NCBI GenBank assembly: GCA_046537845.1
Contig: JBKHKA010000006.1
Location: 1,486 to 65,485 of the forward strand
Direction of reading: 5' to 3'
DNA: 64,000 bases
DNA from: Candidatus Aenigmatarchaeota archaeon
Lineage (GTDB): Archaea > Thermoplasmatota > Thermoplasmata > Halarchaeoplasmatales > Halarchaeoplasmataceae
Shown one piece after another: positions 1 through 64,000 of the stretch. The notes beneath the pieces are model-generated. The model had not been told where the DNA came from and made no database searches. It saw only the letters and a list, made by a program, of their open reading frames with translations. Positions within the stretch are counted from its first letter, which is position 1, and each line of letters begins with the position of its first letter. A program made the translations under genes and the position numbers.

Positions 1-72
1 AGTGATATCGGTGATAGTTATGACCACGTTGTTATAAGATGCGTAGACGTGAGCTATTCCCCATTTACCCAT
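1..72 (-). CDS. rps11: 30S ribosomal protein uS11, N-terminal fragment (runs off the window)
   Basis: The reverse complement of nt 72..1 reads ATG GGT AAA TGG..., giving MGKWGIAHVYASYNNVVITITDIT. This is a typical uS11 N-terminus and it follows uS4, as in the archaeal S13-S4-S11 cluster. Confidence 0.8.
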   Translation of the reverse strand, partial: MGKWGIAHVYASYNNVVITITDIT

Positions 73-77
73 GAATA

Positions 78-677
78 TCAACTCCTATTTCCGTATCTAT
101 TTTTTTCTTTCTCTTTTTCGATCATCTTAGCTATGCGGGTAGGTGTGATCTCCTCTTCAGGTCTTTCGGGGTGGAGTTCATCCGAAAGGGGTGAGTTAGA
201 ATAATAATCTATGGTCGATTCCTCTTCTTTGTCGATGATATAGCCTGGGACGGTGACCTTCCTTCCTCCAACGGAGATATGGCCGTGTATTATGAACTGC
301 CTAGCTTGCTGCGGTGTGTGTGCCAATCCCTTGTGATATACGAGAGTTTGGAGCCTCCTGTTCAATATGTTTTCTATGCTCAGACCGAGTATGTCGTTCA
401 GCTCGTGTTCCTGACCTTTCAAATACCCCTTTTTCGTCAGCTTGTCTAGAAGATTTTCCATCTCCTCTGTAGCCTGTTTTTCACCGTATCTCAACCTTGC
501 CTGGAGATTCCTGGCCTGTGCCCGGATTTTCTTCAAGATAGATCGGGCCTTCCAATACTCCTTTTTGTTCTTCAAGCCGTAATGCTTTATGTAATCGTTC
601 TCTTCTTTTATCCTTTCTTCCTGCCAGGGATGAGACGGTTTCTCGTATTTCTTCCTGCTGAATTTTGGATCTCCCAT
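78..677 (-). CDS. rps4: 30S ribosomal protein uS4
   Basis: The 199-aa ORF starts MGDPKFSRKKYEKPSHPWQ and carries an S4 RNA-binding domain (HGHISVGGRKVTVPGY). It sits between uS13 and uS11. Confidence 0.95.
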   Translation of the reverse strand: MGDPKFSRKKYEKPSHPWQEERIKEENDYIKHYGLKNKKEYWKARSILKKIRAQARNLQARLRYGEKQATEEMENLLDKLTKKGYLKGQEHELNDILGLSIENILNRRLQTLVYHKGLAHTPQQARQFIIHGHISVGGRKVTVPGYIIDKEEESTIDYYSNSPLSDELHPERPEEEITPTRIAKMIEKEKEKNRYGNRS

Positions 678-690
678 CTCATATCACCCG

Positions 691-1182
691 TTATTCTTCC
701 TCGCTTGCTTGGGCTCTCGCCAGTTTCTTCTCTACACCGAGCTCCATGCCGGTCCTGCCGTTCGATTTTGTCCTTTGGCCTCTTACCTTTTGGCCTCTCT
801 CGTGCCTGACGCCCTTGTAGCAACTGATCTTCTGCATCCGATTGATGTCCTCACGGAGCGCGGTATCCAGTTCGTTTTTGATCAGATGATCATCTTCTCC
901 AGTCACGGGATCCCTTTCACGATTCACAGCCCAGGATGGGGACTCTTCGGAAAAGGAATCGATGGCTTCCTTGAGCTCTTCGATAGCCTCGTCCTCCAAT
1001 TTTCCTATCCTTTCATTGGGATCTACGTTGGTTGAGTTCACTACTATCTCAGCTACTCTAGTGCCCACTCCCTTGATGTCCCTTAGTGCGTAGGATACGG
1101 GCTTCGTTCCGTCGATGTCCGTGTTCTTCATACGGACGATATATTGGAATTTCTCATCTTCTTTTTCTTCTTCTTCAGGCAA
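691..1182 (-). CDS. rps13: 30S ribosomal protein uS13
   Basis: The ORF contains FQYIVRMKNTDIDGTKPVSYALRDIKGVGTRVAE, the uS13 signature. Its first codon is TTG, preceded by GGAGGAAATACT (Shine-Dalgarno-like). Confidence 0.93.
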   Translation of the reverse strand: MPEEEEKEDEKFQYIVRMKNTDIDGTKPVSYALRDIKGVGTRVAEIVVNSTNVDPNERIGKLEDEAIEELKEAIDSFSEESPSWAVNRERDPVTGEDDHLIKNELDTALREDINRMQKISCYKGVRHERGQKVRGQRTKSNGRTGMELGVEKKLARAQASEEE

Positions 1183-1303
1183 AGTATTTCCTCCATTGGT
1201 TAGTGGAAATCATTTGATATGGAATCTAGACTCAGATGCGTGGTTTGGCTTAAGATTCCATGTAGTATAAAAGCGTTGCCCCTGCGCCCCTTTCGAAACT
1301 CGA

Positions 1304-1897
1304 TCATCCCTCACCACCGTGAAATCCCTTGGCGATTATGTACATCTCGGAGCTAGATTGTCTTGAGGCCTTTGGGGAGTATCCGTGGACCGAGTCGAAA
1401 GCTCTTTTCGTTTGTTCCATAATATCCTCAAAATCCTCTCCCTGGAACACCTTCACCACGAACCTTCCGCCTTCCTTCAAATTGGTGAAGCAGAACTTCA
1501 ACGCGTGCCTGGCGAGATAAATTGACCTTGCGTGATCTACTTCATAATTTCCAGTTATATTGGGGGACATATCGCTTATCACCACGTCCACCTCTCCAGC
1601 TATGATAGATACTTTCCTGATGAACTCCTCATCGGTCATGTCACCCCGTTGAAAACTCACCCCCTCTATATCTCTCATCCGTTCTTTATCCACTGCCAGA
1701 ACGTTATCCTCGCCCACCATCTCTACGGCGTACTCGCTCCAGCTTCCCGGGGCAGCCCCCAGGTCCACCACCACGTCATCCTCTCTGAACATATTGAATT
1801 TCTCATCGATCTGCTTGAGTTTATAGACCGCCCTAGAGCGGTAGCCTTCCTCTTTGGCCTTGTGGTAGTAGCCGTCCTTTCTCTTGTAAGCACTCAT
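1304..1897 (-). CDS. rlmE: 23S rRNA 2'-O-ribose methyltransferase, RlmE/FtsJ family
   Basis: YRSRAVYKLKQIDEKF followed by the SAM motif DLGAAPGSWSEY is the typical FtsJ architecture. Confidence 0.9.
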   Translation of the reverse strand: MSAYKRKDGYYHKAKEEGYRSRAVYKLKQIDEKFNMFREDDVVVDLGAAPGSWSEYAVEMVGEDNVLAVDKERMRDIEGVSFQRGDMTDEEFIRKVSIIAGEVDVVISDMSPNITGNYEVDHARSIYLARHALKFCFTNLKEGGRFVVKVFQGEDFEDIMEQTKRAFDSVHGYSPKASRQSSSEMYIIAKGFHGGEG

Positions 1898-1994
1898 ATT
1901 GGAACATCAATGAAAGGGTGTACTTAGTATTTAGGCGAAGTTGGAAAAGAAGGCAGAAAATTTTTAATCGGAAGAGATAATTGAAGATTCACAC

Positions 1995-2336
1995 ATGACA
2001 TCTCAAGATGCATTCAAAAAGGTCATCAACGTGATAGATAGGATGCGCAAACCGGGGGAAAAGCCGAAGGAGGACCTTTACTCTATGGATAAATTCGTGT
2101 GTGATCTATGTCAGGGGGTCAAGGGAAGAGAAGAGATAACCCAATGCGGCTTTTGCGGGAGATGGGTGTGTAAGGATGACGAAGAAGATGACTGTTGGAA
2201 CGAAGAGATGAAGGCTTGTGAGAGCTGCAGCGGTGTTATCCTCCTGGCTAAAAAAGGAGATCAGATAGATGAAAAAGATCTGATGGATGAAAAAGATCAA
2301 AAAGAAAGTTCAGATGAGGGCGATGAAGATGAGTGA
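1995..2336 (+). CDS. small acidic Cys8 zinc-finger protein, function unknown
   Basis: The 113-aa ORF has the pattern CX2CX11CX2CX4CX7CX7CX2C and an acidic tail. I cannot assign a family. Confidence 0.55.
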   Translation: MTSQDAFKKVINVIDRMRKPGEKPKEDLYSMDKFVCDLCQGVKGREEITQCGFCGRWVCKDDEEDDCWNEEMKACESCSGVILLAKKGDQIDEKDLMDEKDQKESSDEGDEDE

Positions 2337-2535
2337 ATTGGACGAGACCATAAATACTTTGGAGTGGGATAAAAGACTGGATGAGGTCCGCTATGGAAGA
2401 GTGAAAGATGAAGAAAAAGAAAAATATCTGCTGGAGAGCTACACACTCGAGATACTCATAGCGTTCTTTGGAGGCTTGATGTTCGGATTGATCATAGGTA
2501 CTATAGTGATACCTACCCTAGCAGGCATACTATAA
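2323..2535 (+). CDS. small C-terminally anchored membrane protein, function unknown
   Basis: The ORF has a soluble charged N-terminal part and one C-terminal TM (ILIAFFGGLMFGLIIGTIVIPTLAGIL). I chose the ATG at 2323 (or 2329), which overlaps the stop of the upstream Cys-rich gene. The track start at 2287 is less likely. Confidence 0.45.
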   Translation: MKMSELDETINTLEWDKRLDEVRYGRVKDEEKEKYLLESYTLEILIAFFGGLMFGLIIGTIVIPTLAGIL

Positions 2536-2546
2536 AGGTGATATAG

Positions 2547-4439
2547 ATGAAGATACTTCTGATACATTCGGATTATCTGAAATATCAGGTGAAAAAAGAG
2601 ACTCCCGTAGCTGAAGAGATCGAAGAAGAGATGAAAAAGGGAGAGATGAACGAATGTCTCTCAGTATTCACTGCGGTCGAAGAGAAGGACGAAGGGAAGG
2701 TAGAAAAAGTGGTAGAACAGGGAGTGAAAGAGATAAAAGACACCGCAGAAAAGCTCGACGTCTCAAAGATAATGATCTATCCCTACGCGCACTTGAGTCC
2801 AACTCTAGGAGATCCCGAGACCGCCGTGGAGGTGCTCAAAGGATTAGAGGAAGAACTGCATGAAGATGGCTATGAAGTACACAGGTCTCCTTTCGGCTGG
2901 TATAAAGCATTCCAGCTGAGCTGTAAGGGACATCCTCTCTCCGAACTCTCCAAAGAGATCGTCGTGGAAGAGGAAGAGAAGGAAGAAGTCGTTTCAAAGG
3001 CTCTCGAGGCAGAAGAGACCTTAGAATCGACATGGGGTGTCCTCGAGGAAGACGGAACCTTTCACGAGGTCGAAATCGATGGTAACGAGGTAAAAGGATA
3101 CGATTTCGAAGACAACCAAGATCTAGAAGACTTTTTCGTTTACGAAGCGGGAGAGAAAAAGAAGTCAGGTGAAAGATCACCGCATGTCGATCTGATGAGA
3201 AGACATGAATTAGTGGATTACGAACCCGGTTCAGATCCAGGAAATCTGAGGTACTACCCGAAGGGTAGGATGATGAAGGGGCTCCTTGAAGAATTCGTGA
3301 GCGAAAAGACCAGAGAATACGGTGCTATGGAGATCGAATCTCCCGTGATGTACGATCTTGACCATCCGACATTGAAAAAATATCTCGACCGCTTTCCGGA
3401 GAGACAGTATCAGATCGAGACTCCAGATAAGGATGTCTTTTTGCGATTCGCGGCTTGCTTCGGTCAATTTTTGATGGGTCACGACATGACCATCTCTTAT
3501 AGGCAATTACCTGTAAGACTTTACGAACTGACCAGATATTCCTTCCGTATGGAACAGAGGGGAGAGCTAACAGGATTGAGGAGGCTGAGAGCTTTCACCA
3601 TGCCCGACAGTCACGCCCTATGTGGGGACATCGAGCAGGCTCAGAAGGAGATGATAACCAGGATGGACCTGGCTATCAGAGTACTCAAAAATATCGGTAT
3701 AGATCTTCCTGAAACGCTGGAATTGGGTATCCGATGTACCGAGGACTTCTTTGAGGAAAATAAAGATCATCTGATCGAGATAGTAAAAAACTACGGGAAA
3801 CCCGCGCTGATAGAGATATGGGATGAACGTTTCTTTTACTATGTGATGAAATACGAGTTCAACTATATCGATAAGCTGGGCAGAGCGAGCGCGTTGGTGA
3901 CCGATCAGCTCGACGTGGAAAATGCTGAAAGATATGGGATAACATACGTAGATGAAGAGGGCGCAGAGAAAAATCCTTATCTCCTCCATCTCTCTCCAAG
4001 CGGTGCCATAGAGAGGGTGATCTTTACACTTCTAGAGTTGGCAGGAACACGGGAAGACGAAGGCGAAAAACCAGCGTTCCCCTACTGGTTAGCGCCGACA
4101 CAATTGAGGTTCGTTCCCATCTCGGACGATCAACTGGAGTATGTAAAAGAGTTGGAGAAGAGCTTCAAAGGGGTAAGAAGGGATATCGACGATACTGACA
4201 GGACCGTAGGGAAGAAGATCCGCCAGGCAGAGAAGGAGTGGATACCTTTCGTGGCGGTCATCGGCCCCAAGGAGGTCGAAAGTGGAAAACTCTCGGTCAG
4301 GATCAGAGGTGAAGAAAAAGAGAAAGAGATGGAGTTGGATGAATTGAAAAGATTGCTCGAAGAGAAGCAGGGTGACATGCCTTTCAGAGAGCTTCCACTG
4401 CCCACTTATCTCAGCAAAAGACCTTCCTTCGTAGGCTGA
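2547..4439 (+). CDS. thrS: threonyl-tRNA synthetase, archaeal type with N-terminal editing domain
   Basis: The 630-aa ORF has an archaeal ThrRS editing domain at the N-terminus (MKILLIHSDYLKY...), a class II core and an anticodon-binding C-terminus. AAGGTGAT lies upstream of the ATG. Confidence 0.95.
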   Translation: MKILLIHSDYLKYQVKKETPVAEEIEEEMKKGEMNECLSVFTAVEEKDEGKVEKVVEQGVKEIKDTAEKLDVSKIMIYPYAHLSPTLGDPETAVEVLKGLEEELHEDGYEVHRSPFGWYKAFQLSCKGHPLSELSKEIVVEEEEKEEVVSKALEAEETLESTWGVLEEDGTFHEVEIDGNEVKGYDFEDNQDLEDFFVYEAGEKKKSGERSPHVDLMRRHELVDYEPGSDPGNLRYYPKGRMMKGLLEEFVSEKTREYGAMEIESPVMYDLDHPTLKKYLDRFPERQYQIETPDKDVFLRFAACFGQFLMGHDMTISYRQLPVRLYELTRYSFRMEQRGELTGLRRLRAFTMPDSHALCGDIEQAQKEMITRMDLAIRVLKNIGIDLPETLELGIRCTEDFFEENKDHLIEIVKNYGKPALIEIWDERFFYYVMKYEFNYIDKLGRASALVTDQLDVENAERYGITYVDEEGAEKNPYLLHLSPSGAIERVIFTLLELAGTREDEGEKPAFPYWLAPTQLRFVPISDDQLEYVKELEKSFKGVRRDIDDTDRTVGKKIRQAEKEWIPFVAVIGPKEVESGKLSVRIRGEEKEKEMELDELKRLLEEKQGDMPFRELPLPTYLSKRPSFVG

Positions 4440-4449
4440 ACTCCAAACT

Positions 4450-5916
4450 TCAGGCTACCTGGTACAATCGAAGTTCATCTTTCATATCCTTTAATTCATT
4501 CTCTGAAAACGAGTTGGGATCGACATGCACCAAGAGCGTGAATTTTGGCTCTCTAGTGATCCCCCATACTTTTTTCAAGAACTCTAAAGTACTGTCGAAG
4601 CCGTTCTCAACCTTCATCCTTTCCAACTTATCTATGAATATGACCCCTTCCTCGTTCTCTTCTACAAAACTTTTGATCTGCGGTACGAGTTCGGCATGTA
4701 TCTCCGTAGGGCTCACCACCTGGAATACATCGGAATCTATGTTAGATAGCCAGATAAGATTTTCTCTTGACACCTCCACTCCGAACTCACCCGCTATCTT
4801 GTTGGGGGGTGTGGTAGTCACCACTAGAGCTCTTTTCTGCTTCGAGAAGTACTGGGCGAATATAGAATAAGAATGGTGTATCTCCTTGCCTTCCAAAAGG
4901 TAGTTAGAGCCTTTCCTGAGGAATTCCTCCTCATCTTTGACTTCTTCCTTCAGATCTTCCTCGGGTATCTCAGATTCCTCCTCTACCTGTTCCATCTCCT
5001 CCTCTTCCTTTTCTTCCTCTTTTTCTTCCTCTTCCTCCATCATCTCCCTTTCCATGGTCTTCGGATAGAGTTTGAAGGTGACTGAAGCCGTGGCAGAGGG
5101 TTCAAGCCACTCGACGACTTTCTTCCTCTCCCGTGAATCGAGAGATTCGGGGATAAAGGGTCTCAGAGTTATATTTTTCAGAGGCCTCTCACTGATGTTC
5201 TTTATGGATATCTTGTAGATAGGGTATTTATATGCACAGTCCAGGTTGGAGGTCAAGATTATCTTGTTGTTGAGGATGAGATCGGCCAACTTGTTCCGTT
5301 CTATCTTATTATCCGACTTCAATATCGCCTCAACGGACCGGCTCTCTTTTGGTCTTATGACGCCTAATTTTTTTTCCGGAAGATCTTTGAATCCCTGAGG
5401 GGTAGAGAGATTTATCAATATCTCCCCAAGGGGGGAATCCATCCTATTGATTATCTGGAAGGTGAAATTTATCCTGCCCACGTCGTTCCTTATGACCGTC
5501 CTGAGGCTGACATTTTTCTTCAAGAGAGGGAAAGGCAGGAATAGACTCCTCTCAAGGGCGGTCCAAGAGTCCTCCATGAGCTCAAAGGCACGGCCGAAGT
5601 CCATCTCCGCTAGCGCCTCTTTGGCTTCTTCTAGTATGGACCTAGCCTCCCCAACATCATAGCCCTGTTTCTCTTTCCTATCTATATTTTTTCTGAGTTT
5701 TCCAAACTCAGATAATGCTTTTTCCTGCTGCTTTTTGACCTGGTCTATCTCCTTTTCAAGTCTTTTAGTTTCCTTTTTAGATCCCTTATAATCCCCTGTC
5801 TTGAATAGTTCCTTAGAATTGTCTCTTAGCTCTTTCAATATCCTCTCGGAGCTGGCGGATGACGGGTCTTTCCGCTCTAACGGTTTTCCCTCATTCGGAG
5901 ACACTCTTTTCACCAT
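4450..5916 (-). CDS. cytoplasmic protein: helical hairpin, degenerate beta-sandwich modules, acidic linker and C-terminal DUF835-like domain
   Basis: The C-terminal ~140 aa (NYLLEG...LIWLSNIDSD...GVIFIDKLERM...LLVHVDP) align with the C-terminus of the IleRS-like protein at 43831..47805. They match my recollection of Pfam DUF835. The start overlaps the stop of the upstream giant gene by 26 nt. Confidence 0.7.
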   Translation of the reverse strand: MVKRVSPNEGKPLERKDPSSASSERILKELRDNSKELFKTGDYKGSKKETKRLEKEIDQVKKQQEKALSEFGKLRKNIDRKEKQGYDVGEARSILEEAKEALAEMDFGRAFELMEDSWTALERSLFLPFPLLKKNVSLRTVIRNDVGRINFTFQIINRMDSPLGEILINLSTPQGFKDLPEKKLGVIRPKESRSVEAILKSDNKIERNKLADLILNNKIILTSNLDCAYKYPIYKISIKNISERPLKNITLRPFIPESLDSRERKKVVEWLEPSATASVTFKLYPKTMEREMMEEEEEKEEEKEEEEMEQVEEESEIPEEDLKEEVKDEEEFLRKGSNYLLEGKEIHHSYSIFAQYFSKQKRALVVTTTPPNKIAGEFGVEVSRENLIWLSNIDSDVFQVVSPTEIHAELVPQIKSFVEENEEGVIFIDKLERMKVENGFDSTLEFLKKVWGITREPKFTLLVHVDPNSFSENELKDMKDELRLYQVA

Positions 5917-8900
5917 CCTTGGTAAATTGCTGAACTTTCACTCTCAAATCTTCGATGACCTTTTCATTTCCAGATATCCTCATCCATAGTTCTTCATGGA
6001 GCTTTGCGGTCCAGATCGCGATGACCAGGCCGATAAACACGTATACACCCACGAATATGAGGCTGGGTATATATACAAAATTGGAGATCTCGAAGAAACC
6101 AGTCGTCAGAGCACCAACGTAATCGCCCATGAAAATAAGATCCAGATTTGTCATCAATAGGAAAACAAGGTAGGTGATACCGCCTGTCAAAGATAGAGCT
6201 AGATGATAGTAATAGGGCGAGGGAGTTTCCTCTTTTTCAGGCTCTTTCTCTACTGACCTTTCTTCTGTTAACCAGCCTCCCTCTTCTCTTTCTCTCTTCT
6301 CCGATTCGTCCTTTTCCGCCCTCGGGTTGAGATCCTTCTCGGGCTTTGAAGACTTCTCCTTTATTATATGCCGGGTGACAGAGCTTAAGAGATCTTTGAT
6401 CTCGAACCGGATCATGTAAAGTAAAGCTGCGAAAGAGATCATCCCCAGGATGATTATCCCCATATTTATCCTGTTGATCAGTTCAGATGACCCGATGGTC
6501 CAATACCATGGGAACATCACCATTGAGGCGAACAGAACGCCCAAAGAGAGCCCCATGGATACACACAACCCGTTGTGCTCTCTCAGAGCTCTCCAAGAGA
6601 TGATGAAGGCCAAAAGACTGACAACGAAAAGGATCAGCGGAAGCCAGTAGGGTATGCCGTGATACCTCGAAATCATCATATCCCGGCTCATCTCGTTGTT
6701 ATTTTCAGCGTCACCAGCAGCATTTATCATGTAGATCTCATCGTCTGGATCGACTATGACTTCTACATCGTGCCGCCTGACCGTTTCCCCCCATTTCCAA
6801 TCGTCCGTCTTATGGACCAATTTGTATCTGAATACCTCTTCGCTGACGCCCGTTCCTTCTCTCCCCAAGAACTCTATCTCTTCTTCCGGTATGGTATGGT
6901 CGTCGATCACCAGCTCGAACGGTATGGCGGGTACGGGAGACTCCTCATCTGGCAGTAGGTCTTCGCTGCCGGAACGTTCTATAGAAAATGTGATCTCAAG
7001 CTCCCTCCCGTTCTTGCGCGGATCGATGGATATATCTACGGGTCTGATATCGAACCAGGACATCTTGGTTCGGGTCACGAGCACATTGGTCTCAGCGGGC
7101 AAGCTCTTACTCCTCGAGTTCGCAACTATTTCGAACTCCTGTACATCCTCGCGTTCGACCCGGGGAGCATCCATCTCTAATATCAGCTCTTCGCTCTCAT
7201 AGGCCTCTTCGAACTCCAAGGTATCTGAATTTACATCAAATTCTGAACCTCTATGCTGGAACGTTATTTCCCAGCCCTGGCTCTCGAGTCTTTCTACAGG
7301 TGCTGAAAGGTTCACGACATCAGGAAGGCTTTCTCCAGCGTTTTTGTCTTCTTCTTCCAGTGGCACGTTCATTATTGTGATGTCATATCCTGCGGTCTCG
7401 CCTATCTTTATGGTCTTTGAGGGTTCTTCAGCATCTATCATCACCACCCTGGTCGTGGTGGTGGTTTCCTCAGAAAAATCTTCATCCCCTACCGTCACTT
7501 CGATCTTTTCGCCCAAGCAGGGTTCCAAGCTCAGCGGCAGTTCGACGGTGAGATTCGTGACTGCTTTTTCTCCTATCCCCAACTCCAATACGTCCTCATC
7601 AAGATGAGCGTTCCCAAGATAGGCTTCGTCTTCCTCTGAGGTAAGATTCAGATCTACCTTATCTTCTGCGTTCCCCAGATTGAAGACCTCGATCTGGTGT
7701 TCCGCACTCTCCCCCGGTAATGCATTCTGAGCTTCAAAAGACGTGATCCGGTGCCTTTTGACCTTTTCAACGGTCAATTCTTCTTTTATGCTCTCATTCA
7801 CGCTCGAGTCAGTTCGAGATGTTGCGTTGATCATCACCTCGAACTGAGTTCCGCCCAAAATGTCCAACTCCTCCAAGCTTTCATAAGACGGAACGTCAGG
7901 GATCTCTGGAGCGGTCACGGTCACATTCCTTATTTCAGATGTTAAAGGTGCGAGCTCCACCAGTTCTTCCTGCACGTAGATGTTCCATGCGTCGTTTTCA
8001 GACCCTGCCTCAAGTTCAAAACTGTCGTTCGTGTTGCCGTTGTTATGTATCTTTATGCTCATGTTTGCGGTCTCACCCGGCCTTATCGAAAGCTCAGGAT
8101 CGACCGCTTCTATCTTCACATCCGGAACTTTCACCACTTCTGTTGTCGTATTGGCGGTATCGGTTTTACTCCTGTTCCCACTACTTCTCCCTATGACCGT
8201 AACGTTGAAAGGCTTCTCGTGTACAGCGTCTGATGAAGGAGTGACGTTGAGATGGGTCGTGGTGGTATTCCACCGGTCTATGGTGAGAGAAGCGTCCACC
8301 AACTCAGCATCCCACCTCTCGGTCTCTGAGTGTTCTAAAGAGAGGGTGATCGTATCTCTGACATTTCCCGCGTTCGTCACTTCTATCTGATAAGAGACCG
8401 TCTCTTCGGGATAAACTGTGGTTTTGTTCATATCCGGCTCTAGTATGACTGAATATCCTTCACCCACCTCGATGAAGGCACTACCCTGATCAGAGACGGT
8501 CTCGTCCCGCTGATTCCTCTCGAACAAAGAGGTAGCCGATAGGATGACCTCCTCGGTGTGGCCGAGTTCGACCTTCCTCGGGATCTTAACCTCGACTGTG
8601 ACATTGGCTTCCCTAGAGGGGTGAAGATTTTCTACCAAGCTTTTATTCTCTCCTTCGACTTTGACTATATCAGATTCCCAACCGTTCTGGGTCGATGAAT
8701 GGAGTTCATAGTGGTCGATGCCGTTACCGGTATTTTTGACGGTGAAATCCAAGCGGACCGTCTCCTCAGGTCGACCATCGACGTTCTCCTCCACCGGAGA
8801 AACTTCGACGCCGCCGCTCTGATTCACTACCACTTTGACCTCTCCCGTGCCGTTATGTATATACTGGTCGGAGACGTCTGAATGAGGGAATGGTCGAGCG

Positions 8901-10162
8901 ACGAATTCAGCTGTGAAAGTTCCGTTGAAGGGCTTACGGGGTGCGGTGACCCTGGTCCTTATCTCGTCCGTTTCACCACCAACCAAGGTCACGTTAGGGG
9001 CGCTGATAGAGGCAGCCCACCTTTCAGCCTCCCCTTCCTCATCTAGATCCACCCTCGTTTCAAAACTTTTATTTTTTTCCGATACAGATATGTCCATCTT
9101 GGAATCTTCTTCGTCCCTCACGTTACAGAGATTTCTCACTTCCAGATCGAAATCTATGTCAGTGGTGGTCTCAGCGTATTCGATAGTTTTGAACGGCTCT
9201 ATGGGCCTTAAAGTAGCCGAGTAGTACGGTCCGACAGTCACCGAGGGTGTCGGGGAAGTCGTGTTGATGATCCCGTTACCTGCCTGGGCGTTCAAAACTA
9301 TATTCTTCGTGGCTCCGCGGTAGATATCTTTCTCTTCAAGTTTGTATTCCATCCCCACTTCTGGCATTAGAACGTCCACGTCTACCGTGATAGCTTCTGA
9401 AGGTTCTAACAGTTCTGTCGTATCCTTCGAAGAGACTTCCCAATAAGGATTATCCACGTAGGGCATGAGCTCGTAGGAATCCATTATGTTACCCACGTTC
9501 TTAAGCTCATAAGTTATGGTGAACTCGGAGCCAGGAGTCCTTTCAATATTTTCTACCATGGGTTCTATCTTACAGCCGTATCGGGCATCGGTGTAAGTGT
9601 AGGTCACACCTGTATCCGTAACACTAGAATCAGTTCGAGATGTCACTTCCAAAATCAGCCTATCGGCAGTGTAAGGTTCTGCATCTTCAGGGATCTGGAT
9701 AGTCAATAATACCTCTGCTGTTCCGTTAGGGGAAAGATCAGTTATAGATCCTTCATCATCCGATATCAGCCATCCACGGCCAGATTCTGCTGTCCAATCG
9801 TAAGAGTCCATCTGAGTACCGTTGTTCAATATCTCGAAAGTGTATGTCAACGTCTCTCCATAATTTCCCTCCCGCTGAGAAGGCGCATCTACAACCACTT
9901 CGTACTCCGCATATTGGGATGAGCTGTTTTCAGAAGAATATCCTCCAAACCCCGACTGCGAAGAAAGTTCCGCCATAGAAGAGTTACCCTCGACTTCATA
10001 GACTGAAGTTATAAGGGGTAGAGTCATACTCACCAACAGGAGCATAGTGATGGACGAAACGATCAAGAGGGATGTAAATTTTGCATTCATCTGTTCAATC
10101 ATTATTTTGATCCATGTATTTAGGTATTTTTCAATTTTACTCTCGATCATATTTTTTTTCAT
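5891..10162 (-). CDS. giant surface protein: signal/anchor segment, at least 6 tandem CARDB/NEW3-like beta-sandwich modules, C-terminal 5-6 TM anchor
   Basis: The signature [FIV]x[VIL]xNxGNxxDx[FY] recurs (EILNNGTQMDSY, ELKNVGNIMDSY, VKNTGNGIDHY, VTNAGNVRDT, IHNNGNTNDSF, VFNLGNAEDK). There is an N-terminal hydrophobic segment (FTSLLIVSSITMLLLVSMTL) and several C-terminal TM helices. I chose the start at 10162 because its ATG overlaps the flaJ TGA (ATGA). The in-frame ATGs at 10150, 10102 and 10090 are alternatives. The track start at 10279 lies inside flaJ. Confidence 0.8.
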   Translation of the reverse strand: MKKNMIESKIEKYLNTWIKIMIEQMNAKFTSLLIVSSITMLLLVSMTLPLITSVYEVEGNSSMAELSSQSGFGGYSSENSSSQYAEYEVVVDAPSQREGNYGETLTYTFEILNNGTQMDSYDWTAESGRGWLISDDEGSITDLSPNGTAEVLLTIQIPEDAEPYTADRLILEVTSRTDSSVTDTGVTYTYTDARYGCKIEPMVENIERTPGSEFTITYELKNVGNIMDSYELMPYVDNPYWEVSSKDTTELLEPSEAITVDVDVLMPEVGMEYKLEEKDIYRGATKNIVLNAQAGNGIINTTSPTPSVTVGPYYSATLRPIEPFKTIEYAETTTDIDFDLEVRNLCNVRDEEDSKMDISVSEKNKSFETRVDLDEEGEAERWAASISAPNVTLVGGETDEIRTRVTAPRKPFNGTFTAEFVARPFPHSDVSDQYIHNGTGEVKVVVNQSGGVEVSPVEENVDGRPEETVRLDFTVKNTGNGIDHYELHSSTQNGWESDIVKVEGENKSLVENLHPSREANVTVEVKIPRKVELGHTEEVILSATSLFERNQRDETVSDQGSAFIEVGEGYSVILEPDMNKTTVYPEETVSYQIEVTNAGNVRDTITLSLEHSETERWDAELVDASLTIDRWNTTTTHLNVTPSSDAVHEKPFNVTVIGRSSGNRSKTDTANTTTEVVKVPDVKIEAVDPELSIRPGETANMSIKIHNNGNTNDSFELEAGSENDAWNIYVQEELVELAPLTSEIRNVTVTAPEIPDVPSYESLEELDILGGTQFEVMINATSRTDSSVNESIKEELTVEKVKRHRITSFEAQNALPGESAEHQIEVFNLGNAEDKVDLNLTSEEDEAYLGNAHLDEDVLELGIGEKAVTNLTVELPLSLEPCLGEKIEVTVGDEDFSEETTTTTRVVMIDAEEPSKTIKIGETAGYDITIMNVPLEEEDKNAGESLPDVVNLSAPVERLESQGWEITFQHRGSEFDVNSDTLEFEEAYESEELILEMDAPRVEREDVQEFEIVANSRSKSLPAETNVLVTRTKMSWFDIRPVDISIDPRKNGRELEITFSIERSGSEDLLPDEESPVPAIPFELVIDDHTIPEEEIEFLGREGTGVSEEVFRYKLVHKTDDWKWGETVRRHDVEVIVDPDDEIYMINAAGDAENNNEMSRDMMISRYHGIPYWLPLILFVVSLLAFIISWRALREHNGLCVSMGLSLGVLFASMVMFPWYWTIGSSELINRINMGIIILGMISFAALLYMIRFEIKDLLSSVTRHIIKEKSSKPEKDLNPRAEKDESEKREREEGGWLTEERSVEKEPEKEETPSPYYYHLALSLTGGITYLVFLLMTNLDLIFMGDYVGALTTGFFEISNFVYIPSLIFVGVYVFIGLVIAIWTAKLHEELWMRISGNEKVIEDLRVKVQQFTKDGEKSVSE

Positions 10163-11823
10163 CCGAATATTATCGAAACCCCCAATCGAGCGATATAATA
10201 TGCTACCGCGGCCATCCATATCATAACTGCGAATTTTGCCATGGATATGTACTTGTGCTCTCCTTTGATGTGCCAGCAAACCACGGTGCCGGTCAAGGCT
10301 TGTGTGAGTATCATCACCAGGATGAGCTCATGATAAGCGGCGAGGTCAATCGGAGCGGTGCTAATGAATCCAAAATCTCCGAACATACCTTCCATCCCTC
10401 CCGGCATCTCTACTTCGGCTATTATATCATTTATCTCGTCCACGATCATGAATATGGAGACCATGGTCAAAGTGATCACTACCATCACACCGTAAAATAC
10501 ACTCTGCAGAGATTTTGCTCTCAATATCTTCTTCTTCCTCAAACCGGTCACTTCGATGAAATTTTCGCTGATTATCGGGCTCGTTTCTTCAGGGTGGGCT
10601 CCGTGCTGAGATGCGGTCAAAAATATGTTGCTGAATTCGTTTATCAAAAAGCTCCCTGTTTCAGAGCCGAAATAGCGCCAAGAAGATTCAGATTCTATGT
10701 TCATCTTCAATCGCCGATAGAGCGATCGTATGTTTTCGGTCAGCTTTCCAAGATCATGATAGCGGAGTTTTCCTACACTTTCCGTGTGATCAGCGGTCTG
10801 TGCTGGAGTGTTACCTGCTAGAGAACGTATGAAGGAAGGAAAATTCGAATCGCGTCGGAGCACCCTGTTTTCTTCTATACCCGCTGCGATACCCGGTATT
10901 ATCAAAGGGCTAAATATGATCGCGAGCTTCAAGAGCGAAGAGATATCGACAAATAATACCAGCGTCACGGCAAGTATCGCCGAGGATATCAAACTACCGA
11001 TGAAAAGTTTATCTAATTTATCGTCGACTTCGGTCCTGAGATCCCCGTCATACCATATCCTGGTCCTGGGGATCACCTTCAAGAATACCCAACCTGAAAC
11101 GAAAGATACTATCACGAAGAGGAAGAAGACCAGCGTGATCAACACCCGACTGTTGACATCTATAAGAAGAGGAGTTATGACGGCCAAAACCATCCCGAAA
11201 AGGGAGATCGTGATCCCAGCTATATATAGCTCGCCGATGATGTCCAGCCGGAACAGCATGTTCTCAAATTTGTTAGAATAATCATCCATAACGGTCTCCT
11301 GTTCATCCTGGAAAAATTCTTTAGGACTAGTCTGGGTCTCCAAAGCGTAAGCGAGCCTTTCCAAAAAATCGGAAAGCATCTCGCTGGGCGTGTTTTTAGA
11401 TATCGTCCGTGCGGCTTCAGGTAAGGACATGTTCCATTTGGTGGCCAACCGCTCCAGCCTTCTGATCTCCTTTCCCAATTCCCCATACATCTCCATCTCG
11501 GAAAAGATCTCTTGGAATCCTTTGTCCGATATCTCCGAAGCCGAAAGGGCTCCCAATCTAGTTATGAAAAGATGCATATCCCTATCTATCTTTATACTCT
11601 TTATCTCCTCTTTGATGACTGGATAGAATATAGCTACGGCGGTGGTAAAAACGGGCAATACGTAAAGAGTGATGACGAAATAAGAGTCGAGGAATACCAA
11701 AGGGAACGTCAATCCCAGTAGGAGAGAGAGCAAGATACCCAAAAAAGTGGTCGGTAGGATCACCCTGAATACGTAGTTTGGTATAGATATATCAAGGTTC
11801 TGATAGGAATTCACAACCTTCAC
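10159..11823 (-). CDS. flaJ: archaellum polytopic membrane protein FlaJ/ArlJ
   Basis: This 554-aa polytopic membrane protein lies directly downstream of flaI with a 4-nt overlap. It has the TadC/FlaJ-like layout with cytoplasmic domains between TM blocks. Confidence 0.9.
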   Translation of the reverse strand: MKVVNSYQNLDISIPNYVFRVILPTTFLGILLSLLLGLTFPLVFLDSYFVITLYVLPVFTTAVAIFYPVIKEEIKSIKIDRDMHLFITRLGALSASEISDKGFQEIFSEMEMYGELGKEIRRLERLATKWNMSLPEAARTISKNTPSEMLSDFLERLAYALETQTSPKEFFQDEQETVMDDYSNKFENMLFRLDIIGELYIAGITISLFGMVLAVITPLLIDVNSRVLITLVFFLFVIVSFVSGWVFLKVIPRTRIWYDGDLRTEVDDKLDKLFIGSLISSAILAVTLVLFVDISSLLKLAIIFSPLIIPGIAAGIEENRVLRRDSNFPSFIRSLAGNTPAQTADHTESVGKLRYHDLGKLTENIRSLYRRLKMNIESESSWRYFGSETGSFLINEFSNIFLTASQHGAHPEETSPIISENFIEVTGLRKKKILRAKSLQSVFYGVMVVITLTMVSIFMIVDEINDIIAEVEMPGGMEGMFGDFGFISTAPIDLAAYHELILVMILTQALTGTVVCWHIKGEHKYISMAKFAVMIWMAAVAYYIARLGVSIIFG

Positions 11824-13472
11824 TCTTCGTCCCTCCTTTTCTCTCTTATGTCCGCGAGCTTCCTTCTCATGTTCTCCATCCCTCCGTAGCTGTAACTCTT
11901 GAATATCTCGGCGACTTTTTCGTGTTTGGTGATCCCGGCCTCGACTATCTCACTCAATATCTCCGTCCTCTTCTCCAGCTCATCGTAGATCTTCTTCCTG
12001 TCATCGAATCGAAGTTTCGGGGCTACCAGATTTTCAAGAACATAGCTGTTGTTCATCCCGATGAAGTTATGCTGGTCCTTCACTGGGTCCCAAGTAAAGA
12101 TCCTACGGGTCTGTACGCCTTCCCTTTCCCGAGAATATCCCAATATCTCCACAACTGAACTGCATCTTCTCAATATCTGACCCTCGTGATAGATGATCTG
12201 CTGGAAAAGGCAGACGTTCAGGTTGTCCATGAACCTTATAGGAACGTTTATGGGATCACCTGTAAAACGCTGGATGAGCTTATCTATGGAGGACGCATGG
12301 AAGGTTGATATGACCGGATGTCCCGTCTGTATGGCCTGAAAAGCTGCCGAACCTTCTCTTCCCCTGACCTCCCCGATCACTATATAGTCAGGTCTAGAAC
12401 GCAGCGCCGTCTTCACCAGGTCGAAGAGTTCCACATGCGAATCTTCAGGTCCAGTTTCTCGCGTCACCAATCTCTGCCACGTCGGTTGGGGGACGTTCAC
12501 TTCAGGGGTGTCTTCCGCACTGTATATCTTCTGGTCGTAGCCGATGAAAGGCAGTAGGGCGTTCATGGTGGTGGTCTTTCCTGATGCCGTTACCCCCGAA
12601 ACTATTATGCTCATATCGAACTCCAAACACAGCCAGAGGTAAGCCGCCATCTTTGGAGAAAGTGTGTTCCAAGCGACTATCTGAGGTATGGTTATGGGTT
12701 CAGCACTGAAATTTCTGATCGTGAAGCTCGGACCTTCTTTGCTGACATCCTTGCTGTAGATTATATTGACCCTCGAGCCCATAGGGAGAGCACCGTCAGT
12801 GATAGGGTTGCTCTCAGTCACGTTCTTCCCCATCCTATTGCTCATACTCCTGACATATTTTTCCAATTCTTCTTTACTTTCAAAAGAGAGGTTCGTTTCT
12901 AAGAGTCCGAATACCTCGTGCAAGACCGACAGATTGTTGAGAGCAACACCGTGGATATCTTCCACGTAGGGATCGTACAGCGTAGATTCTAAAATACCAT
13001 AACCCATTATCCTCTTTTTGAGGTGATAGCGGACGGTATCCATATCTTCTGGACCCACTCTCACTTTTCCCTCCCCAAAAGAGATCATGCTTGATATGCC
13101 AGATCTGCTTGCCGTAACGTTATCTATGAGTTCGTCGAGCTTCTTTTCAAATTCTTGGCCGTCATCCGGTGTGGGTGTCCGCGATGCTTTGTGAAGTATC
13201 TTCTTCCTTATATCCTCTACTTTCTGCTTGAGTTCCTCGTCGAGAGGAGGTTCGATCACGAGATAGCGGCCTTTTTCTTCCCTAGGTATGTCGAGATGGA
13301 TAAAGATGGGGTCTTGCACCGGATAGACTATATTCACTTCGTCCATAGAGGCCATCTCACGGCTGAGACTTTCTCTAAACTCTGGTCGGACCCCTCTTTC
13401 TTCCTCCAGATCATCCAGATAATCCCTGAGATGAGGGTTATTATCCAAAGCCTCTCCGAATTTTGACGGCAT
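11820..13472 (-). CDS. flaI: archaellum assembly/motor ATPase FlaI/ArlI
   Basis: It is a type II/IV secretion-family ATPase with Walker A GVTASGKTTTMNAL and the motifs RPDYIVIGEVRG and GHPVISTFHA. The ATG at 13472 is preferred. A GTG at 13481 is also possible. Confidence 0.95.
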   Translation of the reverse strand: MPSKFGEALDNNPHLRDYLDDLEEERGVRPEFRESLSREMASMDEVNIVYPVQDPIFIHLDIPREEKGRYLVIEPPLDEELKQKVEDIRKKILHKASRTPTPDDGQEFEKKLDELIDNVTASRSGISSMISFGEGKVRVGPEDMDTVRYHLKKRIMGYGILESTLYDPYVEDIHGVALNNLSVLHEVFGLLETNLSFESKEELEKYVRSMSNRMGKNVTESNPITDGALPMGSRVNIIYSKDVSKEGPSFTIRNFSAEPITIPQIVAWNTLSPKMAAYLWLCLEFDMSIIVSGVTASGKTTTMNALLPFIGYDQKIYSAEDTPEVNVPQPTWQRLVTRETGPEDSHVELFDLVKTALRSRPDYIVIGEVRGREGSAAFQAIQTGHPVISTFHASSIDKLIQRFTGDPINVPIRFMDNLNVCLFQQIIYHEGQILRRCSSVVEILGYSREREGVQTRRIFTWDPVKDQHNFIGMNNSYVLENLVAPKLRFDDRKKIYDELEKRTEILSEIVEAGITKHEKVAEIFKSYSYGGMENMRRKLADIREKRRDEE

Positions 13473-13520
13473 GATTATCACTCTTTTAATATCTTCATCT
13501 TATTTCGGCTGTAGGCAGGG

Positions 13521-14231
13521 TCAGGTCACCTGCGTTATATCTACAACAAATCCAGCATTAGGTTCTATCCTGAACTTTATCACGTCCTGCATCCGGCCTT
13601 TTGCAGAGGTGAACCTTCTCACGTGTATCATCCTTTCTGTTTCTCCCCCGATGGTTTTCCTATCTAGTTGAAGATAGATATCAGCTGCTGACTTGTAAGG
13701 CGTCATTATGTCTTCATCTACTTCGTCCGGATCTAACGTTAAAAATAGGGTCTTACCCTTGCTGCAGATCTTTTTGAAAAAAGAGAGAGCTTCTAAAGAA
13801 AGATTTTCCTTTCTGCAATCTTCGATCAAAGACGAAAGGGTGTCGACGATGGTGATATTTCTCCCGTACAACCCATCACCTTCTATAAGTCGGGGAAGCG
13901 CCTCTTCTCTCGCACATGACTCACCCACTAGAGGATTAACTGGAACGAATTTGAGCTGTTGGTTATATATCTCTCCCTTTATCGGATAATCCAATGAATT
14001 CATCTGATTTATGAAGGGTTTCGTGTTAGTCTCGGACGAGACATAAGTGGCGGTGTAACCGTTTTTGACGAAGCCATAAGTGAATCTCTGGCATATCACG
14101 CTCTTGCCGCTGCCGAATTTTCCGGTTATCAATACCATAGATCCTTTAGGTATACCTCCTCCCAGAGCGGTAGCTAAGGTGTCTTTGTCAAGATCAAATT
14201 GGTAATAGGTCAGGTCGGTCTCTTGAGCCAT
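13521..14231 (-). CDS. flaH: archaellum KaiC/RecA-like protein FlaH/ArlH
   Basis: GGGIPKGSMVLITGKFGSGKSV (Walker A) in a KaiC-like single domain, positioned between flaG and flaI. The ATG at 14231 is preceded by GAGGTGA. A GTG at 14240 is an alternative. Confidence 0.9.
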   Translation of the reverse strand: MAQETDLTYYQFDLDKDTLATALGGGIPKGSMVLITGKFGSGKSVICQRFTYGFVKNGYTATYVSSETNTKPFINQMNSLDYPIKGEIYNQQLKFVPVNPLVGESCAREEALPRLIEGDGLYGRNITIVDTLSSLIEDCRKENLSLEALSFFKKICSKGKTLFLTLDPDEVDEDIMTPYKSAADIYLQLDRKTIGGETERMIHVRRFTSAKGRMQDVIKFRIEPNAGFVVDITQVT

Positions 14232-14241
14232 CTCTTTCACC

Positions 14242-14724
14242 TCAGATCAGATGAAATTTTAGGGAATCGCTGTCTCTTCCCCTCTTTTCTCCCTGAAATA
14301 TCCCCTGCACTTCTATCCTGACTGAATGATCCTCTCCCGTTTCTAGGTTCGGTACGGAAACGTTTATCTTCGCTACGCTGCCCTGCGTCCAATCGGTGTC
14401 GTTCCCCATCACGGTAACATCCGTTTCGTTCACGGAATGCATCACTCCATCCACATTGATCAGGGTCTGAGATATATCCAATTCGTACATCCCTACATTT
14501 TTTGCATATATGGTAAGATTTCCCGTATCATTATCGTAAGGCACCTGTACTGGATCATTTATTATCTCAACACCGACGTAATAATCGGCAGCTTCCCCCT
14601 TGGCGCTCTGCTGTATACTGTCGGAGTAGCGGTAGGCGATACCGACAATAGCTCCGACTATGGATATAGCGACGATAACCGATACTGCAAACCATATCAT
14701 CTCCGTGGCGCTCCTTCCCGCCAT
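14242..14724 (-). CDS. flaG: archaellum protein FlaG/ArlG-like
   Basis: The 160-aa ORF has an N-terminal TM (EMIWFAVSVIVAISIVGAIVGI) and a beta-rich soluble domain. Its operon position after flaF fits. The FlaF versus FlaG assignment rests on the N-terminal motif and on gene order only. Confidence 0.7.
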   Translation of the reverse strand: MAGRSATEMIWFAVSVIVAISIVGAIVGIAYRYSDSIQQSAKGEAADYYVGVEIINDPVQVPYDNDTGNLTIYAKNVGMYELDISQTLINVDGVMHSVNETDVTVMGNDTDWTQGSVAKINVSVPNLETGEDHSVRIEVQGIFQGEKRGRDSDSLKFHLI

Positions 14725-14726
14725 CC

Positions 14727-15176
14727 TTATCCCGCTCCCTCGACATGATAAGTTCCGGAGCCGAACTCGCTAACCACCAGCACCCGGTTCGTCTCTTCCT
14801 CCACGTCTTCTAAACTCAGGACGAGTTTTTGACCCGGATTCCACAGGTCCGTGTTTTCGATCTGATCATCTATAATTTTGCTGGTGACCTTATCGGTGCA
14901 GTAAACACCGTCCAGCAGTACCTCCAATTCGTTTATATCTAAAACAGTGTCCCCAGTATTGTTCAGACTTATGTTCAAGATGTTCTCTGCCCCCAGGTAA
15001 TTCACATCACTTATCGTCATCTCGGCCCGTTGTTTTTGATCCTTCCATTCTAGCCAATCGTTCCTCGCCTCTTCCTCTATCTCCTGTGCTCTTTCTATCG
15101 CGGGGTATAATGTGCCAAAGATCAACACCACGCCGACCAAGACGATGGCGGCGGAGGCTGAAACACTCAACCCCAT
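14727..15176 (-). CDS. flaF: archaellum protein FlaF/ArlF-like
   Basis: The 149-aa ORF starts MGLSVSASAAIVLVGVVLIFGTLY, a FlaF-like N-terminus. There is a strong GAGGTGATGAG upstream of the ATG. Confidence 0.7.
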   Translation of the reverse strand: MGLSVSASAAIVLVGVVLIFGTLYPAIERAQEIEEEARNDWLEWKDQKQRAEMTISDVNYLGAENILNISLNNTGDTVLDINELEVLLDGVYCTDKVTSKIIDDQIENTDLWNPGQKLVLSLEDVEEETNRVLVVSEFGSGTYHVEGAG

Positions 15177-15178
15177 CT

Positions 15179-16396
15179 CTACTCATCACCTCTTTTATCT
15201 TTTTGACCGTTCTTTATGGCTTTGATATATCGAAGGGATTCTTTGTGATCCTCAGGAGATAATCTCCAGTCCCCTTCTTTCTTTTCCACTCTGCCGTCTT
15301 CACCGATTATCCGGTCCTCATCGCTTTCACCAGAGATATCCAGCTTCATACCTTCCATGTAGGTCTGTATGTTCTTCTTCAGATCATCTTCGATCCAACC
15401 CAGCTCTTGATAATAATCCAGAGCACCTAGGATGTTACCGCTAGTCTTTGTGTAAAGAAAATCTATCCAATCGATCATCGCCTCCATATCGTAACGCTCG
15501 TTGATATCTGAAGGAGTTGTTGTCTCTCTTTTCACATCCTCATCGAAAGGTTCACTGTGATCTCCATGATTAAAATGGTTCAGATTGTTCATCGTGCCAT
15601 GATTACCAACGCCTTTTTTATCTGAGTCTTTACTAAGGTCTCCTAATTCTATGAAAGGACTCACATCTGATGATAGAAGGTCATAGAGTGCTGAAAGTTC
15701 TTTCAGTTTTTCCTCTACTTTCTCATAATTCACTTTGCGCCTCTCCAGTCTATCCATACGTGATATCACCAACGAGATCTCTTCCTCTATATCATTCATC
15801 TCTTCAGAAAATCCATCGACTTTATCGGATAGATCGGCGACTTTCTCTTTCAGATCTTTAACCAATTCAGAATCTGGCGGGGCTTCGGGTTCGAAGCCTT
15901 TTTCTAAAAGCTTTTCTTCCAACCTGGCCAATTCTTCCCTAAAGTCTCCACTGTATGATCTTTCAGCTGGTTCACCGTCGACCTCTGGCATACCATGCCT
16001 TATCTCAAATTTTTCTATCTCCGATGGGGGTTCTTCTGCTCTTTCTTCCATAATCCCCTCTTGCTTTTCTTCTGCTTCTGGAGGGGCTGGAGATGATTTC
16101 ACCCTTTCGGTTTCCTCTTCCCAGCTTTCGTCAGTTGTTTCTCCTGCTATCTCAGCGGCTATATCTTCTTTTCTCTCGGAGGTTATCTCCTCTACACTTT
16201 CCTTCTTCCGTTTACTCCTGAGATCTGCCCCCGTACCTGATGGCTTCTCGTATCCTTTTTTACCATCGAAAGTCCAATCCTCTTTTCCAACGGACCCTAT
16301 GTTTTCTTCTTCCTTTTCAGAACCCGCTTGAGACCCTTTTGCTTTCAATTTAGGTTTGTTACGTTTGTCCTTCTCTTCACTTCTTTCTTCAGTCAT
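15179..16396 (-). CDS. archaellum accessory protein with FlaC-like coiled coil and C-terminal FlaD/E domain
   Basis: The C-terminus (MIDWIDFLYTKTSGNILGALDYYQELGWIEDDLKKNI) is the FlaD/E signature. The central coiled coil ends in YDLLSSDVSPFIE, which is FlaC/D-like. The N-terminal acidic extension is unusual. I chose the start at ATG 16396. The track start at 16489 is a TTG inside the archaellin gene. Confidence 0.75.
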   Translation of the reverse strand: MTEERSEEKDKRNKPKLKAKGSQAGSEKEEENIGSVGKEDWTFDGKKGYEKPSGTGADLRSKRKKESVEEITSERKEDIAAEIAGETTDESWEEETERVKSSPAPPEAEEKQEGIMEERAEEPPSEIEKFEIRHGMPEVDGEPAERSYSGDFREELARLEEKLLEKGFEPEAPPDSELVKDLKEKVADLSDKVDGFSEEMNDIEEEISLVISRMDRLERRKVNYEKVEEKLKELSALYDLLSSDVSPFIELGDLSKDSDKKGVGNHGTMNNLNHFNHGDHSEPFDEDVKRETTTPSDINERYDMEAMIDWIDFLYTKTSGNILGALDYYQELGWIEDDLKKNIQTYMEGMKLDISGESDEDRIIGEDGRVEKKEGDWRLSPEDHKESLRYIKAIKNGQKDKRGDE

Positions 16397-16467
16397 CCTT
16401 GTTGACTCCTTCAACAATCCAAAAGAAATAGAAAGGGGATGTAAGTTCCCCTGAATATCTTCTCGAC

Positions 16468-17097
16468 TCAGTAGGTCAGATCGAACCAACCCTGGTCGGG
16501 ATAGCTCGTGGGAGTTACGGTCTCCAATATCTCTGAGGTAGCCCCTTCAGCGGATAAGAATCTGAAGGTCACATCGCTATCAGCGCCCGCTGGATAGAGG
16601 TCCTCGCTGATACGAAGGCCCACCATCTCATCGGTATAAAGGTAGCTTGGATTTTCAGGATCTTCATTACTATATCTCAGTATCTCAAAGGTGCCGTTGA
16701 TATCGTCGAGTTGCGTCGAATCGTGGTCCTCGTGGACGAACCTCTGATTGAAACCGTCGCCTGTAACACCGTCTTCACCGATTATGTGGATCACCAAGTT
16801 GTTCAGATCGTATCCTCGGGTCCCTTCGTAGGCTGTGACGCTGATCTTCAACTCGTCCATCGTATCTCCATCTGATGTATGACCTTCCGCCTCGCTGACT
16901 TTTACTGGAGGATGTATATTTTCCTGCGTCTCTCGACCAGTCTTTTTAGCTTTTTCCTGCAGATCGCCCATGACCCCAACGATCACGGCAGAAGCGATAG
17001 CCGCAACCAGGATGAGGCCGATGAAGACGATAAGCGTGCCTATACCTATAGCACCGCTGTCTTCTTCAGGGAGCCTATTTATCCTTTTCACATTCAT
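16468..17097 (-). CDS. flaB: archaellin (FlaB/ArlB) with class III signal peptide
   Basis: MNVKRINRLPEEDSG/AIGIGTLIVFIGLILVAAIASAVIVG is the canonical archaellin N-terminus. The ATG at 17097 is preceded by GGAGGAAAAAAAAG. The track start at 17157 adds an implausible extension. Confidence 0.9.
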   Translation of the reverse strand: MNVKRINRLPEEDSGAIGIGTLIVFIGLILVAAIASAVIVGVMGDLQEKAKKTGRETQENIHPPVKVSEAEGHTSDGDTMDELKISVTAYEGTRGYDLNNLVIHIIGEDGVTGDGFNQRFVHEDHDSTQLDDINGTFEILRYSNEDPENPSYLYTDEMVGLRISEDLYPAGADSDVTFRFLSAEGATSEILETVTPTSYPDQGWFDLTY

Positions 17098-17315
17098 CTT
17101 TTTTTTCCTCCATTTTACAATATATTCATTACTTTGCTGTTTTGATGAGGTTCTCAAGGTAAATAAAATTTGTCATCTAGTACTTACCGTTTGCTGTATA
17201 TTACATCGTTTTCCCTCTTGATGATGATCCCTCGCCACATATAACTGCTATATATTTTATCAGCACGACAAAACATAAATACACTTAAATTCAATTAGGA
17301 TTTAGGCGGGAAATC

Positions 17316-18776
17316 ATGAATAGAAAAACGTCGAAAAGAAACAACCCACCCCCTACACCTAACAACCAAGAAAATTTGAAGAAAAAGATCAATTATCTGA
17401 AAAGAGAGTTGAATCAATGCCAAAAAGAGAAAAATGAGCTTCTCAACGAAAAAAAGATCGAGCTGAAGAACAAGGAGGATGAGATCGAGGAGCTCCGATA
17501 TAAATTGAAGCAATTAGAGGAAACTCCCAGCACTTCTCCCGAAAACACCGAATTGGTCAACGAACTCCAAGAGGAAAACAAAGAATTAAAAGAAGAAAAC
17601 GAACAGCTGATCATGGAGAGTAATCGATTAGAAGAACGTGTAGAGAGTTTAGAAGAGGAAAACAGAGACCTAAACAAACAACTAGAAGAGGTGAAAGAGG
17701 AGAACAAACGGCTAATGCGAGAACTGGAAAAATACAAAGACGAAGGTAAGATCGGGTTCAACCTTCCCTCAGGAGCTGAGATCAGAGGAGATATCGAATC
17801 CGATGATCTGATCCAAGTGGAGAACAATGTTAAGGTGCTTGGGTCTCTCAAATCGAAGATAGACATCATTCTTGGACACGGAAACGAGGTGAGAGGTGAC
17901 ATAATCTCTGAAGGGGGCGCCGTCAAGATAGGGAACGCCAGCGAGGTGGGGGGTATGATCAAAGGTGAAGAAGTCCACCTGGCCGAAGGTGTGAAGGCCA
18001 AGCAAGTACAGGCGAATGAAAAGATGGTGATAGAGAAAAACTGTAAAGTCTCAGATATCATTGCTTTGGGTGATGTAAAGTTGGGAGAGAACGTAGAAGT
18101 CGACGGTTCTTTAGAATATGCAGGTAATTTCAACGCTTCTAAAGGTGTAAAGATAACGAAGGCCGTTATCCCACGCTCGGAAGAAGAATTAGAAGAAAAA
18201 TCACAAGAAACTTTAACGGAAAAACCTGCCTTCCCTCCGGTGATAGTAAGAAACGAATCAGAAATACCTGAAGATGTAGCGGAAGAAGAACGAGCTCTCA
18301 TGGAATCGGTTGAAAAAAAGATGGACGAAGTCAGAGGTGCGATAAAATCGGCTAGGAAACAGAGGATGGATATCTCCGAAGAGAGAGAACTACTCAGCCA
18401 GGGCGCCTCTTTTTACAAAGAAGGAGAATATGAGAAAGCAGAAGATCTGATATCCCAATGCCTCTCTCAGCTCAAAGAAAAGTTATCTGAGGGGTCAAAG
18501 GCTGAAAAAGGGGTTGATAAAGAAGAACCCTCACTCGATTCGGTTATCGAAGGGGTGGAAAATGAACTCGAAGAGGAAAAAGATAAAGAAGAGGTCTTGA
18601 AGGACTTCACCAGCATCAGAGGTATCGGACCTTCCGTAGCGGAAAGACTGTATGAAGGAGGATTCTATTCTTTAGAAAAATTGAAGAACGCCTCCGTCGA
18701 GGACCTACAAAATGTCGAAGGGATCGGCCAGGCTTTCTCCAAAAAGATAAAAGAAAATATTTCTTCGGAAGATTAA
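17316..18776 (+). CDS. coiled-coil protein with central bactofilin-like beta-helical repeat region, helical hairpin and C-terminal (HhH)2 module
   Basis: The N-terminal ~140 aa is heptad-rich (E/K/L/N). Residues ~150-285 carry short G/V/I-periodic repeats (IRGDIESDDLIQVENNVKVLGSL...EVRGDIISEGGAVKIGNASEVGGMIKGEEVHLAEGV...) like polymer-forming bactofilin/DUF583 proteins. The C-terminus is IRGIGPSVAERLYEGGFYSLEKLKNASVEDLQNVEGIGQAFSKKI. Confidence 0.65.
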   Translation: MNRKTSKRNNPPPTPNNQENLKKKINYLKRELNQCQKEKNELLNEKKIELKNKEDEIEELRYKLKQLEETPSTSPENTELVNELQEENKELKEENEQLIMESNRLEERVESLEEENRDLNKQLEEVKEENKRLMRELEKYKDEGKIGFNLPSGAEIRGDIESDDLIQVENNVKVLGSLKSKIDIILGHGNEVRGDIISEGGAVKIGNASEVGGMIKGEEVHLAEGVKAKQVQANEKMVIEKNCKVSDIIALGDVKLGENVEVDGSLEYAGNFNASKGVKITKAVIPRSEEELEEKSQETLTEKPAFPPVIVRNESEIPEDVAEEERALMESVEKKMDEVRGAIKSARKQRMDISEERELLSQGASFYKEGEYEKAEDLISQCLSQLKEKLSEGSKAEKGVDKEEPSLDSVIEGVENELEEEKDKEEVLKDFTSIRGIGPSVAERLYEGGFYSLEKLKNASVEDLQNVEGIGQAFSKKIKENISSED

Positions 18777-18811
18777 AGTCAATTTTTCTATCTCTAGTCT
18801 CTACTAGTGTC

Positions 18812-20518
18812 TCATATGTCCGATAATTCTTTTACAGGCCCCGCAGACCTATTTATATTATACCAGTGGAGGAGGTACACGGTGAGGTAACTGATGAAAA
18901 GTATGAAGGGTACCAAGATAATGTAGAGCAAAATTATGACAGCCAGGCTTTGAAGTAATATTGCCAGATTTGTGATGGTAAGGTCTGTAAGATATGGGAT
19001 GGAAAAGGGAATGAAAAGCAAGGTCATGAAAACTATACCAGAAGATATAAGAGCCGAGAAGAAGATCTCTGCTCTCCATCTACACCCCAGATAGTACGCC
19101 ATACCGGAGGAAAGAGAGACCAATCCAAACACTACCCACAGATCTATGCCCAAAAAATAAAGAGGTACAGCGAGAAGACCGATTGATGATGCATATAACG
19201 GTTTTTTTGGGTCGAATTCTATTACGTTGACTCCCCTCATCCAATCAAAAAACTCAATTATCCTCGTTTTTGCTTTCTCTTTCACCGCAGAGATCCTCTC
19301 CCATATAGAGAGCTTAACTTTTTTATCTCTCATCTTTATAGCTTTCTCCGCCTCACGGCACTCTTTCCACTGAGTGTATCTATCTATGATATAGGAAAGG
19401 GAAAGCATCACTCCTAGGGTTACTAGGGTGAACATCAAAGTGGTGAAAAGATTGAGTATCAAAGCGCCGTGAGAAGGGTTTCCCTCTATGACCCTTCCCA
19501 CGAAATTTTTGGGATAGATTATCCAAAAAGGAGAATAGTGATCCACGATTTCCTTGTTGTAGGTGCCCGGTTCAGCATCATCTGGTACCTCTATCTGGAA
19601 ATTTATCGTGTGATTACCGCCTGGACTCGTTCGAAAATTTTTTTGGTCCATACTGACCCATTCCGACTCTTCTCCTCTCACGGTCACGTGATGGGTCAAA
19701 AGAGCGTGACCAGGATTATCAACCGTCTGATTGCCCGGGATCACCTCGCCCTGCTGAGCATAAGAGTAACTGTGATCTGCACTCTCTTCAGCACTCTCGT
19801 CAACCCCTATGGAGATGGAGACGGTTTCGGAGCCAAACCAGGTGCTGGGAACGATGATGAAAGCAAAGACTATAAAGATGATCAAAAACAGCTCCCATAT
19901 GTGGGATTTTTCCTCCTCAAATATCAGCCTCTTGATCTTTTCATCTTCGTCCTCCTCTTCAGGCGAGATGAAGAGTATGGTGAGTATTATCATGATACCA
20001 GCCGTGAGTAGGGGTATCAACATGGCTATGCCGCCGCTGGCTAATCCACCGGCCATGGCTGCTGTCACGGAAACTGAAAGGAGGATCCAGATATGGCCTA
20101 TCAAGGGGATCTTGAGAGACCAACCACCGATAGACACCGGTGTTCCAAGGAGATTCTTTTCTCTCACCGGGGGTTCTAGCCCATTTTGATCGGGATTGTC
20201 ATTGGCATCACCTTGGGTTATCAGTTCCTTCTCTCCGCTTTCTTCCCGTACCTCGACCACCCTGTGTATGATAAGATCTCCTTCTCTACTCTGGCTAGAA
20301 TAAACGACTATATCTCCTTCTTCGACTTCATCTATCGTAGTGGGTCTCCAAAATATCAGATCCCCTGCAGAGAATGTAGGTTCCATGCTGTCAGATTCCA
20401 CCACGGAAAGAGGGGTCGGCTGTACCTCTCCCACGAAAGATATACCTCTTGCAACTAACAGTAGGATCAAGACAGTGAGAAGCAGATTGCCTAAAACCTG
20501 TTTGAGGTCCAGCTCCAT
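18812..20518 (-). CDS. signal peptidase I (archaeal Sec11/S26B type) fused to a large C-terminal membrane/extracytoplasmic region
   Basis: The N-terminal TM is followed by VVESDSMEPTFSAGDLIFW (catalytic Ser box), IIHRVVEV (His box) and ITQGDANDNPD. About 400 further aa carry several TMs and a beta-sandwich-like segment (INFQIEVPDDAEPGTY). Confidence 0.8.
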   Translation of the reverse strand: MELDLKQVLGNLLLTVLILLLVARGISFVGEVQPTPLSVVESDSMEPTFSAGDLIFWRPTTIDEVEEGDIVVYSSQSREGDLIIHRVVEVREESGEKELITQGDANDNPDQNGLEPPVREKNLLGTPVSIGGWSLKIPLIGHIWILLSVSVTAAMAGGLASGGIAMLIPLLTAGIMIILTILFISPEEEDEDEKIKRLIFEEEKSHIWELFLIIFIVFAFIIVPSTWFGSETVSISIGVDESAEESADHSYSYAQQGEVIPGNQTVDNPGHALLTHHVTVRGEESEWVSMDQKNFRTSPGGNHTINFQIEVPDDAEPGTYNKEIVDHYSPFWIIYPKNFVGRVIEGNPSHGALILNLFTTLMFTLVTLGVMLSLSYIIDRYTQWKECREAEKAIKMRDKKVKLSIWERISAVKEKAKTRIIEFFDWMRGVNVIEFDPKKPLYASSIGLLAVPLYFLGIDLWVVFGLVSLSSGMAYYLGCRWRAEIFFSALISSGIVFMTLLFIPFSIPYLTDLTITNLAILLQSLAVIILLYIILVPFILFISYLTVYLLHWYNINRSAGPVKELSDI

Positions 20519-20728
20519 TACTTATATACGATAGGTTGTTAGGATTTAAAATTTGTCTTTTGAGTGGGAACTTTGATGAGATTTCTACAAAATTTAACAA
20601 AAATATATATATCAATAAGGGCCTTTATATGCAGATGTAGAAACCCGCGGGAAAACATTAAAGTGTAATGACCTATAACCATCTTTAATATATAAGATAA
20701 TGTGTTATCACCAAGGAGGAAGGCTGGA

Positions 20729-23188
20729 ATGGAGAAAAATGGGGTATCTAGCGAGTTAAAAGACAAGTCAGAAGATCAAGATATAGAACATTCTGCTCTG
20801 ATAAAAGATCTATCCAGCCTATTTTACAGGTCTAAAAACGACAAAGATCGGACCATGGAATCCATAAGTGGAGCATGTCTTGAGATTACGGGCTACAAAT
20901 CCTCCGAGCTCATCCATAACGAAGAAATAGCTTGGGGTGAATTGATAAAACCAGAGGATAGGGAGAGGATATGGAAGGAAATACAGGATGCAGTTAGAAA
21001 AGATGAATTCTTCAAGATCGATTACAGGTTATCAACTAAAGAGGGCAAAGAAAAGTGGGTGTGGGATCAGGGAAGAGCTATAAGAGATCCAGAAGGCGAG
21101 ATAGAAGCTCTTGAGGGCTTCATAACTGATATCACCGAGGAGGTGAGGGCCAAAAAAAAGGCAAAAGAGAGGGAAAGAAAGATAAAAAAACTCTATGAAG
21201 CCGCGACTAGATTTGAAAGATGTAAAACAAACAAGGAGCTATTCGACTCCGCATTAAAGTCAGCTAAAGACATACTCGGATTTTATACTTGTGCTATCCT
21301 CATGGAAGACGATGGAGAATTCGTAGTAAAAGCAAAAACGAAAAAAAGTGCGTTTGAAGAGAATGAGCGTGTTACGATAAAAGGTTTAGGAGAGAAAGCC
21401 CTTAGAAAAGGGGAAGCTTCGTTGGTAAAAGATGTGTCCAAAAGAGACGATGCCGGCGCCACTAAAGAAGTATTGAAATCGGGCGTGACCGTCCCTGTAG
21501 GGGACAAAGGTGTTTTTGCAACAGCTTCGGATGAAGTGAATTACTATGACGAATTCGATCTAGAGATGGCAAAGACCCTTGCATCTCACATATATGAGGG
21601 GTTAAAAAGGATAGAATCTGAGAGAGAAAAATCTCTTATCTTGGACACGACCGAAGAGCTGGTCGTCTATCAGGATGCTGATTTCAATGTGAGATGGGTC
21701 AACAGGGCCGCAGCTGAATCCGTAGATGAAGATATAGAAGCGCTTCAGGGTAAAAAATGTTACCAGATCTGGCACCATCTTGATCAGCCCTGTGAAGGAT
21801 GCCCCGTAAAAAAGGCGAAAGAGACGGGAAAACAGGAAGAGGGAGAGCGTAAAGACAGACATGGAACCCATTGGTTGGTCCGAGCGACACCCAAAAAAGA
21901 CGACGAGGGGAACATCACAGGTGTGGTCGAGATCGCTCTAGATATCACGGAAAGAAAGGAAGCTAAAGAAAAACTAAAGGACAATAAAGAAAGGATCAAG
22001 GAGCTCCTTGGATACACCTCTAGGCTAGAAAAACAGCAGGATATGGACACAATCTACGATACCGCGGTTGAAGCGGCTGAAAAAATCTTAGATATCAATA
22101 TGGGGGGGATCTATATTTTAGAGAACGATAAGTTGGTGTTGAAGGCTAAATCATCAGAGGTCCCAGATGATCCCCGAATCGACGAAAGAGAAAAAGATAG
22201 GGGGGTCGCCGGCAGGGTTTTAGAAACGAAAGAACCGGATATAACAGGCGATTTCAGCGAGTCCGGAGAACCAGAACCTCTCCTCGAAATCTTTGAAGAA
22301 TACCGGTCGGGCATTACGGTCCCCATAGGTGAGATAGGTATATTTCAGGCCATGTCGAAAGAAAAATATCGGTTCTCAGAAGACGATCTAGATATGTTAG
22401 AGCTACTTTTTACCCATGTAGTCGAGGCAAAAGAGAGGGTCGATCTCCATGAAAAACTCAAGGAGAGCGAAGAAAGATACAGGACCATATTTGAACATAC
22501 CGGAACTGCCATGATGATCATAGAAGAAGACATGACTATCTCTCTGGTGAATGAAAAATTAGAGAATATCTCTGGATATCCAAGGGAAGAACTCGAAGGT
22601 GAAAAGAAGTGGACCGAGTTCGTTTTCGAAGAAGATAGAGAGAGGATGAAAAGATACCATAAGGAGAGAAGAGAGGACAATAAAGACATGCCTGATAGGT
22701 ACACTTTCAGGGGAGTTACCCGCTTCGGAGACGTGCGGCATTTCCTGATGGAGATCAGTATGATCCCCAATACCAAAAAGTCCGTAGCCTCTCTTATCGA
22801 TGTGACTGAATACAGAAAAACGTTTGGAGCTCTTAGAGAGAGCCAGGAAGCTTTCCGTATCCTGTTTGAAAACATCACTCAACCTATCATCTTGATAGAA
22901 AAAGATAAAACGGTGAGAGAGGTCAACGATAAGTTCATGGAAGTGTTCGGCCAAAGTATGGAAGATTTCGCTGGAAGTTCGTTGAAGGATATACTAGATC
23001 CCGACACTCCAGAGAGAATAAAAGAAAAGATCGAAGAACTGCTCTTGGGTAAAAGAGACAAAGTAAAAGATGAGATCTATATTGAACTTAAAAAAGGAGA
23101 AAAGAAACCTGTTGAATTAGATCTGAACTTGATAAAAGACACCGACGAGGAGCCATCCTACGCTATGGGGATCCTCTATTTAAAGTGA
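20729..23188 (+). CDS. multi-PAS/GAF sensor protein without recognisable output domain
   Basis: PAS-like blocks recur (for example YRLSTKEGKEKWVWDQGRAIRDPEGEIEALEGFITDITE and RYTFRGVTRFGDVRHFLMEISMI) and are interleaved with GAF-like blocks. I saw no HisKA/HATPase motifs. The ATG at 20729 follows AAGGAGGAAGG. The track GTG at 20702 is less likely. Confidence 0.8.
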   Translation: MEKNGVSSELKDKSEDQDIEHSALIKDLSSLFYRSKNDKDRTMESISGACLEITGYKSSELIHNEEIAWGELIKPEDRERIWKEIQDAVRKDEFFKIDYRLSTKEGKEKWVWDQGRAIRDPEGEIEALEGFITDITEEVRAKKKAKERERKIKKLYEAATRFERCKTNKELFDSALKSAKDILGFYTCAILMEDDGEFVVKAKTKKSAFEENERVTIKGLGEKALRKGEASLVKDVSKRDDAGATKEVLKSGVTVPVGDKGVFATASDEVNYYDEFDLEMAKTLASHIYEGLKRIESEREKSLILDTTEELVVYQDADFNVRWVNRAAAESVDEDIEALQGKKCYQIWHHLDQPCEGCPVKKAKETGKQEEGERKDRHGTHWLVRATPKKDDEGNITGVVEIALDITERKEAKEKLKDNKERIKELLGYTSRLEKQQDMDTIYDTAVEAAEKILDINMGGIYILENDKLVLKAKSSEVPDDPRIDEREKDRGVAGRVLETKEPDITGDFSESGEPEPLLEIFEEYRSGITVPIGEIGIFQAMSKEKYRFSEDDLDMLELLFTHVVEAKERVDLHEKLKESEERYRTIFEHTGTAMMIIEEDMTISLVNEKLENISGYPREELEGEKKWTEFVFEEDRERMKRYHKERREDNKDMPDRYTFRGVTRFGDVRHFLMEISMIPNTKKSVASLIDVTEYRKTFGALRESQEAFRILFENITQPIILIEKDKTVREVNDKFMEVFGQSMEDFAGSSLKDILDPDTPERIKEKIEELLLGKRDKVKDEIYIELKKGEKKPVELDLNLIKDTDEEPSYAMGILYLK

Positions 23189-23215
23189 GATAGAATCTAA
23201 TTTAGTAATTTAGGA

Positions 23216-25675
23216 CTATTCTTCAGGGAGGGACTCCAAAGCCTCTTTGGCTTTGTTTACAAATTTTTCCGTCGCCCCTATCTTCTTGAATGTTTCGTAA
23301 GCATTTTCGATGTGTTCTCTAGCCTTCTCGAACTCCTCCTTCTCCTTATAAGCTATACCGAGGTCCAACCTATATTCCGCCCTGTTGAAGGGAACTTCAA
23401 GATCTTCCATCATCTTCCAAGCTTTCTCATAACGCTCGATCGCCTTATCGAGGTCTCCCTCTTTGTGATAAATCATCCCTTTCTTGTGATGAACCGCTGC
23501 CAGACCCAATTTATCGTCTATCTCTTTCATCAAATCTTCTGTGCCTTCGATATACTCGGCAGCTTTCTCGGTTTCGCCCATCCGAGTGTAAGCTTCCGCA
23601 GCGTTGAAAGAACCCCATCCTAGGAAGTTCTTATTATCTATCCTATCCGCATATTCCACACATTTTTCGAAATATTCTATCGCCTTGTCCCACTCTTCCT
23701 TTTTCATGTATTGATCGCCCAGGTTGTTATGAGCCCTGGCCAATTGACGGTAGATGTTCCTCGCTTCAAGCGGTGGAAGGCTCCTTTTGTAGTACTGTAT
23801 AGCTCTATCGTGTTCACCCCTTTGGGCATAAACATTTGCCAAGTTCAGATAGTTCAATGCGAGCTCTTTATCATTATCCGCATTTTTCGCCTTCTCTATC
23901 CCGTCCTGATAGTATTTTTCAGCCTCTTTGTACTTCCCCTCTCTCCACCGGAGATATCCAAGACCCCTATTGCACTGGGCTATGCCTTCAAGATCATCCA
24001 GTTCTTTACATATCTTCAACGCCTGCTCAAGATACCCTTCGGCCTTCTCAGGGTCACGGATCTCCTTATACACGTGCCCGAGCCTCATCAAACCCATCCC
24101 TTCCATCCTTTTATCTCCTAATTTTCTCCCTCTCCTGATCATATCAGTATATATCTTCCTAGCGGAGTCCCAATCGCTGATATCGTAATAAAGGTTGCCG
24201 ATCCGCTTTAAAAGTTCAAAAGCCTTCTCATCTACATCCTCTATTTTCTTCGCTTTACGAACAGATTTCAAAGTTTTTTCAAAATAATCGACCGCGGTCG
24301 CTATGTCCAAACCTTGAAGCGCCTTTTCACCGGCTTTTTCAGAATACTCGTAAGCCTTCTCGTAATCTCTGCCTTCAAAAAAATGCCGACTCAAATCGAA
24401 ATAATGCTCTTCAAGTTCACCTTCATAGAAGTCTTCTAAGATCTGCCCGATCTTCCTGTGAGATACTCTTTTCCTGCTGCGCCCCATCTCGTCATATAAT
24501 ACGGTTCTAGTCTGGAGGTGATGAAAACGATATAGCTCTTCTTCCTCAGCCCCTTCCACTTCTTCTATCAGCCCCTGGTCCTTCAAACTGTCTATGACAT
24601 CCAAGAGTTCTATCACATCCATATCCATTACTTTTTCCAATATCTGGAAATTGAACTCGGTACCGAGCAAAGAAGCGAACATCAGGACCTTCTTCTCCTC
24701 TTTATCTAAACTCTCTATCTTTCTACTCGTGATGTCCTTGATAGATGAGGGGATAGTTATATCCGATAGCTCTTCATGAGGGTCCCAGGTGAAGGAGTTG
24801 GGATCTATAACGCCTTCCTGCATCATCGATTCCAGTATCTCCACGACATAAAAAGGGTTGCCTTCGCTCTCTCGATAAAGCGTCCAGAGGAACTCATCAG
24901 GTAGATCTTCACGCTGCAGGTATCTCTTCACCAGCGCCGAAACCGACTGCTGGTCGAGCCTTGGAACGTTTATTATCTCCACTATCTTCTCTTCTTTCAT
25001 CCTATCTATCGTGTCTTTTAGAGGGGGCCTCTCCCCTTCATATCGAAGTTCTTCAGGTCGGTAAGCGCCCAAAAGCATTATCCTCTCGTCGGAGATGTTC
25101 CGAGCTAGATGATGGAGCAGTTGAGCCGATGAATCATCTATCCACTGAAGATCATCCAGGAAGAAAACAACGGGCTGATCTTTAGATATCTCTATCATTA
25201 TGTCTGTTATCCGATTGAACATCATATCCTGCTGGTCCGAAAAAGACGTCTCTTCGTGAACTTCCTCTTCTTCCTGTTCACCAACGATAAAACTCATAGG
25301 GGTAGCGTCCTCGGTACCTGTAGCTGCAGCCTGCCCCATAAAGCCAGGCCCCATCCCCTCCTCTACCTCCTCTTCGTTTTCTTCTTCTCTCTCGATATAT
25401 TCATCTAGTGCCTCGTAAAAAGGGAGATATGGCTCCGTACTTTCATAATACAGACAGCGGCTCTTCAACACCTCGAACCCGCTCTTTTCACAATCCTTAA
25501 GGAATTCTTCAGCTATACGGGTCTTTCCCACACCGGTCTCGCCCTTCAGAAATATACACATACCTTCTTCAGAGGTTACCACCTCTTTATAATGTTCCAA
25601 CTCCATCAATATCTCTTCTCTATCGACAAAAGAGTACGATTCGTCGAATTCCTTTCCTACCGGCTTAGCACTCAT
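23216..25675 (-). CDS. STAND/AAA-type NTPase with C-terminal TPR array
   Basis: It has Walker A GETGVGKTR and Walker B VVFFLDDLQWIDDSS, followed by many TPR-like repeats (GxYxxAxxYYxxAL pattern) to the C-terminus. No N-terminal effector or HTH is visible. Confidence 0.8.
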   Translation of the reverse strand: MSAKPVGKEFDESYSFVDREEILMELEHYKEVVTSEEGMCIFLKGETGVGKTRIAEEFLKDCEKSGFEVLKSRCLYYESTEPYLPFYEALDEYIEREEENEEEVEEGMGPGFMGQAAATGTEDATPMSFIVGEQEEEEVHEETSFSDQQDMMFNRITDIMIEISKDQPVVFFLDDLQWIDDSSAQLLHHLARNISDERIMLLGAYRPEELRYEGERPPLKDTIDRMKEEKIVEIINVPRLDQQSVSALVKRYLQREDLPDEFLWTLYRESEGNPFYVVEILESMMQEGVIDPNSFTWDPHEELSDITIPSSIKDITSRKIESLDKEEKKVLMFASLLGTEFNFQILEKVMDMDVIELLDVIDSLKDQGLIEEVEGAEEEELYRFHHLQTRTVLYDEMGRSRKRVSHRKIGQILEDFYEGELEEHYFDLSRHFFEGRDYEKAYEYSEKAGEKALQGLDIATAVDYFEKTLKSVRKAKKIEDVDEKAFELLKRIGNLYYDISDWDSARKIYTDMIRRGRKLGDKRMEGMGLMRLGHVYKEIRDPEKAEGYLEQALKICKELDDLEGIAQCNRGLGYLRWREGKYKEAEKYYQDGIEKAKNADNDKELALNYLNLANVYAQRGEHDRAIQYYKRSLPPLEARNIYRQLARAHNNLGDQYMKKEEWDKAIEYFEKCVEYADRIDNKNFLGWGSFNAAEAYTRMGETEKAAEYIEGTEDLMKEIDDKLGLAAVHHKKGMIYHKEGDLDKAIERYEKAWKMMEDLEVPFNRAEYRLDLGIAYKEKEEFEKAREHIENAYETFKKIGATEKFVNKAKEALESLPEE

Positions 25676-25758
25676 CTATTGTGGTAGAACAGTTTATTTT
25701 ATTAAAATTTATCCTCCGTCCCATTATAGCTTTATAGGTTCCTCTCTCTTATAAATGC

Positions 25759-26670
25759 CTACAGGAGTTCCCAATCGTTTCCGCTGCTTCTTGAGTGATG
25801 CTCTACTGATCGAGATCGTGATGTTTTATTGCCCCCATCTAGTGCCCTTTTGTCTTCAAATCTTGAACTAGACTTTTCTTTCAACCTCTTCGACTCTCTA
25901 TCGCTTTTTTTGTCCTTCCTTCGTCTACCATCATCTTTAAATCTCACTGGCTTTAGATCCTGGAGCCTCCTCTGTGAAGCTGCGGAGGCATTATTAGGTG
26001 CGGCAACTTGACGTTTTGGATATTTCATTCGTATCGTAGTGGTTGTTCCACTCTGGGCACCACCCGCCTTCCGCATCCCATCTGCATATTCTTTCCTCTT
26101 TTCCGCTGAAATTATGCCGCCTATATAAGCAAATATGATCGTTATCAGATAACTATTGGTTTCAAAAGGTACGCTGTCTACGACCCTTCCGAAGAATGTG
26201 CTCCAATATAGTGTCAAAAACTCGAAGTAAGGGCCGAGAAAAGAATGAGCTTCCGCGGCTGAAATCATCCCAGTCGGATAACTAAGGATACTCCCCAAGG
26301 TTACCGGTAAAAACCCTTCTACCAGGACATAATACACCACACCGATGACTCCTAGAGAGACTATAGAAGCCACTAAACCCTTCTTCGGGCCGCCGGTCCT
26401 TCTGCCGCCCACATATCCTGCTATCATGGGACCAAATAGAGGTATCCACCAGAGCAGTGACGATAATACGATCATGTACTTCACCCCGCTCCAAAAATCA
26501 TAGGTGACCCTCCCAAATTCCCTGATCTTTTCTGTGTTGATCCGGCTTTTCTTCTCTGAGTGTAATCTCAATAAGCCTTCTTCTTCCAACTTCCTGGTCG
26601 CAGGATCTTCCTTATTTCGTCTTAGGCGCATCCTATCCCACCGATGCATGTCGGACGGATTGTCCGACAT
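25759..26670 (-). CDS. membrane protein (about 4 TM) with basic C-terminal tail, function unknown
   Basis: The hydrophobic core (MIVLSSLLWWIPLFGPMIAGYVGG, LVASIVSLGVIGVVYYVLV, and others) is flanked by charged termini. No family is recognised. Confidence 0.5.
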   Translation of the reverse strand: MSDNPSDMHRWDRMRLRRNKEDPATRKLEEEGLLRLHSEKKSRINTEKIREFGRVTYDFWSGVKYMIVLSSLLWWIPLFGPMIAGYVGGRRTGGPKKGLVASIVSLGVIGVVYYVLVEGFLPVTLGSILSYPTGMISAAEAHSFLGPYFEFLTLYWSTFFGRVVDSVPFETNSYLITIIFAYIGGIISAEKRKEYADGMRKAGGAQSGTTTTIRMKYPKRQVAAPNNASAASQRRLQDLKPVRFKDDGRRRKDKKSDRESKRLKEKSSSRFEDKRALDGGNKTSRSRSVEHHSRSSGNDWELL

Positions 26671-26752
26671 ACATAATAGGTTTTGCCGTCTATATATATT
26701 TTATGACGGTATACGAGTTTTTGTCATACAAAAGTATTCGAGCGATAGTTCT

Positions 26753-28114
26753 CTACCTTATCTTTTCCAGCAGCTTTCGAAGCTTTTCTTGATGTTCCGA
26801 GACAATATTTTCCGCTTTCTCTTCGTCTTCAGCTTCACAGTAAACTCGATACTTCGGTTCGGTGCCAGAAGGCCGTATCAGTATCCATCCATCATCGTAG
26901 TATATCTTCAAACCGTCAGTATCATCATAATCTTCATCTTGGAACTCCTTTTTCAGTTCTTCCAAAAGAGGTCCTTTCAACCTGTCGGGACACTCGACAC
27001 CTCTTTTCTTCAGAACGTACTTTGGGAGTTCATCTATCAGAGATGACAATTTTCCTTCTGTGGAGACCATCTCGACGATCTGGGCCGCTGTCATAGCGCC
27101 GTCCCTGCAGAACTGGTGTTCAGCGAATATAAGACCTCCGTTCTCCTCACCACCGAATATAGCGCTCTCTTCTTTCATCTTTTGAGCCACGATAGGAGAC
27201 CCGACGGCGGTGTAGATCAATTTCCCGCCGTTTTTTACCACCACATCTTTAACGCTACTGGAGGATGAAACAGGGGTCACCACGGTCCCGCCTTCATTTT
27301 CTTCCACCAGCTTTTTGGCTACGAGTGTCAATATCCTATCCCCATGGATATAGTTCCCCTCCTCGTCTATGAATATCGTCCTGTCCGCGTCACCGTCATG
27401 GGCTATACCCAGGTCAGCATCAGTTTCTCTAGTCAGTTCTATAAGGTCTTGAAGATTCTCCTTTATCGGTTCGCTGTTGTGGCCTGGAAAAGAACCGTCC
27501 GGCTGAGCGTTAAGGGTTATAACGTGGCAACCCAGTTCTTTCAGCAGGTAGGGGGTGGAATAACAGCCAGCACCGTTAGCGCAGTCGAGGACGACTTTCG
27601 GTTTGGCCTCTTCTATCGCCTTCTCATCCATCTTTTCCTTTACGGCTTCTTTGTACATCTTCAGAGGATCGTCCGATCTCTTTCGTCCCACTTCACTCCA
27701 CTCTACAAGCTCGAAATCCTCTGAGAGATATATGTCTTCTATCTCCTCTTCCATCCATCTCACGAGTTCTGCCCCGTCCTCGTTTATACATTTGATACCG
27801 TTGAATTCTGGAGGATTGTGTGATGCGGTTATCGCCACCGCCAAGTCAATATTTCCACTACGTTTTGTATAAAATTGGATGGCGGGGGTGGGAGCCTCCC
27901 CTAGATCCATAACATCACATCCAGCGGCCATAAGGCCCGAAGCCACTGCGTTCTTCAACATCTGATTGGATATCCTCGGATCGGTCCCTATAGCCACTTC
28001 GTTGTCCTTACCCACCCAGGTTCCGATGGCTTTGCCCAGACGTAGAGCTAGATCAGTATTCATATCTTCGTTGACAACGCCTCTGACTCCGTTGGTACCG
28101 AAGAGCTCAGTCAT
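26753..28114 (-). CDS. glmM: phosphoglucosamine/phosphohexose mutase
   Basis: FGTNGVRG is followed by the active-site loop TASHNPPEFNGIK and the metal site GIAHDGDADR. Confidence 0.85.
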   Translation of the reverse strand: MTELFGTNGVRGVVNEDMNTDLALRLGKAIGTWVGKDNEVAIGTDPRISNQMLKNAVASGLMAAGCDVMDLGEAPTPAIQFYTKRSGNIDLAVAITASHNPPEFNGIKCINEDGAELVRWMEEEIEDIYLSEDFELVEWSEVGRKRSDDPLKMYKEAVKEKMDEKAIEEAKPKVVLDCANGAGCYSTPYLLKELGCHVITLNAQPDGSFPGHNSEPIKENLQDLIELTRETDADLGIAHDGDADRTIFIDEEGNYIHGDRILTLVAKKLVEENEGGTVVTPVSSSSSVKDVVVKNGGKLIYTAVGSPIVAQKMKEESAIFGGEENGGLIFAEHQFCRDGAMTAAQIVEMVSTEGKLSSLIDELPKYVLKKRGVECPDRLKGPLLEELKKEFQDEDYDDTDGLKIYYDDGWILIRPSGTEPKYRVYCEAEDEEKAENIVSEHQEKLRKLLEKIR

Positions 28115-29093
28115 CGTATCCCTCCTCGGGTTTCAACTTTTCACCGGTGACCTTTCGACCGCTTTCCAAGTAAAGTTCATCCGAGATTATGGAATCCTCG
28201 ACGGTGACGTTCTCTTCCACGATGACGTCATACCCCAATATGCTGTTCTTCACTACGGATCCAGGGGCTATCTCAACACCGTCGAATATGATAGAATTAG
28301 AGACTTCGCAGTCTTCCAAAGTACAGTCCTCTCCCACGGTCACGTAGTCGCCCAGTTCTGTATCTACGAGACTCTTTTCTCCGACGAGATGTTTTTTCCC
28401 TTGAACGTCTAGCAGGGTTCGATGTGCTCTAAAAAGACTGGACGGCCTTCCACAATCTATCCAGTAGCCTTTGAACCGGTAGACGTAAAGACCGTCATCC
28501 AGCAATTTGGGGAATATCTCGTCCTCCATGGAGACTTTCTGTTCCGGGGGGATCCTATCTAAAACCTCCGACTCCAGTATGTAGTGCCCCGCGTTCACCA
28601 GGTCGGAGAAAGCTTCTTCAGGGTCTGGTTTTTCCTGAAATCGTTTTATCCTGCCATCTTCATCGGTCTCCATTATACCGAATTCGGATGGATCATCCAC
28701 TCTCCAGGCAGAGATGGAACCGACTCCTTCCCTAGCTCGGAAAAAGTCCAGGTACTCTTTAAGATCGATACTGGAGACTATATCGGAGTTTATGACGAAA
28801 AAGGTATCATCGAGATATTCTTCAACATTCTTGACGGCACCCCCAGTCCCTCTCGGTTCCGGTTCGTCTACTACCTTCACTTCTTTTTCCATCTCCGCCT
28901 GGTCGAAGAACTCTCTCAGCATATCGATCTTATAGTTCGCTGCAAGGATCACCTCTTCAACTTCTTCCGGCAGAGAGTCGATCACGTGCATTATCAACGG
29001 TTTATTCAGCAGTGGCAGCAGCGGCTTTGGCGTGGTATATGTCAATGGGCGCATCCTTGTTCCGAATCCACCCGATAGTATTACAGCTTTCAT
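28107..29093 (-). CDS. sugar-1-phosphate nucleotidyltransferase with C-terminal left-handed beta-helix (GlmU-like)
   Basis: It starts MKAVILSGGFGTRMRPLTYTTPKPLLPLLNKP and has hexapeptide-repeat-like sequence at the C-terminus. It overlaps glmM by 8 nt. Confidence 0.85.
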   Translation of the reverse strand: MKAVILSGGFGTRMRPLTYTTPKPLLPLLNKPLIMHVIDSLPEEVEEVILAANYKIDMLREFFDQAEMEKEVKVVDEPEPRGTGGAVKNVEEYLDDTFFVINSDIVSSIDLKEYLDFFRAREGVGSISAWRVDDPSEFGIMETDEDGRIKRFQEKPDPEEAFSDLVNAGHYILESEVLDRIPPEQKVSMEDEIFPKLLDDGLYVYRFKGYWIDCGRPSSLFRAHRTLLDVQGKKHLVGEKSLVDTELGDYVTVGEDCTLEDCEVSNSIIFDGVEIAPGSVVKNSILGYDVIVEENVTVEDSIISDELYLESGRKVTGEKLKPEEGYDD

Positions 29094-29158
29094 GGTCGAA
29101 AATCATCGGAAAAGCACTAATAAAGATTACGCTCTTCTCTATCCGCTGTAGCCATATA

Positions 29159-29761
29159 TTACATGAATTTTTTTGTCCGCTCGTATCCTTTTTCGAAGGC
29201 CTTTATGTTCATATCTACGAATCTTTCTGGTACATTCTTCTCTATCGAAGCTTTCATCTCCTCCTCGCTCATGGGCAGTACGTCAGTAGCGGTGAGTGCC
29301 CCTATCATCACGATGTTCTGTGTGATCGCGGCTCCGGCTTCCTTGGCTAGTGTTCCCGCATTTAAAGTTATAAGTTTGTCTGACGCTTTTCCCAGCGAGG
29401 GGATTATCTCCTGCTCTATGTCCGGATACTCTTCGTCGCCCACAGAAACGGTGAACGGCACAATCGGTTCCGTGTTGGTCACGATCCAAGTTTTATCCGA
29501 TGCCTGCTCTATCGCTCTGTAGGTTTCTATAGGTTCAAAGCCTAATACTACGTCAGCTTCTCCTTTACCTATCAAAGGACTGTAAACTTTCTCGCCGATC
29601 TTGACGGTTGTGACCACTACACCGCCCCGCTGAGCCATGCCGTGGACTTCGCTCATGTACACATCTAAGCCCTTATCCAAAGCGGCACCGCCCACGACCT
29701 GAGAGGAAGTCAATATCCCCTGGCCGCCTACGCCGACTATCTCAAGGTTGACCCTTCTCAT
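29159..29761 (-). CDS. iorB: indolepyruvate:ferredoxin oxidoreductase subunit beta
   Basis: IVGVGGQGILTSSQVVGGAALDKGLDVYMSEVHGMAQRGG. It overlaps iorA by 4 nt. Confidence 0.9.
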   Translation of the reverse strand: MRRVNLEIVGVGGQGILTSSQVVGGAALDKGLDVYMSEVHGMAQRGGVVVTTVKIGEKVYSPLIGKGEADVVLGFEPIETYRAIEQASDKTWIVTNTEPIVPFTVSVGDEEYPDIEQEIIPSLGKASDKLITLNAGTLAKEAGAAITQNIVMIGALTATDVLPMSEEEMKASIEKNVPERFVDMNIKAFEKGYERTKKFM

Positions 29762-31599
29762 CCTTCCCCCTCCTGTTTTATGGCGTCAAAGGGACACACT
29801 TGTGCACACTGCCCGCATCCAACACATAAAGTCTCGTTGATCATCACCTTATCACCTTCTCTGACCAAAGCGATACAACCTAACCTATCGGTACATATAT
29901 GACACTGCTTGCAATCGTCTTGGTCCACCTGGTAGGGCGTCCAATCAACTTCCCTCTGCTCTATCAAAGCGCAGGCATGTTTCGGAACCACCACCGATAT
30001 GCCGTCATGTTCGATAGCTCTTTCGAAGACATCTATCGTCTCTTCGATATTGTAAGGGTCAACGGTCTCCACGAACTCGACTCCCGCACCTCTAGCTAAT
30101 TCCTCTACAGAGATCATAGGTGCGGGGTCGCCCATGCCTGTTTTTCCAGTACCTGGGTGTGGCTGGTGGCCTGTCATCGCAGTGGTCCTGTTGTCCATTA
30201 TCACGTAAACGAAATCGTGTTGATTGTAGACTCCGCTGACAAGGCCTGGAAGTCCGGAATGGAAGAAGGTAGAATCACCTAGAAAAGCGAAAACCTGCTG
30301 ATCGGTGTTCTTCGAAAAGCCTCCAGCAGATCCCACGCTGGACCCCATACACAGCTCAAAATCAGCGGTGTTCAGGGGGTCTTGAACACCCAGCGTATAG
30401 CAGCCTATGTCGTTGGAAAAGACCGCTTCTCTATCTCCAAGAGCCTCTTTGACCGCATAATATGTAGCTCTATGGGGACAACCCGGGCAGAGTGAAGGAG
30501 GTCTTGAGGGTAAGTCGTAATCTTCAACATCTAAAGGTTCCTTTTTTTCTTCAAAGTCTATCAGTGAAGAGAGCGCATCCTTTATCCTGTTTGGATTGTA
30601 CTCGTAAACTCTAGAGAAGTGTCCAGTCTTTTTCCCATATATCTCGAGGTCCGGGTTCACGTCCTTGGCCAATGCGGTCACTTTCTCTTCAAGGAACGGC
30701 TCGAGTTCTTCGACCACCAGTAACCTTTCAGCATCTTCGATAAAGTCCTCGATCGAGGAAATGGGCAGGGGATTTGTCATGCCGATCTTCAATATAGATA
30801 TGGGTAGGTCGAATTCTTCTTTAGCCTCTCTGACATAGTTGAAACCCGCTCCCGACGAGATCACATGGATTTCAGGATCGTCTGCCTCTACAGGGTATGT
30901 GAACTCAGAACGCTCCGTGAATTCCTCCGCTTTTTCCATGCGCTCTAAAAGTATAGGGTGGTTCCTCACCGAGTTCTGAGGTACCGCTACGAACCTTCTA
31001 GGGTCCTTTTCGAAATGCCCCTTACCGTCTGCTTCCTTGATCTCATCAAAGGTCACGACCCCCCGGGCATGATTCACCCTTGTAGTGGTCCTGATCAGGA
31101 CGGGCAGTTCTAATTCTTCTGAAAGTTCAAAACCGTACTTGACCATCTCCTTCGCTTCTTGAGGGGTAGTAGGTTCAAGCATAGGGATGTTGCCCAGTTG
31201 AGAGTAAAATCGTGTATCCTGCTCGTTTTGACTGGAATGCATGGAAGGATCTCCTGCAGCTATTATCACCATCCCCGCTCTCACTCCAGGATACATCAAT
31301 GTCATGAGGGGGTCGCTAGCCACGTTGACTCCCACATGCTTCATCCAGACCATGGACCTTACTCCCGATGCTGCGGCTGCAGCTCCCGTTTCCATAGCTA
31401 CTTTTTCATTGGCGGAGTATTCGAAATGCATGCCGTAGTCTTTTGCGATCTTTTCAAAAGTGTTACCGATCTCAGAGGAGGGCGTACCTGGGTAAGTAGA
31501 ACCGTGTCCTATCCCCGCTTCTAAGGCGCCCCTCACTATCGCTTCATTGCCCAACAGCAGCATCTCTTTTCCCGGCTCGTCTTCTAAAAGTTCTTTCAT
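29758..31599 (-). CDS. iorA: indolepyruvate:ferredoxin oxidoreductase subunit alpha
   Basis: The 613-aa ORF has LLGNEAIVRGALEAGIGHGSTYPGTPSSEI, a TPP-binding region and a C-terminal 2x[4Fe-4S] motif (CKQCHIC...CVGCGQCAQVCP). Confidence 0.92.
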   Translation of the reverse strand: MKELLEDEPGKEMLLLGNEAIVRGALEAGIGHGSTYPGTPSSEIGNTFEKIAKDYGMHFEYSANEKVAMETGAAAAASGVRSMVWMKHVGVNVASDPLMTLMYPGVRAGMVIIAAGDPSMHSSQNEQDTRFYSQLGNIPMLEPTTPQEAKEMVKYGFELSEELELPVLIRTTTRVNHARGVVTFDEIKEADGKGHFEKDPRRFVAVPQNSVRNHPILLERMEKAEEFTERSEFTYPVEADDPEIHVISSGAGFNYVREAKEEFDLPISILKIGMTNPLPISSIEDFIEDAERLLVVEELEPFLEEKVTALAKDVNPDLEIYGKKTGHFSRVYEYNPNRIKDALSSLIDFEEKKEPLDVEDYDLPSRPPSLCPGCPHRATYYAVKEALGDREAVFSNDIGCYTLGVQDPLNTADFELCMGSSVGSAGGFSKNTDQQVFAFLGDSTFFHSGLPGLVSGVYNQHDFVYVIMDNRTTAMTGHQPHPGTGKTGMGDPAPMISVEELARGAGVEFVETVDPYNIEETIDVFERAIEHDGISVVVPKHACALIEQREVDWTPYQVDQDDCKQCHICTDRLGCIALVREGDKVMINETLCVGCGQCAQVCPFDAIKQEGEG

Positions 31600-31615
31600 C
31601 TGTCATCACCGCTCC

Positions 31616-32530
31616 TCATTCACCCAGTTCCTCTTTTGTGAATTTTTCTTTCTTGAGGAGTCTCTCCCACTTCCTGTCCACGTTCTTCTGTATCTTTTCG
31701 ACTTCCTTCTCTGGAAGGTGTCTGAACCTACCCTGTGTCTTCAGGTAATCTTTTACAGGTATCACATTATCTTCCTTCGGTTTCTTGTAGATGTTATAAA
31801 CCCCGTGCTCTATCTCATAGAGCGGGAAGACCTTAGATTTAAAAGCCAATTCGCCCAATTTCACCGAGGCACTGGGCTTAGCTCTCCACCCGGTCGGGCA
31901 GGGCGCATAGATATGTATAAATTTTGGACCCTCTATCTCTGCGGCCTTTCTAAATTTCTCTATGAACAGATCGGGATATGCTATATTCACCGTTGCCGCG
32001 TAGGGTATATTATGGCTCTCCATTATCTCCATCATATCCTTCTTAGGCTGTTTTTTCCATGCCTTTTCACTACCTACTGGTGTCGTGGTGGTCCACGCAC
32101 CTTCTGGAGTGGCTCCGCTGCGCTGGATACCGGTATTCATGTAAGCCTCGTTATCGTACATCACCTGGATGGTGTCGGTGCCTCTTTCAACCGCACCGGA
32201 TAACGCCTGTATCCCTATGTCGGCGGTACCTCCGTCGCCGGCGAAACCAACGACTTTGACTTCTGCATCCTCGATGTCCTTTGCCCTTAGCGCAGCTCTT
32301 ATACCGGACGAAGAAGCTCCAGTGGTTTCAAATGCATTATAAAGAAGCGGCACTTCGAGGTTGCGGGAAGGGTAAACTCCTGGGATGACCGCCCAACAGC
32401 ACGCGGGTATGTTGACAGTTGTGTTCTTACCCAATGCTTTGAGCATGTACCGCATCGCATGAGCGGCTCCACAGCCCGGACAAGCGTTGTGACCAGAATT
32501 CATCAATTCCTCTTCAGGTATATCAGCCAT
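31616..32530 (-). CDS. porB: 2-oxoacid (pyruvate-type):ferredoxin oxidoreductase subunit beta
   Basis: HNACPGCGAAHAMRY and the TPP motif GFAGDGGTADIG. The ATG at 32530 is preceded by GGAGGCGATAATC. The ATG at 32545 is an alternative. Confidence 0.9.
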   Translation of the reverse strand: MADIPEEELMNSGHNACPGCGAAHAMRYMLKALGKNTTVNIPACCWAVIPGVYPSRNLEVPLLYNAFETTGASSSGIRAALRAKDIEDAEVKVVGFAGDGGTADIGIQALSGAVERGTDTIQVMYDNEAYMNTGIQRSGATPEGAWTTTTPVGSEKAWKKQPKKDMMEIMESHNIPYAATVNIAYPDLFIEKFRKAAEIEGPKFIHIYAPCPTGWRAKPSASVKLGELAFKSKVFPLYEIEHGVYNIYKKPKEDNVIPVKDYLKTQGRFRHLPEKEVEKIQKNVDRKWERLLKKEKFTKEELGE

Positions 32531-32532
32531 GA

Positions 32533-33726
32533 TTATCGCCTCCATTTTTTCCTATCACTTCTAAGGTCTACCCATTCGACCTCTTGATCTAACCCTTCAT
32601 CTTGAAGTTTGATCGAATCCAGCATGATCTTTTTCAGTATATCGGGTATCAAGTCACGACCGCCAAGACCGACTATGTAGTTCTTGACTATCGGCGAGTT
32701 GTGGCCGTAAAGGGCCTCCTTTATCTCACGTGCCGCATCACCTGCACGACCAAAAGAATAACTCCGGTCCAGTATTCCTACCACGTTGACGTCCTTCATC
32801 AGCTCTCTTATCTCTTCTTTGGGGAACGGACGGAAAGTCCTCAAGCGGGCAAGCCCGATATTGTAACCGTCGTCTCTCAACTCATCGATGACGTCTTTTG
32901 AAGTACCAGAGATGGACCCCATGGTTATCATCAGAACATCCACTCCATCCGTCTTGTACTCCTCTATCAAGCCGCCAGGGTCTCTGCCAAAGGTCTCCTC
33001 GAACTCTTCATTGACCTCTTTAACCTTATCTTTCGCATCGTTCATAGCTATCTCCAGTTTTTTGGCAAAATCCATATACCAATCCGGCATGACCAGTGAT
33101 CCGAATCCTTTTGGATCCTCGATGTCCAATTTGTGTTCAGGGTCATAAGGGGGTAAGAACTCATCGACCTTCTCCTGATCGTATATCTCTACAGGTTCTC
33201 GAGTATGGCTCAAGATGAAAGCGTCCTCGACGATCATACCGGGTAGCATGATGTCTTCATCCTCACATATCTTGTAAGCCATCAAGATGCTGTCAAGGAC
33301 CTCCTGGTTATTTTCACAGAAGAACTGGAGCCATCCTGTGCCTTTCTGTGCAACGGTGTCTAGATGGTCTGCCCACACACTCCACGGTGGGCCCATGGCT
33401 CTGTTCACATTGGTCATCACCACCGGTAAACGGGCTCGAGCGGCCCACATCAACATCTCGTGCATCAATGCCAATCCATGAGCTGAAGTGGCGGTATAGG
33501 TTCTAGCTCCTGTATTTGAAGCGGCTATACAGGAAGCCATGGCGGAATGCTCACTTTCCACTTTCACATATTCGCCTTCCATCTTGCCCTGTGAAACGAA
33601 CTCGGCTATCTTTTCAACCACCGAAGTCTGAGGAGTTATGGGATAAGCCGAAACGACCTCGGCCTTTGCCAATCTAGCTCCGTAAGCCGAAGCATAATTT
33701 CCAGTGACTATCTTATATTCAGACAT
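32533..33726 (-). CDS. porA: 2-oxoacid (pyruvate-type):ferredoxin oxidoreductase subunit alpha
   Basis: TGNYASAYGARLAKAEVVSAYPITPQT. The ATG at 33726 is preceded by AAGGAGGAAAAAT. Confidence 0.9.
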   Translation of the reverse strand: MSEYKIVTGNYASAYGARLAKAEVVSAYPITPQTSVVEKIAEFVSQGKMEGEYVKVESEHSAMASCIAASNTGARTYTATSAHGLALMHEMLMWAARARLPVVMTNVNRAMGPPWSVWADHLDTVAQKGTGWLQFFCENNQEVLDSILMAYKICEDEDIMLPGMIVEDAFILSHTREPVEIYDQEKVDEFLPPYDPEHKLDIEDPKGFGSLVMPDWYMDFAKKLEIAMNDAKDKVKEVNEEFEETFGRDPGGLIEEYKTDGVDVLMITMGSISGTSKDVIDELRDDGYNIGLARLRTFRPFPKEEIRELMKDVNVVGILDRSYSFGRAGDAAREIKEALYGHNSPIVKNYIVGLGGRDLIPDILKKIMLDSIKLQDEGLDQEVEWVDLRSDRKKWRR

Positions 33727-34633
33727 ATTTTTCCTCCTTTTCCATAACAATAGCGTCTACGGGACATCTTTCTGCACATATTCCACACCCTTTACAGAAA
33801 TCGAAATCCACCACTGCGCCTTCATCTTCAACAAAGATCGCAACATCTGGACAGAATTTCCAGCATAAACCGCACTTTATACAGGTATCCGTATCTACGA
33901 TAGGCCTAACGGTCCTCCAGCTCCCCGTTTTATTCAGATATTCCGAATTGCAGTCCGCTATCGGGGTCGGTGGAAGATCGTTGTGATCCTTTGGATCTCT
34001 GCAGAGGAGGTCTTCTGACTTGGGGATATCCATCTGCTCAGAGGTGACGGTTTTATCTGGAGCCTCGAGTTCCTTACCGGGATATGGGCCTTTTATCTCA
34101 TCGTAAGCCTGTTTCGCGGCTTCTGCATTAGCCTCGTTTTTGGCGGGAGCATGCTGTAATATCACGTCGATCAATGACTCTTTTTTGACCATCCCAGTAG
34201 CGCTGCTGACCGCCCCGAGGATAGCTGTGTTCACTATTGGGGCCACTTCTGTACCCAATCCATGCTGGACCGCTATATCGCTTGCATCTACAGTGTAAAC
34301 GTCCGCTTCAGTATCCACTTTCATCTCGCTCGGGTCTTTTCCAGTATTTATTATTATATGTCCATCGTCTTTAAGACCCTCAGTAACGTCCACCGCGTCC
34401 ATGAGTGCGGTATCCAAAACGATCACCACCTCCGGAGTATGGATCTTGGAGTGATCCCGCACTGTTTTCTCGTCTATCCTTGTGAAGGCGGTCACGGGTG
34501 CGCCCCTTCGTTCGACTCCGAACATCGGAAAAGCCTGTACATCCTTTCCCTCTTCAAAGGCGGCCCGGGCTAGGAGTTCAGAAGCTACCACTGAGCCCTG
34601 TCCACCTCTTCCGTGGAAGCGTACTTCAATCAT
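33719..34633 (-). CDS. 2-oxoacid:ferredoxin oxidoreductase gamma-delta fusion
   Basis: The N-terminal half is the gamma subunit (MIEVRFHGRGGQGSVVASELLARAAF). The C-terminal ~90 aa is the delta ferredoxin subunit (NKTGSWRTVRPIVDTDTCIKCGLCWKFCP...CKGCGICAERCP). I chose the start at ATG 34633. The track start at 34759 reads through the promoter. Confidence 0.85.
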   Translation of the reverse strand: MIEVRFHGRGGQGSVVASELLARAAFEEGKDVQAFPMFGVERRGAPVTAFTRIDEKTVRDHSKIHTPEVVIVLDTALMDAVDVTEGLKDDGHIIINTGKDPSEMKVDTEADVYTVDASDIAVQHGLGTEVAPIVNTAILGAVSSATGMVKKESLIDVILQHAPAKNEANAEAAKQAYDEIKGPYPGKELEAPDKTVTSEQMDIPKSEDLLCRDPKDHNDLPPTPIADCNSEYLNKTGSWRTVRPIVDTDTCIKCGLCWKFCPDVAIFVEDEGAVVDFDFCKGCGICAERCPVDAIVMEKEEKYV

Positions 34634-34662
34634 TTTTAAAAGCACCACTACGGTATTAGAGA

Positions 34663-34673
34663 GTGATATAAAG
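34663..34673 (-). promoter_or_regulatory. candidate TATA box of the por operon
   Basis: The minus strand reads AAAAGGTCTTTATATCAC roughly 30-40 nt upstream of ATG 34633, which implies a very short leader. This rests on sequence pattern only. Confidence 0.35.
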
Positions 34674-34781
34674 ACCTTTTTGTGAGCTTGGGCTGCAACA
34701 GCCAGCAGAGCAAAAGGATTAAATAAATATACTTCTTCTTCCAACTCACCCTCGGCCATTCAGTCGCTATCGCTCCTTCAT

Positions 34782-34875
34782 GGGCCGGTGGTCTAGGGGT
34801 TATGACGTCGCCCTTACATCCACTGAAATGTGGTAAGAAAGGCGAAGATCGGCGGTTCAAATCCGCCTCGGCCCA
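34782..34875 (+). tRNA. tRNA-Val(UAC) with a 21-nt intron (34819..34839) at the canonical 37/38 position
   Basis: A cloverleaf can be drawn by hand: acceptor GGGCCGG/TCGGCCC, T arm GGCGG-TTCAAAT-CCGCC, anticodon stem TCGCC/GGCGA, loop CTTACA|..|A. The intron forms a bulge-helix-bulge: CUUA/UAAG central helix, CA|U and AA|A bulges, CCAC/GUGG inner helix. No CCA is encoded. Confidence 0.85.
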
Positions 34876-34972
34876 TCCTCTTCTTTATACTTGTTTTTAT
34901 AAATCTATTCGAGACGGGCAAAAATATTATATGCTAGTAATTGTATATATAGTACGGGATTAGGTGATATAG

Positions 34973-35347
34973 ATGGCAAAAAAGACTTTGACGAAGAAGG
35001 AAAGAAAATTGATCGAAAGACTGATAGAAGCGGGCCTTAGCAAAAACGTGGCAAAAACACTCGTCTATGTCGGAGGTAAAGACGAAACCAAGAGCAGAGA
35101 GATCGAAGAGGCTACCTCGCTGAGACAGCCGGAGGTTTCTATCGCTATGCAGGAACTCCGGGAGCGAGGATGGGTAACGAAAAGAGATATCAAGAAAGAG
35201 GGAAAAGGCAGACCAGTCCATGCATACTCTCTCGATAAGCCCATGAAAAAGATCATCGAGGAGATAGAGGAAGAACAGATAGAGCGTATCGAGGAGATAG
35301 AAGAAAACACACAGATGATCAAAAAACTAGCGGGTTCAGCCTTTTGA
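34973..35347 (+). CDS. small winged-helix (ArsR/TrmB-like) transcriptional regulator
   Basis: SREIEEATSLRQPEVSIAMQELRERGWVTKRDIKKEGKGRPVHAYSL is a wHTH with a wing, followed by a C-terminal E-rich helix. Confidence 0.7.
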   Translation: MAKKTLTKKERKLIERLIEAGLSKNVAKTLVYVGGKDETKSREIEEATSLRQPEVSIAMQELRERGWVTKRDIKKEGKGRPVHAYSLDKPMKKIIEEIEEEQIERIEEIEENTQMIKKLAGSAF

Positions 35348-35506
35348 AGCTAAATCCTTTGTGAGACGTCGAAAGCGAGAGGAAAACTAGAAACTACGAT
35401 CATCCTTTGTATTAGAGTTGAATCTGTGCCAAGATTTTGATATCAAGAACTCCTTTTTCGAGAAAAACTTTATTTTCACCCGTGATTATCCCCCTCTGTG
35501 AAATAT

Positions 35507-37318
35507 ATGTCTGATCAATCTACGAGTGCAGATGGAGTAGAATGGGACCTTACCGATCTCTACGAAAGCCATGAAGATCCAGAGTTAGAAGAAGGGATGG
35601 AAGAACTGATCCAAAAAGCAGAGAGGTTTAGAAAGAAGTACAAAGGGAAGATAGAGGAAGAAGAGTTAGAACCCGACGAGTTGAGAGTCGTCATAGAAGA
35701 ATACGAAGAGATCTACGAACTCCTAGGGAAGATAAAGTCGTTCGCCTCTCTCTATCACGCCATGGATACCCAGGATCCCGACAGGGGTGCCCTTCTCCAA
35801 AGGGCCGAAGAGATAGGCACTGAAACCAAGAACAGGGTCATATTCTTGGAATTGGAATGGCAGAGTCTGCCCGATGAGACCGCCGAAAGATACCTAGAGT
35901 CCGAAGAATTAGAACATTACGAGAGTTATTTGAGACACTGGCGCAGATATACCCCCTACATGCTCTCAGAAAGCGAGGAACAGATAATCGAATCAATGCA
36001 GACCACTGGCAAGGAGGCCTTCAAGAGACTTTTCGACCAGACTGTGGGGAAGATCAAAGTAGAATTCGAACATGAGGGCGAAACCCATGAGATGGTCTTG
36101 GACCAGGCTCTTTCAGTCCTTTATGAGGAAGATAGAGAGAAAAGAAAAGCTGCCGCAGATGCGGTCACCGAAGCGCTAAAAGACGACAACAAACTCCTCA
36201 ACTTCATATTCAACAACATAGTCCAGAACCATACTACCGTCTGCAACATCAGAGATTATCCCGACCCCATGACCCCAAGGAACCTAGACAACCGTGTAGA
36301 TAGGGAAACCGTAGATGCTCTCATGGAAGCAGTGGAGGAAAATACTGATCTTGTAAAAAAATTCTATGAGTTGAAGAAAGAGATCGTTGAGCAGGGCGAA
36401 CTTTATGATTACGATAGGTACAGTCCTCTCCCAGGCAGCGTCCCGGAAACGGATTTTGAAGAAAGCAAAGAAAAGGTCTTGAAGGCCTATGAAGAGTTCT
36501 CTCCTGAGATGAAGAATATCGCGGAAAAATTCTTCAAAAACGACTGGATAGATGCAGAGTTGAAAGAAGGTAAAAGAGGCGGTGCATTCAGCGCAGGTAC
36601 GGTACCTTCGGTACATCCTTACATACTCCTTAATTTTACTGACAAGCCCAGAGATACGATGACCATGGCCCACGAACTCGGCCACGGCATACACCAATAC
36701 CTAGCTAGGGACCAGGGTGCGCTTCAACAGAGCACACCTTTGACCACTGCGGAGATGGCGAGCGTTTTCGGCGAAACCATCCTTTTCGAGGACCTTCTAG
36801 ATGACGTGGAAGACCCAGAGACCGAATTAAGGCTGATAGGCGACAAACTGCAGAAAGACTTCGCCACGGTCTTCAGACAGGTCATAATGACTAGATTCGA
36901 GCAGGAATTGCACCAGGCGAGGAGAGAAAAGGGCGAACTGAAAAGCGGGCAGATAAACGAACTGTGGATAGAGGCTAACGAAAAAGAGTTCCTCGATAGT
37001 GTAAAATTGAGAGATGAATACGGCTGGTGGTGGAGTTATGTTCTCCATTTTGTCCATTATCCATTCTACTGCTATGCATACGCCTTCGGAGAACTGCTCG
37101 TCCTGGCACTTTACGACATGTACAAAGAAAAAGGCGAAGAGTTCGTACCTCAGTATCTCGACTTGTTGAAGGCCGGCGGTTCCGAAGATCCAAAGGACTT
37201 ATTGGCCAATATTGGAGTGGATATAACGGATCCTGATTTCTGGCAGAGAGGTCTCTCCGTGATCAGAGAATCCGTCGATCGTATGGAAAAACTAGCCGAG
37301 GAGACTGGCAAAATCTAA
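35507..37318 (+). CDS. pepF: oligoendopeptidase F (M3B metallopeptidase)
   Basis: About 600 aa with the zinc motif TMAHELGHGIH and a downstream E ligand region, as in PepF. The ATG at 35507 is preferred. The track GTG at 35498 is an alternative. Confidence 0.88.
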   Translation: MSDQSTSADGVEWDLTDLYESHEDPELEEGMEELIQKAERFRKKYKGKIEEEELEPDELRVVIEEYEEIYELLGKIKSFASLYHAMDTQDPDRGALLQRAEEIGTETKNRVIFLELEWQSLPDETAERYLESEELEHYESYLRHWRRYTPYMLSESEEQIIESMQTTGKEAFKRLFDQTVGKIKVEFEHEGETHEMVLDQALSVLYEEDREKRKAAADAVTEALKDDNKLLNFIFNNIVQNHTTVCNIRDYPDPMTPRNLDNRVDRETVDALMEAVEENTDLVKKFYELKKEIVEQGELYDYDRYSPLPGSVPETDFEESKEKVLKAYEEFSPEMKNIAEKFFKNDWIDAELKEGKRGGAFSAGTVPSVHPYILLNFTDKPRDTMTMAHELGHGIHQYLARDQGALQQSTPLTTAEMASVFGETILFEDLLDDVEDPETELRLIGDKLQKDFATVFRQVIMTRFEQELHQARREKGELKSGQINELWIEANEKEFLDSVKLRDEYGWWWSYVLHFVHYPFYCYAYAFGELLVLALYDMYKEKGEEFVPQYLDLLKAGGSEDPKDLLANIGVDITDPDFWQRGLSVIRESVDRMEKLAEETGKI

Positions 37319-37389
37319 ACCCTCTTCCGATCTTTCCTTTTTTGAACGTAATATTTTTAATCCAGAAGCTGTTATAAGTGGGCGATAGA

Positions 37390-37776
37390 ATGGAATGGGA
37401 ACAAGAAGAAGTCCGAAACCTTAAGGAAAATCACTACGTGATAATAGACGACGAACCCTGTAAGATCAAAAGCATAGATACCTCTAAACCCGGAAAGCAT
37501 GGAGAGGCAAAGGCTCGTATAGAAGGCGTTGGTATCTTCGATGGAAAGAAACACAGCATGTTGAATCCAGTGAGTGCCAAAGTAAGGACTCCCATAATAG
37601 ACAGGAGAAAGGGACAGATAGTCAACAAAAGTGGAGGCGAGCTCAACATCATGGACATGGATTCTTATGACACTTTCCAGCTGAACGTAGACGAAAAAAC
37701 GTTCGAAGAACTGGAACAAGGTCAGGAGATCAGATATCTGGAGACTATGGGAAGAAGAAAGATAACCAGAAAATAG
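37390..37776 (+). CDS. eif5a: translation initiation factor 5A (aIF5A)
   Basis: LKENHYVIIDDEPCKIKSIDTSKPGKHGEAKARIEGVGIFDGKK contains the hypusine-loop KPGKHG. The ATG at 37390 is preferred. A GTG at 37378 is an alternative. Confidence 0.92.
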   Translation: MEWEQEEVRNLKENHYVIIDDEPCKIKSIDTSKPGKHGEAKARIEGVGIFDGKKHSMLNPVSAKVRTPIIDRRKGQIVNKSGGELNIMDMDSYDTFQLNVDEKTFEELEQGQEIRYLETMGRRKITRK

Positions 37777-37808
37777 GACACTACGAGTCCAAAGTTTTTC
37801 CTTTATAC

Positions 37809-38696
37809 ATGACCCATGAGACAGCTTTTGCTGGAGCAATTTCTGATTTCAAAGATGCAGATTATTCCATAGTGGGGGTCCCTTATGACGGGACTTCTTC
37901 TTTCCGTTTAGGGAGTAAAAAAGGCCCTGATAGGATCAGAGAGGCTTCGTACTGCTTCGAGCCGTATCTTTTTGAATATGACATATGTTTGAGGGACGTA
38001 GCTCTCCATGATCATGGAGATATCTCTAGAGTAGACGATCACTTTAGATTGAAAGATTCACTGAAAGATACGATAAGAAAGATCGTCAGTAGAAAAAAAT
38101 TTCCTATCGTGTTGGGTGGAGAGCATTCTATTTCACCCATTGTGGTATCAGCTTTAAAAGAGGAACATGAAGACCTCAATGTTTTGATCCTAGATGCTCA
38201 TCTGGATTTCAGGGATGAATATGAAGGGATGAAACACAGCCATGCCACGACATCTCGAAGGATATCGGAGATCGTCGGTCTGAATAATACATTTGTTTAT
38301 GGGGTGAGGTCTAAAGCTGAAAATTATGCATCTGAAGATACACCTAAATTCTTCACCTGTGAAGAGATCCACGGTGCTCAGGATGGTGCGGGTGAAGAGG
38401 ATAGGCGTCCAATAGAACGGGTCTTAGCCGATATAGACGAGCCGGTCTATCTCTCCATGGATATGGATGTGGTGGATCCCTCTTTCGCTCCCGGAGTGGG
38501 TAATCCTGAACCCTTCGGACTGAACCCATCAAAGATAAAAAAATTGATCTCTAAGATATCGCCCTCCTTTGTAGGAGTAGATATAGTAGAAGTGTGTCCT
38601 AAACATGATACTTCGGATACAACGTCCAACCTCGCTGCTAGATTCGTTTATGAGGTGATCGGTGCCAGAGAAGCAAGGAAGGCTACGGAAGAATAG
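37809..38696 (+). CDS. speB: agmatinase (arginase family)
   Basis: Ureohydrolase metal motifs are present: GGEHSIS, LDAHLDFRD, SMDMDVVDPSFAPGVGNPEPFG. Confidence 0.9.
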   Translation: MTHETAFAGAISDFKDADYSIVGVPYDGTSSFRLGSKKGPDRIREASYCFEPYLFEYDICLRDVALHDHGDISRVDDHFRLKDSLKDTIRKIVSRKKFPIVLGGEHSISPIVVSALKEEHEDLNVLILDAHLDFRDEYEGMKHSHATTSRRISEIVGLNNTFVYGVRSKAENYASEDTPKFFTCEEIHGAQDGAGEEDRRPIERVLADIDEPVYLSMDMDVVDPSFAPGVGNPEPFGLNPSKIKKLISKISPSFVGVDIVEVCPKHDTSDTTSNLAARFVYEVIGAREARKATEE

Positions 38697-38782
38697 TCAG
38701 TCAGGTTAGGTAGAACCCTACAACTCATGCATGGGAAAGAAAAATCTTAAAGTGGTTTCCTAGTTCGCCAGTTCGAGTCCTT

Positions 38783-39877
38783 TCAACTTACTTCTTTTAT
38801 CCCTTCTTTTTTCACGTTTTCGGGAGCGCTTAATATCTGTTTAGATTTAACCCCAGTAGCGACCAACATCACTTTGAGCTTCTCCTCGAGCGTTGGATCG
38901 ACACTGCAGCCCCATATTATGTTGGCACCTTCACCGGCCTTTTTCTCCACTTCTTCAGCTACGAGTTCGGCCTCATGTACGCTCATATCTTCTGGTCCCG
39001 TCACATTGATCAGTACTCCAGAAGCGCCAGCTATCTCTACATCTAAAAGTGGTGAATTTATCGCGGCCTCGATAGCCTCTATCGCTCTTTTATCTCCTCC
39101 AGCATCCGATTCACCCATGCCTATCATAGCTTGTCCGGCTCCTTCCATTATCGTCTTTAGATCGTTATAATCGAGATTGACAAGACCGGGTTTCGTGATT
39201 ATCTCCGTCATACCTTTGATGGCTCTCATCAGTACCTCATCTGCTACTTTGAACGCCTCTTTTAGAGGCAATCTCGGAACCAGTTCTAGAAGTTTATCGT
39301 TCGGTATCAGGATCACAGTGTCGGCAACGTTTCGTATCCTTTTCATACCCCATTGAGCGTTTTTCATCCTGGATTGACCTTCGGCCGTGAAGGGCTGAGT
39401 CAGCACCGCTATCGTGAGGGCACCAGCGTCTTTTGCGACCCTTGCCACTGTTTCTATAGAACCAGTACCTGTCCCGCCGCCGAGTCCGCAGGTCAGGAAA
39501 ACGATGTCGGAATCGGTCAAGATATCTTCGAATTTGTCTTTCGCTTCCTGCGCTGCTTTCTCCCCAACTTCGGGTTTAGCACCCGCTCCAAGGCCCTTCG
39601 TCAAGTTTCTACCCATCAGGACCTTCCTGTTAGCTCGGATGCTCAAAAGATCCTGTGCGTCGGTGTTACCAGCTATGAGTTGAGCCCCGTGTATACCTTC
39701 TTCTGATACCCTATCTATGGTGTTACAGCCGGCACCCCCTAGACCTACGATCTGGATGTTGGTCCGGAGGGACTTTAGAACATCCCTGAGTTCCTCGTCC
39801 GTCTCCGTGTCTTGATACCCCTTTTGGCTTGTATCTTTATCTTTTTCGGAAAGAGCTTCATCTACCAATGATTCCAT
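38783..39877 (-). CDS. ftsZ: cell division GTPase FtsZ
   Basis: [13 protein letters not shown], the tubulin signature [10 protein letters not shown] and [11 protein letters not shown]. There is an acidic N-terminal extension. Confidence 0.95.
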
Positions 39878-40015
39878 AGTTCATCTCCTCATATGACTTC
39901 TCATCTGCTTCATAATTAACAAACTCTTATTAATATTTATGGATAGAATAGATTTTTATATTCGAAGAAGAACCAATTTTATATAGGTATTTTGCCTTTA
40001 GAAGCGAACGATAGG

Positions 40016-41389
40016 ATGGAAAAAGATTTAACGGTCATCGGGAGCGGGCCCGGAGGATATGTAGCAGCGGTATTGGGAGCGAAAAAAGGGTTAGATGTCC
40101 AGGTAGTAGAGAAAGAAACCATAGGAGGAGTCTGTACCAATAAAGGTTGTATACCTTCAAAAGCGCTCCTCTCAGTGGCGGAGAAGATCGATACCATCAA
40201 CGGAGCTAGAAGAGACGGACTCAACGCCTCACTTGACGGTATCGATTTCAGAAAGGTCATGACAAAGAAAGACAGGGCGGTAAAGATATCTAGAAAGGCT
40301 ATAAGAAGCCTTTTCGACAAACACGGGATAGAACTCATAGAGGGAACGGCAGAAGTGATCAGTCCAGAAAAAGTAAAAGTCAAAAAAGATGATGGAAGCA
40401 CAGAGACTTTACTATCTGATCACACCATAATAGCTACAGGTTCCGAACCGATATCCCTCCCAGGTCTAGAGGTAGATGAAGAGGATATACTATCCAGCAG
40501 AGGGGCTCTGAACTTGACAGAGATACCCGGATCGATGTTGATAGTCGGTGGAGGATACATCGGGATAGAGATGGCTTACATCTTTTCTTCACTCGGAACC
40601 GATATCACCATAGTAGAATTGGAGGACAGAGTATTGCCCACCATGGATAAAGACTTGAGCAGCGTGGCAACACAGATGATGAAAAGAAAAAGGATAGAGG
40701 TTTACACCGAGTCTAAAGTTGCAGGGGTGGATAAAGATGGAGAACTAAATGTCAAGATAGAGGGAACTACCGAAAAAGAGATGAAGGTGGAAAAGGTTCT
40801 TAGCTCTGTGGGTAGAAGACCGACTCCCCCTGAAGTAGAGCTTGATATAATAGGAGATAGGGGGGAGATCGAAGTGGACGATCACATGAAAACGGCAGTA
40901 GATAACCTATATGCTGTAGGCGATGTCACCGCCGAGTCCATGTTAGCCCATTCGGCCTTCAAGCAAGCCGAGATAGCTGTAAACCATATCTTAGGGGAAA
41001 ATGTGAGAGGGTTTTCCGAGTATTTTATCCCTGCTGGGATCTACACCCATCCCGAGATGGCTAGTGTGGGATTGACAGAAAAAGAAGCGAATGAGAGACT
41101 CAGTGACGTCAATGTCGGCAAATTTTCTATATCCAGAACAGGCAGGGGATCGTCAACTGGAGAAAGAGCTGGACTCGCAAAGATCATCGCCGGCCCCGAC
41201 AATAAACTCGTGGGTTTACACCTCGCCTGTCCCGGAGCAACTGATATAATCATGGAGGGCACTGCAGCCCTTGAAAAAGATATGGATGCAGAAGAATTTG
41301 CAGAGATGGTACATCCTCATCCAACATATTCAGAAGCTCTAAAAGAGGCGGCGGAGAACGTCTTCGGAGAAAGTGTACATTCGGGCTGA
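40016..41389 (+). CDS. lpdA: dihydrolipoyl dehydrogenase
   Basis: VIGSGPGGYVAAVLGAKKG (FAD), the redox disulfide GGVCTNKGCIPSKALL, an NAD fold GGGYIGIEMA and the C-terminal HPHPTYSE. The ATG at 40016 is preferred. The track TTG at 39992 lies in the promoter. Confidence 0.9.
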   Translation: MEKDLTVIGSGPGGYVAAVLGAKKGLDVQVVEKETIGGVCTNKGCIPSKALLSVAEKIDTINGARRDGLNASLDGIDFRKVMTKKDRAVKISRKAIRSLFDKHGIELIEGTAEVISPEKVKVKKDDGSTETLLSDHTIIATGSEPISLPGLEVDEEDILSSRGALNLTEIPGSMLIVGGGYIGIEMAYIFSSLGTDITIVELEDRVLPTMDKDLSSVATQMMKRKRIEVYTESKVAGVDKDGELNVKIEGTTEKEMKVEKVLSSVGRRPTPPEVELDIIGDRGEIEVDDHMKTAVDNLYAVGDVTAESMLAHSAFKQAEIAVNHILGENVRGFSEYFIPAGIYTHPEMASVGLTEKEANERLSDVNVGKFSISRTGRGSSTGERAGLAKIIAGPDNKLVGLHLACPGATDIIMEGTAALEKDMDAEEFAEMVHPHPTYSEALKEAAENVFGESVHSG

Positions 41390-41479
41390 AGGGTTTATAC
41401 TTTGATCCGAGAGAAAGAAAGATATAAATAGATAAAGAAATATACTAATTTGATCTTGGTAAGTAAGCAGGTGAAGGGC

Positions 41480-41881
41480 ATGGAGAACCACAGCGAGTAT
41501 GGGATGCGGAAGGCGGATGCGTCTGATGAGGGCTTCGAAAGAAGTATAGGTATGTCAGAGACCGAAGGACTCGAAACGGAGATGGTGGACCTTTTTCATA
41601 TCAATCATCTCGATCCAGATTACATCGTTCCCTGGTGCGAGAAAGGACTGAACTATCTCAGAAACGATGAATACAAAAAGGCGATGGAATGCTTCGAAAG
41701 GTCTATTTCAGCACGAAAATGGGACTCTAGATGTCTCTATTGGTATAAGAGAGGGATGTTCCACCGTCAAAGAAAAGAACTAGAAAAGGCCAAACTTTGT
41801 TTTGAAAAGGCCATCAACAGCTTACTCCATTCTTCCAATATGATGTACGATATGAAAAACCACGTTTTCCGCAAAATATAG
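41480..41881 (+). CDS. small TPR-like protein, function unknown
   Basis: It has two TPR-like hairpins (EYKKAMECFERSI and ELEKAKLCFEKAI). The ATG at 41480 is preceded by AGGTGAAGGG. Confidence 0.45.
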   Translation: MENHSEYGMRKADASDEGFERSIGMSETEGLETEMVDLFHINHLDPDYIVPWCEKGLNYLRNDEYKKAMECFERSISARKWDSRCLYWYKRGMFHRQRKELEKAKLCFEKAINSLLHSSNMMYDMKNHVFRKI

Positions 41882-41928
41882 ATTCAAAACAGAAGAGAAG
41901 AAATCTATAAAGGCAGGAACAAAGAGGA

Positions 41929-43698
41929 TCAGTTCTGAATTTCTCTCTTTTTCTTCTCTAATACCCTGAATAACTGGTATATCTCTTTTAGAGCCTGGTC
42001 TAGGTCTCCACCGTTCGCTTTCTCTTTTATCTCTTTCAACTCCTGACTGGAGGCAGAGGTTTCCACGCCCAACTCTCTTATCTCCCTCAATTCTTCCTTC
42101 GCCCCCTCGAGTATAGAAGAAAATAAAAGCACTTTCTGGATAGAGACCAATTCCTTGTTCAAAATCTTTAGACTCTCAACTAATTCTCCCGATTTGCCGA
42201 GTTCCAGAGCCTCCTTCACCTCTCTTTTTATATTTTTCAGGTCTAGACCAGTTTCTCTTGCGATCCGCATGTTTTCCCGTATCTTCATCAATCTCTCTTT
42301 GAAATCACTCTCTAATTTTTTTTCCTCCTCCGATGTTGGTATGTTTTTGAGAATTTTTGCTATCTCTAGCGCCCTAGAGTACTCTCCTTCTCTGCACTTT
42401 TCCTCTATCCTCTTCAACTCGCTTTTGAATTCCTCCGCTGCCCCATCTGTTGAAACTTTCCTTCTCGTAGATCCTAAATCAGACAGATGGTCCTCAAGGT
42501 CCTGGAGGTCCTCTACATCCAAAACCAATTCGAGAGATATTTCCAGCGCTTTGTCATATTCGCCTCGTTCCTCATGGCTTGAAAGAATCTTCAATCTTTC
42601 CTCTATGGGAGTCATGTCAATGATCTCATCTTCTATATTTTCTAATACGCCCTTTATGTAAGCCTTATCTTCCTCCAACTCTCCCGGATAACCTTCATGT
42701 CTCTTCCATTTTTTCTCCGGCCCTTCCAATTCTTCATGATGCTCGCGCTCTTCGGTCTTTCTGACTCCTTCAACTTGCTCCGTCTCTTCGACCGGTTCTG
42801 GTCCTTCGATCTCTTCAAATCCTTTCGATCCATCACTCATCTCTACTCCTTCGGACCCTCTCTTTTCTTCGATCCCATCTTCACACTCCCCTTCTACCAG
42901 CTCAACATCGTCGAAAAACTGATCAGCCTTTTTTCCCTCAGAATCCTTCACATCATCTACCTTCAGCCTTTCCTCGCCCGAAGGGAGATCAGTTTTTGTT
43001 ATATCTTCCTCCTCCGGTTCAATCTTGACTTGGGAAGATTTACAGATGGGACATCGATCCATGCCTTCTTTCAAAGGTGTTCCGCATATGGCACACACTC
43101 TTTCTCCCTCATATCCTTCCTTCTCTTTCCCCTCCCGTCCACTCGGCTCTTGATCAGAAAGAGGTTTTCCACATACTGGACATTCGTCCTCCGCGTTCTC
43201 AATAGAGGTCCCGCAGACCGAACAGACCTTTGGCGAGAGTTCCTCGGTCCCTCCTGTCGACTCCCTGATATCAGCTTCTTCCTCCTTATTTTTTTTACCT
43301 CTCTTTGCTCTCTCTTCACATCTGGGACATTCTTCTAGGTCTGCTCCCATCAAAGTTCCACATGTTCCGCATATCTTCAGCCTGCCTTCCTCATCTTTTA
43401 CGTCCTGGATAAAATCATAGATCTTCTCAGCAGTAGTCGAACCAATACCCTGGATAGAGGCGAGTTCTTCCTTCTCCATCCTTTCTAGATCCTTCACCCG
43501 GGACAATCCAGCGATAACCACCTTTTCCGCTCTCGCCATTCCCACGTCCGGTATCCTTTTCAGGTTATCGAGCACCTGTTTCTCTTCCTCGTCAAGATCC
43601 ACCAAGCTGCCGCAGATCTCACACCTATCTACATCAGGTGGATTTTTGCTGCCACAAGCTGGACATTCGAGATGATCTTTTTTCACTTGGTCCACCAA
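41929..43698 (-). CDS. protein with four zinc ribbons, an HhH module, an acidic linker and C-terminal helical-hairpin repeats
   Basis: Four CxxC..CxxC units are present (CPACG..CEICG, CGTCG..CPRCE, CSVCG..CPVCG, CAICG..CPICK). The HhH is IPDVGMARAEKV...IQGIGSTTAEKI. The likely real start is TTG 43698 or GTG 43695, about 30 nt downstream of a TATA (CTTATATATC). The track N-terminus MKFLIFIIFIFF is promoter read-through. Confidence 0.65.
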   Translation of the reverse strand: MVDQVKKDHLECPACGSKNPPDVDRCEICGSLVDLDEEEKQVLDNLKRIPDVGMARAEKVVIAGLSRVKDLERMEKEELASIQGIGSTTAEKIYDFIQDVKDEEGRLKICGTCGTLMGADLEECPRCEERAKRGKKNKEEEADIRESTGGTEELSPKVCSVCGTSIENAEDECPVCGKPLSDQEPSGREGKEKEGYEGERVCAICGTPLKEGMDRCPICKSSQVKIEPEEEDITKTDLPSGEERLKVDDVKDSEGKKADQFFDDVELVEGECEDGIEEKRGSEGVEMSDGSKGFEEIEGPEPVEETEQVEGVRKTEEREHHEELEGPEKKWKRHEGYPGELEEDKAYIKGVLENIEDEIIDMTPIEERLKILSSHEERGEYDKALEISLELVLDVEDLQDLEDHLSDLGSTRRKVSTDGAAEEFKSELKRIEEKCREGEYSRALEIAKILKNIPTSEEEKKLESDFKERLMKIRENMRIARETGLDLKNIKREVKEALELGKSGELVESLKILNKELVSIQKVLLFSSILEGAKEELREIRELGVETSASSQELKEIKEKANGGDLDQALKEIYQLFRVLEKKKREIQN

Positions 43699-43830
43699 GT
43701 CGGTTGTAATTATAGCTTTAAAAGATATATAAGTTTTGTGAAAAAATATGAAAATTATAAATATTAAGAACTTCATCCCCGTTAAAAGGAAATTAATTTA
43801 ATATAGGAGTGTATTAGGGGATGAGATAAG
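43699..43830. promoter_or_regulatory. AT-rich divergent promoter region shared by the zinc-ribbon/HhH gene and the IleRS-like gene
   Basis: TATA-like elements face both ways: CTTATATATC on the minus strand at 43724-43733 and AATTTAATATAGG on the plus strand at about 43795-43807. Each lies about 25-35 nt from its start codon. This rests on pattern only. Confidence 0.35.
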
Positions 43831-46800
43831 ATGGGAAATATTCCAAATTTCAACCCTCGGGAGATGGAGGAAAAGACTCTGGAGAGATTGGAATCCAACG
43901 ATATCGATGAGAAAGTAAAGGATTCGAGGAAAGGCGGCAGGAACTATTATTCTGTTTACCCTCCTTTATCGATCAAGGACGACCTCAATTGGGATGATCT
44001 GTATAAGATCTTCTTGTATGACGTTTGGAACCGATTCAAAAGCATGGAAACTTTCAATGTCAGGCATGGCCTGGGGTATGATCCTTACAATCTGAGAGTG
44101 GAAAGGTCTGTCTTTGAAGACCAAGAAGATGAAAGGAAACTGTTGAGGGGCGTGGATGATGAAATTTGGGATGAGATAATAGATGAGCTGAATGAAAAAT
44201 CCGATGAGTTCAAAAACGAGATGACGGACCAACTTCGTGACTTTGGACTGTGGAGAAATCTAGAATTCGAATACGATACCAGGACAGAATCTTTTGTGGA
44301 TTCTGTCTGGTGGGCTGTAAAAGAGTTGATAGAAAAGGACCTCCTCATGAAGGAGGAAAAACCGGTCACCTGGTGTCCAAGATGTAAATCACCAGTGGTG
44401 GATACAGAGACACTTCAAAAGGAGCAGACCAAAGAGAAGACTCTGTTGAAAATACCGACATCAGGAGGAAAGGAAAGGTACTTTTTGGTAGAAGTAGAAG
44501 ATCCTTGGATGCTGCCTTCCAGCATGACCCTAGTAGCTGACCCAGAAGAGACCTATGCCGTGGTAAGGTATCTCTCACAGGAAGAGAAAGCCATTCAGCT
44601 CCTCATGAGGGAAGATAAAGTAGAAGAGATGATGGAGAAGGGGGGGGTAGAAGAATATGAAGTCGTCAATACGGTAGAGGGTGAAGATCTGGAAGGGCTG
44701 AGATTCAAGTATCCGCTTTTTGATAAAGTATCCGCTCATACAGACCAGGAAGGGAAATACATCCATAAGATAATGTGCTCAGAAAAGATAGAAGGGGAAG
44801 GAACAGGTCTAGTTTTACTCACCCCCCCACATGACGAAAAACATTGGAAGATAGCCAAAGAGAACGGCTTGAGTATCTACAACCCAGTGGCTAAAAACGG
44901 ACACTATGATTCCGGGGTCAGGGAGAACAAATATTCAGGACTTTCCGCCCCCCAGAGCGATCAGATAATCTTAGATGACCTAGAATCCAAAGATCTGATT
45001 TTCTCGAGGAAAGAGGGAAAAAAAGAAGTCAAATTCTGCGCGGCCTGCCTAAACAAAGTAGTTAAGATACCCCATAGAGAATGGTTCTTCAACGTATCGA
45101 GGAAAGAGGATACCGTCAAAAATATACTTGAAGATGTAGATCTCATCCCTCCTGAAGAAGATATAGACCTGAGAGATTGGATAGTGACCAGGAAGAAGCG
45201 TTGGGGGATATCTTTTCCCCGATGGCGATGTAACTGCGGAAACTCTTTCGTGCCCTCCGATCGATCCGATCTGGCAAATAATTCAGATTATAACGAAGAG
45301 GATCCAACCACTCCTGACATAATCTCTGATGTGAAGATAGAATGTGAAGAGTGCGGAGAGATGATGGAGTGGGAAGGGAAGATATTGAATCCTATCTTCA
45401 TACAGGCCTCTTCACCCTGGGCGCAGCTCGGTTACCCCACTAAAGAAAAAGAATATCAATCGTGGTGGCCTGGCGAGATATTCATAAGTAAAAATGCAAA
45501 AAGAGACGACCTTCTCACCGCAACTGTGACGCTTTCAGGAGCTCTCTTCGAAGAAAACTCTCTTAAAAACATGTTGATGCAGGGTCCTATAGTCAGCGAG
45601 ATCGATTACAAGGACGTTAGAGGTTTAACGGAGAAGCAGGGTTATGATTCTCTGAGATTATACATGCTTTCAGGGGATCCGCCCTGGAAAACCCGGAAGA
45701 TAGAGGGAGAAGATCTTCAGTACACGCATCCTCTAGTGAGAGTTCTGTGGAACTTGAAGAGCTTTTTAAAGGATCATCTGGAAAAACACGAGGCCGAACC
45801 CGGTGAAACCACTCTCGAGTTCCTCAAACAAAACTTGGATTTCGAGGACGAATGGATACTGTCTTGTGTAGAATCAACAAAAAGCAGGGTGAAAGAATCA
45901 TATGAAAGAGCCCGATACGATGAGGCTATAGAGGAGCTTAAGAGTCTGGTGATGGAGGATTTGGCCCAATGGTATTTCAGCCGTGCGAAGGCCAGACTTG
46001 AAGGAAAGGATGACGAAGATGTTATCTCATCTATCTTGAAGGTGCTTTACGAATCCATGATGTCGGCTGCCAAGATGATCGTTCCGATCTCACCCTTCAT
46101 CGCTGAGAATATATACGATGATCTGGACGGGAAAGAAGAATCCGTATTTCTGTGCGATTGGCCCGAGGCAAATCAGCTCTTACAGAATCAGGAATTAGAA
46201 GGAAATATGGAAGAGATCAAAAATATAGTTGGAGATATAAAAGGTATCAAGCGGAAGCACGGGATACCCGAAAAATGGCCTTTGAAACACATCGTATATA
46301 AAGGGAAAAGCAGCGAGTCCATGAACGTCGTCAAAAGGTTCGGAGAGATGATCAAAGAGAAAGCGAAAGTCGAAAACATAGAAACCGTGGAACCGGATGA
46401 AGAATGGGATGAAAAGATACTAGAGGTATATCCAAATAAGGAGGCCATCGGAAAGGCATACCAGCAGTGGAAAAGCAGGATCGCCACCATGCTCAACCAA
46501 AGGAAACCTGAAGAGATAAAAGAAGGCGTCGAAAGGGGTGATTTCACCATAGGTATCCAAGGACAGATAATCGAGATAAAGCCGGAGATGGTCACTTTCG
46601 AAGCAAAGCTCCCAGAAGGTTTTGAGGAGATCACTCGAGAGGAACAGGAGATCTACGTGGACCTCGGTATATATGCTGACATCTGGGATGAGATGATGGC
46701 GAAAGAAACAATCCTAAGATTGAAGAGCATGCGGGAAGATTTTGATCTGGAGGAGCAGGATGAAATTGAAGCCTATATAGAAGCCTCTGAAGAAGTGGCT

Positions 46801-47805
46801 GAAGCTCTAGACGTACACAGAGACATGATAGGGAAAGAGGCAAACGTAAGAAAACTATCCATCAATAGAGAAGAGGAGGAAGAGCTTGAATACGTATATG
46901 AATGGAATATCAACGAAGAGGATGTCGAAATCGGGATCATCCCTCTTTATAAAACAAAACTTTTGGAATACTACCAGACCTTTTCCGGCATAGACCAAGA
47001 GATCGCCGAGAACTTGTACAAGGGAGGATTCACCTCTATGGAATCTCTAGCCAACGCTTCTGCTTCAGAGTTATCTGATATAGAGGGGATAAAAAGATCC
47101 CTCGCTAGGAGTATGATCCAGGCCATGGAGGAGGAGACGAAAGAAGTCGAAGAAGGTGGAGAGGAAGTCGAAAGGATGAAACCTAGCCTGGAAGAAAGAG
47201 AGAAACAGGTGGCAGAAAGGACGGAAACGGAGGTCGAAGGCGAAGAGTCCCGAGAAAGCTATCCCTCCGAGGGTCGAAAGGCATCTGAAGGTTCAGCCGA
47301 AGAGGAAACACCAGAAGAGGAAGAAAAAAAGACTTTGCCAGAAGGTATCTCAAGGAGCTCGACTTATCTTATAGATGAAAGAAATTCTGATGAAGAATCG
47401 TCTTTCGAACTGTTCAAAGAGATCTTAGAAACTGGTGAAAAAGGGCTCTGCGTGACGCGAGATTATCCTGATAAGGTCAGAGAGAAATATGGGCTAGAAG
47501 ATGTAGAGATCGTATGGCTCTCCAATGTTGATAGAGAGGATGTCATAAGGCCGAAGAGCCTGGAAAAGTTCAGCTTGACTATAGAGAATTTCCTGACCAA
47601 GAAGAAGGGAGTCATCCTGCTGAACGGTCTCGAATATTTGATCACTAACAACGATTTCAGAACCGTTTTACATCTGATCCAGTCTATAAAAGATCAGGTC
47701 GCCATCAACAAATCGATCATGATGATCCCGGTGAACCCGGCGACACTGGAAGATAACCAGATGGATCTTTTGACCGGGGAAGTTGATAAGGTCATAGAGC
47801 CATGA
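43831..47805 (+). CDS. IleRS-like class Ia aminoacyl-tRNA-synthetase paralog with degenerate catalytic motifs, fused to an (HhH)2-like module and a C-terminal DUF835-like domain
   Basis: It is collinear with IleRS (FNPREMEEK..., VTWCPRCKSPVVDTE, DWIVTRKKRWGISFPRW, GYDSLRLYMLSG). The HIGH position reads PPLSIKDDLNWDD and the KMSKS position reads DYKDVRG. The C-terminus is EGIKRSLARSMI (HhH) followed by GLCVTRDYPDKVREKYGLEDVEIVWLSNVD... (DUF835-like). Confidence 0.8.
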   Translation: MGNIPNFNPREMEEKTLERLESNDIDEKVKDSRKGGRNYYSVYPPLSIKDDLNWDDLYKIFLYDVWNRFKSMETFNVRHGLGYDPYNLRVERSVFEDQEDERKLLRGVDDEIWDEIIDELNEKSDEFKNEMTDQLRDFGLWRNLEFEYDTRTESFVDSVWWAVKELIEKDLLMKEEKPVTWCPRCKSPVVDTETLQKEQTKEKTLLKIPTSGGKERYFLVEVEDPWMLPSSMTLVADPEETYAVVRYLSQEEKAIQLLMREDKVEEMMEKGGVEEYEVVNTVEGEDLEGLRFKYPLFDKVSAHTDQEGKYIHKIMCSEKIEGEGTGLVLLTPPHDEKHWKIAKENGLSIYNPVAKNGHYDSGVRENKYSGLSAPQSDQIILDDLESKDLIFSRKEGKKEVKFCAACLNKVVKIPHREWFFNVSRKEDTVKNILEDVDLIPPEEDIDLRDWIVTRKKRWGISFPRWRCNCGNSFVPSDRSDLANNSDYNEEDPTTPDIISDVKIECEECGEMMEWEGKILNPIFIQASSPWAQLGYPTKEKEYQSWWPGEIFISKNAKRDDLLTATVTLSGALFEENSLKNMLMQGPIVSEIDYKDVRGLTEKQGYDSLRLYMLSGDPPWKTRKIEGEDLQYTHPLVRVLWNLKSFLKDHLEKHEAEPGETTLEFLKQNLDFEDEWILSCVESTKSRVKESYERARYDEAIEELKSLVMEDLAQWYFSRAKARLEGKDDEDVISSILKVLYESMMSAAKMIVPISPFIAENIYDDLDGKEESVFLCDWPEANQLLQNQELEGNMEEIKNIVGDIKGIKRKHGIPEKWPLKHIVYKGKSSESMNVVKRFGEMIKEKAKVENIETVEPDEEWDEKILEVYPNKEAIGKAYQQWKSRIATMLNQRKPEEIKEGVERGDFTIGIQGQIIEIKPEMVTFEAKLPEGFEEITREEQEIYVDLGIYADIWDEMMAKETILRLKSMREDFDLEEQDEIEAYIEASEEVAEALDVHRDMIGKEANVRKLSINREEEEELEYVYEWNINEEDVEIGIIPLYKTKLLEYYQTFSGIDQEIAENLYKGGFTSMESLANASASELSDIEGIKRSLARSMIQAMEEETKEVEEGGEEVERMKPSLEEREKQVAERTETEVEGEESRESYPSEGRKASEGSAEEETPEEEEKKTLPEGISRSSTYLIDERNSDEESSFELFKEILETGEKGLCVTRDYPDKVREKYGLEDVEIVWLSNVDREDVIRPKSLEKFSLTIENFLTKKKGVILLNGLEYLITNNDFRTVLHLIQSIKDQVAINKSIMMIPVNPATLEDNQMDLLTGEVDKVIEP

Positions 47806-47834
47806 AGTTCTTGGCGTTTTAGAAGGTGTTTCCG

Positions 47835-48731
47835 ATGGATATCGCTATCATAGGTCCTGGAGCCATGGGTACTTTTCTTGCCGGTCTACTGGCTAAAGAG
47901 AACAAAGTGACTTTATTCGGTCGTCGGGAGCATCAAGATATCAATAAGGTGAAGATAAAAGGTAAGACCGAACTGGAGATAGGAGTAGATTATGCCACGG
48001 ACTCCAGTAAATTGGCGGATGTAGAACTCGTCGTCATCTGCACTAAAGCCTTCGATACTGAAGAGGCGATCAAGAGTGTCGTCGATCACATACCTTCGAA
48101 GTGCGACATACTCTCTCTACAGAACGGATTGAAAAATGAAGAGATCATCGAGGACAATGTAGGCGAAGATCGCACTATAGGCGGGATCACCAGCCACGGT
48201 GTGACTTATCTAGGGATCGGAAAGGTGAGACATGCAGGGGAGGGGGAAACGGTGATAGGGGCATACCCTCACGGGGATCGAGCGGAGATAAAAAAGGTCG
48301 CCTCTACATTGAGCGAGGCTGGGATGAGAACGAAAATCAGCGATAACATACTGGGACACATATGGAAAAAAGTGATTATCAATGCTGGTATCAATCCGAT
48401 TACCGCATTATTAAGGATCAAAAACGGCTTTCTGTTGGAAGATAAGGATCTTCTTGCCCTGTTGAAAGAGGCTGTGAAAGAAGGTACAGAAGTGGCCGAA
48501 AGATATACCGATCTGCCTTTAGAGGACCTATTCGAGAAGACGAAAAGGGTGGCAGAGAGCACCGCTGAAAACCGATCCAGCATGCTCCAAGATATCCTGA
48601 ACAACAAGAGAACCGAAATCGACCAGATCAACGGGGCGGTGGTGGAAAAAGCTGACGAGTGCGGTATTTCCGTTCCGGTGAATAAAAGTCTCTATCGACT
48701 GGTCAGAGGGATGGAAAGTACTTATCTCTAG
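47835..48731 (+). CDS. panE: 2-dehydropantoate 2-reductase (ketopantoate reductase family)
   Basis: MDIAIIGPGAMGTFLAGLLAK (Rossmann fold) and an ApbA C-terminal domain with SSMLQDI and TEIDQINGAV. Confidence 0.85.
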   Translation: MDIAIIGPGAMGTFLAGLLAKENKVTLFGRREHQDINKVKIKGKTELEIGVDYATDSSKLADVELVVICTKAFDTEEAIKSVVDHIPSKCDILSLQNGLKNEEIIEDNVGEDRTIGGITSHGVTYLGIGKVRHAGEGETVIGAYPHGDRAEIKKVASTLSEAGMRTKISDNILGHIWKKVIINAGINPITALLRIKNGFLLEDKDLLALLKEAVKEGTEVAERYTDLPLEDLFEKTKRVAESTAENRSSMLQDILNNKRTEIDQINGAVVEKADECGISVPVNKSLYRLVRGMESTYL

Positions 48732-49954
48732 ATCCTTTCGCCAAGAAGATAAACGTCTTCCGCCTTCTTGATATTCACCTTAACCCGTTCACCGATGAGG
48801 TCTTCATCCTCGTTCTTTAAAACCACTACCTTGTAATTGTCCATCCTAGCCTTCAGCGAATCGTTCTTTCCTTTTTCCAATACTAGTACGGTTGTCTCCT
48901 TTCCTACGTACTCTCGGTTCAACTCTCTGCTTATCTGGAATCTCAGCTTGGTCATCTCTTTGGATCTCCTCTTCTTTTCTCTCGAATGAACCTTATTGTC
49001 CATCTCTGCGGCCCTAGTCCCTGGTCTAGGACTGAACCTGGTCACGTTCACTATATCCGGTTTCGCTTGTTCGATCACCTTTTTGGTCCTCTCAAAATCC
49101 TCTTCGGTCTCTTCAGGGAATCCCACTATCACGTCAGTAGAGAGAGTGAGTTCCGGGAACTCCTCTCTGAATTCTTTTGTCAGTTCTTTCCATCCATCCA
49201 CATCGTAATTTCTGTTCATCTTTTTCAGTATGGGATCGGACCCGGATTGTAGAGGAAGGTGGAGAAAGGTGTATATCCTCTCGTCATGCATCAATTCCAT
49301 GAAATCGTCCTTGATCTCCTTCAAGGCATCGACGTTCATCATCCCCACTCTTATGCGGTAATCTCCTTCTATATCCAGCAGCTGTTCGAGGAGTTCGTTA
49401 AGGTCGGTGGAGATATCTTTACCGTAAAGAGCCGTATCCTGACAGGTCAACCTGATCTCTTTAGCCGAGGAGGAGACGAGTTCTTTGAAACGCTTTTTTA
49501 TCCTTTCGGGCGGTCTGCTGGTCAAACTGCCTCGAGCGATCTTGGTTATACAGTAGGTGCAGTTTCCATAACATCCGGAAGCTATGGGTATGGTACCTAT
49601 GATATTGTCTTCCATTGGCGAAGAAGTCATCTTCACCTCTTGTGGCTGTATGAAGTCTAGCAGTGACTCTAGATAAGCGAAGTTATCTTTGGATCTTCCA
49701 GAACTTCCGTTAGATATGGAGGACAAACACCCTGAGACCATCACCTTAGAAACTTCTTTCTGCAGCTCTTCGATCCTGCGCTTCATCCTCTTCTCGGTTT
49801 TCTGGATCACCACACACGTCCCGATCAGAGCCTGGTCCGCATCCTCCAATGAATCCACTCTCCGGTGACCCTTTTCTTTCAGAGATTCGGCTATCATCTC
49901 CGTTTCTCCCTGATTCATGGTGCATCCGTAGGATTCCACGTAGAACTTCATCAA
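48728..49954 (-). CDS. radical-SAM methylthiotransferase, MiaB/MtaB (CDKAL1-like) family
   Basis: It has the UPF0004 N-domain (FYVESYGCTMNQGETE), the radical-SAM CxxxCxxC motif (GCYGNCTYCITKIARG) and a C-terminal TRAM-like region. Confidence 0.88.
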   Translation of the reverse strand: MMKFYVESYGCTMNQGETEMIAESLKEKGHRRVDSLEDADQALIGTCVVIQKTEKRMKRRIEELQKEVSKVMVSGCLSSISNGSSGRSKDNFAYLESLLDFIQPQEVKMTSSPMEDNIIGTIPIASGCYGNCTYCITKIARGSLTSRPPERIKKRFKELVSSSAKEIRLTCQDTALYGKDISTDLNELLEQLLDIEGDYRIRVGMMNVDALKEIKDDFMELMHDERIYTFLHLPLQSGSDPILKKMNRNYDVDGWKELTKEFREEFPELTLSTDVIVGFPEETEEDFERTKKVIEQAKPDIVNVTRFSPRPGTRAAEMDNKVHSREKKRRSKEMTKLRFQISRELNREYVGKETTVLVLEKGKNDSLKARMDNYKVVVLKNEDEDLIGERVKVNIKKAEDVYLLGERI

Positions 49955-50043
49955 AAGTGAATTTGGACGGAGGGGTATTTATTTTTGCCTATCATCTGAG
50001 GGCTAGGTAAGGCTTTTAAGCTACGTCTCCGTTATCAAAAACG

Positions 50044-51411
50044 ATGCGGGTCCTACATCTTTCGGAAAAAGCGATAAAAAATCATACTGAAAGGGAATTA
50101 AGAGATCTGGATAGATATTTTGATCCTGATCTCACTTTGGCTTCGGGTTTTGGAAAGAAAAGTAGGAAAAAAAAGGAAGTAGAGAAAGCCAGTTCTTACG
50201 AGACCATATACCTTGAAGACGTCGACGGTTACGAACAGAGGAATTTAGGTGATGAGTCTCTTATAGTGGTAAGGGACGAAGAATCGGTAAAAGAAGCTGT
50301 AAAAGAAAAAGCGTCATTCAAGGGTAAAAGAACTCTAGTCTTCACGGACTTGATAAAGGAGGAGATAGATCAGTCAAGTTTTGAATACAGGTTGATGAAC
50401 ACCTCCATCATAGATAGACTTTCTGATGAGGTGGACAACTTCCACGTATTCTCGACTGAGATGGAAGCCGGAAAGAAACAATCCCATAAAAGCCGATACA
50501 TCTATGGGCTGGGACCGTGTTTCGACAGAGAGGGCGTAAAGATACCTTTTCTTTCAAGCGGGAAAGGTTTTAAAGTGAAGACATTTCCCGCGGAGCGGGT
50601 AGGCCTTCTAGCGATACCTGACCTCGGAAAAAAATTTTCCAACGTTTTGAGAAGAAAAGGTATAGAGGACAGAGCCGCCTTAAAAGAATGCGAACCCGAA
50701 GAACTGATGAAGCAGGAAGGAGTAGGACCCTATCGGTGCACCAAGTGGATCTCTTCCGCAGAAGCAATAGAGGAAGGAAGTGTATACAGGATACAGGAGA
50801 ACGATCTGGAAGGTAAGCACCGGATATATATCGATATAGAGACCGATTCATTAAGACCTAAGATAGTCTGGCATATCGGGCTTTACGACGATGTAGAAGA
50901 GAAATACCTCTCCTTCCTTGAAAAGGAACCCGATAAGAAGGGAAGGATCATCAAGAGATTCGGCAGTTACTTGGAAAAACATGGTGAACCGGAAACTGTG
51001 CTCCTAGCCTGGTACGGGTCGGGTTTCGATTTCAAGGTCTTAGACGACTTCTTTGAAAAGTACGGACAGGAATTTCTAAAAACCTGGCGTCGAACAGAAA
51101 AGGTGGACCTGATGAGATGGGTGAAAAAGCACGCCGTCACCTCCTGCAGGACCTCAAAACTCGATGATGTGGCAGGATGTTTGGGATATGAAAGGGGAAA
51201 GGAGAGCATGGAACTCAGCGGAAAAGAAGTTGCCCGCATCTATTCAGATCACATGATCGGAAGAGGCGGAGAGCCTGACTGGACTTCTCTGAAAGAATAT
51301 GCCAAAGACGATGTGATATCTTTGAAATTTATCTATGACGAGATCAGTCAAGCTCCCATGAAGTACGATCTGAAAGAGATGAAAAAAAGATACAGGAGAA
51401 ACTGTTTTTAA
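50044..51411 (+). CDS. predicted RNase H-fold (DnaQ/YprB-like) exonuclease with an internal HhH module
   Basis: IYIDIETDSL (ExoI-like DxE), LLAWYGSGFDFKVL (ExoII-like) and YAKDDVISL (ExoIII-like). It is preceded by IPDLGKKFSNVLRRKGIEDRAAL...EGVGPYRCTKWI. Confidence 0.65.
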   Translation: MRVLHLSEKAIKNHTERELRDLDRYFDPDLTLASGFGKKSRKKKEVEKASSYETIYLEDVDGYEQRNLGDESLIVVRDEESVKEAVKEKASFKGKRTLVFTDLIKEEIDQSSFEYRLMNTSIIDRLSDEVDNFHVFSTEMEAGKKQSHKSRYIYGLGPCFDREGVKIPFLSSGKGFKVKTFPAERVGLLAIPDLGKKFSNVLRRKGIEDRAALKECEPEELMKQEGVGPYRCTKWISSAEAIEEGSVYRIQENDLEGKHRIYIDIETDSLRPKIVWHIGLYDDVEEKYLSFLEKEPDKKGRIIKRFGSYLEKHGEPETVLLAWYGSGFDFKVLDDFFEKYGQEFLKTWRRTEKVDLMRWVKKHAVTSCRTSKLDDVAGCLGYERGKESMELSGKEVARIYSDHMIGRGGEPDWTSLKEYAKDDVISLKFIYDEISQAPMKYDLKEMKKRYRRNCF

Positions 51412-51432
51412 GGTAGTAAAGAAGAGACTCCA

Positions 51433-52161
51433 TCAAAATTTCCAGATTACCTCGTCACCCGGCTCGGAATAATGGAATATCTCCGTTTTTGCGTCCCAAC
51501 CCTCCTCGACCAGATCGTCGATCCACTCTTCCGATCCAAAGGTGTGTATCGGCACGAAATAAGTGGGTTTCACTCGCTCGATGAATTCTATCGGGCCCGC
51601 CCAACTGGGCAAACGCTCATCCATGTTCGAAAAGGCGATATCGATCTTTTCTTTTTCCAATGATCTCACGACTTCATCGAAGACCCTGACGTGATCTTCT
51701 CTCTTCTTTTCACTCCACTCAGGCCAGTCCCATTTAGCAAGGTCCCCTCCAAAATAGACCTTCAGACCTGCGAATCTGATGAGAAAAGCCACCCCTGCAT
51801 CGTTGCTCTCGAAGGTTCTTATCTGCATATCGTCAAGGGAATAAGTCGAATCCGGATTAGCTTCGAGTAAATCTCCATTCAGCTTAGGAAAGAGAGCGGT
51901 ATACACATCGCTTGAGAGTATGAAATGCGTCTTTTCAGCGTCTGAAGAGAATTTGACCACGTCTGGAGAAAAATGGTCGCCGTGGGCGTGTGAAATGAAT
52001 ACGTAGAGCTCCTTTCCCCTCAATTGTGTCTTTAATCCCTCTTCCGCTCTTTTATCTACCCTACTGCCAGGATAATCATATAGAAACACCTTCTTATCTA
52101 CTTCCAAGGAGAAACAACTATGGTACAGGTAAGTTATCTTCACTTCCATCTTTTTCACCAT
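51433..52161 (-). CDS. metallo-beta-lactamase-fold hydrolase
   Basis: ITYLYHSCFSLE and the motif FISHAHGDHF. It is a COG2220-like small MBL. Confidence 0.75.
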   Translation of the reverse strand: MVKKMEVKITYLYHSCFSLEVDKKVFLYDYPGSRVDKRAEEGLKTQLRGKELYVFISHAHGDHFSPDVVKFSSDAEKTHFILSSDVYTALFPKLNGDLLEANPDSTYSLDDMQIRTFESNDAGVAFLIRFAGLKVYFGGDLAKWDWPEWSEKKREDHVRVFDEVVRSLEKEKIDIAFSNMDERLPSWAGPIEFIERVKPTYFVPIHTFGSEEWIDDLVEEGWDAKTEIFHYSEPGDEVIWKF

Positions 52162-52287
52162 GTGTTAAGAGCAAAGCTGTATATCTATACCTCTCGCAGG
52201 TTTTTACTTTTTTGTTTCCTTATAGCCAAGTTTCACACCTCCCTCTCTTCTCAACCTTTAAGTAAAGCTTTTCACATCTTGAAGACG

Positions 52288-53328
52288 ATGCTTGAAGACT
52301 TATATGAGGCCATGAGTGAGCTTTCACAAACTCCAGAAGAGTGGGGTGAACCTTCCTTCAGCCAGGAACAGTATTACGAGCCGGTTCCGCTGTCCGAGAA
52401 CAATCTAGATCACTATGACGTCAAAGAAGACAAAAAGACCGTCTGCTGTATCGATGGAGGTAACAACAAGATATACGAAACTCCTACGGACAGTATACAC
52501 CTCATCAAGGTCTATTTCAACCTGTTCAGGGGGAAAAGAAGGATGAAGAATTTTGATCCGTTCACAGCCATACTGGTTTCAAGGTCCGAAGGAGAAAAAG
52601 TCGAATGTGAGTTGAGGCCGCAGAACGATGTTTTGCCCCTGGAAAAGACCTCCTATGTTCTCAATGAAGATGAGCTGGAAAACGGCAGTCCAGTGAGTTC
52701 CGGTCATACCATCAGAAAGTATATCGAATGGAAAGCTCTTCAGTACATGGCGGAGGAACTTCTAGCTCCAAAAGATATAGTTGTGAGGGACGGGGTATTG
52801 CAGACCACTGTGGAAAGGGAGAGAAGATACGCTGAAGAAGCATATGATAGGGTGGAAAAAAACGGGGTCGTCCTGGTGGGGATAGCCAAGACCAGCTCTT
52901 TGAAAACCACCACGGGTTATCCTTTGGTCGCCTCTATACAATCCATCGCCCGCGAAGCAGGTAAAGGTGAAGAACGGTGGTATTATCATCCAGTAGCTCA
53001 CACCTCACATCCGGACCACAAAGGAGAGATGTACGTGGTGAAATATCATCCTTCTTCTCAGTATGCGTTCCGGACCGAATTTTACAGGGAAAACCATGAG
53101 CAGATGGAAAAGAAAGAGGTGGAAGAAGTCTTAGGTCATCTTGCATTTCAGGCCCAGGACCCTATATTTCTAGGTTATCCCTACGGTCTGGTGGACGTTG
53201 ACAAAAGGGCAAGAGTAACCGACGAGGAAGTCGAGTACCTCAGGAACATGGGAGACAATAAGATGAGCAAAACCTTTAGGGACAAAGTGAATGCGGTCAA
53301 CGCCCACGATAGGTTGAGCGAGATATGA
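52288..53328 (+). CDS. nurA: NurA-like nuclease
   Basis: CCIDGGNN, IVVRDGVLQ, VGIAKTSSL and FLGYPYGLVDVDKRARV match NurA catalytic and structural motifs as I recall them. It lies directly upstream of herA. The ATG at 52288 is chosen. The track start at 52120 overlaps the divergent MBL gene. Confidence 0.7.
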   Translation: MLEDLYEAMSELSQTPEEWGEPSFSQEQYYEPVPLSENNLDHYDVKEDKKTVCCIDGGNNKIYETPTDSIHLIKVYFNLFRGKRRMKNFDPFTAILVSRSEGEKVECELRPQNDVLPLEKTSYVLNEDELENGSPVSSGHTIRKYIEWKALQYMAEELLAPKDIVVRDGVLQTTVERERRYAEEAYDRVEKNGVVLVGIAKTSSLKTTTGYPLVASIQSIAREAGKGEERWYYHPVAHTSHPDHKGEMYVVKYHPSSQYAFRTEFYRENHEQMEKKEVEEVLGHLAFQAQDPIFLGYPYGLVDVDKRARVTDEEVEYLRNMGDNKMSKTFRDKVNAVNAHDRLSEI

Positions 53329-53360
53329 AACTATAGAATATAAAGATAGGAGACGATATC

Positions 53361-54863
53361 ATGCCTATAGGTCAGATAGTAGGAGGAGAGTACGGCGAAG
53401 TTTTGATCAGACAGAAGAGTGGGAAGACTATAGAGATAGGAGACCTTTTAGCAATAGACGACCTCATCCTTCAGGTGCTGGACCTAGAATACGGTTCCCT
53501 TTTAGAACAGACCGATATAGAGAGGATGAGCGGGATGGAATTAGAGGGGTATGAAGAAACGGCACTGATGGAAGAAGAGATAAGGAACTATATCTACGCC
53601 AAGGCTAAACCTCTGGTGAGGATCAAAGATGGAAAACCCAGGATACCCAAGATATTACCTCCCTTTTTCGGAAGTCTGGACCGAGTGGATAAAGAAGATT
53701 TTGAATTTTTGGAAGAGCCGGAGAACAGCCTTTACCTCGGTAGAGTCAGGAGCGGCAGTCAGGAGTTAGATGTCCCTATCCATATAAACGGTAAAAAGGC
53801 ACTCTCACATCATATATTGATACCCGCAACCACCGGTAGAGGGAAAAGCAATCTCGTGAAGGTGATGCTCTGGAATCTGATCCCAAAGGATTACGCCGGC
53901 CTTATCATAATCGATCCTCACGATGAATACTACGGGAGGAACGAACTGGGGGCAAAAGATCATCCCGAAGCTGGAAAGAAGGTCGATTATTATTCTACCA
54001 ACCCTCCTCCAGGTGGTTACCACCTGCGGATCAATCTTTCGATCTTAAGACCCTGGAATCTGAAAGGCGTGGTGGAACTCTCCGAGGCCCAGAACCAGGC
54101 GCTCTACGTTTACTATGCCCACCATAGTAAGAATTGGTTAGAAGCTCTATTGACCTCGGACGCCGAAGAAGTTGGCAGGTACGGGATACAAGAGACCACT
54201 TTGGACGCATTAAAGCGGAAGCTAAGGCTCACTTTCGATCTCGAAGTGAAGAACGGAGAAGTGAGACCCATGGGCAATATATTCGTCAATAAAGGTTCGG
54301 AGAGCTTGGTTAAAGATATAGCAAAAGCTGTTGAAGAAGGAAAAAAAGTCATCCTCGATACCAGTTCTCTGCCGCAGAACAAAGAGCTCCTGATAGCCAG
54401 CATAATCACTGACAGAGTCTTTAAAAATTACAAAGAATACAAAGAGAAGGGCGAACTGGACAAAAAGCCCACCGCCGCTATAGTCATAGAGGAAGCTCCT
54501 AGAGTTCTGGGCGAGAGGGCGGGGAGGAACGTCTTCCACCAGATAGCCAGGGAAGGAAGGAAATTCAGGACTGGCCTTATAGCGATCACGCAGCTTTCTA
54601 GTATGATACCTAGAGAGATACTGGCGAACATGAACACGAAGATCATACTGGGAAACGAGATGAAGAGTGAGAGGGACGCGATAATAGGAAGTGCCGCTCA
54701 AGACCTCTCCAAAGACAGCAAGAACATCGCCAGCCTCGACAAAGGTGAGGCCATCGTGAGCAGCATCTTCACCAAATTTGCAGTACCTATCAAGATCGAT
54801 CTGTTCGATGATCTGGTCGAAGAAGAAAAGGGGAGCGAAAAACAACTGGAATTTTTCGGCTGA
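53361..54863 (+). CDS. herA: HerA-type (DUF87/FtsK-HerA superfamily) hexameric ATPase
   Basis: There is an N-terminal HAS-barrel-like segment, Walker [11 protein letters not shown] and Walker [11 protein letters not shown], then [20 protein letters not shown]. Confidence 0.88.
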
Positions 54864-55183
54864 GCAGAAAGGAAATTTTAAGTCAAAGCATTCCTCACGG
54901 TCAGCAGTGTCAAGATCCAACTGAGTACTCCGCCCCATCCTCTATTAGGTCTGATCCTGGGGGCTGGCGCCTTGGTCGAACTACTCTCAGTTCCTTCCCT
55001 GATGGACCTAGCACTTTATTTCCTATTGATAAACTTAGTGTGCAATATCAATTGTTTGTACGACGTGAATATAGATGAAAAATGTGAACCCCACATTCAT
55101 AACCGACCCGATATCCCCTCCTTTTGATGGCCGCTACTGCTCTATATATGACCTGAGTGAAAATCGCAATTCTTGACCCCTGC

Positions 55184-55378
55184 TCAACCTCTAGGACCTC
55201 TCCTATCTTTTTCGGTAGTACTCCTGTTTTGAGCCTCCTCTACTTTGTCTGCATATCCTATACACAAAGGGCAGGGGCTCCTTCTTTCGATCATCGTGGG
55301 CTCTCTTTTTTCTTTTAAAACTGGTTTTTTGAGACGACCTATGAAGAGCTTTTTGATCCTTTTGAGGAGCTGCATCAA
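55184..55378 (-). CDS. hypothetical 64-aa basic protein with a single CPLC motif
   Basis: The ORF has a TATA-like ACTTTATAAGTC about 30 nt upstream of the ATG. There is no recognisable family and coding status is uncertain. Confidence 0.3.
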   Translation of the reverse strand: MMQLLKRIKKLFIGRLKKPVLKEKREPTMIERRSPCPLCIGYADKVEEAQNRSTTEKDRRGPRG

Positions 55379-55441
55379 ACATGTATATGTTCTTAGAGAC
55401 TTATAAAGTTATCCTACTCTGAAAGCGGGAGCGCAAAGAAC

Positions 55442-55699
55442 TCAAAAAGATTCGCCGAACCTATCTGGTTCATCCGTATCGGCCTGTGGAATAGCTCCTT
55501 TACCAGCTTTGAAAAATACGATTATGAAGAAAACTGTAAAGATCATCAATAAACAAAATCCATCAAAATCCCCCATAAATTTTCCTAGATACCACAATAC
55601 CCATAAGACGGCGATGAGAACTGCGACACTGGCCAGCAAAGCCAACCGCACTTTCGGATGTAATCCTTTCATTTTTCTCCCCTTTGCTTTCGGAATCAA
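55442..55699 (-). CDS. hypothetical 85-aa two-TM membrane protein
   Basis: It has two clear hydrophobic helices (LALLASVAVLIAVLWVLWYL and FCLLMIFTVFFIIVFF) and lies directly downstream of the 765-aa coiled-coil gene on the same strand. Confidence 0.45.
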   Translation of the reverse strand: MIPKAKGRKMKGLHPKVRLALLASVAVLIAVLWVLWYLGKFMGDFDGFCLLMIFTVFFIIVFFKAGKGAIPQADTDEPDRFGESF

Positions 55700-55712
55700 A
55701 TCATTTATATTT

Positions 55713-58010
55713 TCAGTCTGAAAGCTTTTCTGGGTGGAACCTTTCTATCACATCCACGTATTCCTCCACCTGATCCATCGAAAGGTCCGTGATGGAGGCG
55801 ATCTCTTTTTTCGAGTAACCGTCCTTCATCAACCGCTGTACTCGGAGTGGATCCTTTATCTTGTCCTTCTGGACTTTCTCCTTTTGCTTCTCCAGCTTCT
55901 TCTCTTTCTTCTTTAGAGATTTGTTCCTTCGTTTTACCTTCTCTATCCTTTCAGATAGTTTCTCTTCTTTCTCTTTTAATTTTTCATTTCTCTGTTTCAA
56001 CTTCTTTCTACGAGTGGATACTTTCTCTTTTTGCTTCTTGAGCTCCTTTCTCAACTCGGTGATCTCCTCCGCCCTATTATCCAATCTTTCTTCTCTCTCG
56101 TCGAGCTGAGCTTTTCTCTCCGTGAACCTCTCTTTTTTCTGTTCGAGTTCCTCTTCATCCTCCTTGATCTTCTGTTCTCTTCGCTGTAATTCAGTTCTCT
56201 TCTCTTCTATATTGTCCCTTTCTTCCTCCAACCTTTCTTTTTCACTCTCGATACGTTCACTCTCGGTCTCTATCTTTTCGAGTTTTTGTTTGACTTCCTC
56301 CTTTTCATTTTCTATCCTCTCCAACTTTTCGTCAACATATTTTTCCCTTTTCTCGAGATCGTCTTCCCAGGTATCTAATTCCTTCTGTCTTTCTTCCAGC
56401 TCTGATTCCCATTCATTCAAATCTTTCTCCTTGCTGGATATCTCTTCTTCTCTAGCGTCCAAATCCTCTTCGGTTTCCTGGAGTTCATCCCCCAACTCCT
56501 CTAACTCTGATCTTTTTTTGACGATCATCCTTTCTTTTTCACCGAGATTTTCTTCTAATTCTTCTAGTTCTTCCTCTTTTTCTTCGATGTTCTTTCTAGC
56601 CCGTCTGAGATCCTTTAGTTTACTCTCCATATCTTCCTCCCGTTCTTTCAGTTTTTCTTCCCTCTCTTCAAGGACCTCTTCCTCCTCCTCAAGTTCTTTT
56701 GATTTCTGATCCAGCTCTTCTTCCCATGTGGTCAGTTCAGCATCTTTGTCCAACAGATCCTTCTCCAAAGCTTCCAATCTTTCTTCCTTCTTATCGACCT
56801 CCTCTAGAGTCTCTTCGGCCTCTTCCATGAACTCTGCCTTTTCGGCGACCTGCTCCTCTCTTTTTTCGAGTTCTTTTTCCTTCTCCCTTACGTCTCTGTC
56901 TTTTTCTTGTATCTCTTTTATCTTGTCTTGAAGTTTTTTATACTGTTTATTTAATTTTCCTTCAAAGTTGTTAAGATATTCTTCCTTTTTCTCTAATATA
57001 TCCTCCTTCTTTTGCAGATGTTCCTCCTTTGACTCTTCTTCGGATCTTGTTGGGGTCTCTATCTCATCCATCTCCTCTATCTTCTCCTCTCCCTCCGATC
57101 CAATTCTATCAGGAGGCGGGGGTAGTGTAGTTTCCTCATTCGGCTCTGTTTTTTCTTCATCCATATCCGCATCTTCTTTTTCAGAACCATCTCTTGTTTC
57201 TGAGGAAGTTCTAGATGGCATAGCATCGTCCGGATCCATATTCAAAAATCTATCTTCCTCTTTTTCCATAGATCCATCAACAAAATCGGGTGGTGGAGGT
57301 GGATATTCCTGAGATCTATTTACTTTCTTTTTTCGAGTGTTATTTTTTTCCTCGTCCTTTGCCGACATGAGTTCCGGAGGGGGCGGTGGAACGTCCGAAT
57401 CGATGTCGATGGCGGGGCTAGTATCATCATGAGGCCCTCCTCCTCCTCCCTCCGAAGAGAGCTCCGCTTCACCCTCTAGTTTTTCTTCGCTTTCTTCTCT
57501 CAACTCTTCATCTCCCTCTTCCAAACTAGACCCACAGTAAACGCAGTAAGAATCTCTGTCAGAGTTCAGCTGACCGCATCTAGGACACACAACAGTTCCT
57601 TTTTTTTTCTCTTCAGCCGACGGCGAGGCAGTATCTGATTCGATTTCGACTTCGGAACCAGTATCCTCAGGAACTTCTTCAGGCGTCTCTTCTTCAAAAT
57701 TTTCTACATCCTCAGGTGGTGAAGTAGGATTTTCTGATCCTTCAAGCTCATCAGGCTCATCTCCGTTCTCACTGATTTTTTCCTCGGCCAATCCCTTAAG
57801 ATCCTCTGCCTTTTTCGACGTGACATTCCGTATGTCTTCCAGATAGGACACATCTACTTCTATGATCTTCTCAAAATCATCCACTCCGGAATCGTATATA
57901 TTTTCCGCTGTGGCATGACCGATACCATTTACCGTCATCAGGGCATCGAGAAATTCTTCCTTTGGCACGGCCTCGTCTTTATTTTCTTCATCATTACGTT
58001 CATCATCCAT
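55713..58010 (-). CDS. HhH / zinc-ribbon / polyproline / very long E-K coiled-coil protein with C-terminal HTH-like tail
   Basis: The N-terminus is VNGIGHATAENIYDSGV...SKKAEDL (HhH). It has one zinc ribbon (CPRCG..CVYCG) and three PPPP(P) motifs. About 400 aa of E/K/L heptads follow. The C-terminus is GYSKKEIASITDLSMDQVEEYV (sigma-r4/LuxR-like HTH). Confidence 0.75.
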   Translation of the reverse strand: MDDERNDEENKDEAVPKEEFLDALMTVNGIGHATAENIYDSGVDDFEKIIEVDVSYLEDIRNVTSKKAEDLKGLAEEKISENGDEPDELEGSENPTSPPEDVENFEEETPEEVPEDTGSEVEIESDTASPSAEEKKKGTVVCPRCGQLNSDRDSYCVYCGSSLEEGDEELREESEEKLEGEAELSSEGGGGGPHDDTSPAIDIDSDVPPPPPELMSAKDEEKNNTRKKKVNRSQEYPPPPPDFVDGSMEKEEDRFLNMDPDDAMPSRTSSETRDGSEKEDADMDEEKTEPNEETTLPPPPDRIGSEGEEKIEEMDEIETPTRSEEESKEEHLQKKEDILEKKEEYLNNFEGKLNKQYKKLQDKIKEIQEKDRDVREKEKELEKREEQVAEKAEFMEEAEETLEEVDKKEERLEALEKDLLDKDAELTTWEEELDQKSKELEEEEEVLEEREEKLKEREEDMESKLKDLRRARKNIEEKEEELEELEENLGEKERMIVKKRSELEELGDELQETEEDLDAREEEISSKEKDLNEWESELEERQKELDTWEDDLEKREKYVDEKLERIENEKEEVKQKLEKIETESERIESEKERLEEERDNIEEKRTELQRREQKIKEDEEELEQKKERFTERKAQLDEREERLDNRAEEITELRKELKKQKEKVSTRRKKLKQRNEKLKEKEEKLSERIEKVKRRNKSLKKKEKKLEKQKEKVQKDKIKDPLRVQRLMKDGYSKKEIASITDLSMDQVEEYVDVIERFHPEKLSD

Positions 58011-58241
58011 CTTGACACCTTTTTGATAGAGGGCCTTTCGAATTCGCTCACATTTCTATGCCTTCATTGCTTACTTCCGATACGAATGAAAATCATCTTT
58101 TGGTCCTTCTACTTTTTACACCGGGTTGAGAGGGTCGCGACTCCTCGAAGGACAGGTTAATCACTATCTATCACTTTAAGTGGTTTATAGGTATAATAAA
58201 TTTACCCCGGCCTTGATGAGACAATACATAAGAAGGATAAG

Positions 58242-58347
58242 CGCCGAGAAGGGGATTCGAACCCCTGAGGTGCAAGGCACCACGAGATTTCAAGTCCCTA
58301 TGGAGGGATCTCCAATCTCGCGCCGTACCAGGCTAGGCTATCTCGGC
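58242..58347 (-). tRNA. tRNA-Ser (type II, long variable arm), most likely anticodon GGA, with a 21-nt intron in the anticodon loop
   Basis: The minus strand reads GCCGAGA..TCTCGGC-G (acceptor plus discriminator G). The T arm is AGGGG-TTCGAAT-CCCCT and the variable arm is GGTGC-CTT-GCACC. The anticodon stem CGAGA/TCTCG encloses TTGGAG|ATCCCTCCATAGGGACTTGAA|A. Confidence 0.85.
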
Positions 58348-58384
58348 AGAAGGTAAACAGAACTATACAGAAGGGCTATATAAT

Positions 58385-59335
58385 TCATTTCCATCTTCGT
58401 GGATACTCACCTGAGGGTGAAAAGACCCTATCCGTCTTGACGATCAAACCCTCGTCTTTCTCAACGACCTCCTCCGCATTGTACAGGGCTTCTCCCACGG
58501 CTAAACCTTCGCCTTTCACTGATAAGATAGCGACTCGATCTCTCGAAGAAAATCCGTCCATCTTCACGATCCCCGGCGCTGCTAGGTCCGCACCGTTCAA
58601 TATGGATCCCGCAGCGGTATCCTTGACTACGATCTTTGGAAAGATGTCTAACGCCCTTTCATAAGGCAGTAGGACGTCTTTCAAATTTTCTTCATCGCCC
58701 TCCTTGTAGTATTCATACGCATCTCTGACCTCCTGGAGAAGTACCGTCTCTTCCTCCGTGAACCCTCCTGCTTCGATCCTCCTGAGTTCCATCATGTGAG
58801 CACCGAGACCCATGGCTTTTCCGACGTCTTTACATAGGGTTCGGATATAGGTTCCAGACTCACACCTCACTTTCAAAAGATATTCTCTTCTCCTGCTATC
58901 TAAGAGTTCTATGGCGTAGATCTCTCTCTTTCTCCTTCTCCTCTTGACCCCTGAACGCAGCGGCGGTATTTGGTATATCTCTCCCATAAAATCCTCAAGC
59001 ACTTCCTTGACTTCACTCTCCTCAACATTCCCATGAAATTTCATAGCCGCCACATATTCCTTTGGAGCTGAATGTAGCAGATCAAGGACTCTAACAGTAT
59101 TCCCCAGACCCATGGGTAAAACGCCCGTCACGTTAGGATCGAGAGTTCCGCTATGAGCCGCTTTGATTTCGAATATCTTTTTAACCCATGCAGAAACTTG
59201 GTGGCTGGAAGGACCTTCGGGTTTATCGACGATCATCAACGATCGTGGTATCGCCTCTTCAACGGTCCTCCTGAAAGGGTAAGTTCCCCATTCAGACACG
59301 GTATCCACTTCATCGATCACGTACTCGCATTTCAT
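58385..59335 (-). CDS. cbf5: tRNA/rRNA pseudouridine synthase Cbf5 (archaeal TruB) with PUA domain
   Basis: GPSSHQVSAWVKKIF, AHSGTLDPNVTGVLPMGLG (catalytic Asp) and a C-terminal PUA domain (GSILNGADLAAPGIV). Confidence 0.93.
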   Translation of the reverse strand: MKCEYVIDEVDTVSEWGTYPFRRTVEEAIPRSLMIVDKPEGPSSHQVSAWVKKIFEIKAAHSGTLDPNVTGVLPMGLGNTVRVLDLLHSAPKEYVAAMKFHGNVEESEVKEVLEDFMGEIYQIPPLRSGVKRRRRKREIYAIELLDSRRREYLLKVRCESGTYIRTLCKDVGKAMGLGAHMMELRRIEAGGFTEEETVLLQEVRDAYEYYKEGDEENLKDVLLPYERALDIFPKIVVKDTAAGSILNGADLAAPGIVKMDGFSSRDRVAILSVKGEGLAVGEALYNAEEVVEKDEGLIVKTDRVFSPSGEYPRRWK

Positions 59336-59885
59336 CTTTAACCCCCACTATTATCTTATCAACGATCTCTTCAGGCCTGTTCTTCACTGAATCTATCACC
59401 TCATCGTAGAAAGATGTATCAAAAAGATCTATGTCGTAATATTCTCGGTACCTTTTCTCCTCGCTCCTTTCCCTCTTCAGAACCCTTTCTTTCAACTCTT
59501 CTAGATCTCCATAGCTTTCTCTTTCCGCTATCCTCTCAACTCTGGTCTTCAGAGGGGCCTGGATCCATACTTTGTAAGCTTCTTTATCAGACATCTTTAG
59601 GAGATGACCCGTTAACCTCCCTTCCAATATCATGCCTGGCGAAGCCCTCTCGACCATCCTTTCATCCAATTCCTTGTCTATCTCATCGTCTTCTTCGGCA
59701 AGCTCGCTGAATTCTTCCAGCGACATATCCTTTTTTTCGGCCATGTTACGGAAGACTTCGCCAGCTGAGAGGACCTCCATACCTGTAGCTTCGGATAACC
59801 TCTCGGCCGCTGTAGTAGTACCGCTGCCGGGAAGGCCACTGATAGTGATGATAAGGCTTTTAAAGGTTTCAGAAGATACTACGTC
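59310..59885 (-). CDS. cmk: cytidylate kinase, archaeal type (start codon unresolved)
   Basis: LIITISGLPGSGTTTAAERLSEATGMEVLSAGEVFR is the archaeal Cmk N-terminus. No ATG, GTG or TTG lies near it. The only in-frame starts (GTG 59984, TTG 60005) are deep inside the upstream gene. The 5' coordinate given is approximate. Confidence 0.75.
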   Translation of the reverse strand, partial: DVVSSETFKSLIITISGLPGSGTTTAAERLSEATGMEVLSAGEVFRNMAEKKDMSLEEFSELAEEDDEIDKELDERMVERASPGMILEGRLTGHLLKMSDKEAYKVWIQAPLKTRVERIAERESYGDLEELKERVLKRERSEEKRYREYYDIDLFDTSFYDEVIDSVKNRPEEIVDKIIVGVKDEMRVRDR

Positions 59886-60607
59886 TCTCCCTCCTTTAGG
59901 CGTTTTTTGAAGTCGTACATTTTGAGCAGGACCATAAGGACCTGCGTGAAGGGCAAAGAGATGAGCATGTAAACACCTATCCACTGGGGAAAGGGCATGA
60001 AACAACCCGATATCAACGGATCGGTCAGAGTCGCGTTCAACGCCCAGGGAACAGAGAAAGTTTTATTGGGGAGATCACCCACAAACTGCCAGATCCAACC
60101 GAATATGGATATCACAACGATCATGGTGATCGCCATGGATTTTAATTGAGGCTTGAAAGAGTCCATGGACATCTTGGAGATCTCTTCCTGCTGTTTCTCC
60201 ATCTTCTTCACTTTGGTCTGCTTGTTGGCTCTTTTAGCCTCCATCAGTTCCTGGCGGAATTTATTGCTGATCTTCTGTTTTTCCGCCATATCGACCCAAT
60301 CGATGAAGAAATCTCTTATCAACGTGGAGAAAGTTATCATGATGATACCCACGCACATCAGTGTGAGGATGGGATATTCTCCTCCAAAACCGACGAGAGG
60401 ATACAATACCTTACCCAAAGCTTCACCCATCTGATCTCTTAGATCTCTATCGAACATCACCATCAGGGCCATCAGCCCCAAAAATATATAGATGAATCTG
60501 CGTAGACTGAAGATGGACTCACCGGACGAGCCGCCGGAGGAAGCTTTCTCATTTTTCTCTCCCTTTTCAGTCCCTTCCTTTTTTTCCTCTTCGCTGATAT
60601 CATTCAC
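59879..60607 (-). CDS. DUF106-family membrane protein (archaeal YidC/Oxa1/EMC3-like insertase)
   Basis: It has three TMs with a basic coiled coil between TM1 and TM2 (KQKISNKFRQELMEAKRANKQTKVKKMEKQQEE). It occupies the conserved position between secY and cmk. Confidence 0.8.
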   Translation of the reverse strand: MNDISEEEKKEGTEKGEKNEKASSGGSSGESIFSLRRFIYIFLGLMALMVMFDRDLRDQMGEALGKVLYPLVGFGGEYPILTLMCVGIIMITFSTLIRDFFIDWVDMAEKQKISNKFRQELMEAKRANKQTKVKKMEKQQEEISKMSMDSFKPQLKSMAITMIVVISIFGWIWQFVGDLPNKTFSVPWALNATLTDPLISGCFMPFPQWIGVYMLISLPFTQVLMVLLKMYDFKKRLKEGET

Positions 60608-60627
60608 CTCGATTTTAGCTTCTCATG

Positions 60628-62205
60628 CTACTGCTCACCAAAGAAATCTCTGAGTGCCGGATGCATCTCCATCATCTGCTCCTTGCCTATCTGTTCGTAT
60701 AATTGGGTGAGTATAGAGACAGCTAGGAACAGACTGATCCCCGTGGCGTTACCTACCGATCCTAGCATGTTAGATACAGCGGCGATAGCCCCGATAAAGA
60801 AACCGCTGAAAACGGTGACTGTGGGTATATACCTTTTCAGTACCCTTTGAAGCACCCGAGGGTCTCGTCTAAAACCTGGGATCTGCATACCACTATCCTG
60901 TATCTGTTCAGCAACCGATTCTGCATCCATGTTCGTGGTCTTCACCCAGAACTTGGAGAACAGAACACAGAAAACCGACATGAACGAAAAATGACCTATG
61001 ACCTTAAGTATGACCTTCGTCTTGGTGTGGCTCCACTCAACGCCCTCTGGAGAGAGCATGTATTCATACCTCTCGGAGATCAGAGGGAGAAGCCACTCCT
61101 GTATACCGTCGACCCTAGAGATGTACCATACAGCTCCGCTCACCGGCTCCGTACTTCCCTCCTGGAAAACACCTAGCCATGATTGTCCTCCTAACAAAGG
61201 AAAGCTCTGAAAGGTCGGGTTAGTATAGAATAACATAGAGAATAAGTTTATATTAGATAGAAGGGCAGAAGTCAATATGACTGGAAGTACTGATGCATAG
61301 GCTAATTTGATAGGATACCTACCCCGTGCACCTCTAGCTCTCCCATGGGCTAATGGCAACTCGATCCTGCTTCCTTGAATATAAGCTACGATCAATAATA
61401 TTAAAATGGTAAAGACCAGGCCCATGACTGGATTTGGCGGCTGTATCAGCGCGCTTTCGAGTTCCCCTCCCGCCCATTCAGCCGCACTTTGGTGTCTCAT
61501 CATGTGGATCACCTTTGGAACGGTCCCTGCAGGCACGTCACCCTCTGGTGTAGACTCCCAGTTGAAAAGACCAGTGAACAGACCTTGAGCTACCCCTGCA
61601 ACGATGAAAAGGCTGATCCCGCTGCCTATACCCCATTTAGAGACCACTTCATCCATCAGGAAAATGAAGTAACCGCCAAGAACTATCTGGGCCACTATAA
61701 GGATCCGGGCAACTAAAAGCCCATTACCAGTAAAATAACCGCCAAGAGTAGAAACTAAGGCATCTGCGGGGATGAGATATCCATAAACTTGAGGTACAGC
61801 CTGAACGAACAGCATCACTATAACCAGGAATTTCTGAGTATTTTGGAATATGGCTTTGTCATCTGGATCCTTCATATCGAGATCTACGATCTCTGCTCCC
61901 TGAAACAACTGCATGATTATAGAAGCGTTGACTATGGGCGTTATACCAAGATGAACTATAGAGCCGTGTTCTCCCGCAAATATGGCCCTGAACTGCTCGA
62001 AAAGATCCAGTGACCTTTCGAGGCTGAGACCGTAGATGGTCACGTTGGTCATTACCAGATAAGTGATCAGGACCAAGATCAGCCAGAACATCTTCCGACG
62101 GAAATGAACGTGACCTTCCGGCCTCTTAACAGCGGGCATCCGATCGATCAATGGTTTGAGTTTGTATAGAAGACTTTTATCCTCATCCTCAGCCATAAAA
62201 ATCAC
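60628..62205 (-). CDS. secY: preprotein translocase subunit SecY
   Basis: This 525-aa 10-TM protein follows uL15 and has typical SecY motifs (GITPIVNASIIMQL, GSGISLFI). The GTG at 62205 overlaps the uL15 stop. The ATG at 62196 is an alternative. Confidence 0.95.
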   Translation of the reverse strand: MIFMAEDEDKSLLYKLKPLIDRMPAVKRPEGHVHFRRKMFWLILVLITYLVMTNVTIYGLSLERSLDLFEQFRAIFAGEHGSIVHLGITPIVNASIIMQLFQGAEIVDLDMKDPDDKAIFQNTQKFLVIVMLFVQAVPQVYGYLIPADALVSTLGGYFTGNGLLVARILIVAQIVLGGYFIFLMDEVVSKWGIGSGISLFIVAGVAQGLFTGLFNWESTPEGDVPAGTVPKVIHMMRHQSAAEWAGGELESALIQPPNPVMGLVFTILILLIVAYIQGSRIELPLAHGRARGARGRYPIKLAYASVLPVILTSALLSNINLFSMLFYTNPTFQSFPLLGGQSWLGVFQEGSTEPVSGAVWYISRVDGIQEWLLPLISERYEYMLSPEGVEWSHTKTKVILKVIGHFSFMSVFCVLFSKFWVKTTNMDAESVAEQIQDSGMQIPGFRRDPRVLQRVLKRYIPTVTVFSGFFIGAIAAVSNMLGSVGNATGISLFLAVSILTQLYEQIGKEQMMEMHPALRDFFGEQ

Positions 62206-62648
62206 TTCTCATCTGCGATTATTTCTCCTCCTGCATCTTCTATCTTCTTTTTCGCTTTATCACTCGAGTTGGAAACTCTGATCTTCATCTCTTTGGTAGG
62301 GGTGCCTCTGCTCAGGAGTTTGTCGAATCCCGCCTCCTCCAGATCTACCTCGTAAACGGAACCTTCCTTCTCCGCAAAGCCCTGATCTATAAGATCATCT
62401 AGTGATTCCTCTATCTGATATATATTGATGACATCTTCCTCTTCAACGAGTTGTTGAGGACGGCTGAAACCTTTAGGACCGAAGTAATCAGGGTCTTCGT
62501 TAGCCAGTTTAGACCACTTGTGCTTTCCTAGGCCGGCTTTTCCTCTTCCACCTCGTTCACCGGCTCCTCTGCCTTTCTTTGTGCCCCGACCATGGCTGCG
62601 GGAACCTCTTTTTTTCTTGGTCTTTTTTTTGCCCATATATATCATCAT
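62202..62648 (-). CDS. rpl15: 50S ribosomal protein uL15
   Basis: KKKRGSRSHGRGTKKGRGAGERGGRGKAGLGKHKW. Confidence 0.92.
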   Translation of the reverse strand: MMIYMGKKKTKKKRGSRSHGRGTKKGRGAGERGGRGKAGLGKHKWSKLANEDPDYFGPKGFSRPQQLVEEEDVINIYQIEESLDDLIDQGFAEKEGSVYEVDLEEAGFDKLLSRGTPTKEMKIRVSNSSDKAKKKIEDAGGEIIADEK

Positions 62649-63148
62649 CCTTCTTCTTCAACCGCTTCGTCATCATATTCATACTCTGGTCCCAACATAA
62701 TCATCAACAGGTCGTTGATGTCTTGACCTCGATAACCCAGAGCGCCGCCGTTCTTATAGGCCTTTTTGATACCCTTATATCCGCCTTCGGGTGGATGGAG
62801 CCTGAACAGATTCCGTAAACCATCGACTTCATCGATGGTGATCTCGTCTTTTAAGACGGCCTCGACGAATTCTTCTACACTTCCGCATGACGTCTGGTCC
62901 TTTATTTTTTTTTCCATCTCTTCCAATTCTATATCTGATCGATGTTTCAACAGTTCAGATAGTGTCTCTTCGTTCACTTCCCCCCACGTGATAAAATCTT
63001 TGACTCTGTTCAGCATGCCTTTATAGGTCTCTACATCTGGAACCACAGTACAGTGATTGACCCTGTTCAATCGGAGCATCTTTAAAGTATCTTCCATCTT
63101 CTTCTGTTTTTTCCTAGGACTCCTTATCCTTAATACCGCAAAAGCCAT
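62645..63148 (-). CDS. rpl30: 50S ribosomal protein uL30
   Basis: MAFAVLRIRSPRKKQKKMEDTLKMLRLNRVNHCTVV, located between uS5 and uL15. Confidence 0.92.
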   Translation of the reverse strand: MAFAVLRIRSPRKKQKKMEDTLKMLRLNRVNHCTVVPDVETYKGMLNRVKDFITWGEVNEETLSELLKHRSDIELEEMEKKIKDQTSCGSVEEFVEAVLKDEITIDEVDGLRNLFRLHPPEGGYKGIKKAYKNGGALGYRGQDINDLLMIMLGPEYEYDDEAVEEEG

Positions 63149-63150
63149 CT

Positions 63151-63825
63151 TTAGCCCTCCTGTTCTGATGTTTCCTCTTCAACCTTATGTATTCCGGATA
63201 TGATCCCGAGTTCCTCGGCTGTATCTTCTTTTACCCTCATCTTTGATGTTTCTTTCAGAGCATCGAAAACGGCCAAGGCATAATTCACCGTCGTCCTTGT
63301 CTTCCCTTTTGAGAACCCCCACATGTCTTCGATACCTGCTCTTGTTAGTATAGATTTAGCTGTTTCACCAACAGCGAGGCCTATACCGCTCGGCGCAGGT
63401 TTCAATTGGATCTTCACCGAACCAGCTTTTCCCTCGACTTCAAACGGGATCGTATGTGGATCTCCACAGCCACACTCCCATGAGCCGCAGCCTCTGCGTA
63501 TCCTGACGATATTCAATTTGGCATTGTTCATACACTTCCGGATGGTGGGTCCGACCTCTTTTCCTTTAGCCGTGGCCACTCCCACATAACCATCGTTGTT
63601 CCCCACCACGCATGTGACGGTAAATCTGACCCTTCTTCCAGAATCGGTCATCCTCTGGACCATGTTGACATCCAAAACATCATCATCGAGTTCAGAGAAT
63701 AAAGCATCTATTATCTCAGGCTCCTTTATAGGTAACCGAGTGGCTAAAGCATCTTCCATGGTGGTTATCTCGCCTCTTTTTACTTTTCTCCCTAGTCGGG
63801 TCTTTGGTTCCCATTCGTACATCAT
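63151..63825 (-). CDS. rps5: 30S ribosomal protein uS5
   Basis: [64 protein letters not shown] lies upstream of the ATG. Confidence 0.95.
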
Positions 63826-64000
63826 GATTCCTCCATCTCAGATTTAACTTCTTCAAAATCAGTCACTACCTTATCATCGATGTGCTCTCCTCTCATCCTT
63901 TCTTCTGGAGGGAGGACTTCCGGATCGTGAGGTATCTCAACTCCAGCATCGACCATCCCTTTCAGAGCGGAAAATAGCCTTCCACCTTTCTCTGGGTGAT
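63822..64000 (-). CDS. rpl18: 50S ribosomal protein uL18, C-terminal fragment (starts beyond the window)
   Basis: A hand translation of the minus strand gives ...[37 protein letters not shown]...EES*. Its TGA overlaps the uS5 ATG (ATGA). It is not in the ORF track because it lacks a start in the window. Confidence 0.85.

Follow-up and report, generated by a model that had tools for sequence, protein, structure and literature searches.

Archaellum (arl) and type IV pilus loci are known to include genes for Ig proteins of an S-layer-like type and for KaiC-like proteins (PMC4858521; bioRxiv 10.64898/2026.04.22.720090). Those of the first kind occur in the arl loci of Thermococcales and Methanococcales (bioRxiv 10.64898/2026.04.22.720090), and in P. 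furiosus a hypothetical gene follows arlJ (PMC10665913). For those Thermoplasmatales that have no S-layer, the anchoring of ArlF/ArlG has yet to be explained (PMC12448462). The locus described here lies in a stretch of 64,000 nucleotides, hereafter called the window. A sequence-only reading of the window had held that canonical euryarchaeal fla/arl operons end at flaJ (arlJ), which is roughly right apart from the published exceptions just cited. In the window, arlJ is followed by a gene for a giant surface protein and then by a gene for a partner protein; an Ig-type surface protein in an arl locus is a feature shared with Thermococcales and Methanococcales. The locus is probably best explained as an arl operon accompanied by a travelling cassette with dual expression, whose products would form a trans-envelope scaffold linked to the archaellum.

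All of these genes are on the minus strand, in the order arlB-arlCDE-arlF-arlG-arlH-arlI-arlJ, then the giant gene, then the DUF835 (partner) gene. The archaellin gene arlB (16468-17097; PF01917, E 2.3e-19) starts at ATG 17097 with the SD sequence GGAGG upstream, and its orthologues in related loci are 32-78% identical. The arlC/D/E fusion (arlCDE, 15179-16396) matched PF04659 (E 3.5e-15) and PF05377, and its start at ATG 16396 agrees with the starts of its orthologues. A weak PF01917 match, together with position and orthologues, identified arlF (14727-15176); the match of arlG (14242-14724) to the same family was stronger (E 8.4e-12). The KaiC-like ATP-binding protein ArlH (13521-14240; PF06745, E 2.5e-17) keeps its Walker A residues (G40/G43/G45/K46/S47). 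The ATPase gene arlI (11820-13481; PF00437, T2SSE, E 2.8e-31) and the platform protein gene arlJ (10159-11823; PF00482, T2SSF, with junction and orthologues in agreement) complete the cluster. Gaps of 2 nt separate arlCDE from arlF and arlF from arlG. The arlG/arlH gap is 1 nt from GTG 14240 or 10 nt from ATG 14231, and the arlH/arlI gap 39 nt from GTG 13481 or 48 nt from ATG 13472. The 4-nt overlap reported earlier between arlI and arlJ is present as GTGA, and on recheck the coordinates, gaps and overlaps given in the sequence-only reading for the arl genes and the two genes after them were all correct.

The 71-nt gap between arlB and arlCDE, on which that reading was silent, contains a hairpin followed by a T-run (16434-16452, minus strand), a candidate intra-operon attenuator or terminator. 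T-rich tracts lie 3' of arlB in most related loci, and the arrangement, seen here in sequence, resembles the attenuator/terminator logic demonstrated experimentally inside the P. furiosus arl operon (PMC10665913). A candidate arlB promoter, GACAAATTTTATTTACC (17160-17176, minus strand), lies some 60-75 nt ahead of the start codon of arlB; this 17-mer is identical in the window, L003, L012 and L004, and L007 has a similar one. Beyond it, a divergent plus-strand gene (17316-18776) encodes a 486-aa protein with domain matches to a coiled coil and a C-terminal helix-hairpin-helix. This gene is conserved upstream of arlB in the window, L003, L004, L007 and L012 and was not found in L014-L018 or L023; its product is a possible further associate of the system.

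The giant surface protein comprises 1,399 aa from the conserved ATG at 10090 (5891-10090, stop codon 5891-5893). It begins with a signal-like hydrophobic segment (aa 9-27) and has Pfam matches to CARDB, NEW3 and Ig_VWA7, as well as four stretches matching the NCBIfam choice-of-anchor T family (142.6 bits, cutoff 70). The sequence carries 26 N-glycosylation sequons and five NxGN motifs. At its C-terminus is a multi-pass membrane anchor of 4-5 TM helices (approximately aa 1146-1359; 6014-6655), which by hydropathy carries a charged cytoplasmic loop in all nine orthologues. The helices of the AF2 model agree with this anchor at low confidence (the structure models had pLDDT of 57 and 54). The anchor is followed by a conserved cytoplasmic helix (5894-6013; LWxRIxxNEKxIxxL...GEKSVS) with invariant alignment columns L1431, W1432, R1434, I1435, E1439, I1442 and L1445. 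Orthologues align over the full length with 64-25% identity, and each has one N-terminal and 4-5 C-terminal hydrophobic helices and 12-37 sequons. The earlier description of the two genes after flaJ as encoding a repeat-rich, membrane-anchored surface protein and a cytoplasmic DUF835 protein was confirmed.

The giant and partner genes adjoin the arl cluster in every one of the 11 distinct loci that carry them (window, L003, L004, L006, L007, L012, L014, L015, L016, L018 and L023), over a range of ArlJ identity from 100% down to 32%; all carriers are uncultured MAGs. Three gene orders were seen. The position immediately downstream of flaJ, at which conserved linkage had been sought, holds for nine loci and fails for two, with the cassette placed divergently upstream of arlB in L016 and co-directionally upstream of arlB in L023. 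In each of the 10 related loci the partner gene starts before the giant gene has ended, with 4-38 nt in common, and this constant overlap makes the two genes a tight cassette. The gene content and architecture of the locus, and the conservation of both linkage and overlap, are direct observations. Even among relatives the module is not found everywhere: L020 and L021 (ArlJ 31-34% identical to that of the window) have no giant/partner pair next to arlJ. Within the salt-loving Thermoplasmata group, the sequences indicate that the giant and partner always accompany the archaellum genes (11/11 loci).

Chance synteny among close relatives, with no functional meaning, would account for the wider neighbourhood of thrS, rlmE and ribosomal genes that the window, L003, L004, L006 and L012 share around the cassette, but it is very improbable and already disfavoured: in L007, L014, L015, L016, L018 and L023 the cassette is still beside arl despite other flanks and gene orders. 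Flanks unrelated between loci include thrS/rlmE, a histidine kinase, POR/glycosyltransferases and RNR/TFIIB. Alternatively, the giant could be a surface protein of general function, or an adhesin, with a cytoplasmic partner of its own: it might belong to the amorphous exterior layer of protein in Thermoplasmata or mediate surface attachment, and share only regulation or inheritance with the motility genes, playing no physical part in the motor. Its ectodomain is of a generic Ig-repeat type with many sequons, its gene has a promoter-like element of its own, and outgroup arl loci are likewise flanked by unrelated large surface proteins (PKD, FG-GAP, CARDB); Makarova et al. judged several S-layer arCOGs to be probable bystanders and left them out of the type IV pilus sets (PMC4858521). 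We nevertheless regard this alternative as unlikely, insofar as adjacency to arl has persisted through two or more rearrangements and several exchanges of flank, only one such gene was seen per locus, and the family is very rare and lies beside arl genes wherever its context is readable. A multi-pass anchor with an obligatory cytoplasmic adaptor would also be unusual for a bulk envelope protein. The proposal that the two genes encode extra archaellum-associated components is supported by this comparison. Genes for large surface proteins are frequent neighbours of arl and pilus loci in general, and some may be bystanders.

The arlJ stop codon TGA (10159-10161) overlaps an in-frame ATG of the giant gene (10160-10162), an ATGA that derives from a GGA Gly codon plus the TGA. 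From this overlap, translational coupling of the giant gene to flaJ had been proposed. In its strictest form, the giant would be translated only by termination-reinitiation at the ATGA, so that nine genes form one coupled unit, and the spacer motif described below would be coding sequence of an N-terminal extension. A start overlapping the arlJ stop is present in four of eight comparable loci (window, L003, L012 and L004, as ATGA, TTGA or TGATG), and the gene caller chose it in the window and L004. The giant frame is open through the spacer in all eight loci, all spacer lengths are congruent modulo 3, and neither a terminator nor an oligo-T run follows arlJ. Set against this, L007, L014 and L015 have no start codon at the arlJ stop, in L006 no ATG, GTG or TTG precedes the conserved start, and L016 and L023 carry the cassette elsewhere than downstream of arlJ. 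No SD is usefully spaced from the start at 10162 (other in-frame starts in the window are at 10102 and 10150). The start corresponding to 10090 is kept in 8/8 loci, as ATG in seven and TTG in L015, and it falls within the range (10090-10150) that the sequence-only reading had itself named as speaking against coupling. Strict extension of the operon is therefore a doubtful alternative. As judged from these sequences, the giant gene is not generally coupled to arlJ in translation, and with an overlapping start in only half of the loci the ATGA could be, and probably is, incidental in the window.

A look for internal TATA elements and terminators, also suggested earlier, yielded a TATA-like candidate between arlJ and the giant gene and no terminator after arlJ. 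The 68-nt spacer between arlJ and the start at 10090 contains a BRE/TATA-like element, TTGAAAAATACCTAAATAC (10116-10134, minus strand), a candidate internal promoter of the cassette. The motif (TTGAAAAANNCCTAAATA) is conserved in eight loci at a fixed 25 nt before the conserved giant start and was found once per locus, at the arlJ-giant junction only. It is equally conserved at all codon positions, including in loci where it is untranslatable, and the residues encoded upstream of it are not conserved, both of which argue against a coding role. No structured RNA or Rfam family match was found for it. The rlmE ATG is preceded at 29 nt by an identical CCTAAATAC, and TATA-like boxes stand 21-33 nt ahead of the ATG in other genes of the window. 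The divergent giant orthologue of L016 necessarily has its own promoter, with GAAAAAATATATAT. The spacer motif is thus likely to be an internal promoter on sequence grounds. Two features compete with this assignment: an SD-like G-rich element and, after it, an ATG 4-5 codons before the conserved start in 6/8 loci, and the constant -1 frame of the giant gene relative to arlJ.

The partner gene (4450-5916, 488 aa) contains the giant stop codon within its ORF, and its overlap with the giant gene is 26 nt, as claimed, if translation begins at ATG 5916. The more likely start is GTG 5904, which reduces the overlap to 14 nt, as in L003 and L004; an SD-like GGTGA precedes it by 5 nt, and starting there brings the protein into line with the (M/V)SP N-termini of its orthologues. 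The last codons of the giant gene double as the SD and start of the partner gene. The part of the partner conserved across the family is its N-terminal 260-285 aa or so (5047-5916), with a helical region (approximately aa 22-125) and a beta-sandwich (approximately aa 136-285) that matches a GH20 C-terminal domain (E 4e-5). The window protein is homologous to the 274-477-aa partners of L014, L015, L018 and L023 (E 1e-26 to 1e-76), and the family has about 30 representatives among 1.84 billion proteins. No TM segment was found in any orthologue. A poly-Glu linker (approximately 4912-5046) leads to a C-terminal DUF835 domain (4474-4872; PF05763, 74.9 bits, cutoff 33.1, E 7e-21), of the iKaiC class (PMC5847659), an inactivated KaiC-like domain; no GK[ST] Walker A was found in the partner sequence. 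The name "DUF835-like protein" is a slight misnomer, correct for the window but not for a family in which only the N-terminal ~285 aa are general: DUF835 is present in one of 27 representatives and is a clade-specific C-terminal addition. The domain is promiscuous in this genome, being fused also to an IleRS-like synthetase, which argues against an archaellum-specific role for DUF835.

Partner C-termini differ (DUF835, zinc ribbon or none). Such variation would suit a transmembrane signalling or regulatory device, in which the ectodomain senses surface contact or envelope state and the adaptor, acting through its C-terminal pseudo-KaiC DUF835 domain or zinc ribbon, tunes the activity of ArlH/ArlI or the expression of arl genes, much as KaiC-like proteins such as CirA regulate motility in archaea. 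Archaeal response regulators use DUF835 as an output domain (PMC5847659), and KaiC-like proteins are tied to archaellum loci and motility control (PMC4858521, PMC10983859). Foldseek gave weak matches of the low-confidence partner model to FlaH (4yds), PH0250, KaiC and Rad51 (E >= 2e-3). However, hhalign of DUF835 against ArlH was not significant (E 0.083), nor was the fold evidence, DUF835 is missing from most of the family, and the conserved core has no recognisable signalling domain. A signalling device is accordingly rather improbable.

The preferred explanation is that a euryarchaeal-type archaellum operon of a haloalkaliphilic Thermoplasmata archaeon (Ca. Natronoplasma) is always accompanied by a lineage-specific two-gene cassette. 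In the window the cassette would most likely be expressed by two routes, by read-through from arlJ, as no terminator follows it, and from a BRE/TATA-like promoter of its own within the 68-nt spacer, which would yield a leaderless or nearly leaderless mRNA that begins at ATG 10090; the ATGA would be an auxiliary initiation site at most. Translation of the partner is probably coupled to that of the giant, whose end it overlaps. The giant would consist of a Sec-type signal sequence, an extracellular array of CARDB/NEW3-type beta-sandwiches of about 1,100 aa, probably N-glycosylated, the 4-5-helix membrane anchor and the cytoplasmic tail helix. The partner is predicted to be a soluble cytoplasmic adaptor with a helical domain and a beta-sandwich region, which in the Natronoplasma lineage additionally bears the inactivated KaiC/ArlH-like DUF835 domain. 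Promoter activity, protein-protein contacts and the scaffold role are what we infer here, the functional part from gene neighbourhood and architecture. Together, giant and partner would most likely act as a trans-envelope scaffold alongside the archaellum. Fixed in the envelope at the motor or around it, the ectodomain could, for instance, be the anchoring partner of the ArlF/ArlG stator in a phylum of which the studied members have no crystalline S-layer, and the giant tail and adaptor would join this structure to the cytoplasmic periphery of the motor. From its sequence, the giant/partner pair is a good candidate for the envelope anchor that the motor lacks.

Nine consecutive open reading frames occupy the minus strand of the window between 4450 and 17097, and seven of them were identified by Pfam as archaellum (arl) genes: the archaellin gene arlB (16468-17097), an ArlC/D/E fusion (15179-16396), ArlF (14727-15176), ArlG (14242-14724), the KaiC-like ArlH (13521-14240), the ATPase ArlI (11820-13481) and the platform protein ArlJ (10159-11823). 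The match was weak for ArlF; the other six archaellum proteins all gave Pfam matches, and the Walker A motif is retained in ArlH. Two further genes follow arlJ on the same strand in this metagenome-derived contig. The first, with its stop codon at 5891-5893, encodes a large membrane-anchored surface protein (hereafter the giant) with matches to Ig-like families and to one NCBIfam family, and the second (4450-5916) encodes a cytoplasmic protein (the partner) with a DUF835 domain at residues 349-481. NCBI lists an identical DUF835 protein under Candidatus Natronoplasma sp., a member of the Thermoplasmata order Ca. Halarchaeoplasmatales. The euryarchaeal-type order archaellin-ArlC/D/E-ArlF-ArlG-ArlH-ArlI-ArlJ is kept in 11 related loci.

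The sequence-only reading had described this region as one operon running by closely packed or overlapping genes through flaJ (arlJ) into the giant and the partner. The junctions on which it relied are all present: gaps of 2, 2, then 1 (or 10) and 39 (or 48) nt, a GTGA overlap of arlI and arlJ, an ATGA formed by the arlJ TGA (10159-10161) and an in-frame ATG (10160-10162), and ATG 5916 of the partner, which overlaps the 3' end of the giant by 26 nt. That reading was silent on a 71-nt gap between arlB and arlCDE, which contains, directly 3' of the archaellin stop, the hairpin AGGGGAACTTACATCCCCT followed by the T-run TTCTATTTCTTTT (16452-16434, minus strand). T-rich tracts are found 3' of arlB in most related loci, and the hairpin and T-run together look like the intra-operon attenuator of P. 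furiosus (PMC10665913). The promoter and terminator scan was of bacterial type and, for an archaeon, is informative only for this element. A conserved GACAAATTTTATTTACC lies ~60-75 nt 5' of arlB (17160-17176, minus strand) and a strong Shine-Dalgarno (SD) sequence (GGAGGAAAAAAAAG; 17098-17112, minus strand) precedes its ATG, so that the arlB mRNA appears to be leadered, in contrast to the leaderless-type spacing of many other genes in the window.

Divergent from arlB is a gene (17316-18776, plus strand) for a 486-aa protein with an SMC-like coiled coil and a C-terminal HhH. It stands 5' of arlB in the window and in four related loci (L003, L004, L007 and L012), even where other flanks have changed, and is absent from L014-L018 and L023; the L003 orthologue gave a faint bactofilin match. 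It may be another associate of the arl locus that is specific to this lineage. Two small plus-strand frames 5' of thrS, of 113 aa (1995-2336) and 82 aa (2287-2535), are both kept in L004 and L006, and the 113-aa product is Prok-RING_2 by a precomputed Pfam match (L001).

Homologue searches with the giant, the DUF835 protein and ArlJ, followed by gene-context look-ups, yielded 10 further distinct loci. A profile search of genome contigs with an ArlJ alignment returned 5 loci only, all from the same clade, its patterns being over-specific, and a metagenome search with a 6-sequence giant alignment returned one locus, a duplicate of L012. The order arlJ-giant-DUF835 protein is retained in L003, L004, L006, L007 and L012, in which ArlJ is 72-80% identical to that of the window; L007 differs in its flanks on both sides, with histidine kinases instead of thrS and rlmE. 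L014 and L015 (ArlJ 63-64%) carry arlJ, giants of 1,427 and 1,429 aa and partners of 337-351 aa in another neighbourhood (POR, glycosyltransferases). In L018 (ArlJ 44%), arlJ is followed by a 1,373-aa giant and a 274-aa partner, with TFIIB upstream and ribonucleotide reductase downstream. Elsewhere the pair has been relocated: in L016 (ArlJ 49%) a 1,455-aa giant and its partner lie 5' of arlB on the opposite strand, and in L023 (ArlJ 32%) a 1,652-aa giant and a 477-aa partner are followed by arlB through arlJ, all on one strand. BLAST aligned the giants as full-length orthologues, from 64% down to 25% identity over ~1,260-1,450 residues, and the partners over window residues ~23-285 (E 1e-26 to 1e-76). 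The gene pair, or cassette, is restricted to part of the Thermoplasmata; no cassette was found in L020 and L021 (ArlJ 31-34%), where unrelated convergent surface-protein genes follow arlJ. Since the cassette has stayed beside arl genes across at least two rearrangements and several changes of flank, its adjacency reads as the signature of a functional association rather than of inherited synteny, and the proposed linkage to archaellum genes is borne out in these 10 loci.

Other large proteins flank arlJ directly at L016 11686-14115 (minus strand), L020 12230-21689 (minus), L021 11646-21656 (minus) and L023 18789-21434 (plus). They are mostly unannotated or match Ig, PKD, FG-GAP, CARDB or TPR families, and their genes converge on arlJ in L016, L020 and L021 and run in the same direction as arlJ in L023. 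The ArlJ protein of L016 is also encoded on L017 (3699-6840), a contig of another assembly, whose shorter arlI (487 aa) is directly preceded by ABC-transporter genes and not by arlH; L017 could be a truncated cluster or an assembly chimera. A TFIIB homologue (3732-4736, plus strand) lies immediately 5' of arlB in L018, the most divergent locus with the cassette directly after arlJ, which agrees with the link between TFIIB and type IV pilus loci that Makarova et al. pointed out (PMC4858521).

The start of the giant was examined by aligning its orthologues and translating the upstream sequence at each start in eight comparable loci, namely the window (spacer 10091-10162, minus strand), L003, L004, L006, L007, L012, L014 and L015. 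The start conserved in all eight corresponds to ATG 10090 of the window; the codon is TTG in L015 and ATG in the other seven. Only four loci have a start that overlaps the arlJ stop (ATGA in the window and L003, TTGA in L012, TGATG in L004). L007, L014 and L015 lack a start at the arlJ stop, their sole upstream candidate being an ATG 4-5 codons ahead of the conserved one, and in L006 no ATG, GTG or TTG occurs upstream of the conserved start, which makes such an overlap impossible there. In L016 and L023 the cassette is not located at the arlJ stop at all. The giant is thus probably not translationally coupled to arlJ as a rule. The original interpretation is borne out in part: the association with archaellum genes stands, and translational coupling to flaJ is probably not what is conserved.

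What is conserved in the spacer is a motif, TTGAAAAA-NN-CCTAAATA(C), at 10116-10134 of the window. It is kept in all eight loci and ends exactly 25 nt before the conserved start in each. Between the arlJ stop and the motif, the sequence is not conserved and its length differs by 9-18 nt among loci. The motif is equally conserved at the three codon positions, also where it is untranslatable, and the composite pattern occurs once per locus, exclusively at the arlJ-giant junction. In composition it corresponds to an archaeal BRE and TATA box, and it fits the pattern of an A/T-rich TATA box with a purine-rich BRE ahead of it, ~23-27 nt upstream of the start. TATA-like boxes lie 21-33 nt ahead of the ATGs of other window genes, including an identical CCTAAATAC 29 nt ahead of that of rlmE. 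The relocated giant of L016, which must have a promoter of its own, is preceded by GAAAAAATATATAT. In archaea, TATA boxes have their centre ~26-27 nt ahead of the point where transcription begins; if transcription of the giant began 3-4 nt before ATG 10090, the mRNA would be leaderless or nearly so. A search for internal TATA elements had been suggested, and this BRE/TATA-like element is what it found. No oligo-T run was found 3' of arlJ, so that read-through from the arl promoter is also expected. We read the cassette as a semi-independent unit, likely served by its own promoter together with read-through, in which the ATGA of the window would be at most an auxiliary restart site.

The spacers of the eight loci measure 68, 68, 68, 53, 50, 59, 53 and 53 nt, all 2 modulo 3, a congruence with a chance probability of ~0.04 if three independent indels are assumed. 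An SD-like G-rich element comes immediately after the motif and is followed, in six of the eight, by an ATG 4-5 codons ahead of the conserved start. A programmed -1 frameshift from arlJ into the giant was considered because in each of the eight loci the giant is read in the -1 frame of arlJ, and this frame runs open through the arlJ stop. It was rejected: no X_XXY_YYZ slippery heptamer is present, and where arlJ differs by synonymous codons (GTT/GTC/GTA) the residue encoded in the -1 frame changes (F/L/I), so no dual-coding constraint is apparent. A structured RNA or known RNA family in the spacer was likewise rejected, with no stable fold (z = -0.37) and no Rfam match.

The stop/start overlap that is conserved in orthologous loci is that between the giant and the partner. 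It was found in 10 of 10 related loci (4-38 nt; 4, 8, 8, 8, 11, 14, 14, 29 and 38 nt in the relatives listed), and the conserved final codons of the giant (GEKSVS*) contain both the SD sequence and the start codon of the partner. The overlap in the window is 14 or 26 nt depending on the start chosen for the partner. GTG 5904 appears better than ATG 5916, since an SD-like GGTGA lies 5 nt upstream, the resulting protein aligns with the (M/V)SP N-termini of the orthologues, and the overlap becomes 14 nt, equal to that in L003 and L004.

Every giant has a single signal-like hydrophobic segment at the N-terminus and ~1,100 residues of beta-sandwich repeats, in which NxGN occurs exactly five times; the proteins are acidic and carry 12-37 sequons for N-glycosylation. 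No twin-arginine motif of a Tat signal peptide occurs in the N-terminus of any orthologue. At the C-terminus 3-5 hydrophobic helices were detected, with five in the majority of orthologues; a charged loop that varies in length breaks the series, and a conserved cytoplasmic helix (LWxRIxxNEKxIxxL) is present. An AlphaFold2 model of this region agrees with the topology at low confidence (pLDDT 53.6), too uncertain for a firm fold assignment. In the window the giant matches the Pfam Ig-like families Ig_VWA7, NEW3, FixG_C and CARDB and, in four stretches, the NCBIfam choice-of-anchor T family (NF041740; 142.6 bits, cutoff 70), whose model is confined to the repeated modules of the ectodomain and leaves out the membrane anchor and the rest of the 1,399-aa protein. 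A literature search found nothing on this family, and a profile search against the PDB returned nothing below E 0.026. The giant may simply be a co-regulated adhesin or a general envelope protein, and the repeats and sequons would suit either; the retention of its gene beside arl genes through rearrangement, together with an overlapping cytoplasmic partner, points to a closer tie to the archaellum. What is kept beside arl is a pair of coupled genes, one for a membrane-spanning, glycoprotein-like giant and the other for its cytoplasmic adaptor, the partner.

The partner has no TM segment. Its predicted secondary structure comprises a four-helix N-domain (22-125), a beta-sandwich (136-285), a poly-Glu helix and an alpha/beta DUF835; its AlphaFold2 model (pLDDT 56.8) was too uncertain for a firm fold assignment. 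Beyond coiled-coil noise, a profile search against the PDB gave only a generic beta-sandwich match, that of the second sandwich to the C-terminal domain of a GH20 enzyme (E 4e-5). When 1.84 billion representative proteins were scanned by HMMER for the conserved N-terminal ~285 aa (the N-module), no more than 49 matches came up, ~30 of them full-length members (265-568 aa). Outside the Natronoplasma cluster a single member is named, one from a Thermoplasmata MAG. Among 27 members scanned, DUF835 was found only in the Natronoplasma representative and a zinc ribbon in one, and the rest had no known domain. The conserved entity is the giant with the partner N-module, not DUF835.

In the window, DUF835 (PF05763) itself is clear-cut (74.9 bits, cutoff 33.1; 128 of the 136 positions of the model; E 7e-21). 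The domain is classed as an inactivated KaiC-like (iKaiC) output domain (PMC5847659), and the literature found on it concerned two-component systems. No [AG]xxxxGK[ST] Walker A motif occurs in the partner sequence, so that the partner is not an ATPase, and identity with the active KaiC-family ATPases of archaellum and type IV pilus loci (arCOG01171 and others) was rejected on this ground. KaiC-like proteins serve motility both as a motor component (ArlH) and as a regulator (CirA) (PMC10983859), and, as a less likely alternative, the pair may sense contact or the state of the envelope and pass the signal to ArlH/ArlI by way of the pseudo-KaiC domain. In keeping with such a role, the iKaiC-class domain lies in an arl-linked gene, and the top Foldseek matches include FlaH of S. 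acidocaldarius (4yds, E 2e-3), PH0250, KaiC and Rad51, all at E >= 2e-3 and from a weak model (pLDDT 57). Unlike ArlH and CirA, however, DUF835 lacks Walker A, is a C-terminal add-on of one sub-clade and is fused to unrelated proteins here, and an hhalign comparison of the DUF835 protein with the ArlH profile was not significant (E 0.083, with only the Walker-B region aligned).

DUF835 also ends a 1,324-aa class-I aminoacyl-tRNA synthetase of the window (43831-47805, plus strand), IleRS-like with tRNA-synt_1, Anticodon_1 and DUF5915, which carries a helix-hairpin-helix at aa 1049-1098 and DUF835 at aa 1186-1317 (E 2.8e-34). This is an unusual fusion of a synthetase with a pseudo-KaiC domain, and it marks DUF835 as a promiscuous module in this lineage. 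L004 encodes a 727-aa UPF0547+DUF835 protein.

That arl loci can hold additional genes was already known. S-layer-like proteins and KaiC-family ATPases were linked to archaeal type IV pilus and archaellum loci by Makarova et al. (2016, PMC4858521), and S-layer-like multi-Ig proteins of arCOG05057 occur in arl loci of Methanococcales and Thermococcales, where local modification of the S-layer was suggested (bioRxiv 10.64898/2026.04.22.720090). With its signal-like N-terminus, CARDB, NEW3 and Ig_VWA7 matches and arl adjacency, the giant is a secreted multi-Ig protein of an arl locus. Like the arCOG05057 proteins of Thermococcales and some Methanococcales, it is large and secreted, has several Ig-like folds, and is encoded in or beside arl, with a proposed effect on the envelope where it is crossed by the filament or stator. 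The likeness drawn here is in architecture and locus, and the giant differs in its halophilic Thermoplasmata host, its C-terminal 4-5-helix anchor and conserved cytoplasmic tail, and the obligatory overlapping gene for a cytoplasmic adaptor. As with the ArlX and ArlCDE scaffolds, the partner is soluble, cytoplasmic and encoded with motor genes, and it could be a scaffold; it has no sequence similarity to either, however, and the window operon already has ArlCDE. The arl cluster of P. furiosus also extends past arlJ, with a hypothetical gene (Nather-Schindler 2014, as cited in PMC10665913), and has a terminator-like element directly after the major archaellin gene, as at 16452-16434 here. No internal 5' ends were detected in P. 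furiosus, whereas a promoter-like element precedes the cassette here. In the searchable literature we found no description of a multi-pass-anchored giant with an overlapping adaptor gene, of the distribution of this pair in halophilic Thermoplasmata or of the pseudo-KaiC fusion.

Taken together, comparative genomics, on which alone the case is built (all carriers are uncultured halophiles), makes it fairly probable that the pair is an archaellum-associated cassette with semi-independent expression. The most economical function would be a trans-envelope scaffold. The cytoplasmic loop and tail of the giant would bind the helical domain of the partner, with both proteins acting at the archaellum; the ectodomain would provide a fixed structure in the pseudo-periplasm, which the adaptor would link to the cytoplasmic periphery of the motor. 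Sulfolobus without an S-layer assembles archaella and cannot swim. Through their binding to the S-layer, ArlF/ArlG are believed to keep the motor in place (Banerjee 2015; Tsai 2019; Umrekar 2021, as summarized in PMC12448462), and how the stator is anchored in S-layer-less Thermoplasmatales is an explicit open question (PMC12448462). These three points make the scaffold reading attractive. The single species of Thermoplasmatales looked at so far showed no polar cap (PMC12448462), and the composition of the structures around euryarchaeal motors is largely unknown (PMC10117864).

A more specific proposal, which we regard as doubtful, is that giant and adaptor form a dedicated trans-envelope stator mount in Thermoplasmata without a crystalline S-layer. 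The Ig-repeat ectodomain would then be a local collar gripped by ArlF/ArlG, the multi-pass anchor and cytoplasmic tail would pass the fixation to the adaptor and, in Natronoplasma, the ArlH-like pseudo-ATPase domain of the adaptor would dock on the ArlH/ArlI ring. As in the S-layer-anchored stator (PMC12448462), the motor would be fixed to a static envelope element, and a beta-sandwich ectodomain is the kind of partner that ArlF binds in Sulfolobus. Unlike an S-layer protein, the giant is membrane-anchored and not part of a lattice; ArlF and ArlG of the window are ordinary, and their contact with it is hypothetical.

Neighbourhood surveys centred on arCOGs of cultured species missed such lineage-specific archaellum accessories. 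The pair supplies concrete candidate proteins for the stator-anchoring question, spanning the envelope and with an adaptor that sometimes carries a pseudo-KaiC domain, and thus a concrete, testable lead. If true, the stator mount would answer how the archaellum makes torque without an S-layer.

Follow-up and report, generated by a model that had tools for sequence, protein, structure and literature searches.

A promiscuous (HhH)2 module distributed across the genome of a halo(alkali)philic Thermoplasmata genus, and its putative role as a DNA tether

Introduction

The closest described relatives of the modules analysed here are the N-terminal domain of RadA/Rad51, the C-terminus of Hef/XPF and domain 5 of Hel308/Hjm (Pfam HHH_5), which share one fold, with five helices and two hairpins in about 55 residues, and in which the module aids a DNA-processing core. 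Topo V of Methanopyrus kandleri carries 12 tandem (HhH)2 units on a single enzyme. Polymerases and a DNase gain salt-tolerant, non-specific DNA binding from (HhH)2 domains (PMC8313265, PMC4777378), and in engineered polymerase-(HhH)2 chimeras such modules are added as anchors that hold DNA independently of sequence and tolerate salt (PMC8313265). The same fold also serves protein-protein interaction, as in the AR1/AR2 acidic repeats of NusA and the (HhH)2 heterodimer of ERCC1-XPF, both of which expose an acidic surface.

Other precedents come from storage granules and ribosomes. A C-terminal HHH_5 is found in haloarchaeal PhaC (Haloferax mediterranei, Haloarcula hispanica); PhaC with HHH_5 was reported to be exclusive to halophilic archaea, with an essential C-terminus (10.1101/693432). 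For the HhH phasin PhaH of Caulobacter, a link between PHB granules and the nucleoid has been proposed (cited in PMC12028471). The ribosomal protein L32e of Haloarcula marismortui bears an N-terminal HhH (PDB 1JJ2 chain X, 1S72 chain Y).

The genome studied here carries the same (HhH)2 module on its own RadA, Hef and Hel308. In contrast to these enzymes, most of its carriers lack a DNA-related domain and hold the module on a poly-acidic linker, and instead of the long array of Topo V, single proteins hold one to three modules each, and many different proteins have them. Unlike NusA AR and ERCC1-XPF, most modules retain canonical G-h-G hairpins. The PhaC-like protein of the genome (G000:C21:80636-81919), which lies outside the analysed window and is not among the five proteins described below, has the architecture of haloarchaeal PhaC, with a C-terminal HhH. 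The S3Ae-HhH fusion of this family parallels L32e as a ribosomal protein joined to HhH, although the ribosomal protein, the protein end and the archaeal phylum all differ.

Results

The five window proteins

In the window, the whole 64-kb stretch of DNA that was analysed, a six-frame search found exactly five HHH_5 matches. The five reading frames and the sequence strings quoted for them in the original prediction were all present, and the features are as follows.

17316..18776, + strand: P0001; coiled coil, bactofilin-like beta-helix repeats, acidic linker, C-terminal (HhH)2
18600..18752, + strand: HhH module of P0001, residues 429-479; HHH_5 at 46.5 bits (hmmscan) and 49.2 bits (six-frame)
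35507..49951: syntenic block with M3 peptidase, agmatinase-like, FtsZ, Lpd-like, P0003, P0002, PanE and MiaB-like genes
41929..43776, - strand: P0003; zinc ribbon, HhH, three zinc ribbons, acidic region, helical/coiled-coil C-terminal half
43402..43566, - strand: HhH module of P0003; HHH_5 at 35.2 bits (hmmscan) and 39.4 bits (six-frame)
43831..47805, + strand: P0002; IleRS-like pseudo-synthetase, DUF5915, HhH, acidic linker, DUF835
46975..47124, + strand: HhH module of P0002, residues 1049-1098; HHH_5 at 35.9 bits (hmmscan) and 39.8 bits (six-frame)
50044..51411, + strand: P0005; N-terminal region, internal HhH, RNase_H_2-type 3'-5' exonuclease domain
50605..50763, + strand: HhH module of P0005; borderline HHH_5 at 24.7 bits (hmmscan) and 27.7 bits (six-frame)
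52120-53328, + strand: NurA, between P0005 and P0004
53361-54863, + strand: HerA, between P0005 and P0004; forms with NurA a DNA end-resection pair
55713..58010, - strand: P0004; N-terminal HhH, acidic linker, one zinc ribbon, Pro/acidic region, coiled coil of about 400 residues
57798..57947, - strand: HhH module of P0004; HHH_5 at 33.6 bits (hmmscan) and 37.6 bits (six-frame), second hairpin (NVT) degenerate

Profile matches bore out the description of a different set of partner domains in each protein, and these partners are extremely diverse. The gene of P0001 lies immediately downstream of the archaellum region. Its match to bactofilin (PF04519) is weak, at 22.6 bits against a cut-off of 27.9, and the same domain is precomputed for seven of nine homologues. 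Only 10 members of this family were found among 5.8 billion proteins; full-length orthologues that bear the HhH occur only in genomes G004 and G013, and the other relatives have different C-termini or are paralogues without HhH.

P0002 was rejected as an isoleucyl-tRNA synthetase: it scores 322.7 bits against TIGR00392 (ileS), about half of the equivalog cut-off of 621.4, its HIGH position reads 'PPLSIKDDLNWDD' and is unrecognisable by eye, and no KMSKS was seen when the sequence was read in the same way. The IleRS-like protein with DUF835 occurs in most families of the class sample; in the studied genome it is accompanied by a separate, true IleRS at G000:C3:3486-6542. The 18 P0002 orthologues examined have 0 to 3 HhH modules at the position in question, DUF835 is their best-conserved domain, and the second hairpin of the module, G[IV]KRSLAR, recurs in most genus orthologues. 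P0003, for which a shorter start at 43698, the one given originally, is also possible, is transcribed divergently from P0002, and at least 8 genus genomes have the two genes side by side.

P0005 contains an RNase_H_2 domain (PF13482, 83.5 bits) and adjoins NurA and HerA. As a full TM0106-family RecB-like nuclease (TIGR03491) it was rejected, owing to a low score (40.4 bits, cut-off 97.45) and partial coverage: residues 188-430 align to model positions 214-458 only, which comprise the HhH-like region and the exonuclease half. Full-length orthologues are present in 15 of the 17 genus genomes; at E<=1e-10, none was found in any other genus. In G004 and G013, P0005 and P0004 likewise lie about 6 kb apart, and the N-terminal head of P0004 turned up in G004, G012 and G013 only.

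Domain identity of the modules

Profile scores, sequence matches to solved structures and the predicted fold identify the five segments as real (HhH)2 domains, as had been proposed. HHH_5 (PF14520, cut-off 27 bits) is exceeded in P0001-P0004; in P0005 the assignment is borderline, since the hmmscan and six-frame scores fall on either side of that cut-off. Modelling with AF2 covered the P0001 module alone and gave, from an 18-sequence alignment, a pLDDT of 88 and five helices (2-7, 14-22, 28-33, 36-40 and 47-59), with two helix-hairpin-helix motifs joined by a connector helix. Foldseek placed the RadA N-terminal domain first among the matches to this model (TM 0.80, rmsd 1.1 A), and TM values of 0.76-0.84 were obtained for RadA/Rad51 NTD, NusA AR, Hef, DisA and UvrC. 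In the PDB, the module profile matches PolX, haloarchaeal L32e (second best, at 60.6 bits), Topo V (also among the top matches), NusA, RadA, Hjm, LigA and XPF. The five segments are independent instances of a common five-helix (HhH)2 domain, Pfam HHH_5.

The G[IV]G hairpins ascribed to all five proteins are both intact in P0001 only (GIG/GIG). One is intact in P0003 (DVG/GIG), P0004 (GIG/NVT) and P0005 (DLG/GVG), and neither in P0002 (GID/GIK); hairpin glycines are likewise lost in the modules at C5:40444 and on C28. Most modules of the genome retain at least one canonical G-h-G hairpin. The state of the hairpin does not discriminate, because the genome's own RadA (GVG/EIG) and Hef (SVS/GIG) are half-degenerate as well.

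Distribution, lineage enrichment and age

The 1.7-Mb genome contains 25 modules on 22 proteins over 14 contigs, where counts are HHH_5 matches rather than exact copy numbers and the assembly is 80.6% complete. Carriers include S3Ae, PhaC, a KaiC-like ATPase, giant surface proteins, RadA, Hef, Hel308, PolX and LigA. Among the non-canonical modules, most sit at a protein terminus next to sequence with 13-31 D/E per 50 residues, and most modules are themselves strongly acidic, with net charges of -2 to -14. In membrane proteins and the giant surface proteins, basic residues after the transmembrane helices place the tails with modules in the cytoplasm. In this halo(alkali)philic Thermoplasmata genus, (HhH)2 is a promiscuous accessory module, usually terminal on a poly-acidic linker.

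The genus has 11-37 HHH_5 matches per genome and a median density of 12.2 per Mb. The corresponding values in a sample of the phylum are 4.5 (median), 9.0 (90th percentile) and 12.5 per Mb (maximum). At 14.7 per Mb, the studied genome is denser in modules than any of the 149 genomes sampled from other families. Within this sample of the phylum, the expectation of a richer toolkit here than in other archaea held, and the enrichment is real but moderate.

The modules differ greatly in age. That of P0002 occurs at the same position, in 0-3 copies, in most class families sampled and predates the genus; that of P0005 is genus-wide; those of P0001, P0003 and P0004 vary within the genus through gain and loss. 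S3Ae-HhH, in which the module was joined to a tail already acidic, is family-wide and found in two other families. The idea of a lineage-specific toolkit fits P0001, P0003 and P0004 only, and several non-halophilic families of the phylum reach 9-12.5 modules per Mb.

The PhaC tail

In non-acidic Thermoplasmata, the C-terminus of PhaC orthologues is a K/R-rich tail, at precisely the place of the HhH in acidic-proteome relatives and in Halobacteria. In the PhaC tree, a 98/94 branch separates the protein of the studied genome, together with the haloarchaeal PhaCs, from the basic-tailed Thermoplasmata. The tail swap is a single evolutionary event, shared with Halobacteria. No further exchange of a basic tail for HhH appeared in a small survey of basic-tailed proteins. 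The K/R tails of non-halophilic Thermoplasmata PhaC are not mentioned in the papers that we consulted. A polyanion ligand would fit the HhH of PhaC, since the module stands in place of a K/R tail.

Discussion

The original prediction saw in the window a local expansion, in which a recent burst of shuffling within a 41-kb region made the five fusions and the modules of P0001 and P0002 are recent copies; we consider this very improbable. Five of the 25 modules do fall within 3.8% of the genome (scan statistic, P=0.014), but the clustering is marginal (P=0.055 once adjacent pairs are merged), is kept in the closest relatives only, and unrelated housekeeping genes lie between the five genes. Genomes G003 and G011 retain the central block collinearly (on G003:C6 and G011:C1) with only one module in the surrounding 160 kb. 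The P0001 and P0002 modules, described as almost identical in their core, do share that core, a consensus sequence common to most of the genome's modules; overall, however, they are 35% identical and rank 31st of 300 pairs, and although the P0001 module is the best match of the P0002 module in the genome, its own best matches, at 44-45%, are modules on contigs C35 and C31. Some 22 diverse carriers genome-wide, the genus-wide spread and the very different ages argue against a local burst of shuffling, and recent exchange between P0001 and P0002 is further contradicted by the age of the P0002 module. We are highly confident that this is a known promiscuous domain deployed genome-wide. The five modules of the window are mostly an accident of gene order, their number being raised by the conserved divergent pair P0003/P0002 and by the P0005-NurA-HerA-P0004 neighbourhood kept in the closest relatives.

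Two other explanations concern what the modules do and why they are so numerous. Terminal modules could pair with each other or with a shared hub instead of binding DNA and so bring diverse proteins together in one complex or cell site, a docking role that we regard as unlikely while noting what speaks for it: the relatives found by Foldseek include the ERCC1-XPF heterodimer and NusA AR1 in complex with lambda N, the module profile matches the NusA AR repeats at 57 bits, the modules are acidic with some hairpins degenerate, and HhH is repeatedly combined with DUF835, bactofilin-like repeats, zinc ribbons and coiled coils. HhH genes are also adjacent more often than expected (four pairs, P=0.016), the conserved pair P0003/P0002 among the points in favour, yet one of the four is PolX-LigA, a pair of ordinary DNA enzymes. 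In G003 and G011, the P0003 orthologue is without the zinc-ribbon and HhH head whereas P0002 keeps its HhH, so strict HhH-HhH pairing between them is not conserved. The canonical G-h-G hairpin retained by most modules, as in bona fide DNA binders, and the place of the PhaC module at the site of a K/R tail also weigh against docking. It is less probable still that salt was the driver, with molar intracellular K+ screening electrostatic DNA binding so that basic tails were replaced or supplemented by HhH. The genus is acidic (median pI of about 4.9-5.0, DE/KR 1.3-1.5) and tops the phylum sample in module density, the PhaC tail was exchanged in halophiles, the nearest PDB sequences include the haloarchaeal L32e module, and the salt-tolerance experiments with (HhH)2 fusions agree in principle. 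However, density and proteome acidity are not correlated over 20 families of the phylum (Spearman rho 0.11, P=0.63), several non-halophilic families reach 9-12.5 per Mb, and within the genus density varies from 6.4 to 16.8 per Mb at constant acidity. The exchange in PhaC is one event shared with Halobacteria and had no counterpart in our small survey, and one of the other families with S3Ae-HhH (G027) is not markedly acidic.

Our preferred reading, a promiscuous genome-wide (HhH)2 acting as a general nucleoid tether, seems to us, taken as a whole, somewhat better than an even prospect; its mechanistic part is putative and about evenly balanced. In its favour are the PhaC tail, the one case of this kind, the reported PhaC and PhaH examples and the salt-tolerant DNA binding of other (HhH)2 domains. 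Against it stand the acidity of most modules, the hairpin glycines missing from several, structural relatives that bind proteins or dimerise, the single origin of the PhaC swap, the S3Ae module on its already acidic tail and the missing correlation of density with proteome acidity. The module would serve as a sequence-independent tether to double-stranded DNA: its hairpins would grip the phosphate backbone, tolerating high salt better than lysine/arginine tails, and the host protein would stay on or near the chromosome.

The lineage is unusually rich in HHH_5, itself an already known domain. A more far-reaching possibility, which we put forward as doubtful, is that HhH modules on acidic leashes form a nucleoid-anchoring system for the ribosome (S3Ae), granules (PhaC), cytoskeleton-like filaments (the bactofilin-like P0001), zinc-ribbon/coiled-coil scaffolds (P0003, P0004) and the cytoplasmic tails of giant surface proteins. 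If this were true, HhH modules would in these archaea have come to stand in for the lysine/arginine-rich tails used at low salt.

Identity of the HhH modules and their host proteins

A six-frame search of the window returned exactly five matches to HHH_5 (PF14520; cut-off 27 bits), the five-helix, two-hairpin domain, or (HhH)2, with the fold of the RadA N-terminal domain. The five open reading frames of the original prediction all exist with the expected translations, and profile matches agree with the partner domains described for each of them:

17316..18776 (+), P0001: coiled coil and a bactofilin match under threshold; HHH_5 at 46.5 bits
43831..47805 (+), P0002: IleRS-like body (half the ileS cut-off), followed by DUF5915, HhH, an acidic linker and DUF835; HHH_5 at 35.9 bits
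41929..43776 (-), P0003: four zinc ribbons; HHH_5 at 35.2 bits
55713..58010 (-), P0004: one zinc ribbon and a coiled coil of ~400 residues; HHH_5 at 33.6 bits
50044..51411 (+), P0005: RNase_H_2 exonuclease domain; HHH_5 at 24.7 bits by hmmscan and 27.7 in the six-frame search

On inspection, HIGH and KMSKS motifs were not recognisable in the IleRS-like body of P0002. An alignment (A1) of 18 non-canonical modules from the source genome, that is, modules outside the known DNA enzymes, served as input for AlphaFold, which modeled the P0001 module as five helices (pLDDT 88). In structure this confident model most resembles the RadA N-terminal domain (TM 0.80, rmsd 1.1 Å), followed by NusA AR, XPF/Hef, DisA, UvrC and Hjm, and by sequence the module profile matches Thermus PolX, Haloarcula L32e, Topo V, NusA, RadA, Hjm, LigA and XPF. 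Based on the Pfam scores, the predicted fold, and the structural and profile matches, the segments are HhH-type, and the profile check gave no sign of a different class of domain.

Distribution across the genome

The modules had been read as a local expansion; instead, they are spread over the genome, where 25 HHH_5 matches fall in 22 ORFs on 14 contigs (1.70 Mb, 80.6% complete). The canonical carriers are RadA, Hef, Hel308, PolX and LigA. The others include ribosomal protein S3Ae, a PhaC-like hydrolase, a KaiC-like ATPase, a TPR protein, two giant InlB-repeat surface proteins (one with Laminin_G domains, one with a beta-propeller), a four-TM zinc-ribbon protein, a tail-anchored protein, and several acidic zinc-ribbon or coiled-coil proteins. 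With 22 genes placed at random, finding at least five HhH genes in 41 kb has P=0.014 and four adjacent HhH gene pairs P=0.016; the window clustering is marginal, reaching P=0.055 once adjacent pairs are counted singly.

The genes interspersed among the five are unrelated and encode a PAS/GAF sensor, a STAND-TPR ATPase, sugar-nucleotide enzymes, 2-oxoacid:ferredoxin oxidoreductases, a peptidase, an agmatinase-like enzyme, FtsZ, PanE, a MiaB-like enzyme, NurA, HerA and Cbf5. In two genomes of the same genus, G003 and G011, the 35.5-50 kb block is collinear and contains one HhH, the only module in 160 kb; P0004, P0005 and the 18.8-34.8 kb segment were not found there. The closest relatives (G002, G004 and G013) retain more of the arrangement. 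We rejected the cluster as a functional unit, given the unrelated housekeeping genes between its members, the marginal statistic, and the conservation of only the 35.5-50 kb block in G003 and G011.

Two loci elsewhere in the source genome deserve mention. An 1866-residue ORF on contig C28 (70394-75991; 40% Asp+Glu) begins with an HhH-like module that lacks the glycine in both hairpins (DIE/QID) and scores 21 bits, below the cut-off. On C6 (4930-8689), adjacent overlapping genes encode PolX, which has a PHP domain, and LigA, an NAD-dependent DNA ligase of the bacterial type that has BRCT; LigN of Haloferax is an archaeal precedent for such a ligase (PMC1684257).

Enrichment in the genus and relation to acidity

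Across 18 genomes of the genus, we counted 11-37 HHH_5 matches per genome (median 12.2 per Mb); the phylum without the family (149 genomes, even sampling) has a median of 4.5, a 90th percentile of 9.0 and a maximum of 12.5 per Mb. Match counts only approximate copy numbers, and the densities were computed with rounded genome sizes. The source genome, at 14.7 per Mb, lies above all 149 phylum genomes, so a similar density elsewhere was not observed. Density forms a continuum, with several families at 9-12.5 per Mb. What stands of the original prediction is a lineage-enriched toolkit, not a local or recent expansion.

The genus proteome is acidic (median pI 4.9-5.0, DE/KR 1.3-1.5, in ~20-kb samples), which fits halophilic Thermoplasmata (Halarchaeoplasmatales). 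Density and acidity correlate in the class-level sample (Spearman 0.56), where the signal is carried by the genus itself; among 20 other phylum families rho is 0.11, with acidity taken from a crude proxy (9-20 kb per genome, naive ORF calling, noisy in high-GC genomes). The idea that HhH density marks salt-in halophily in general was rejected.

Shuffling and ages of the modules

Recent shuffling between P0001 and P0002 had been proposed from a shared core, yet their modules are 35% identical and rank 31 of 300 pairs, and the "LYxGGFxS...AS..EL" string they have in common matches the consensus shared by most modules in alignment A1. The P0001 module is closest to modules on C35 and S3Ae (44-45%), and the most similar pairs in the genome (50-62%) are those of surface and membrane proteins encoded on C27 and C35. 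These identities, together with the comparison of P0002 orthologues, led us to reject the two modules as recent copies of each other.

Most families in the class sample have the P0002 architecture (IleRS-like plus DUF835) in addition to a true IleRS. The HhH position of P0002 holds 0-3 modules in the 18 orthologues examined, and in one of them (genome G020) a zinc-ribbon-like motif replaces HhH. DUF835 is the best-conserved domain, above the synthetase-like body; its sequence gave no meaningful match to solved structures. P0003 and P0002 are transcribed divergently (41929-47805) and lie side by side in eight or more genus genomes, and in G003 and G011 P0003 is present without its zinc-ribbon and HhH head. 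Of 17 genus genomes, 15 encode P0005 at full length, and the search beyond the genus did not find it; the P0004 head is present in three relatives. The P0001 family has only ten members among 5.8 billion proteins, and P0001 relatives occur with and without HhH.

Single ORFs of 1091 and 1148 residues near archaellum genes (G003:C6:75551-78823 and G011:C1 ~33195-35738) combine bactofilin-like repeats resembling those of P0001 with a DUF835 like the P0002 C-terminus. In the Rosetta-stone sense, this is predicted to link two domains that partner HhH in the window proteins. Window positions 50044-58010 group P0005, a 242-residue ORF without annotation (51433-52161, -), NurA, HerA and P0004; the P0005-P0004 spacing is kept in G004 and G013, and neither Mre11 nor Rad50 was seen beside NurA/HerA within the window.

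S3Ae, surface proteins and PhaC as carriers

In S3Ae (C31:19786-20715; compared with relatives L049-L072), a poly-Glu linker leads to an (HhH)2 module at the C-terminus. S3Ae-HhH is found throughout the family and in two other Thermoplasmata families, and the remaining families have the acidic tail only; the HhH was added onto that tail. This parallels the Haloarcula L32e-HhH fusion, likewise a ribosomal protein joined to HhH.

Two giant surface-type proteins with InlB B-repeats, of 2087 residues with Laminin_G (C27:1506-7766) and 1328 residues with a beta-propeller (C35:58716-62699), end alike: a single C-terminal TM helix is followed by basic residues, then by a long linker that is acidic or rich in proline, with HhH at the very end. 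Because basic residues follow the TM helix ahead of the HhH, the module is predicted from sequence to be the cytoplasmic tail of an extracellular protein.

PhaC of the source genome (C21:80636-81919), which ends in HhH, was compared with loci L035-L048 and proteins P0006-P0125. A contig scan with it as probe gave only MAGs of Methanobacteriota and of Thermoplasmata, the latter including "Candidatus Haladaptatiplasma halalkaliphilum". PhaC of non-acidic Thermoplasmata has a K/R-rich tail (net +5 to +24), and acidic relatives and many Halobacteria genera have HhH in its place. In the catalytic-domain tree, halophilic Thermoplasmata and Halobacteria group on one side of a 98/94 branch and the basic-tailed forms on the other. 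This suggests a single gain followed by transfer and does not support two independent gains, although compositional attraction of acidic sequences may have caused this grouping. The swap counts as one evolutionary event. A survey of 21 basic-tailed ORFs from non-acidic relatives turned up no second basic-tail-to-HhH swap; in one other pair of orthologues the source genome just lacks the K-rich tail. PhaC with HHH_5 has been reported in halophilic archaea only, with an essential C-terminus (preprint, 10.1101/693432).

Proposed function of the modules

Non-canonical modules are nearly always terminal, beside 13-31 D/E per 50 residues, as an accessory anchor would be. We favor a role in which the module would be a salt-tolerant, sequence-independent tether to dsDNA. 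This reading rests on PhaC, the best clue to the ligand, through its tail swap and the preprint; on a proposal, cited in PMC12028471, that an HhH phasin couples granules to the nucleoid; and on polymerases and a DNase made salt-tolerant by (HhH)2 fusions via non-specific DNA binding (PMC8313265, PMC4777378). Docking is a serious rival, because there is one swap only, the S3Ae HhH sits on an acidic tail, density does not correlate with acidity, the modules are acidic with degenerate hairpins in some, and protein-binding (HhH)2 domains resemble the fold just as closely. Docking is further hinted at by HhH genes lying next to each other in excess and by the conservation of the P0003/P0002 pair.

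Significance

The HhH domain itself is textbook, and local expansion by shuffling is therefore not a discovery; what we see is a known domain used in new architectures. Worth keeping are the preference, quantified across the genus, for adding HhH at protein termini, highest in a 150-genome phylum sample, and the unusual carriers: S3Ae, giant surface-protein cytoplasmic tails and a pseudo-IleRS. PhaC offers a clean natural experiment, with HhH in halophiles and a K/R-rich tail in non-halophilic orthologues, so that a few purified domains would allow a direct test of the idea that a salt-proof DNA tether replaces an electrostatic one. If the tether role is true, it would account for the extensions of PhaC and L32e in haloarchaea and provide a simple design rule for halophilic DNA-associated proteins.

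Follow-up and report, generated by a model that had tools for sequence, protein, structure and literature searches.

This gene encodes a full-length, apparently catalytically dead copy of isoleucyl-tRNA synthetase (IleRS), found conserved throughout an order of salt-loving archaea. It retains a RadA/KaiC-like tail that the working enzyme carries in related archaea, and so appears to survive for a second, non-catalytic job. The order of events set out in an earlier note on this DNA is reversed, with the fusion coming first and the catalytic loss after it.

The open reading frame lies at exactly positions 43831-47805 on the forward strand of the window (the whole stretch of DNA analysed, 64,000 nt), and its product is a protein of 1324 amino acids in one unbroken frame closed by a stop codon. 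A near-identical copy (99%) is present in the NCBI MAG GCA_048620515.1, Ca. Natronoplasma sp. The features of the locus, all on the forward (+) strand, are as follows.

43797..43805, +, TATA-like TTTAATATA, a putative archaeal promoter read from the sequence, about 25-30 nt 5' of the ATG and inside a 54-nt divergent intergenic region
43831..47805, +, whole open reading frame: degenerate IleRS body followed by (HhH)2, acidic linker and DUF835/iKaiC
43831..44415, +, aa 1-195, N-terminal half of the Rossmann fold, degenerate (conservation count; AF2)
43960..43998, +, aa 44-56, former HIGH site PPLSIKDDLNWDD, aligned to GPPYTTGxIHxGT
44074..44091, +, aa 82-87, GYDPYN replacing GxDMHG (alignment to active enzymes)
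44416..45150, +, aa 196-440, homolog of the CP1 editing domain, with the Thr-rich peptide and PGHGxED degenerate (alignment)
44494..44523, +, aa 222-231, VEDPWMLPSS at the site of the Thr-rich editing peptide, aligned to TTTPWTLPAN
45151..45705, +, aa 441-625, C-terminal half of the Rossmann fold, with DWIVTRKKRWG, AKRDDLL and the KMSKS-loop deletion
45595..45624, +, aa 589-598, site of the KMSKS-loop deletion (alignment)
45604..45624, +, aa 592-598, DYKDVRG at the KMSKS site, adjoining a gap of 8-10 columns
45706..46335, +, aa 626-835, helical anticodon-binding domain (Pfam Anticodon_1 at aa 673-820, 102 bits)
46336..46938, +, aa 836-1036, C-terminal tRNA-binding domain of type-2/archaeal IleRS (Pfam DUF5915 at aa 839-1036; structure alignment)
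46939..47145, +, aa 1037-1105, (HhH)2 domain (Pfam HHH_5 at aa 1049-1098; AF2 pLDDT about 85)
47146..47340, +, aa 1106-1170, acidic intrinsically disordered linker (AF2 pLDDT 32-39)
47341..47802, +, aa 1171-1324, DUF835, an inactivated KaiC-RecA-like domain (Pfam PF05763 at aa 1186-1317, 118 bits against a cutoff of 33; AF2; fold match)
47826..48731, +, PanE/ApbA-family ketopantoate reductase gene, 20 nt 3' of the IleRS-like frame

The first 1036 or so residues are collinear with archaeal/type-2 IleRS, in agreement with the roughly 1000 proposed in the earlier note. Pfam places tRNA-synt_1 at aa 21-613, the NCBIfam model TIGR00392 (ileS) aligns end to end (E = 5e-96) with a score of 322.7 bits that is far under its curated cutoff of 621.4 bits, and the top PDB match is the type-2 IleRS 8c9d (E = 7e-72). 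Full-length IleRS structures, IleRS-tRNA complexes among them, match the AF2 model of this body, which has pLDDT 86 (8c9d, E = 3.5e-70; 8wnd). The HhH and DUF835 modules described at the C terminus are likewise present in Pfam (HHH_5 and DUF835) and in the AF2 tail model, but what had been read as two acidic linkers is a single unbroken acidic disordered region at aa ~1106-1170 (AF2 pLDDT <40).

Every recognisable aminoacylation and editing signature is gone, as had been claimed, and the motif strings and positions first reported for HIGH, GYDPYN, VEDPWMLPSS and DYKDVRG are all correct when aligned to active enzymes. The GYDPYN block keeps the aspartate (D84) and has lost the His-Gly, the editing motif PGHGxED reads PPHDEKH, the block DWCISRQRYWG reads DWIVTRKKRWG, DQTRGWF reads AKRDDLL, and active enzymes carry xMSKS where the protein has the 8-10 column gap beside DYKDVRG. 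Profile alignments show the same losses, and no other register brings back HIGH or KMSKS. The protein is confirmed as IleRS-derived and devoid of any recognisable aminoacylation or editing signature. That it is still a working IleRS with a non-canonical active site is very improbable, as neither class I signature survives and the KMSKS loop is physically missing through a deletion, other residues stand at the amino-acid/adenylate contacts of DQxRGWF and GxDxHG, the replacements vary between subclades, and the TIGR00392 score is half of the cutoff. The intact fold and strong purifying selection would suit such an enzyme, as would the result that no canonical IleRS was located for the degenerate-clade genomes within +/-10 kb around the hits, although the missing second IleRS reflects this search range and not a whole-genome search.

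The degenerate gene occurs in Thermoplasmata of soda lakes and salt lakes, in 25 GTDB species (Halarchaeoplasmatales/PWKY01, Ca. Natronoplasma among them), and the 25 species loci together with the present gene have no HIGH, GxDxHG, TTTPWT, PGHG or DQxRGWF motif and carry the KMSKS-loop deletion. dN/dS is 0.13 between this gene and the ortholog L001 and 0.08 between the orthologs L002 and L003, and it is 0.06-0.10 in the ex-catalytic C-terminal half of the Rossmann fold. Across the degenerate genes dN/dS is about 0.05-0.13, which indicates purifying selection on a protein that is maintained and not in decay. The loss of every catalytic motif could also suggest a functionless, decaying pseudogene or an error of assembly or annotation, which has next to no probability given the uninterrupted frame of 1324 codons and the confident AF2 fold; this reading is effectively refuted by the dN/dS values, the conserved synteny and the intact orthologs, which come from 25 species of separate lakes and studies.

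The IleRS-HhH-DUF835 architecture extends beyond this clade to up to 210 GTDB species, where database records already call it, for example, "DUF835 domain-containing protein" or "class I tRNA ligase family protein". The architecture is not rare, and a search of the literature found no paper that describes it. All catalytic motifs are present in the tail-bearing proteins of 55 of the 80 loci fetched (Methanomassiliicoccales and other Thermoplasmata), and TIGR00392 separates intact proteins (951-972 bits) from degenerate ones (293-345 bits) on either side of its cutoff. In an NJ tree, built without support values and open to long-branch effects that could exaggerate monophyly, the degenerate sequences form a single clade with a long stem, nested inside the tail-bearing IleRS clade. 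Because the same architecture occurs with its motifs intact and the degenerate clade nests within it, the alignments and tree point to an ancestral fusion and a secondary loss of catalysis, contrary to the proposal that a dead scaffold was recruited into a new multidomain protein.

Constraint within the degenerate proteins has moved to the tail. The catalytic and editing domains keep 25-30% of the positions invariant in active enzymes (25% in the N-terminal half of the Rossmann fold, for which the AF2 fold is nevertheless confident), the anticodon-binding domain keeps 38%, the DUF5915 region, which aligns to 8c8v/8c9d and yeast IleRS-tRNA complexes, keeps 50%, and DUF835 keeps 69%. Mean identity within the degenerate clade is 0.72 for DUF835, their most conserved part, against 0.44-0.49 for the catalytic halves and 0.30 for the linker, and the catalytic core of active enzymes has a mean identity of 0.65. 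All four zinc-binding cysteine pairs are retained, with C182/C185 and C403/C406 of the Zn knuckles invariant and C467/C469 and C505/C508 located in the C-terminal half of the Rossmann fold.

The PanE/ApbA gene lies directly downstream in 25 of the 25 degenerate loci, and co-transcription of the two genes is therefore likely. This neighbour enters into an alternative in which a new catalytic activity has arisen on the IleRS scaffold, such as an aminoacyl-tRNA-dependent transferase or other ligase chemistry, possibly tied to the reductase through pantoate or branched-chain keto-acid metabolism. The IleRS homolog SbzA has been repurposed as an Ile-tRNA-dependent transferase (PMC9437257), the degenerate clade has 39 newly conserved positions of its own (W66, D157, R216, K517 and Q532 among them), the former Ile pocket still has P45 and D84, and strong purifying selection acts on the ex-catalytic domains. 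The former active site, however, reads PPLSIKDDLNWDD in one subclade and TPHMLHDTYSLMD in the other, which argues against a shared new catalytic center there, and with the ATP-binding signatures lost and the tail, not the pocket, most conserved, a new activity is unlikely.

The terminal DUF835 is the constant element among all long IleRS relatives examined. In the AF2 model it matches FlaH/ArlH 4yds (best), KaiC and RecA, and a search of the domain for a Walker A motif found none; the tail is thus predicted to adopt a RadA/KaiC-like fold that has no Walker A. NCBIfam matches for the (HhH)2 domain are the RadA N-domain and the NusA C-terminal repeat, and Foldseek aligns the whole tail with full-length RadA/Rad51 over about 300 columns, with RAD51 paralog complexes also matching. 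These matches would fit a protein that acts on DNA instead of tRNA, as a mediator of the RadA-paralog type or a DNA-tethering factor with the IleRS body as inert mass or oligomerization platform. So would the window itself, in which HhH/Zn-ribbon proteins are abundant and NurA-HerA and an HhH-RNaseH-like exonuclease lie within 7 kb. Synteny with these repair genes does not hold across the clade (RNaseH-HhH at 1 of 25 loci; NurA and HerA at none of the 25), the tail lacks Walker A, the linker sequence has no FxxA polymerization motif, dN/dS of about 0.06-0.1 over 1036 residues makes an inert body unlikely, and active IleRS bears the same tail in many lineages, which indicates a translation-related role. 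A DNA role is improbable.

The gene probably encodes a conserved pseudoenzyme that has lost catalysis and kept a tRNA-binding scaffold and iKaiC partner binding. The protein descends from a Thermoplasmata-specific IleRS-(HhH)2-linker-DUF835 fusion, which in sister lineages such as Methanomassiliicoccales looks in every respect like a functional IleRS, and its aminoacylation and editing sites were apparently destroyed once, in the ancestor of the haloalkaliphilic clade. Purifying selection has preserved the entire IleRS fold (Zn knuckles, anticodon-binding helical domain and C-terminal tRNA-binding domain) and, above all, the RadA/KaiC-like tail; with catalysis lost yet fold and tail under purifying selection, the ancestral fusion would retain its second, non-catalytic function alone. 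The body may dock tRNA(Ile) or a similar RNA and not charge it, the salt-tolerant (HhH)2 may add non-specific nucleic-acid affinity, and the Walker-A-less iKaiC on its flexible acidic tether may, by analogy of fold and domain architecture, bind a partner of the KaiC/RadA family. In combination, these activities would link tRNA status to a KaiC-type regulatory assembly of archaea or provide a scaffold for it, with Ile-tRNA presumably made by another IleRS in the same genomes. A search for a KaiC-like partner gene with conserved synteny at the degenerate loci found none. This counts against the pseudoenzyme reading, as does the result that no canonical IleRS was located near the hits in the degenerate-clade genomes; furthermore, only 38-50% of the conserved positions of the tRNA-binding domains survive, and the conserved PanE/ApbA neighbour is left unexplained.

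Compared with archaeal/type-2 IleRS (TIGR00392; PDB 8c9d, 8wnd, 1ile), the protein shares the Rossmann core, CP1, Zn knuckles, helical anticodon-binding and C-terminal tRNA-binding domains, but has no HIGH, KMSKS, amino-acid/adenylate contacts or editing motifs and adds the C-terminal HhH-linker-DUF835 tail. The motif-intact fusions (e.g. P0017, P0018, L027, L032) share the domain order, and their tail is homologous, with DUF835 about 50% identical; unlike the degenerate clade they keep all catalytic and editing motifs, pass TIGR00392, have a different genomic context with no PanE neighbour, and occur in genomes of GC 0.50-0.70 compared with 0.36-0.46. The proposed tRNA-status mechanism draws on a functional analogy with the HisRS-like domain of GCN2, a catalytically dead synthetase-like module that is joined to a signalling module and acts through binding of uncharged tRNA; GCN2 is eukaryotic, its domain is of class II HisRS origin and its output is a protein kinase, and no homology is implied. 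Precedents are LeuRS-I of Sulfolobaceae and LeuRS2 of Halobacteria, archaeal class Ia copies retained without normal charging, in which CP1 is disrupted and the C terminus is acidic and divergent, and which still bind tRNA (PMC9437257). LeuRS-I still makes adenylate and so keeps its active site, whereas that of the present protein is gone, and the parent here is IleRS with a RadA/KaiC-like tail. RadA/Rad51 has the same succession of N-terminal (HhH)2, linker and RecA-fold core as the tail, in which the core is cut to about 150 aa without Walker A/B or FxxA motifs and the linker is long, acidic and disordered. DUF835 is catalogued as an "iKaiC" output domain of archaeal response regulators, with the same RecA/KaiC-like alpha/beta fold lacking a P-loop (PMC5847659); those regulators use a receiver domain as input, whereas here the IleRS(-like) body and HhH occupy that position.

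The open reading frame at 43831-47805 (+) is uninterrupted, encodes 1324 amino acids and aligns end to end with TIGR00392, the NCBIfam isoleucyl-tRNA synthetase (IleRS) equivalog (E = 5e-96), scoring 322.7 bits, below the curated equivalog cutoff of 621.4 bits. The closest solved structure is the type-2 IleRS 8c9d (E = 7e-72), and the Zn knuckles, with invariant Cys pairs, the anticodon-binding domain and the C-terminal tRNA-binding domain of the IleRS fold are all present. A 99% identical protein on contig JBMCFD010000002.1 (GCA_048620515.1) carries the database name 'DUF835 domain-containing protein [Candidatus Natronoplasma sp.]', Natronoplasma lying within Ca. Halarchaeoplasmatales (= Haloplasmatales, GTDB PWKY01), which comprises 'salt-in' Thermoplasmata with soda- and salt-lake MAGs as the sole source. 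The HhH and DUF835 modules that the earlier note had placed at the C terminus are both above their Pfam thresholds, and both folds are predicted by AF2. The Pfam domains are as follows.

aa 21-613, tRNA-synt_1
aa 673-820, Anticodon_1, above threshold
aa 839-1036, DUF5915, above threshold
aa 1049-1098, HHH_5 (PF14520), 35.9 bits (cutoff 27)
aa 1186-1317, DUF835 (PF05763), 118.3 bits (cutoff 33.1), aligned to positions 3-135 of the 136 in the profile

Motifs were compared in 17-sequence and 81-sequence alignments, in which the motif strings and coordinates of the earlier note all proved correct. Inspection of the HIGH, KMSKS and CP1 columns of the profile alignment with IleRS shows every signature replaced or deleted, and neither HMMER nor the two alignments restore an intact HIGH or KMSKS sequence in another register.

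Catalytic and editing motifs of the window protein and their active counterparts
HIGH site, YPPLSIKDDLNWDD: archaeal form GPPYxxGxIHxG[TH] absent
HIGH site as aligned, PPLSIKDDLNWDD: GPPYTTGxIHxGT in active enzymes
GYDPYN: GxDMHG
VEDPWMLPSS (CP1 Thr-rich editing motif): TTTPWTLPAN
PPHDEKH (CP1 editing motif): PGHGxED
DWIVTRKKRWG: DWCISRQRYWG
AKRDDLL: DQTRGWF
Deletion of 8-10 residues in the KMSKS loop, on which HMMER and MAFFT agree: xMSKS/xMHKS

In the HMMER alignment to 8c9d the missing residues correspond to MSKSKGNAL. Judged from these columns, the protein cannot be expected to perform class I adenylate chemistry or CP1 editing as currently understood, and a role as a trans-editing factor is ruled out because the CP1 editing motifs are lost.

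The synthetase body is nevertheless predicted to be folded along its whole length. The AF2 model of residues 1-1036 (pLDDT 86, pTM 0.78) matches 8c9d in Foldseek over 1073 columns (E = 3.5e-70), followed by 8wnd, 8z1p and 1ile, these being full-length IleRS structures including tRNA complexes, so that the synthetase scaffold proposed from the sequence is borne out as a confident full-length IleRS fold. In the model of the tail (aa 1037-1324) the (HhH)2 domain forms five helices (pLDDT about 85), the acidic linker is disordered (pLDDT 32-39) and DUF835 is a compact alpha/beta domain (pLDDT about 88-93). In profile and structure databases the (HhH)2 domain resembles the N-terminal domain of RadA and the C-terminal repeat of NusA. 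The best Foldseek match of DUF835 is the KaiC-like archaellum protein FlaH/ArlH (4yds), followed by KaiC (3k0c) and RecA (2zrn), and the whole tail superposes on full-length RadA/Rad51 over about 300 columns that span the ATPase core as well as the HhH domain at the N terminus. In a clear difference from the recombinases, the DUF835 sequence has no Walker A motif (GxxxxGK[ST]), with YLIDERNSDEESSFELF following strand 1; the tail has no canonical Walker B, the position reading VILLNGLEYL; and the FxxA polymerization motif is absent, the linker (aa 1106-1170) containing no Phe at all. The RadA profile TIGR02236 matches the N-terminal HhH region only (24.8 bits; cutoff 361). The missing motifs agree with the published classification, in which DUF835 is named 'iKaiC' and counted as an inactivated KaiC-like domain that serves as the output module of archaeal response regulators, e.g. 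REC-DUF835 (PMC5847659).

DUF835-domain patterns were used to scan one genome per GTDB species, and this survey of the phylogenetic distribution of the fusion found relatives in 210 species. Motif scoring of the best 80 loci from these species, with xMHKS accepted as an intact KMSKS variant, gives a clean split between 25 loci without any motif and 55 with all of them. The 25 degenerate loci come from hypersaline sites such as the Kulunda soda lakes and Great Salt Lake and encode proteins 33-75% identical to the window protein, and the 55 intact loci belong to Methanomassiliicoccales and other Thermoplasmata, several of them on closed chromosomes. The HIGH signature is gone in 25/25 degenerate loci and kept in every one of the 53 active loci with N-terminal coverage, two N-terminally truncated active loci being left out of the count. 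Scores against TIGR00392 separate in the same way, with 293-345 bits for degenerate members compared with 951-972 bits for intact tail-bearing relatives and 1000 bits for P0023, an acidic database match with intact motifs.

An exhaustive search shows that the nearest IleRS representatives are often 1400-2300 amino acids long, and all five long IleRS examined have the body followed by a middle segment that varies (HhH, Zn ribbon, TPR) and DUF835 at the end, which indicates that the fusion is widespread in this part of Thermoplasmata with its catalytic signatures retained. The window protein is thus a degenerate derivative of a motif-intact IleRS-HhH-DUF835 fusion. The earlier suggestion that a dead scaffold had been recruited into a new multidomain protein does not hold, the same architecture occurring with intact motifs in 55 of the best 80 loci (from 210 species). 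Motif-intact IleRS-(HhH/Zn-ribbon/TPR)-DUF835 genes are located on the closed chromosomes CP070732, CP070736, CP070748, CP070767, OY760646 and OY970070, and such fusions are represented by the genomic loci L024-L081 and the protein matches P0017-P0019 and P0300-P0310, the longest (P0307) having 2329 amino acids. Two otherwise intact tail-bearing loci, L067 (JAGLME01) and L069 (JAUVHO01), have the weakened motifs TSTPWT/TSRPWT, EQTAGWF/EQTDGWF and PLSKS and may differ in editing or activity. P0016, a 1012-residue 'class I tRNA ligase family protein', stops before the tail, and locus L010, with the same N terminus, has a continuous 1293-residue reading frame including the tail; P0016 was probably cut short in one assembly by a frameshift or by gene calling. 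These proteins are already deposited publicly under generic names, and a literature search found no paper on the intact IleRS-HhH-DUF835 fusion or its degenerate form.

A neighbor-joining tree of 1028 body columns, with canonical archaeal IleRS as outgroup, groups the 24 full-length degenerate sequences (the window and 23 GTDB loci) into one clade on a long stem inside the tail-bearing IleRS clade, although the tree has no support values and long-branch effects are a caveat. Independently of the tree, a single origin is supported by the KMSKS-loop deletion common to all degenerate sequences and by the adjacency of a PanE/ApbA gene, which lies directly downstream on the same strand in 25/25 degenerate GTDB loci with gaps of 20-58 nt. 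A MiaB-like radical-SAM gene is near the degenerate gene in 18/25 loci and an Lpd-like gene in 16/25, and none of these three neighbors occurs at the 55 active loci. Any connection through PanE/ApbA to pantoate or branched-chain keto-acid metabolism would be speculative.

The degenerate gene is under purifying selection. The window and L001, a degenerate locus, differ by 19 synonymous and 10 non-synonymous changes (dN/dS 0.13), the pair L002 and L003 gives dS 1.40, dN 0.11 and dN/dS 0.08, and the C-terminal half of the former Rossmann domain alone gives 0.06-0.10. A pseudogene is ruled out by this selection together with the orthologs across GTDB species. Mean identity in the catalytic halves is 0.65-0.66 among active proteins, in which no other part is better conserved, compared with 0.44-0.49 within the degenerate clade, in which DUF835 has a mean identity of 0.72. 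Measured by the positions that show at least 90% invariance among active enzymes, the Rossmann and CP1 domains of the degenerate clade retain 25-30% (chiefly W, G and P residues together with the four Cys pairs of the Zn knuckles), the anticodon-binding domain 38%, the C-terminal tRNA-binding domain 50% and DUF835 69%. Constraint in the degenerate clade has thus moved from the catalytic halves to the DUF835 tail. The former active-site residues differ by subclade (PPLSIKDDLNWDD compared with TPHMLHDTYSLMD), which argues against a shared new catalytic center there. The window protein persists as a full-length, folded scaffold whose RadA/KaiC-like tail is under strong constraint, and it is very probably a conserved, catalytically dead IleRS derivative.

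Genomes of the degenerate clade would accordingly be expected to carry a different IleRS. No second IleRS is present in the window or in 81 Thermoplasmata loci spanning +/-10 kb around the matches, and the supplements of the Great Salt Lake paper contain no per-MAG IleRS annotation. The nearest canonical match to the window protein, P0020, belongs to MSBL1/Hadarchaeia. The acidic, tail-less and Thermococcus-like P0023 has a single close relative, P0248 (GCA_964436705.1, outside the set of degenerate-bearing assemblies), followed by Thermococci at 55%; the GC content of the pair (0.34-0.36) is like that of the low-GC degenerate subclade, and the tetranucleotide correlation (0.75-0.78) is no better than that of a Nanohaloarchaeal control. 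An exhaustive representative search with the body of P0017 as the query gave acidic candidates, of which three were rejected: P0345 belongs to Nanohaloarchaea, P0348/P0450 to Nanohalobium as judged from clusters of neighboring genes, and P0466/L089 is unrelated, its ArlI being just 44% identical. The acidic, tail-less P0344 (locus L090) has a true HIGH, a KMSSS variant and a GC content of 0.458 compared with 0.457 for the window, and its tetranucleotide correlation with the window's subclade, 0.77-0.81, lies just under the 0.84-0.91 that calibration gave within that subclade, making it a weak candidate for the working IleRS of the clade. The ThrRS encoded at 2547-4439 (+) is of the normal archaeal form, complete with the editing domain specific to archaea, suggesting that other synthetases of this genome look canonical. 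No tRNA genes were found in the window.

A second DUF835 protein of 488 residues is encoded at 4450-5916 (-), with a coiled-coil/unknown N terminus, an acidic E-rich linker and a C-terminal DUF835 (75 bits in Pfam; 23% identity to the DUF835 of the IleRS-like tail, E = 3e-12). The layout of a linker followed by a terminal iKaiC domain is common to both proteins. This gene follows an archaellum cluster (10159-17157) and a 1462-residue Ig-like/CARDB surface protein at 5891-10279 (-).

16468-17157 (-), archaellin
15179-16489 (-), ArlD/E-like
13521-14240 (-), ArlH, KaiC-like
11820-13481 (-), ArlI
10159-11823 (-), ArlJ

As ArlH/FlaH is the best structural match of the tail DUF835, ArlH-type ATPases are candidate iKaiC partners. 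The window also encodes four further HhH proteins, which suggests that HhH domains have expanded in this halophile.

41929-43776 (-), HhH, Zn ribbons and long acidic coiled-coil, 615 aa
55713-58010 (-), HhH, Zn ribbons and long acidic coiled-coil, 765 aa
17316-18776 (+), C-terminal HhH protein
50044-51411 (+), HhH and RNase_H_2-type exonuclease

The 615-residue protein is divergent from the IleRS-like gene and pairs Zn ribbon with HhH as do the tail middles of the active IleRS P0018 and P0308. A MiaB/MtaB-like methylthiotransferase (UPF0004-radical SAM-TRAM; 48728-49954 (-)) is convergent with PanE, and a Cbf5/TruB-PUA pseudouridine synthase, likewise a tRNA-modification gene, lies further downstream at 58385-59335 (-). 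The NurA-HerA pair (DNA end-resection nuclease and helicase) at 52120-54863 (+) is near the degenerate IleRS in 0/25 loci, and membership in a DNA-repair operon is ruled out because the repair neighbors are not conserved. At 20702-25675 an 828-residue multi-PAS/GAF protein without a recognizable output domain adjoins an 819-residue AAA_16-TPR (STAND-like) protein.

The ancestral fusion would have had two functions, aminoacylation and one dependent on the tail; in Halarchaeoplasmatales aminoacylation would have been handed to another IleRS and the degenerate gene left with the second. Because selection preserves the whole body, and the tRNA-binding domains more fully than the catalytic ones, the simplest interpretation is a second function that depends on a docked RNA. 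The body would dock tRNA(Ile) or another RNA, the HhH domain, of a kind whose DNA binding is salt-tolerant, would add salt-tolerant backbone binding, and the iKaiC domain would contact a partner of the KaiC/RadA family. By itself this mechanism is tentative, with chances approaching even; the overall account, a dead IleRS derivative acting in this way, we regard as moderately probable. A more specific version, an archaeal sensor whose dead body binds uncharged tRNA(Ile) and whose iKaiC domain relays to a KaiC-family ATPase hub, is unlikely; it would be a prokaryotic analogue of the HisRS-like domain of GCN2 and, if true, would provide a first function for DUF835 and by extension make the motif-intact IleRS-HhH-DUF835 proteins of Methanomassiliicoccales bifunctional enzyme-sensors.

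The family forms a natural experiment in which IleRS-HhH-iKaiC has all its catalytic motifs in many Thermoplasmata and is a mere scaffold in one haloalkaliphilic order, so that comparison of the two forms separates the second function of the fusion from aminoacylation; that function alone suffices to hold a 1324-residue protein under strong selection. The role of the widespread DUF835/iKaiC domain, and whether archaeal KaiC-type signaling is linked to translation or tRNA status, become testable questions. For annotation, the degenerate proteins should not count as IleRS in genome-completeness estimates or metabolic reconstructions.

Dead synthetase relatives are a known kind. The HisRS-like domain of GCN2, a functional precedent, and HisZ are both catalytically dead, and Sulfolobus LeuRS-I is a further example. 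A literature search found no report of an IleRS-derived pseudoenzyme or of a synthetase-RadA/KaiC-like fusion, and the origin and tail of the present protein are unusual and informative within this group. The archaeal paralogs LeuRS-I and LeuRS2, likewise functional precedents, bind tRNA without normal charging, and the only IleRS duplicates described in the same work are IleRS2 and SbzA (PMC9437257). The window protein resembles pseudo-synthetases of the LeuRS-I and GCN2 HisRS-like types in that the catalytic signatures are lost and purifying selection stays.
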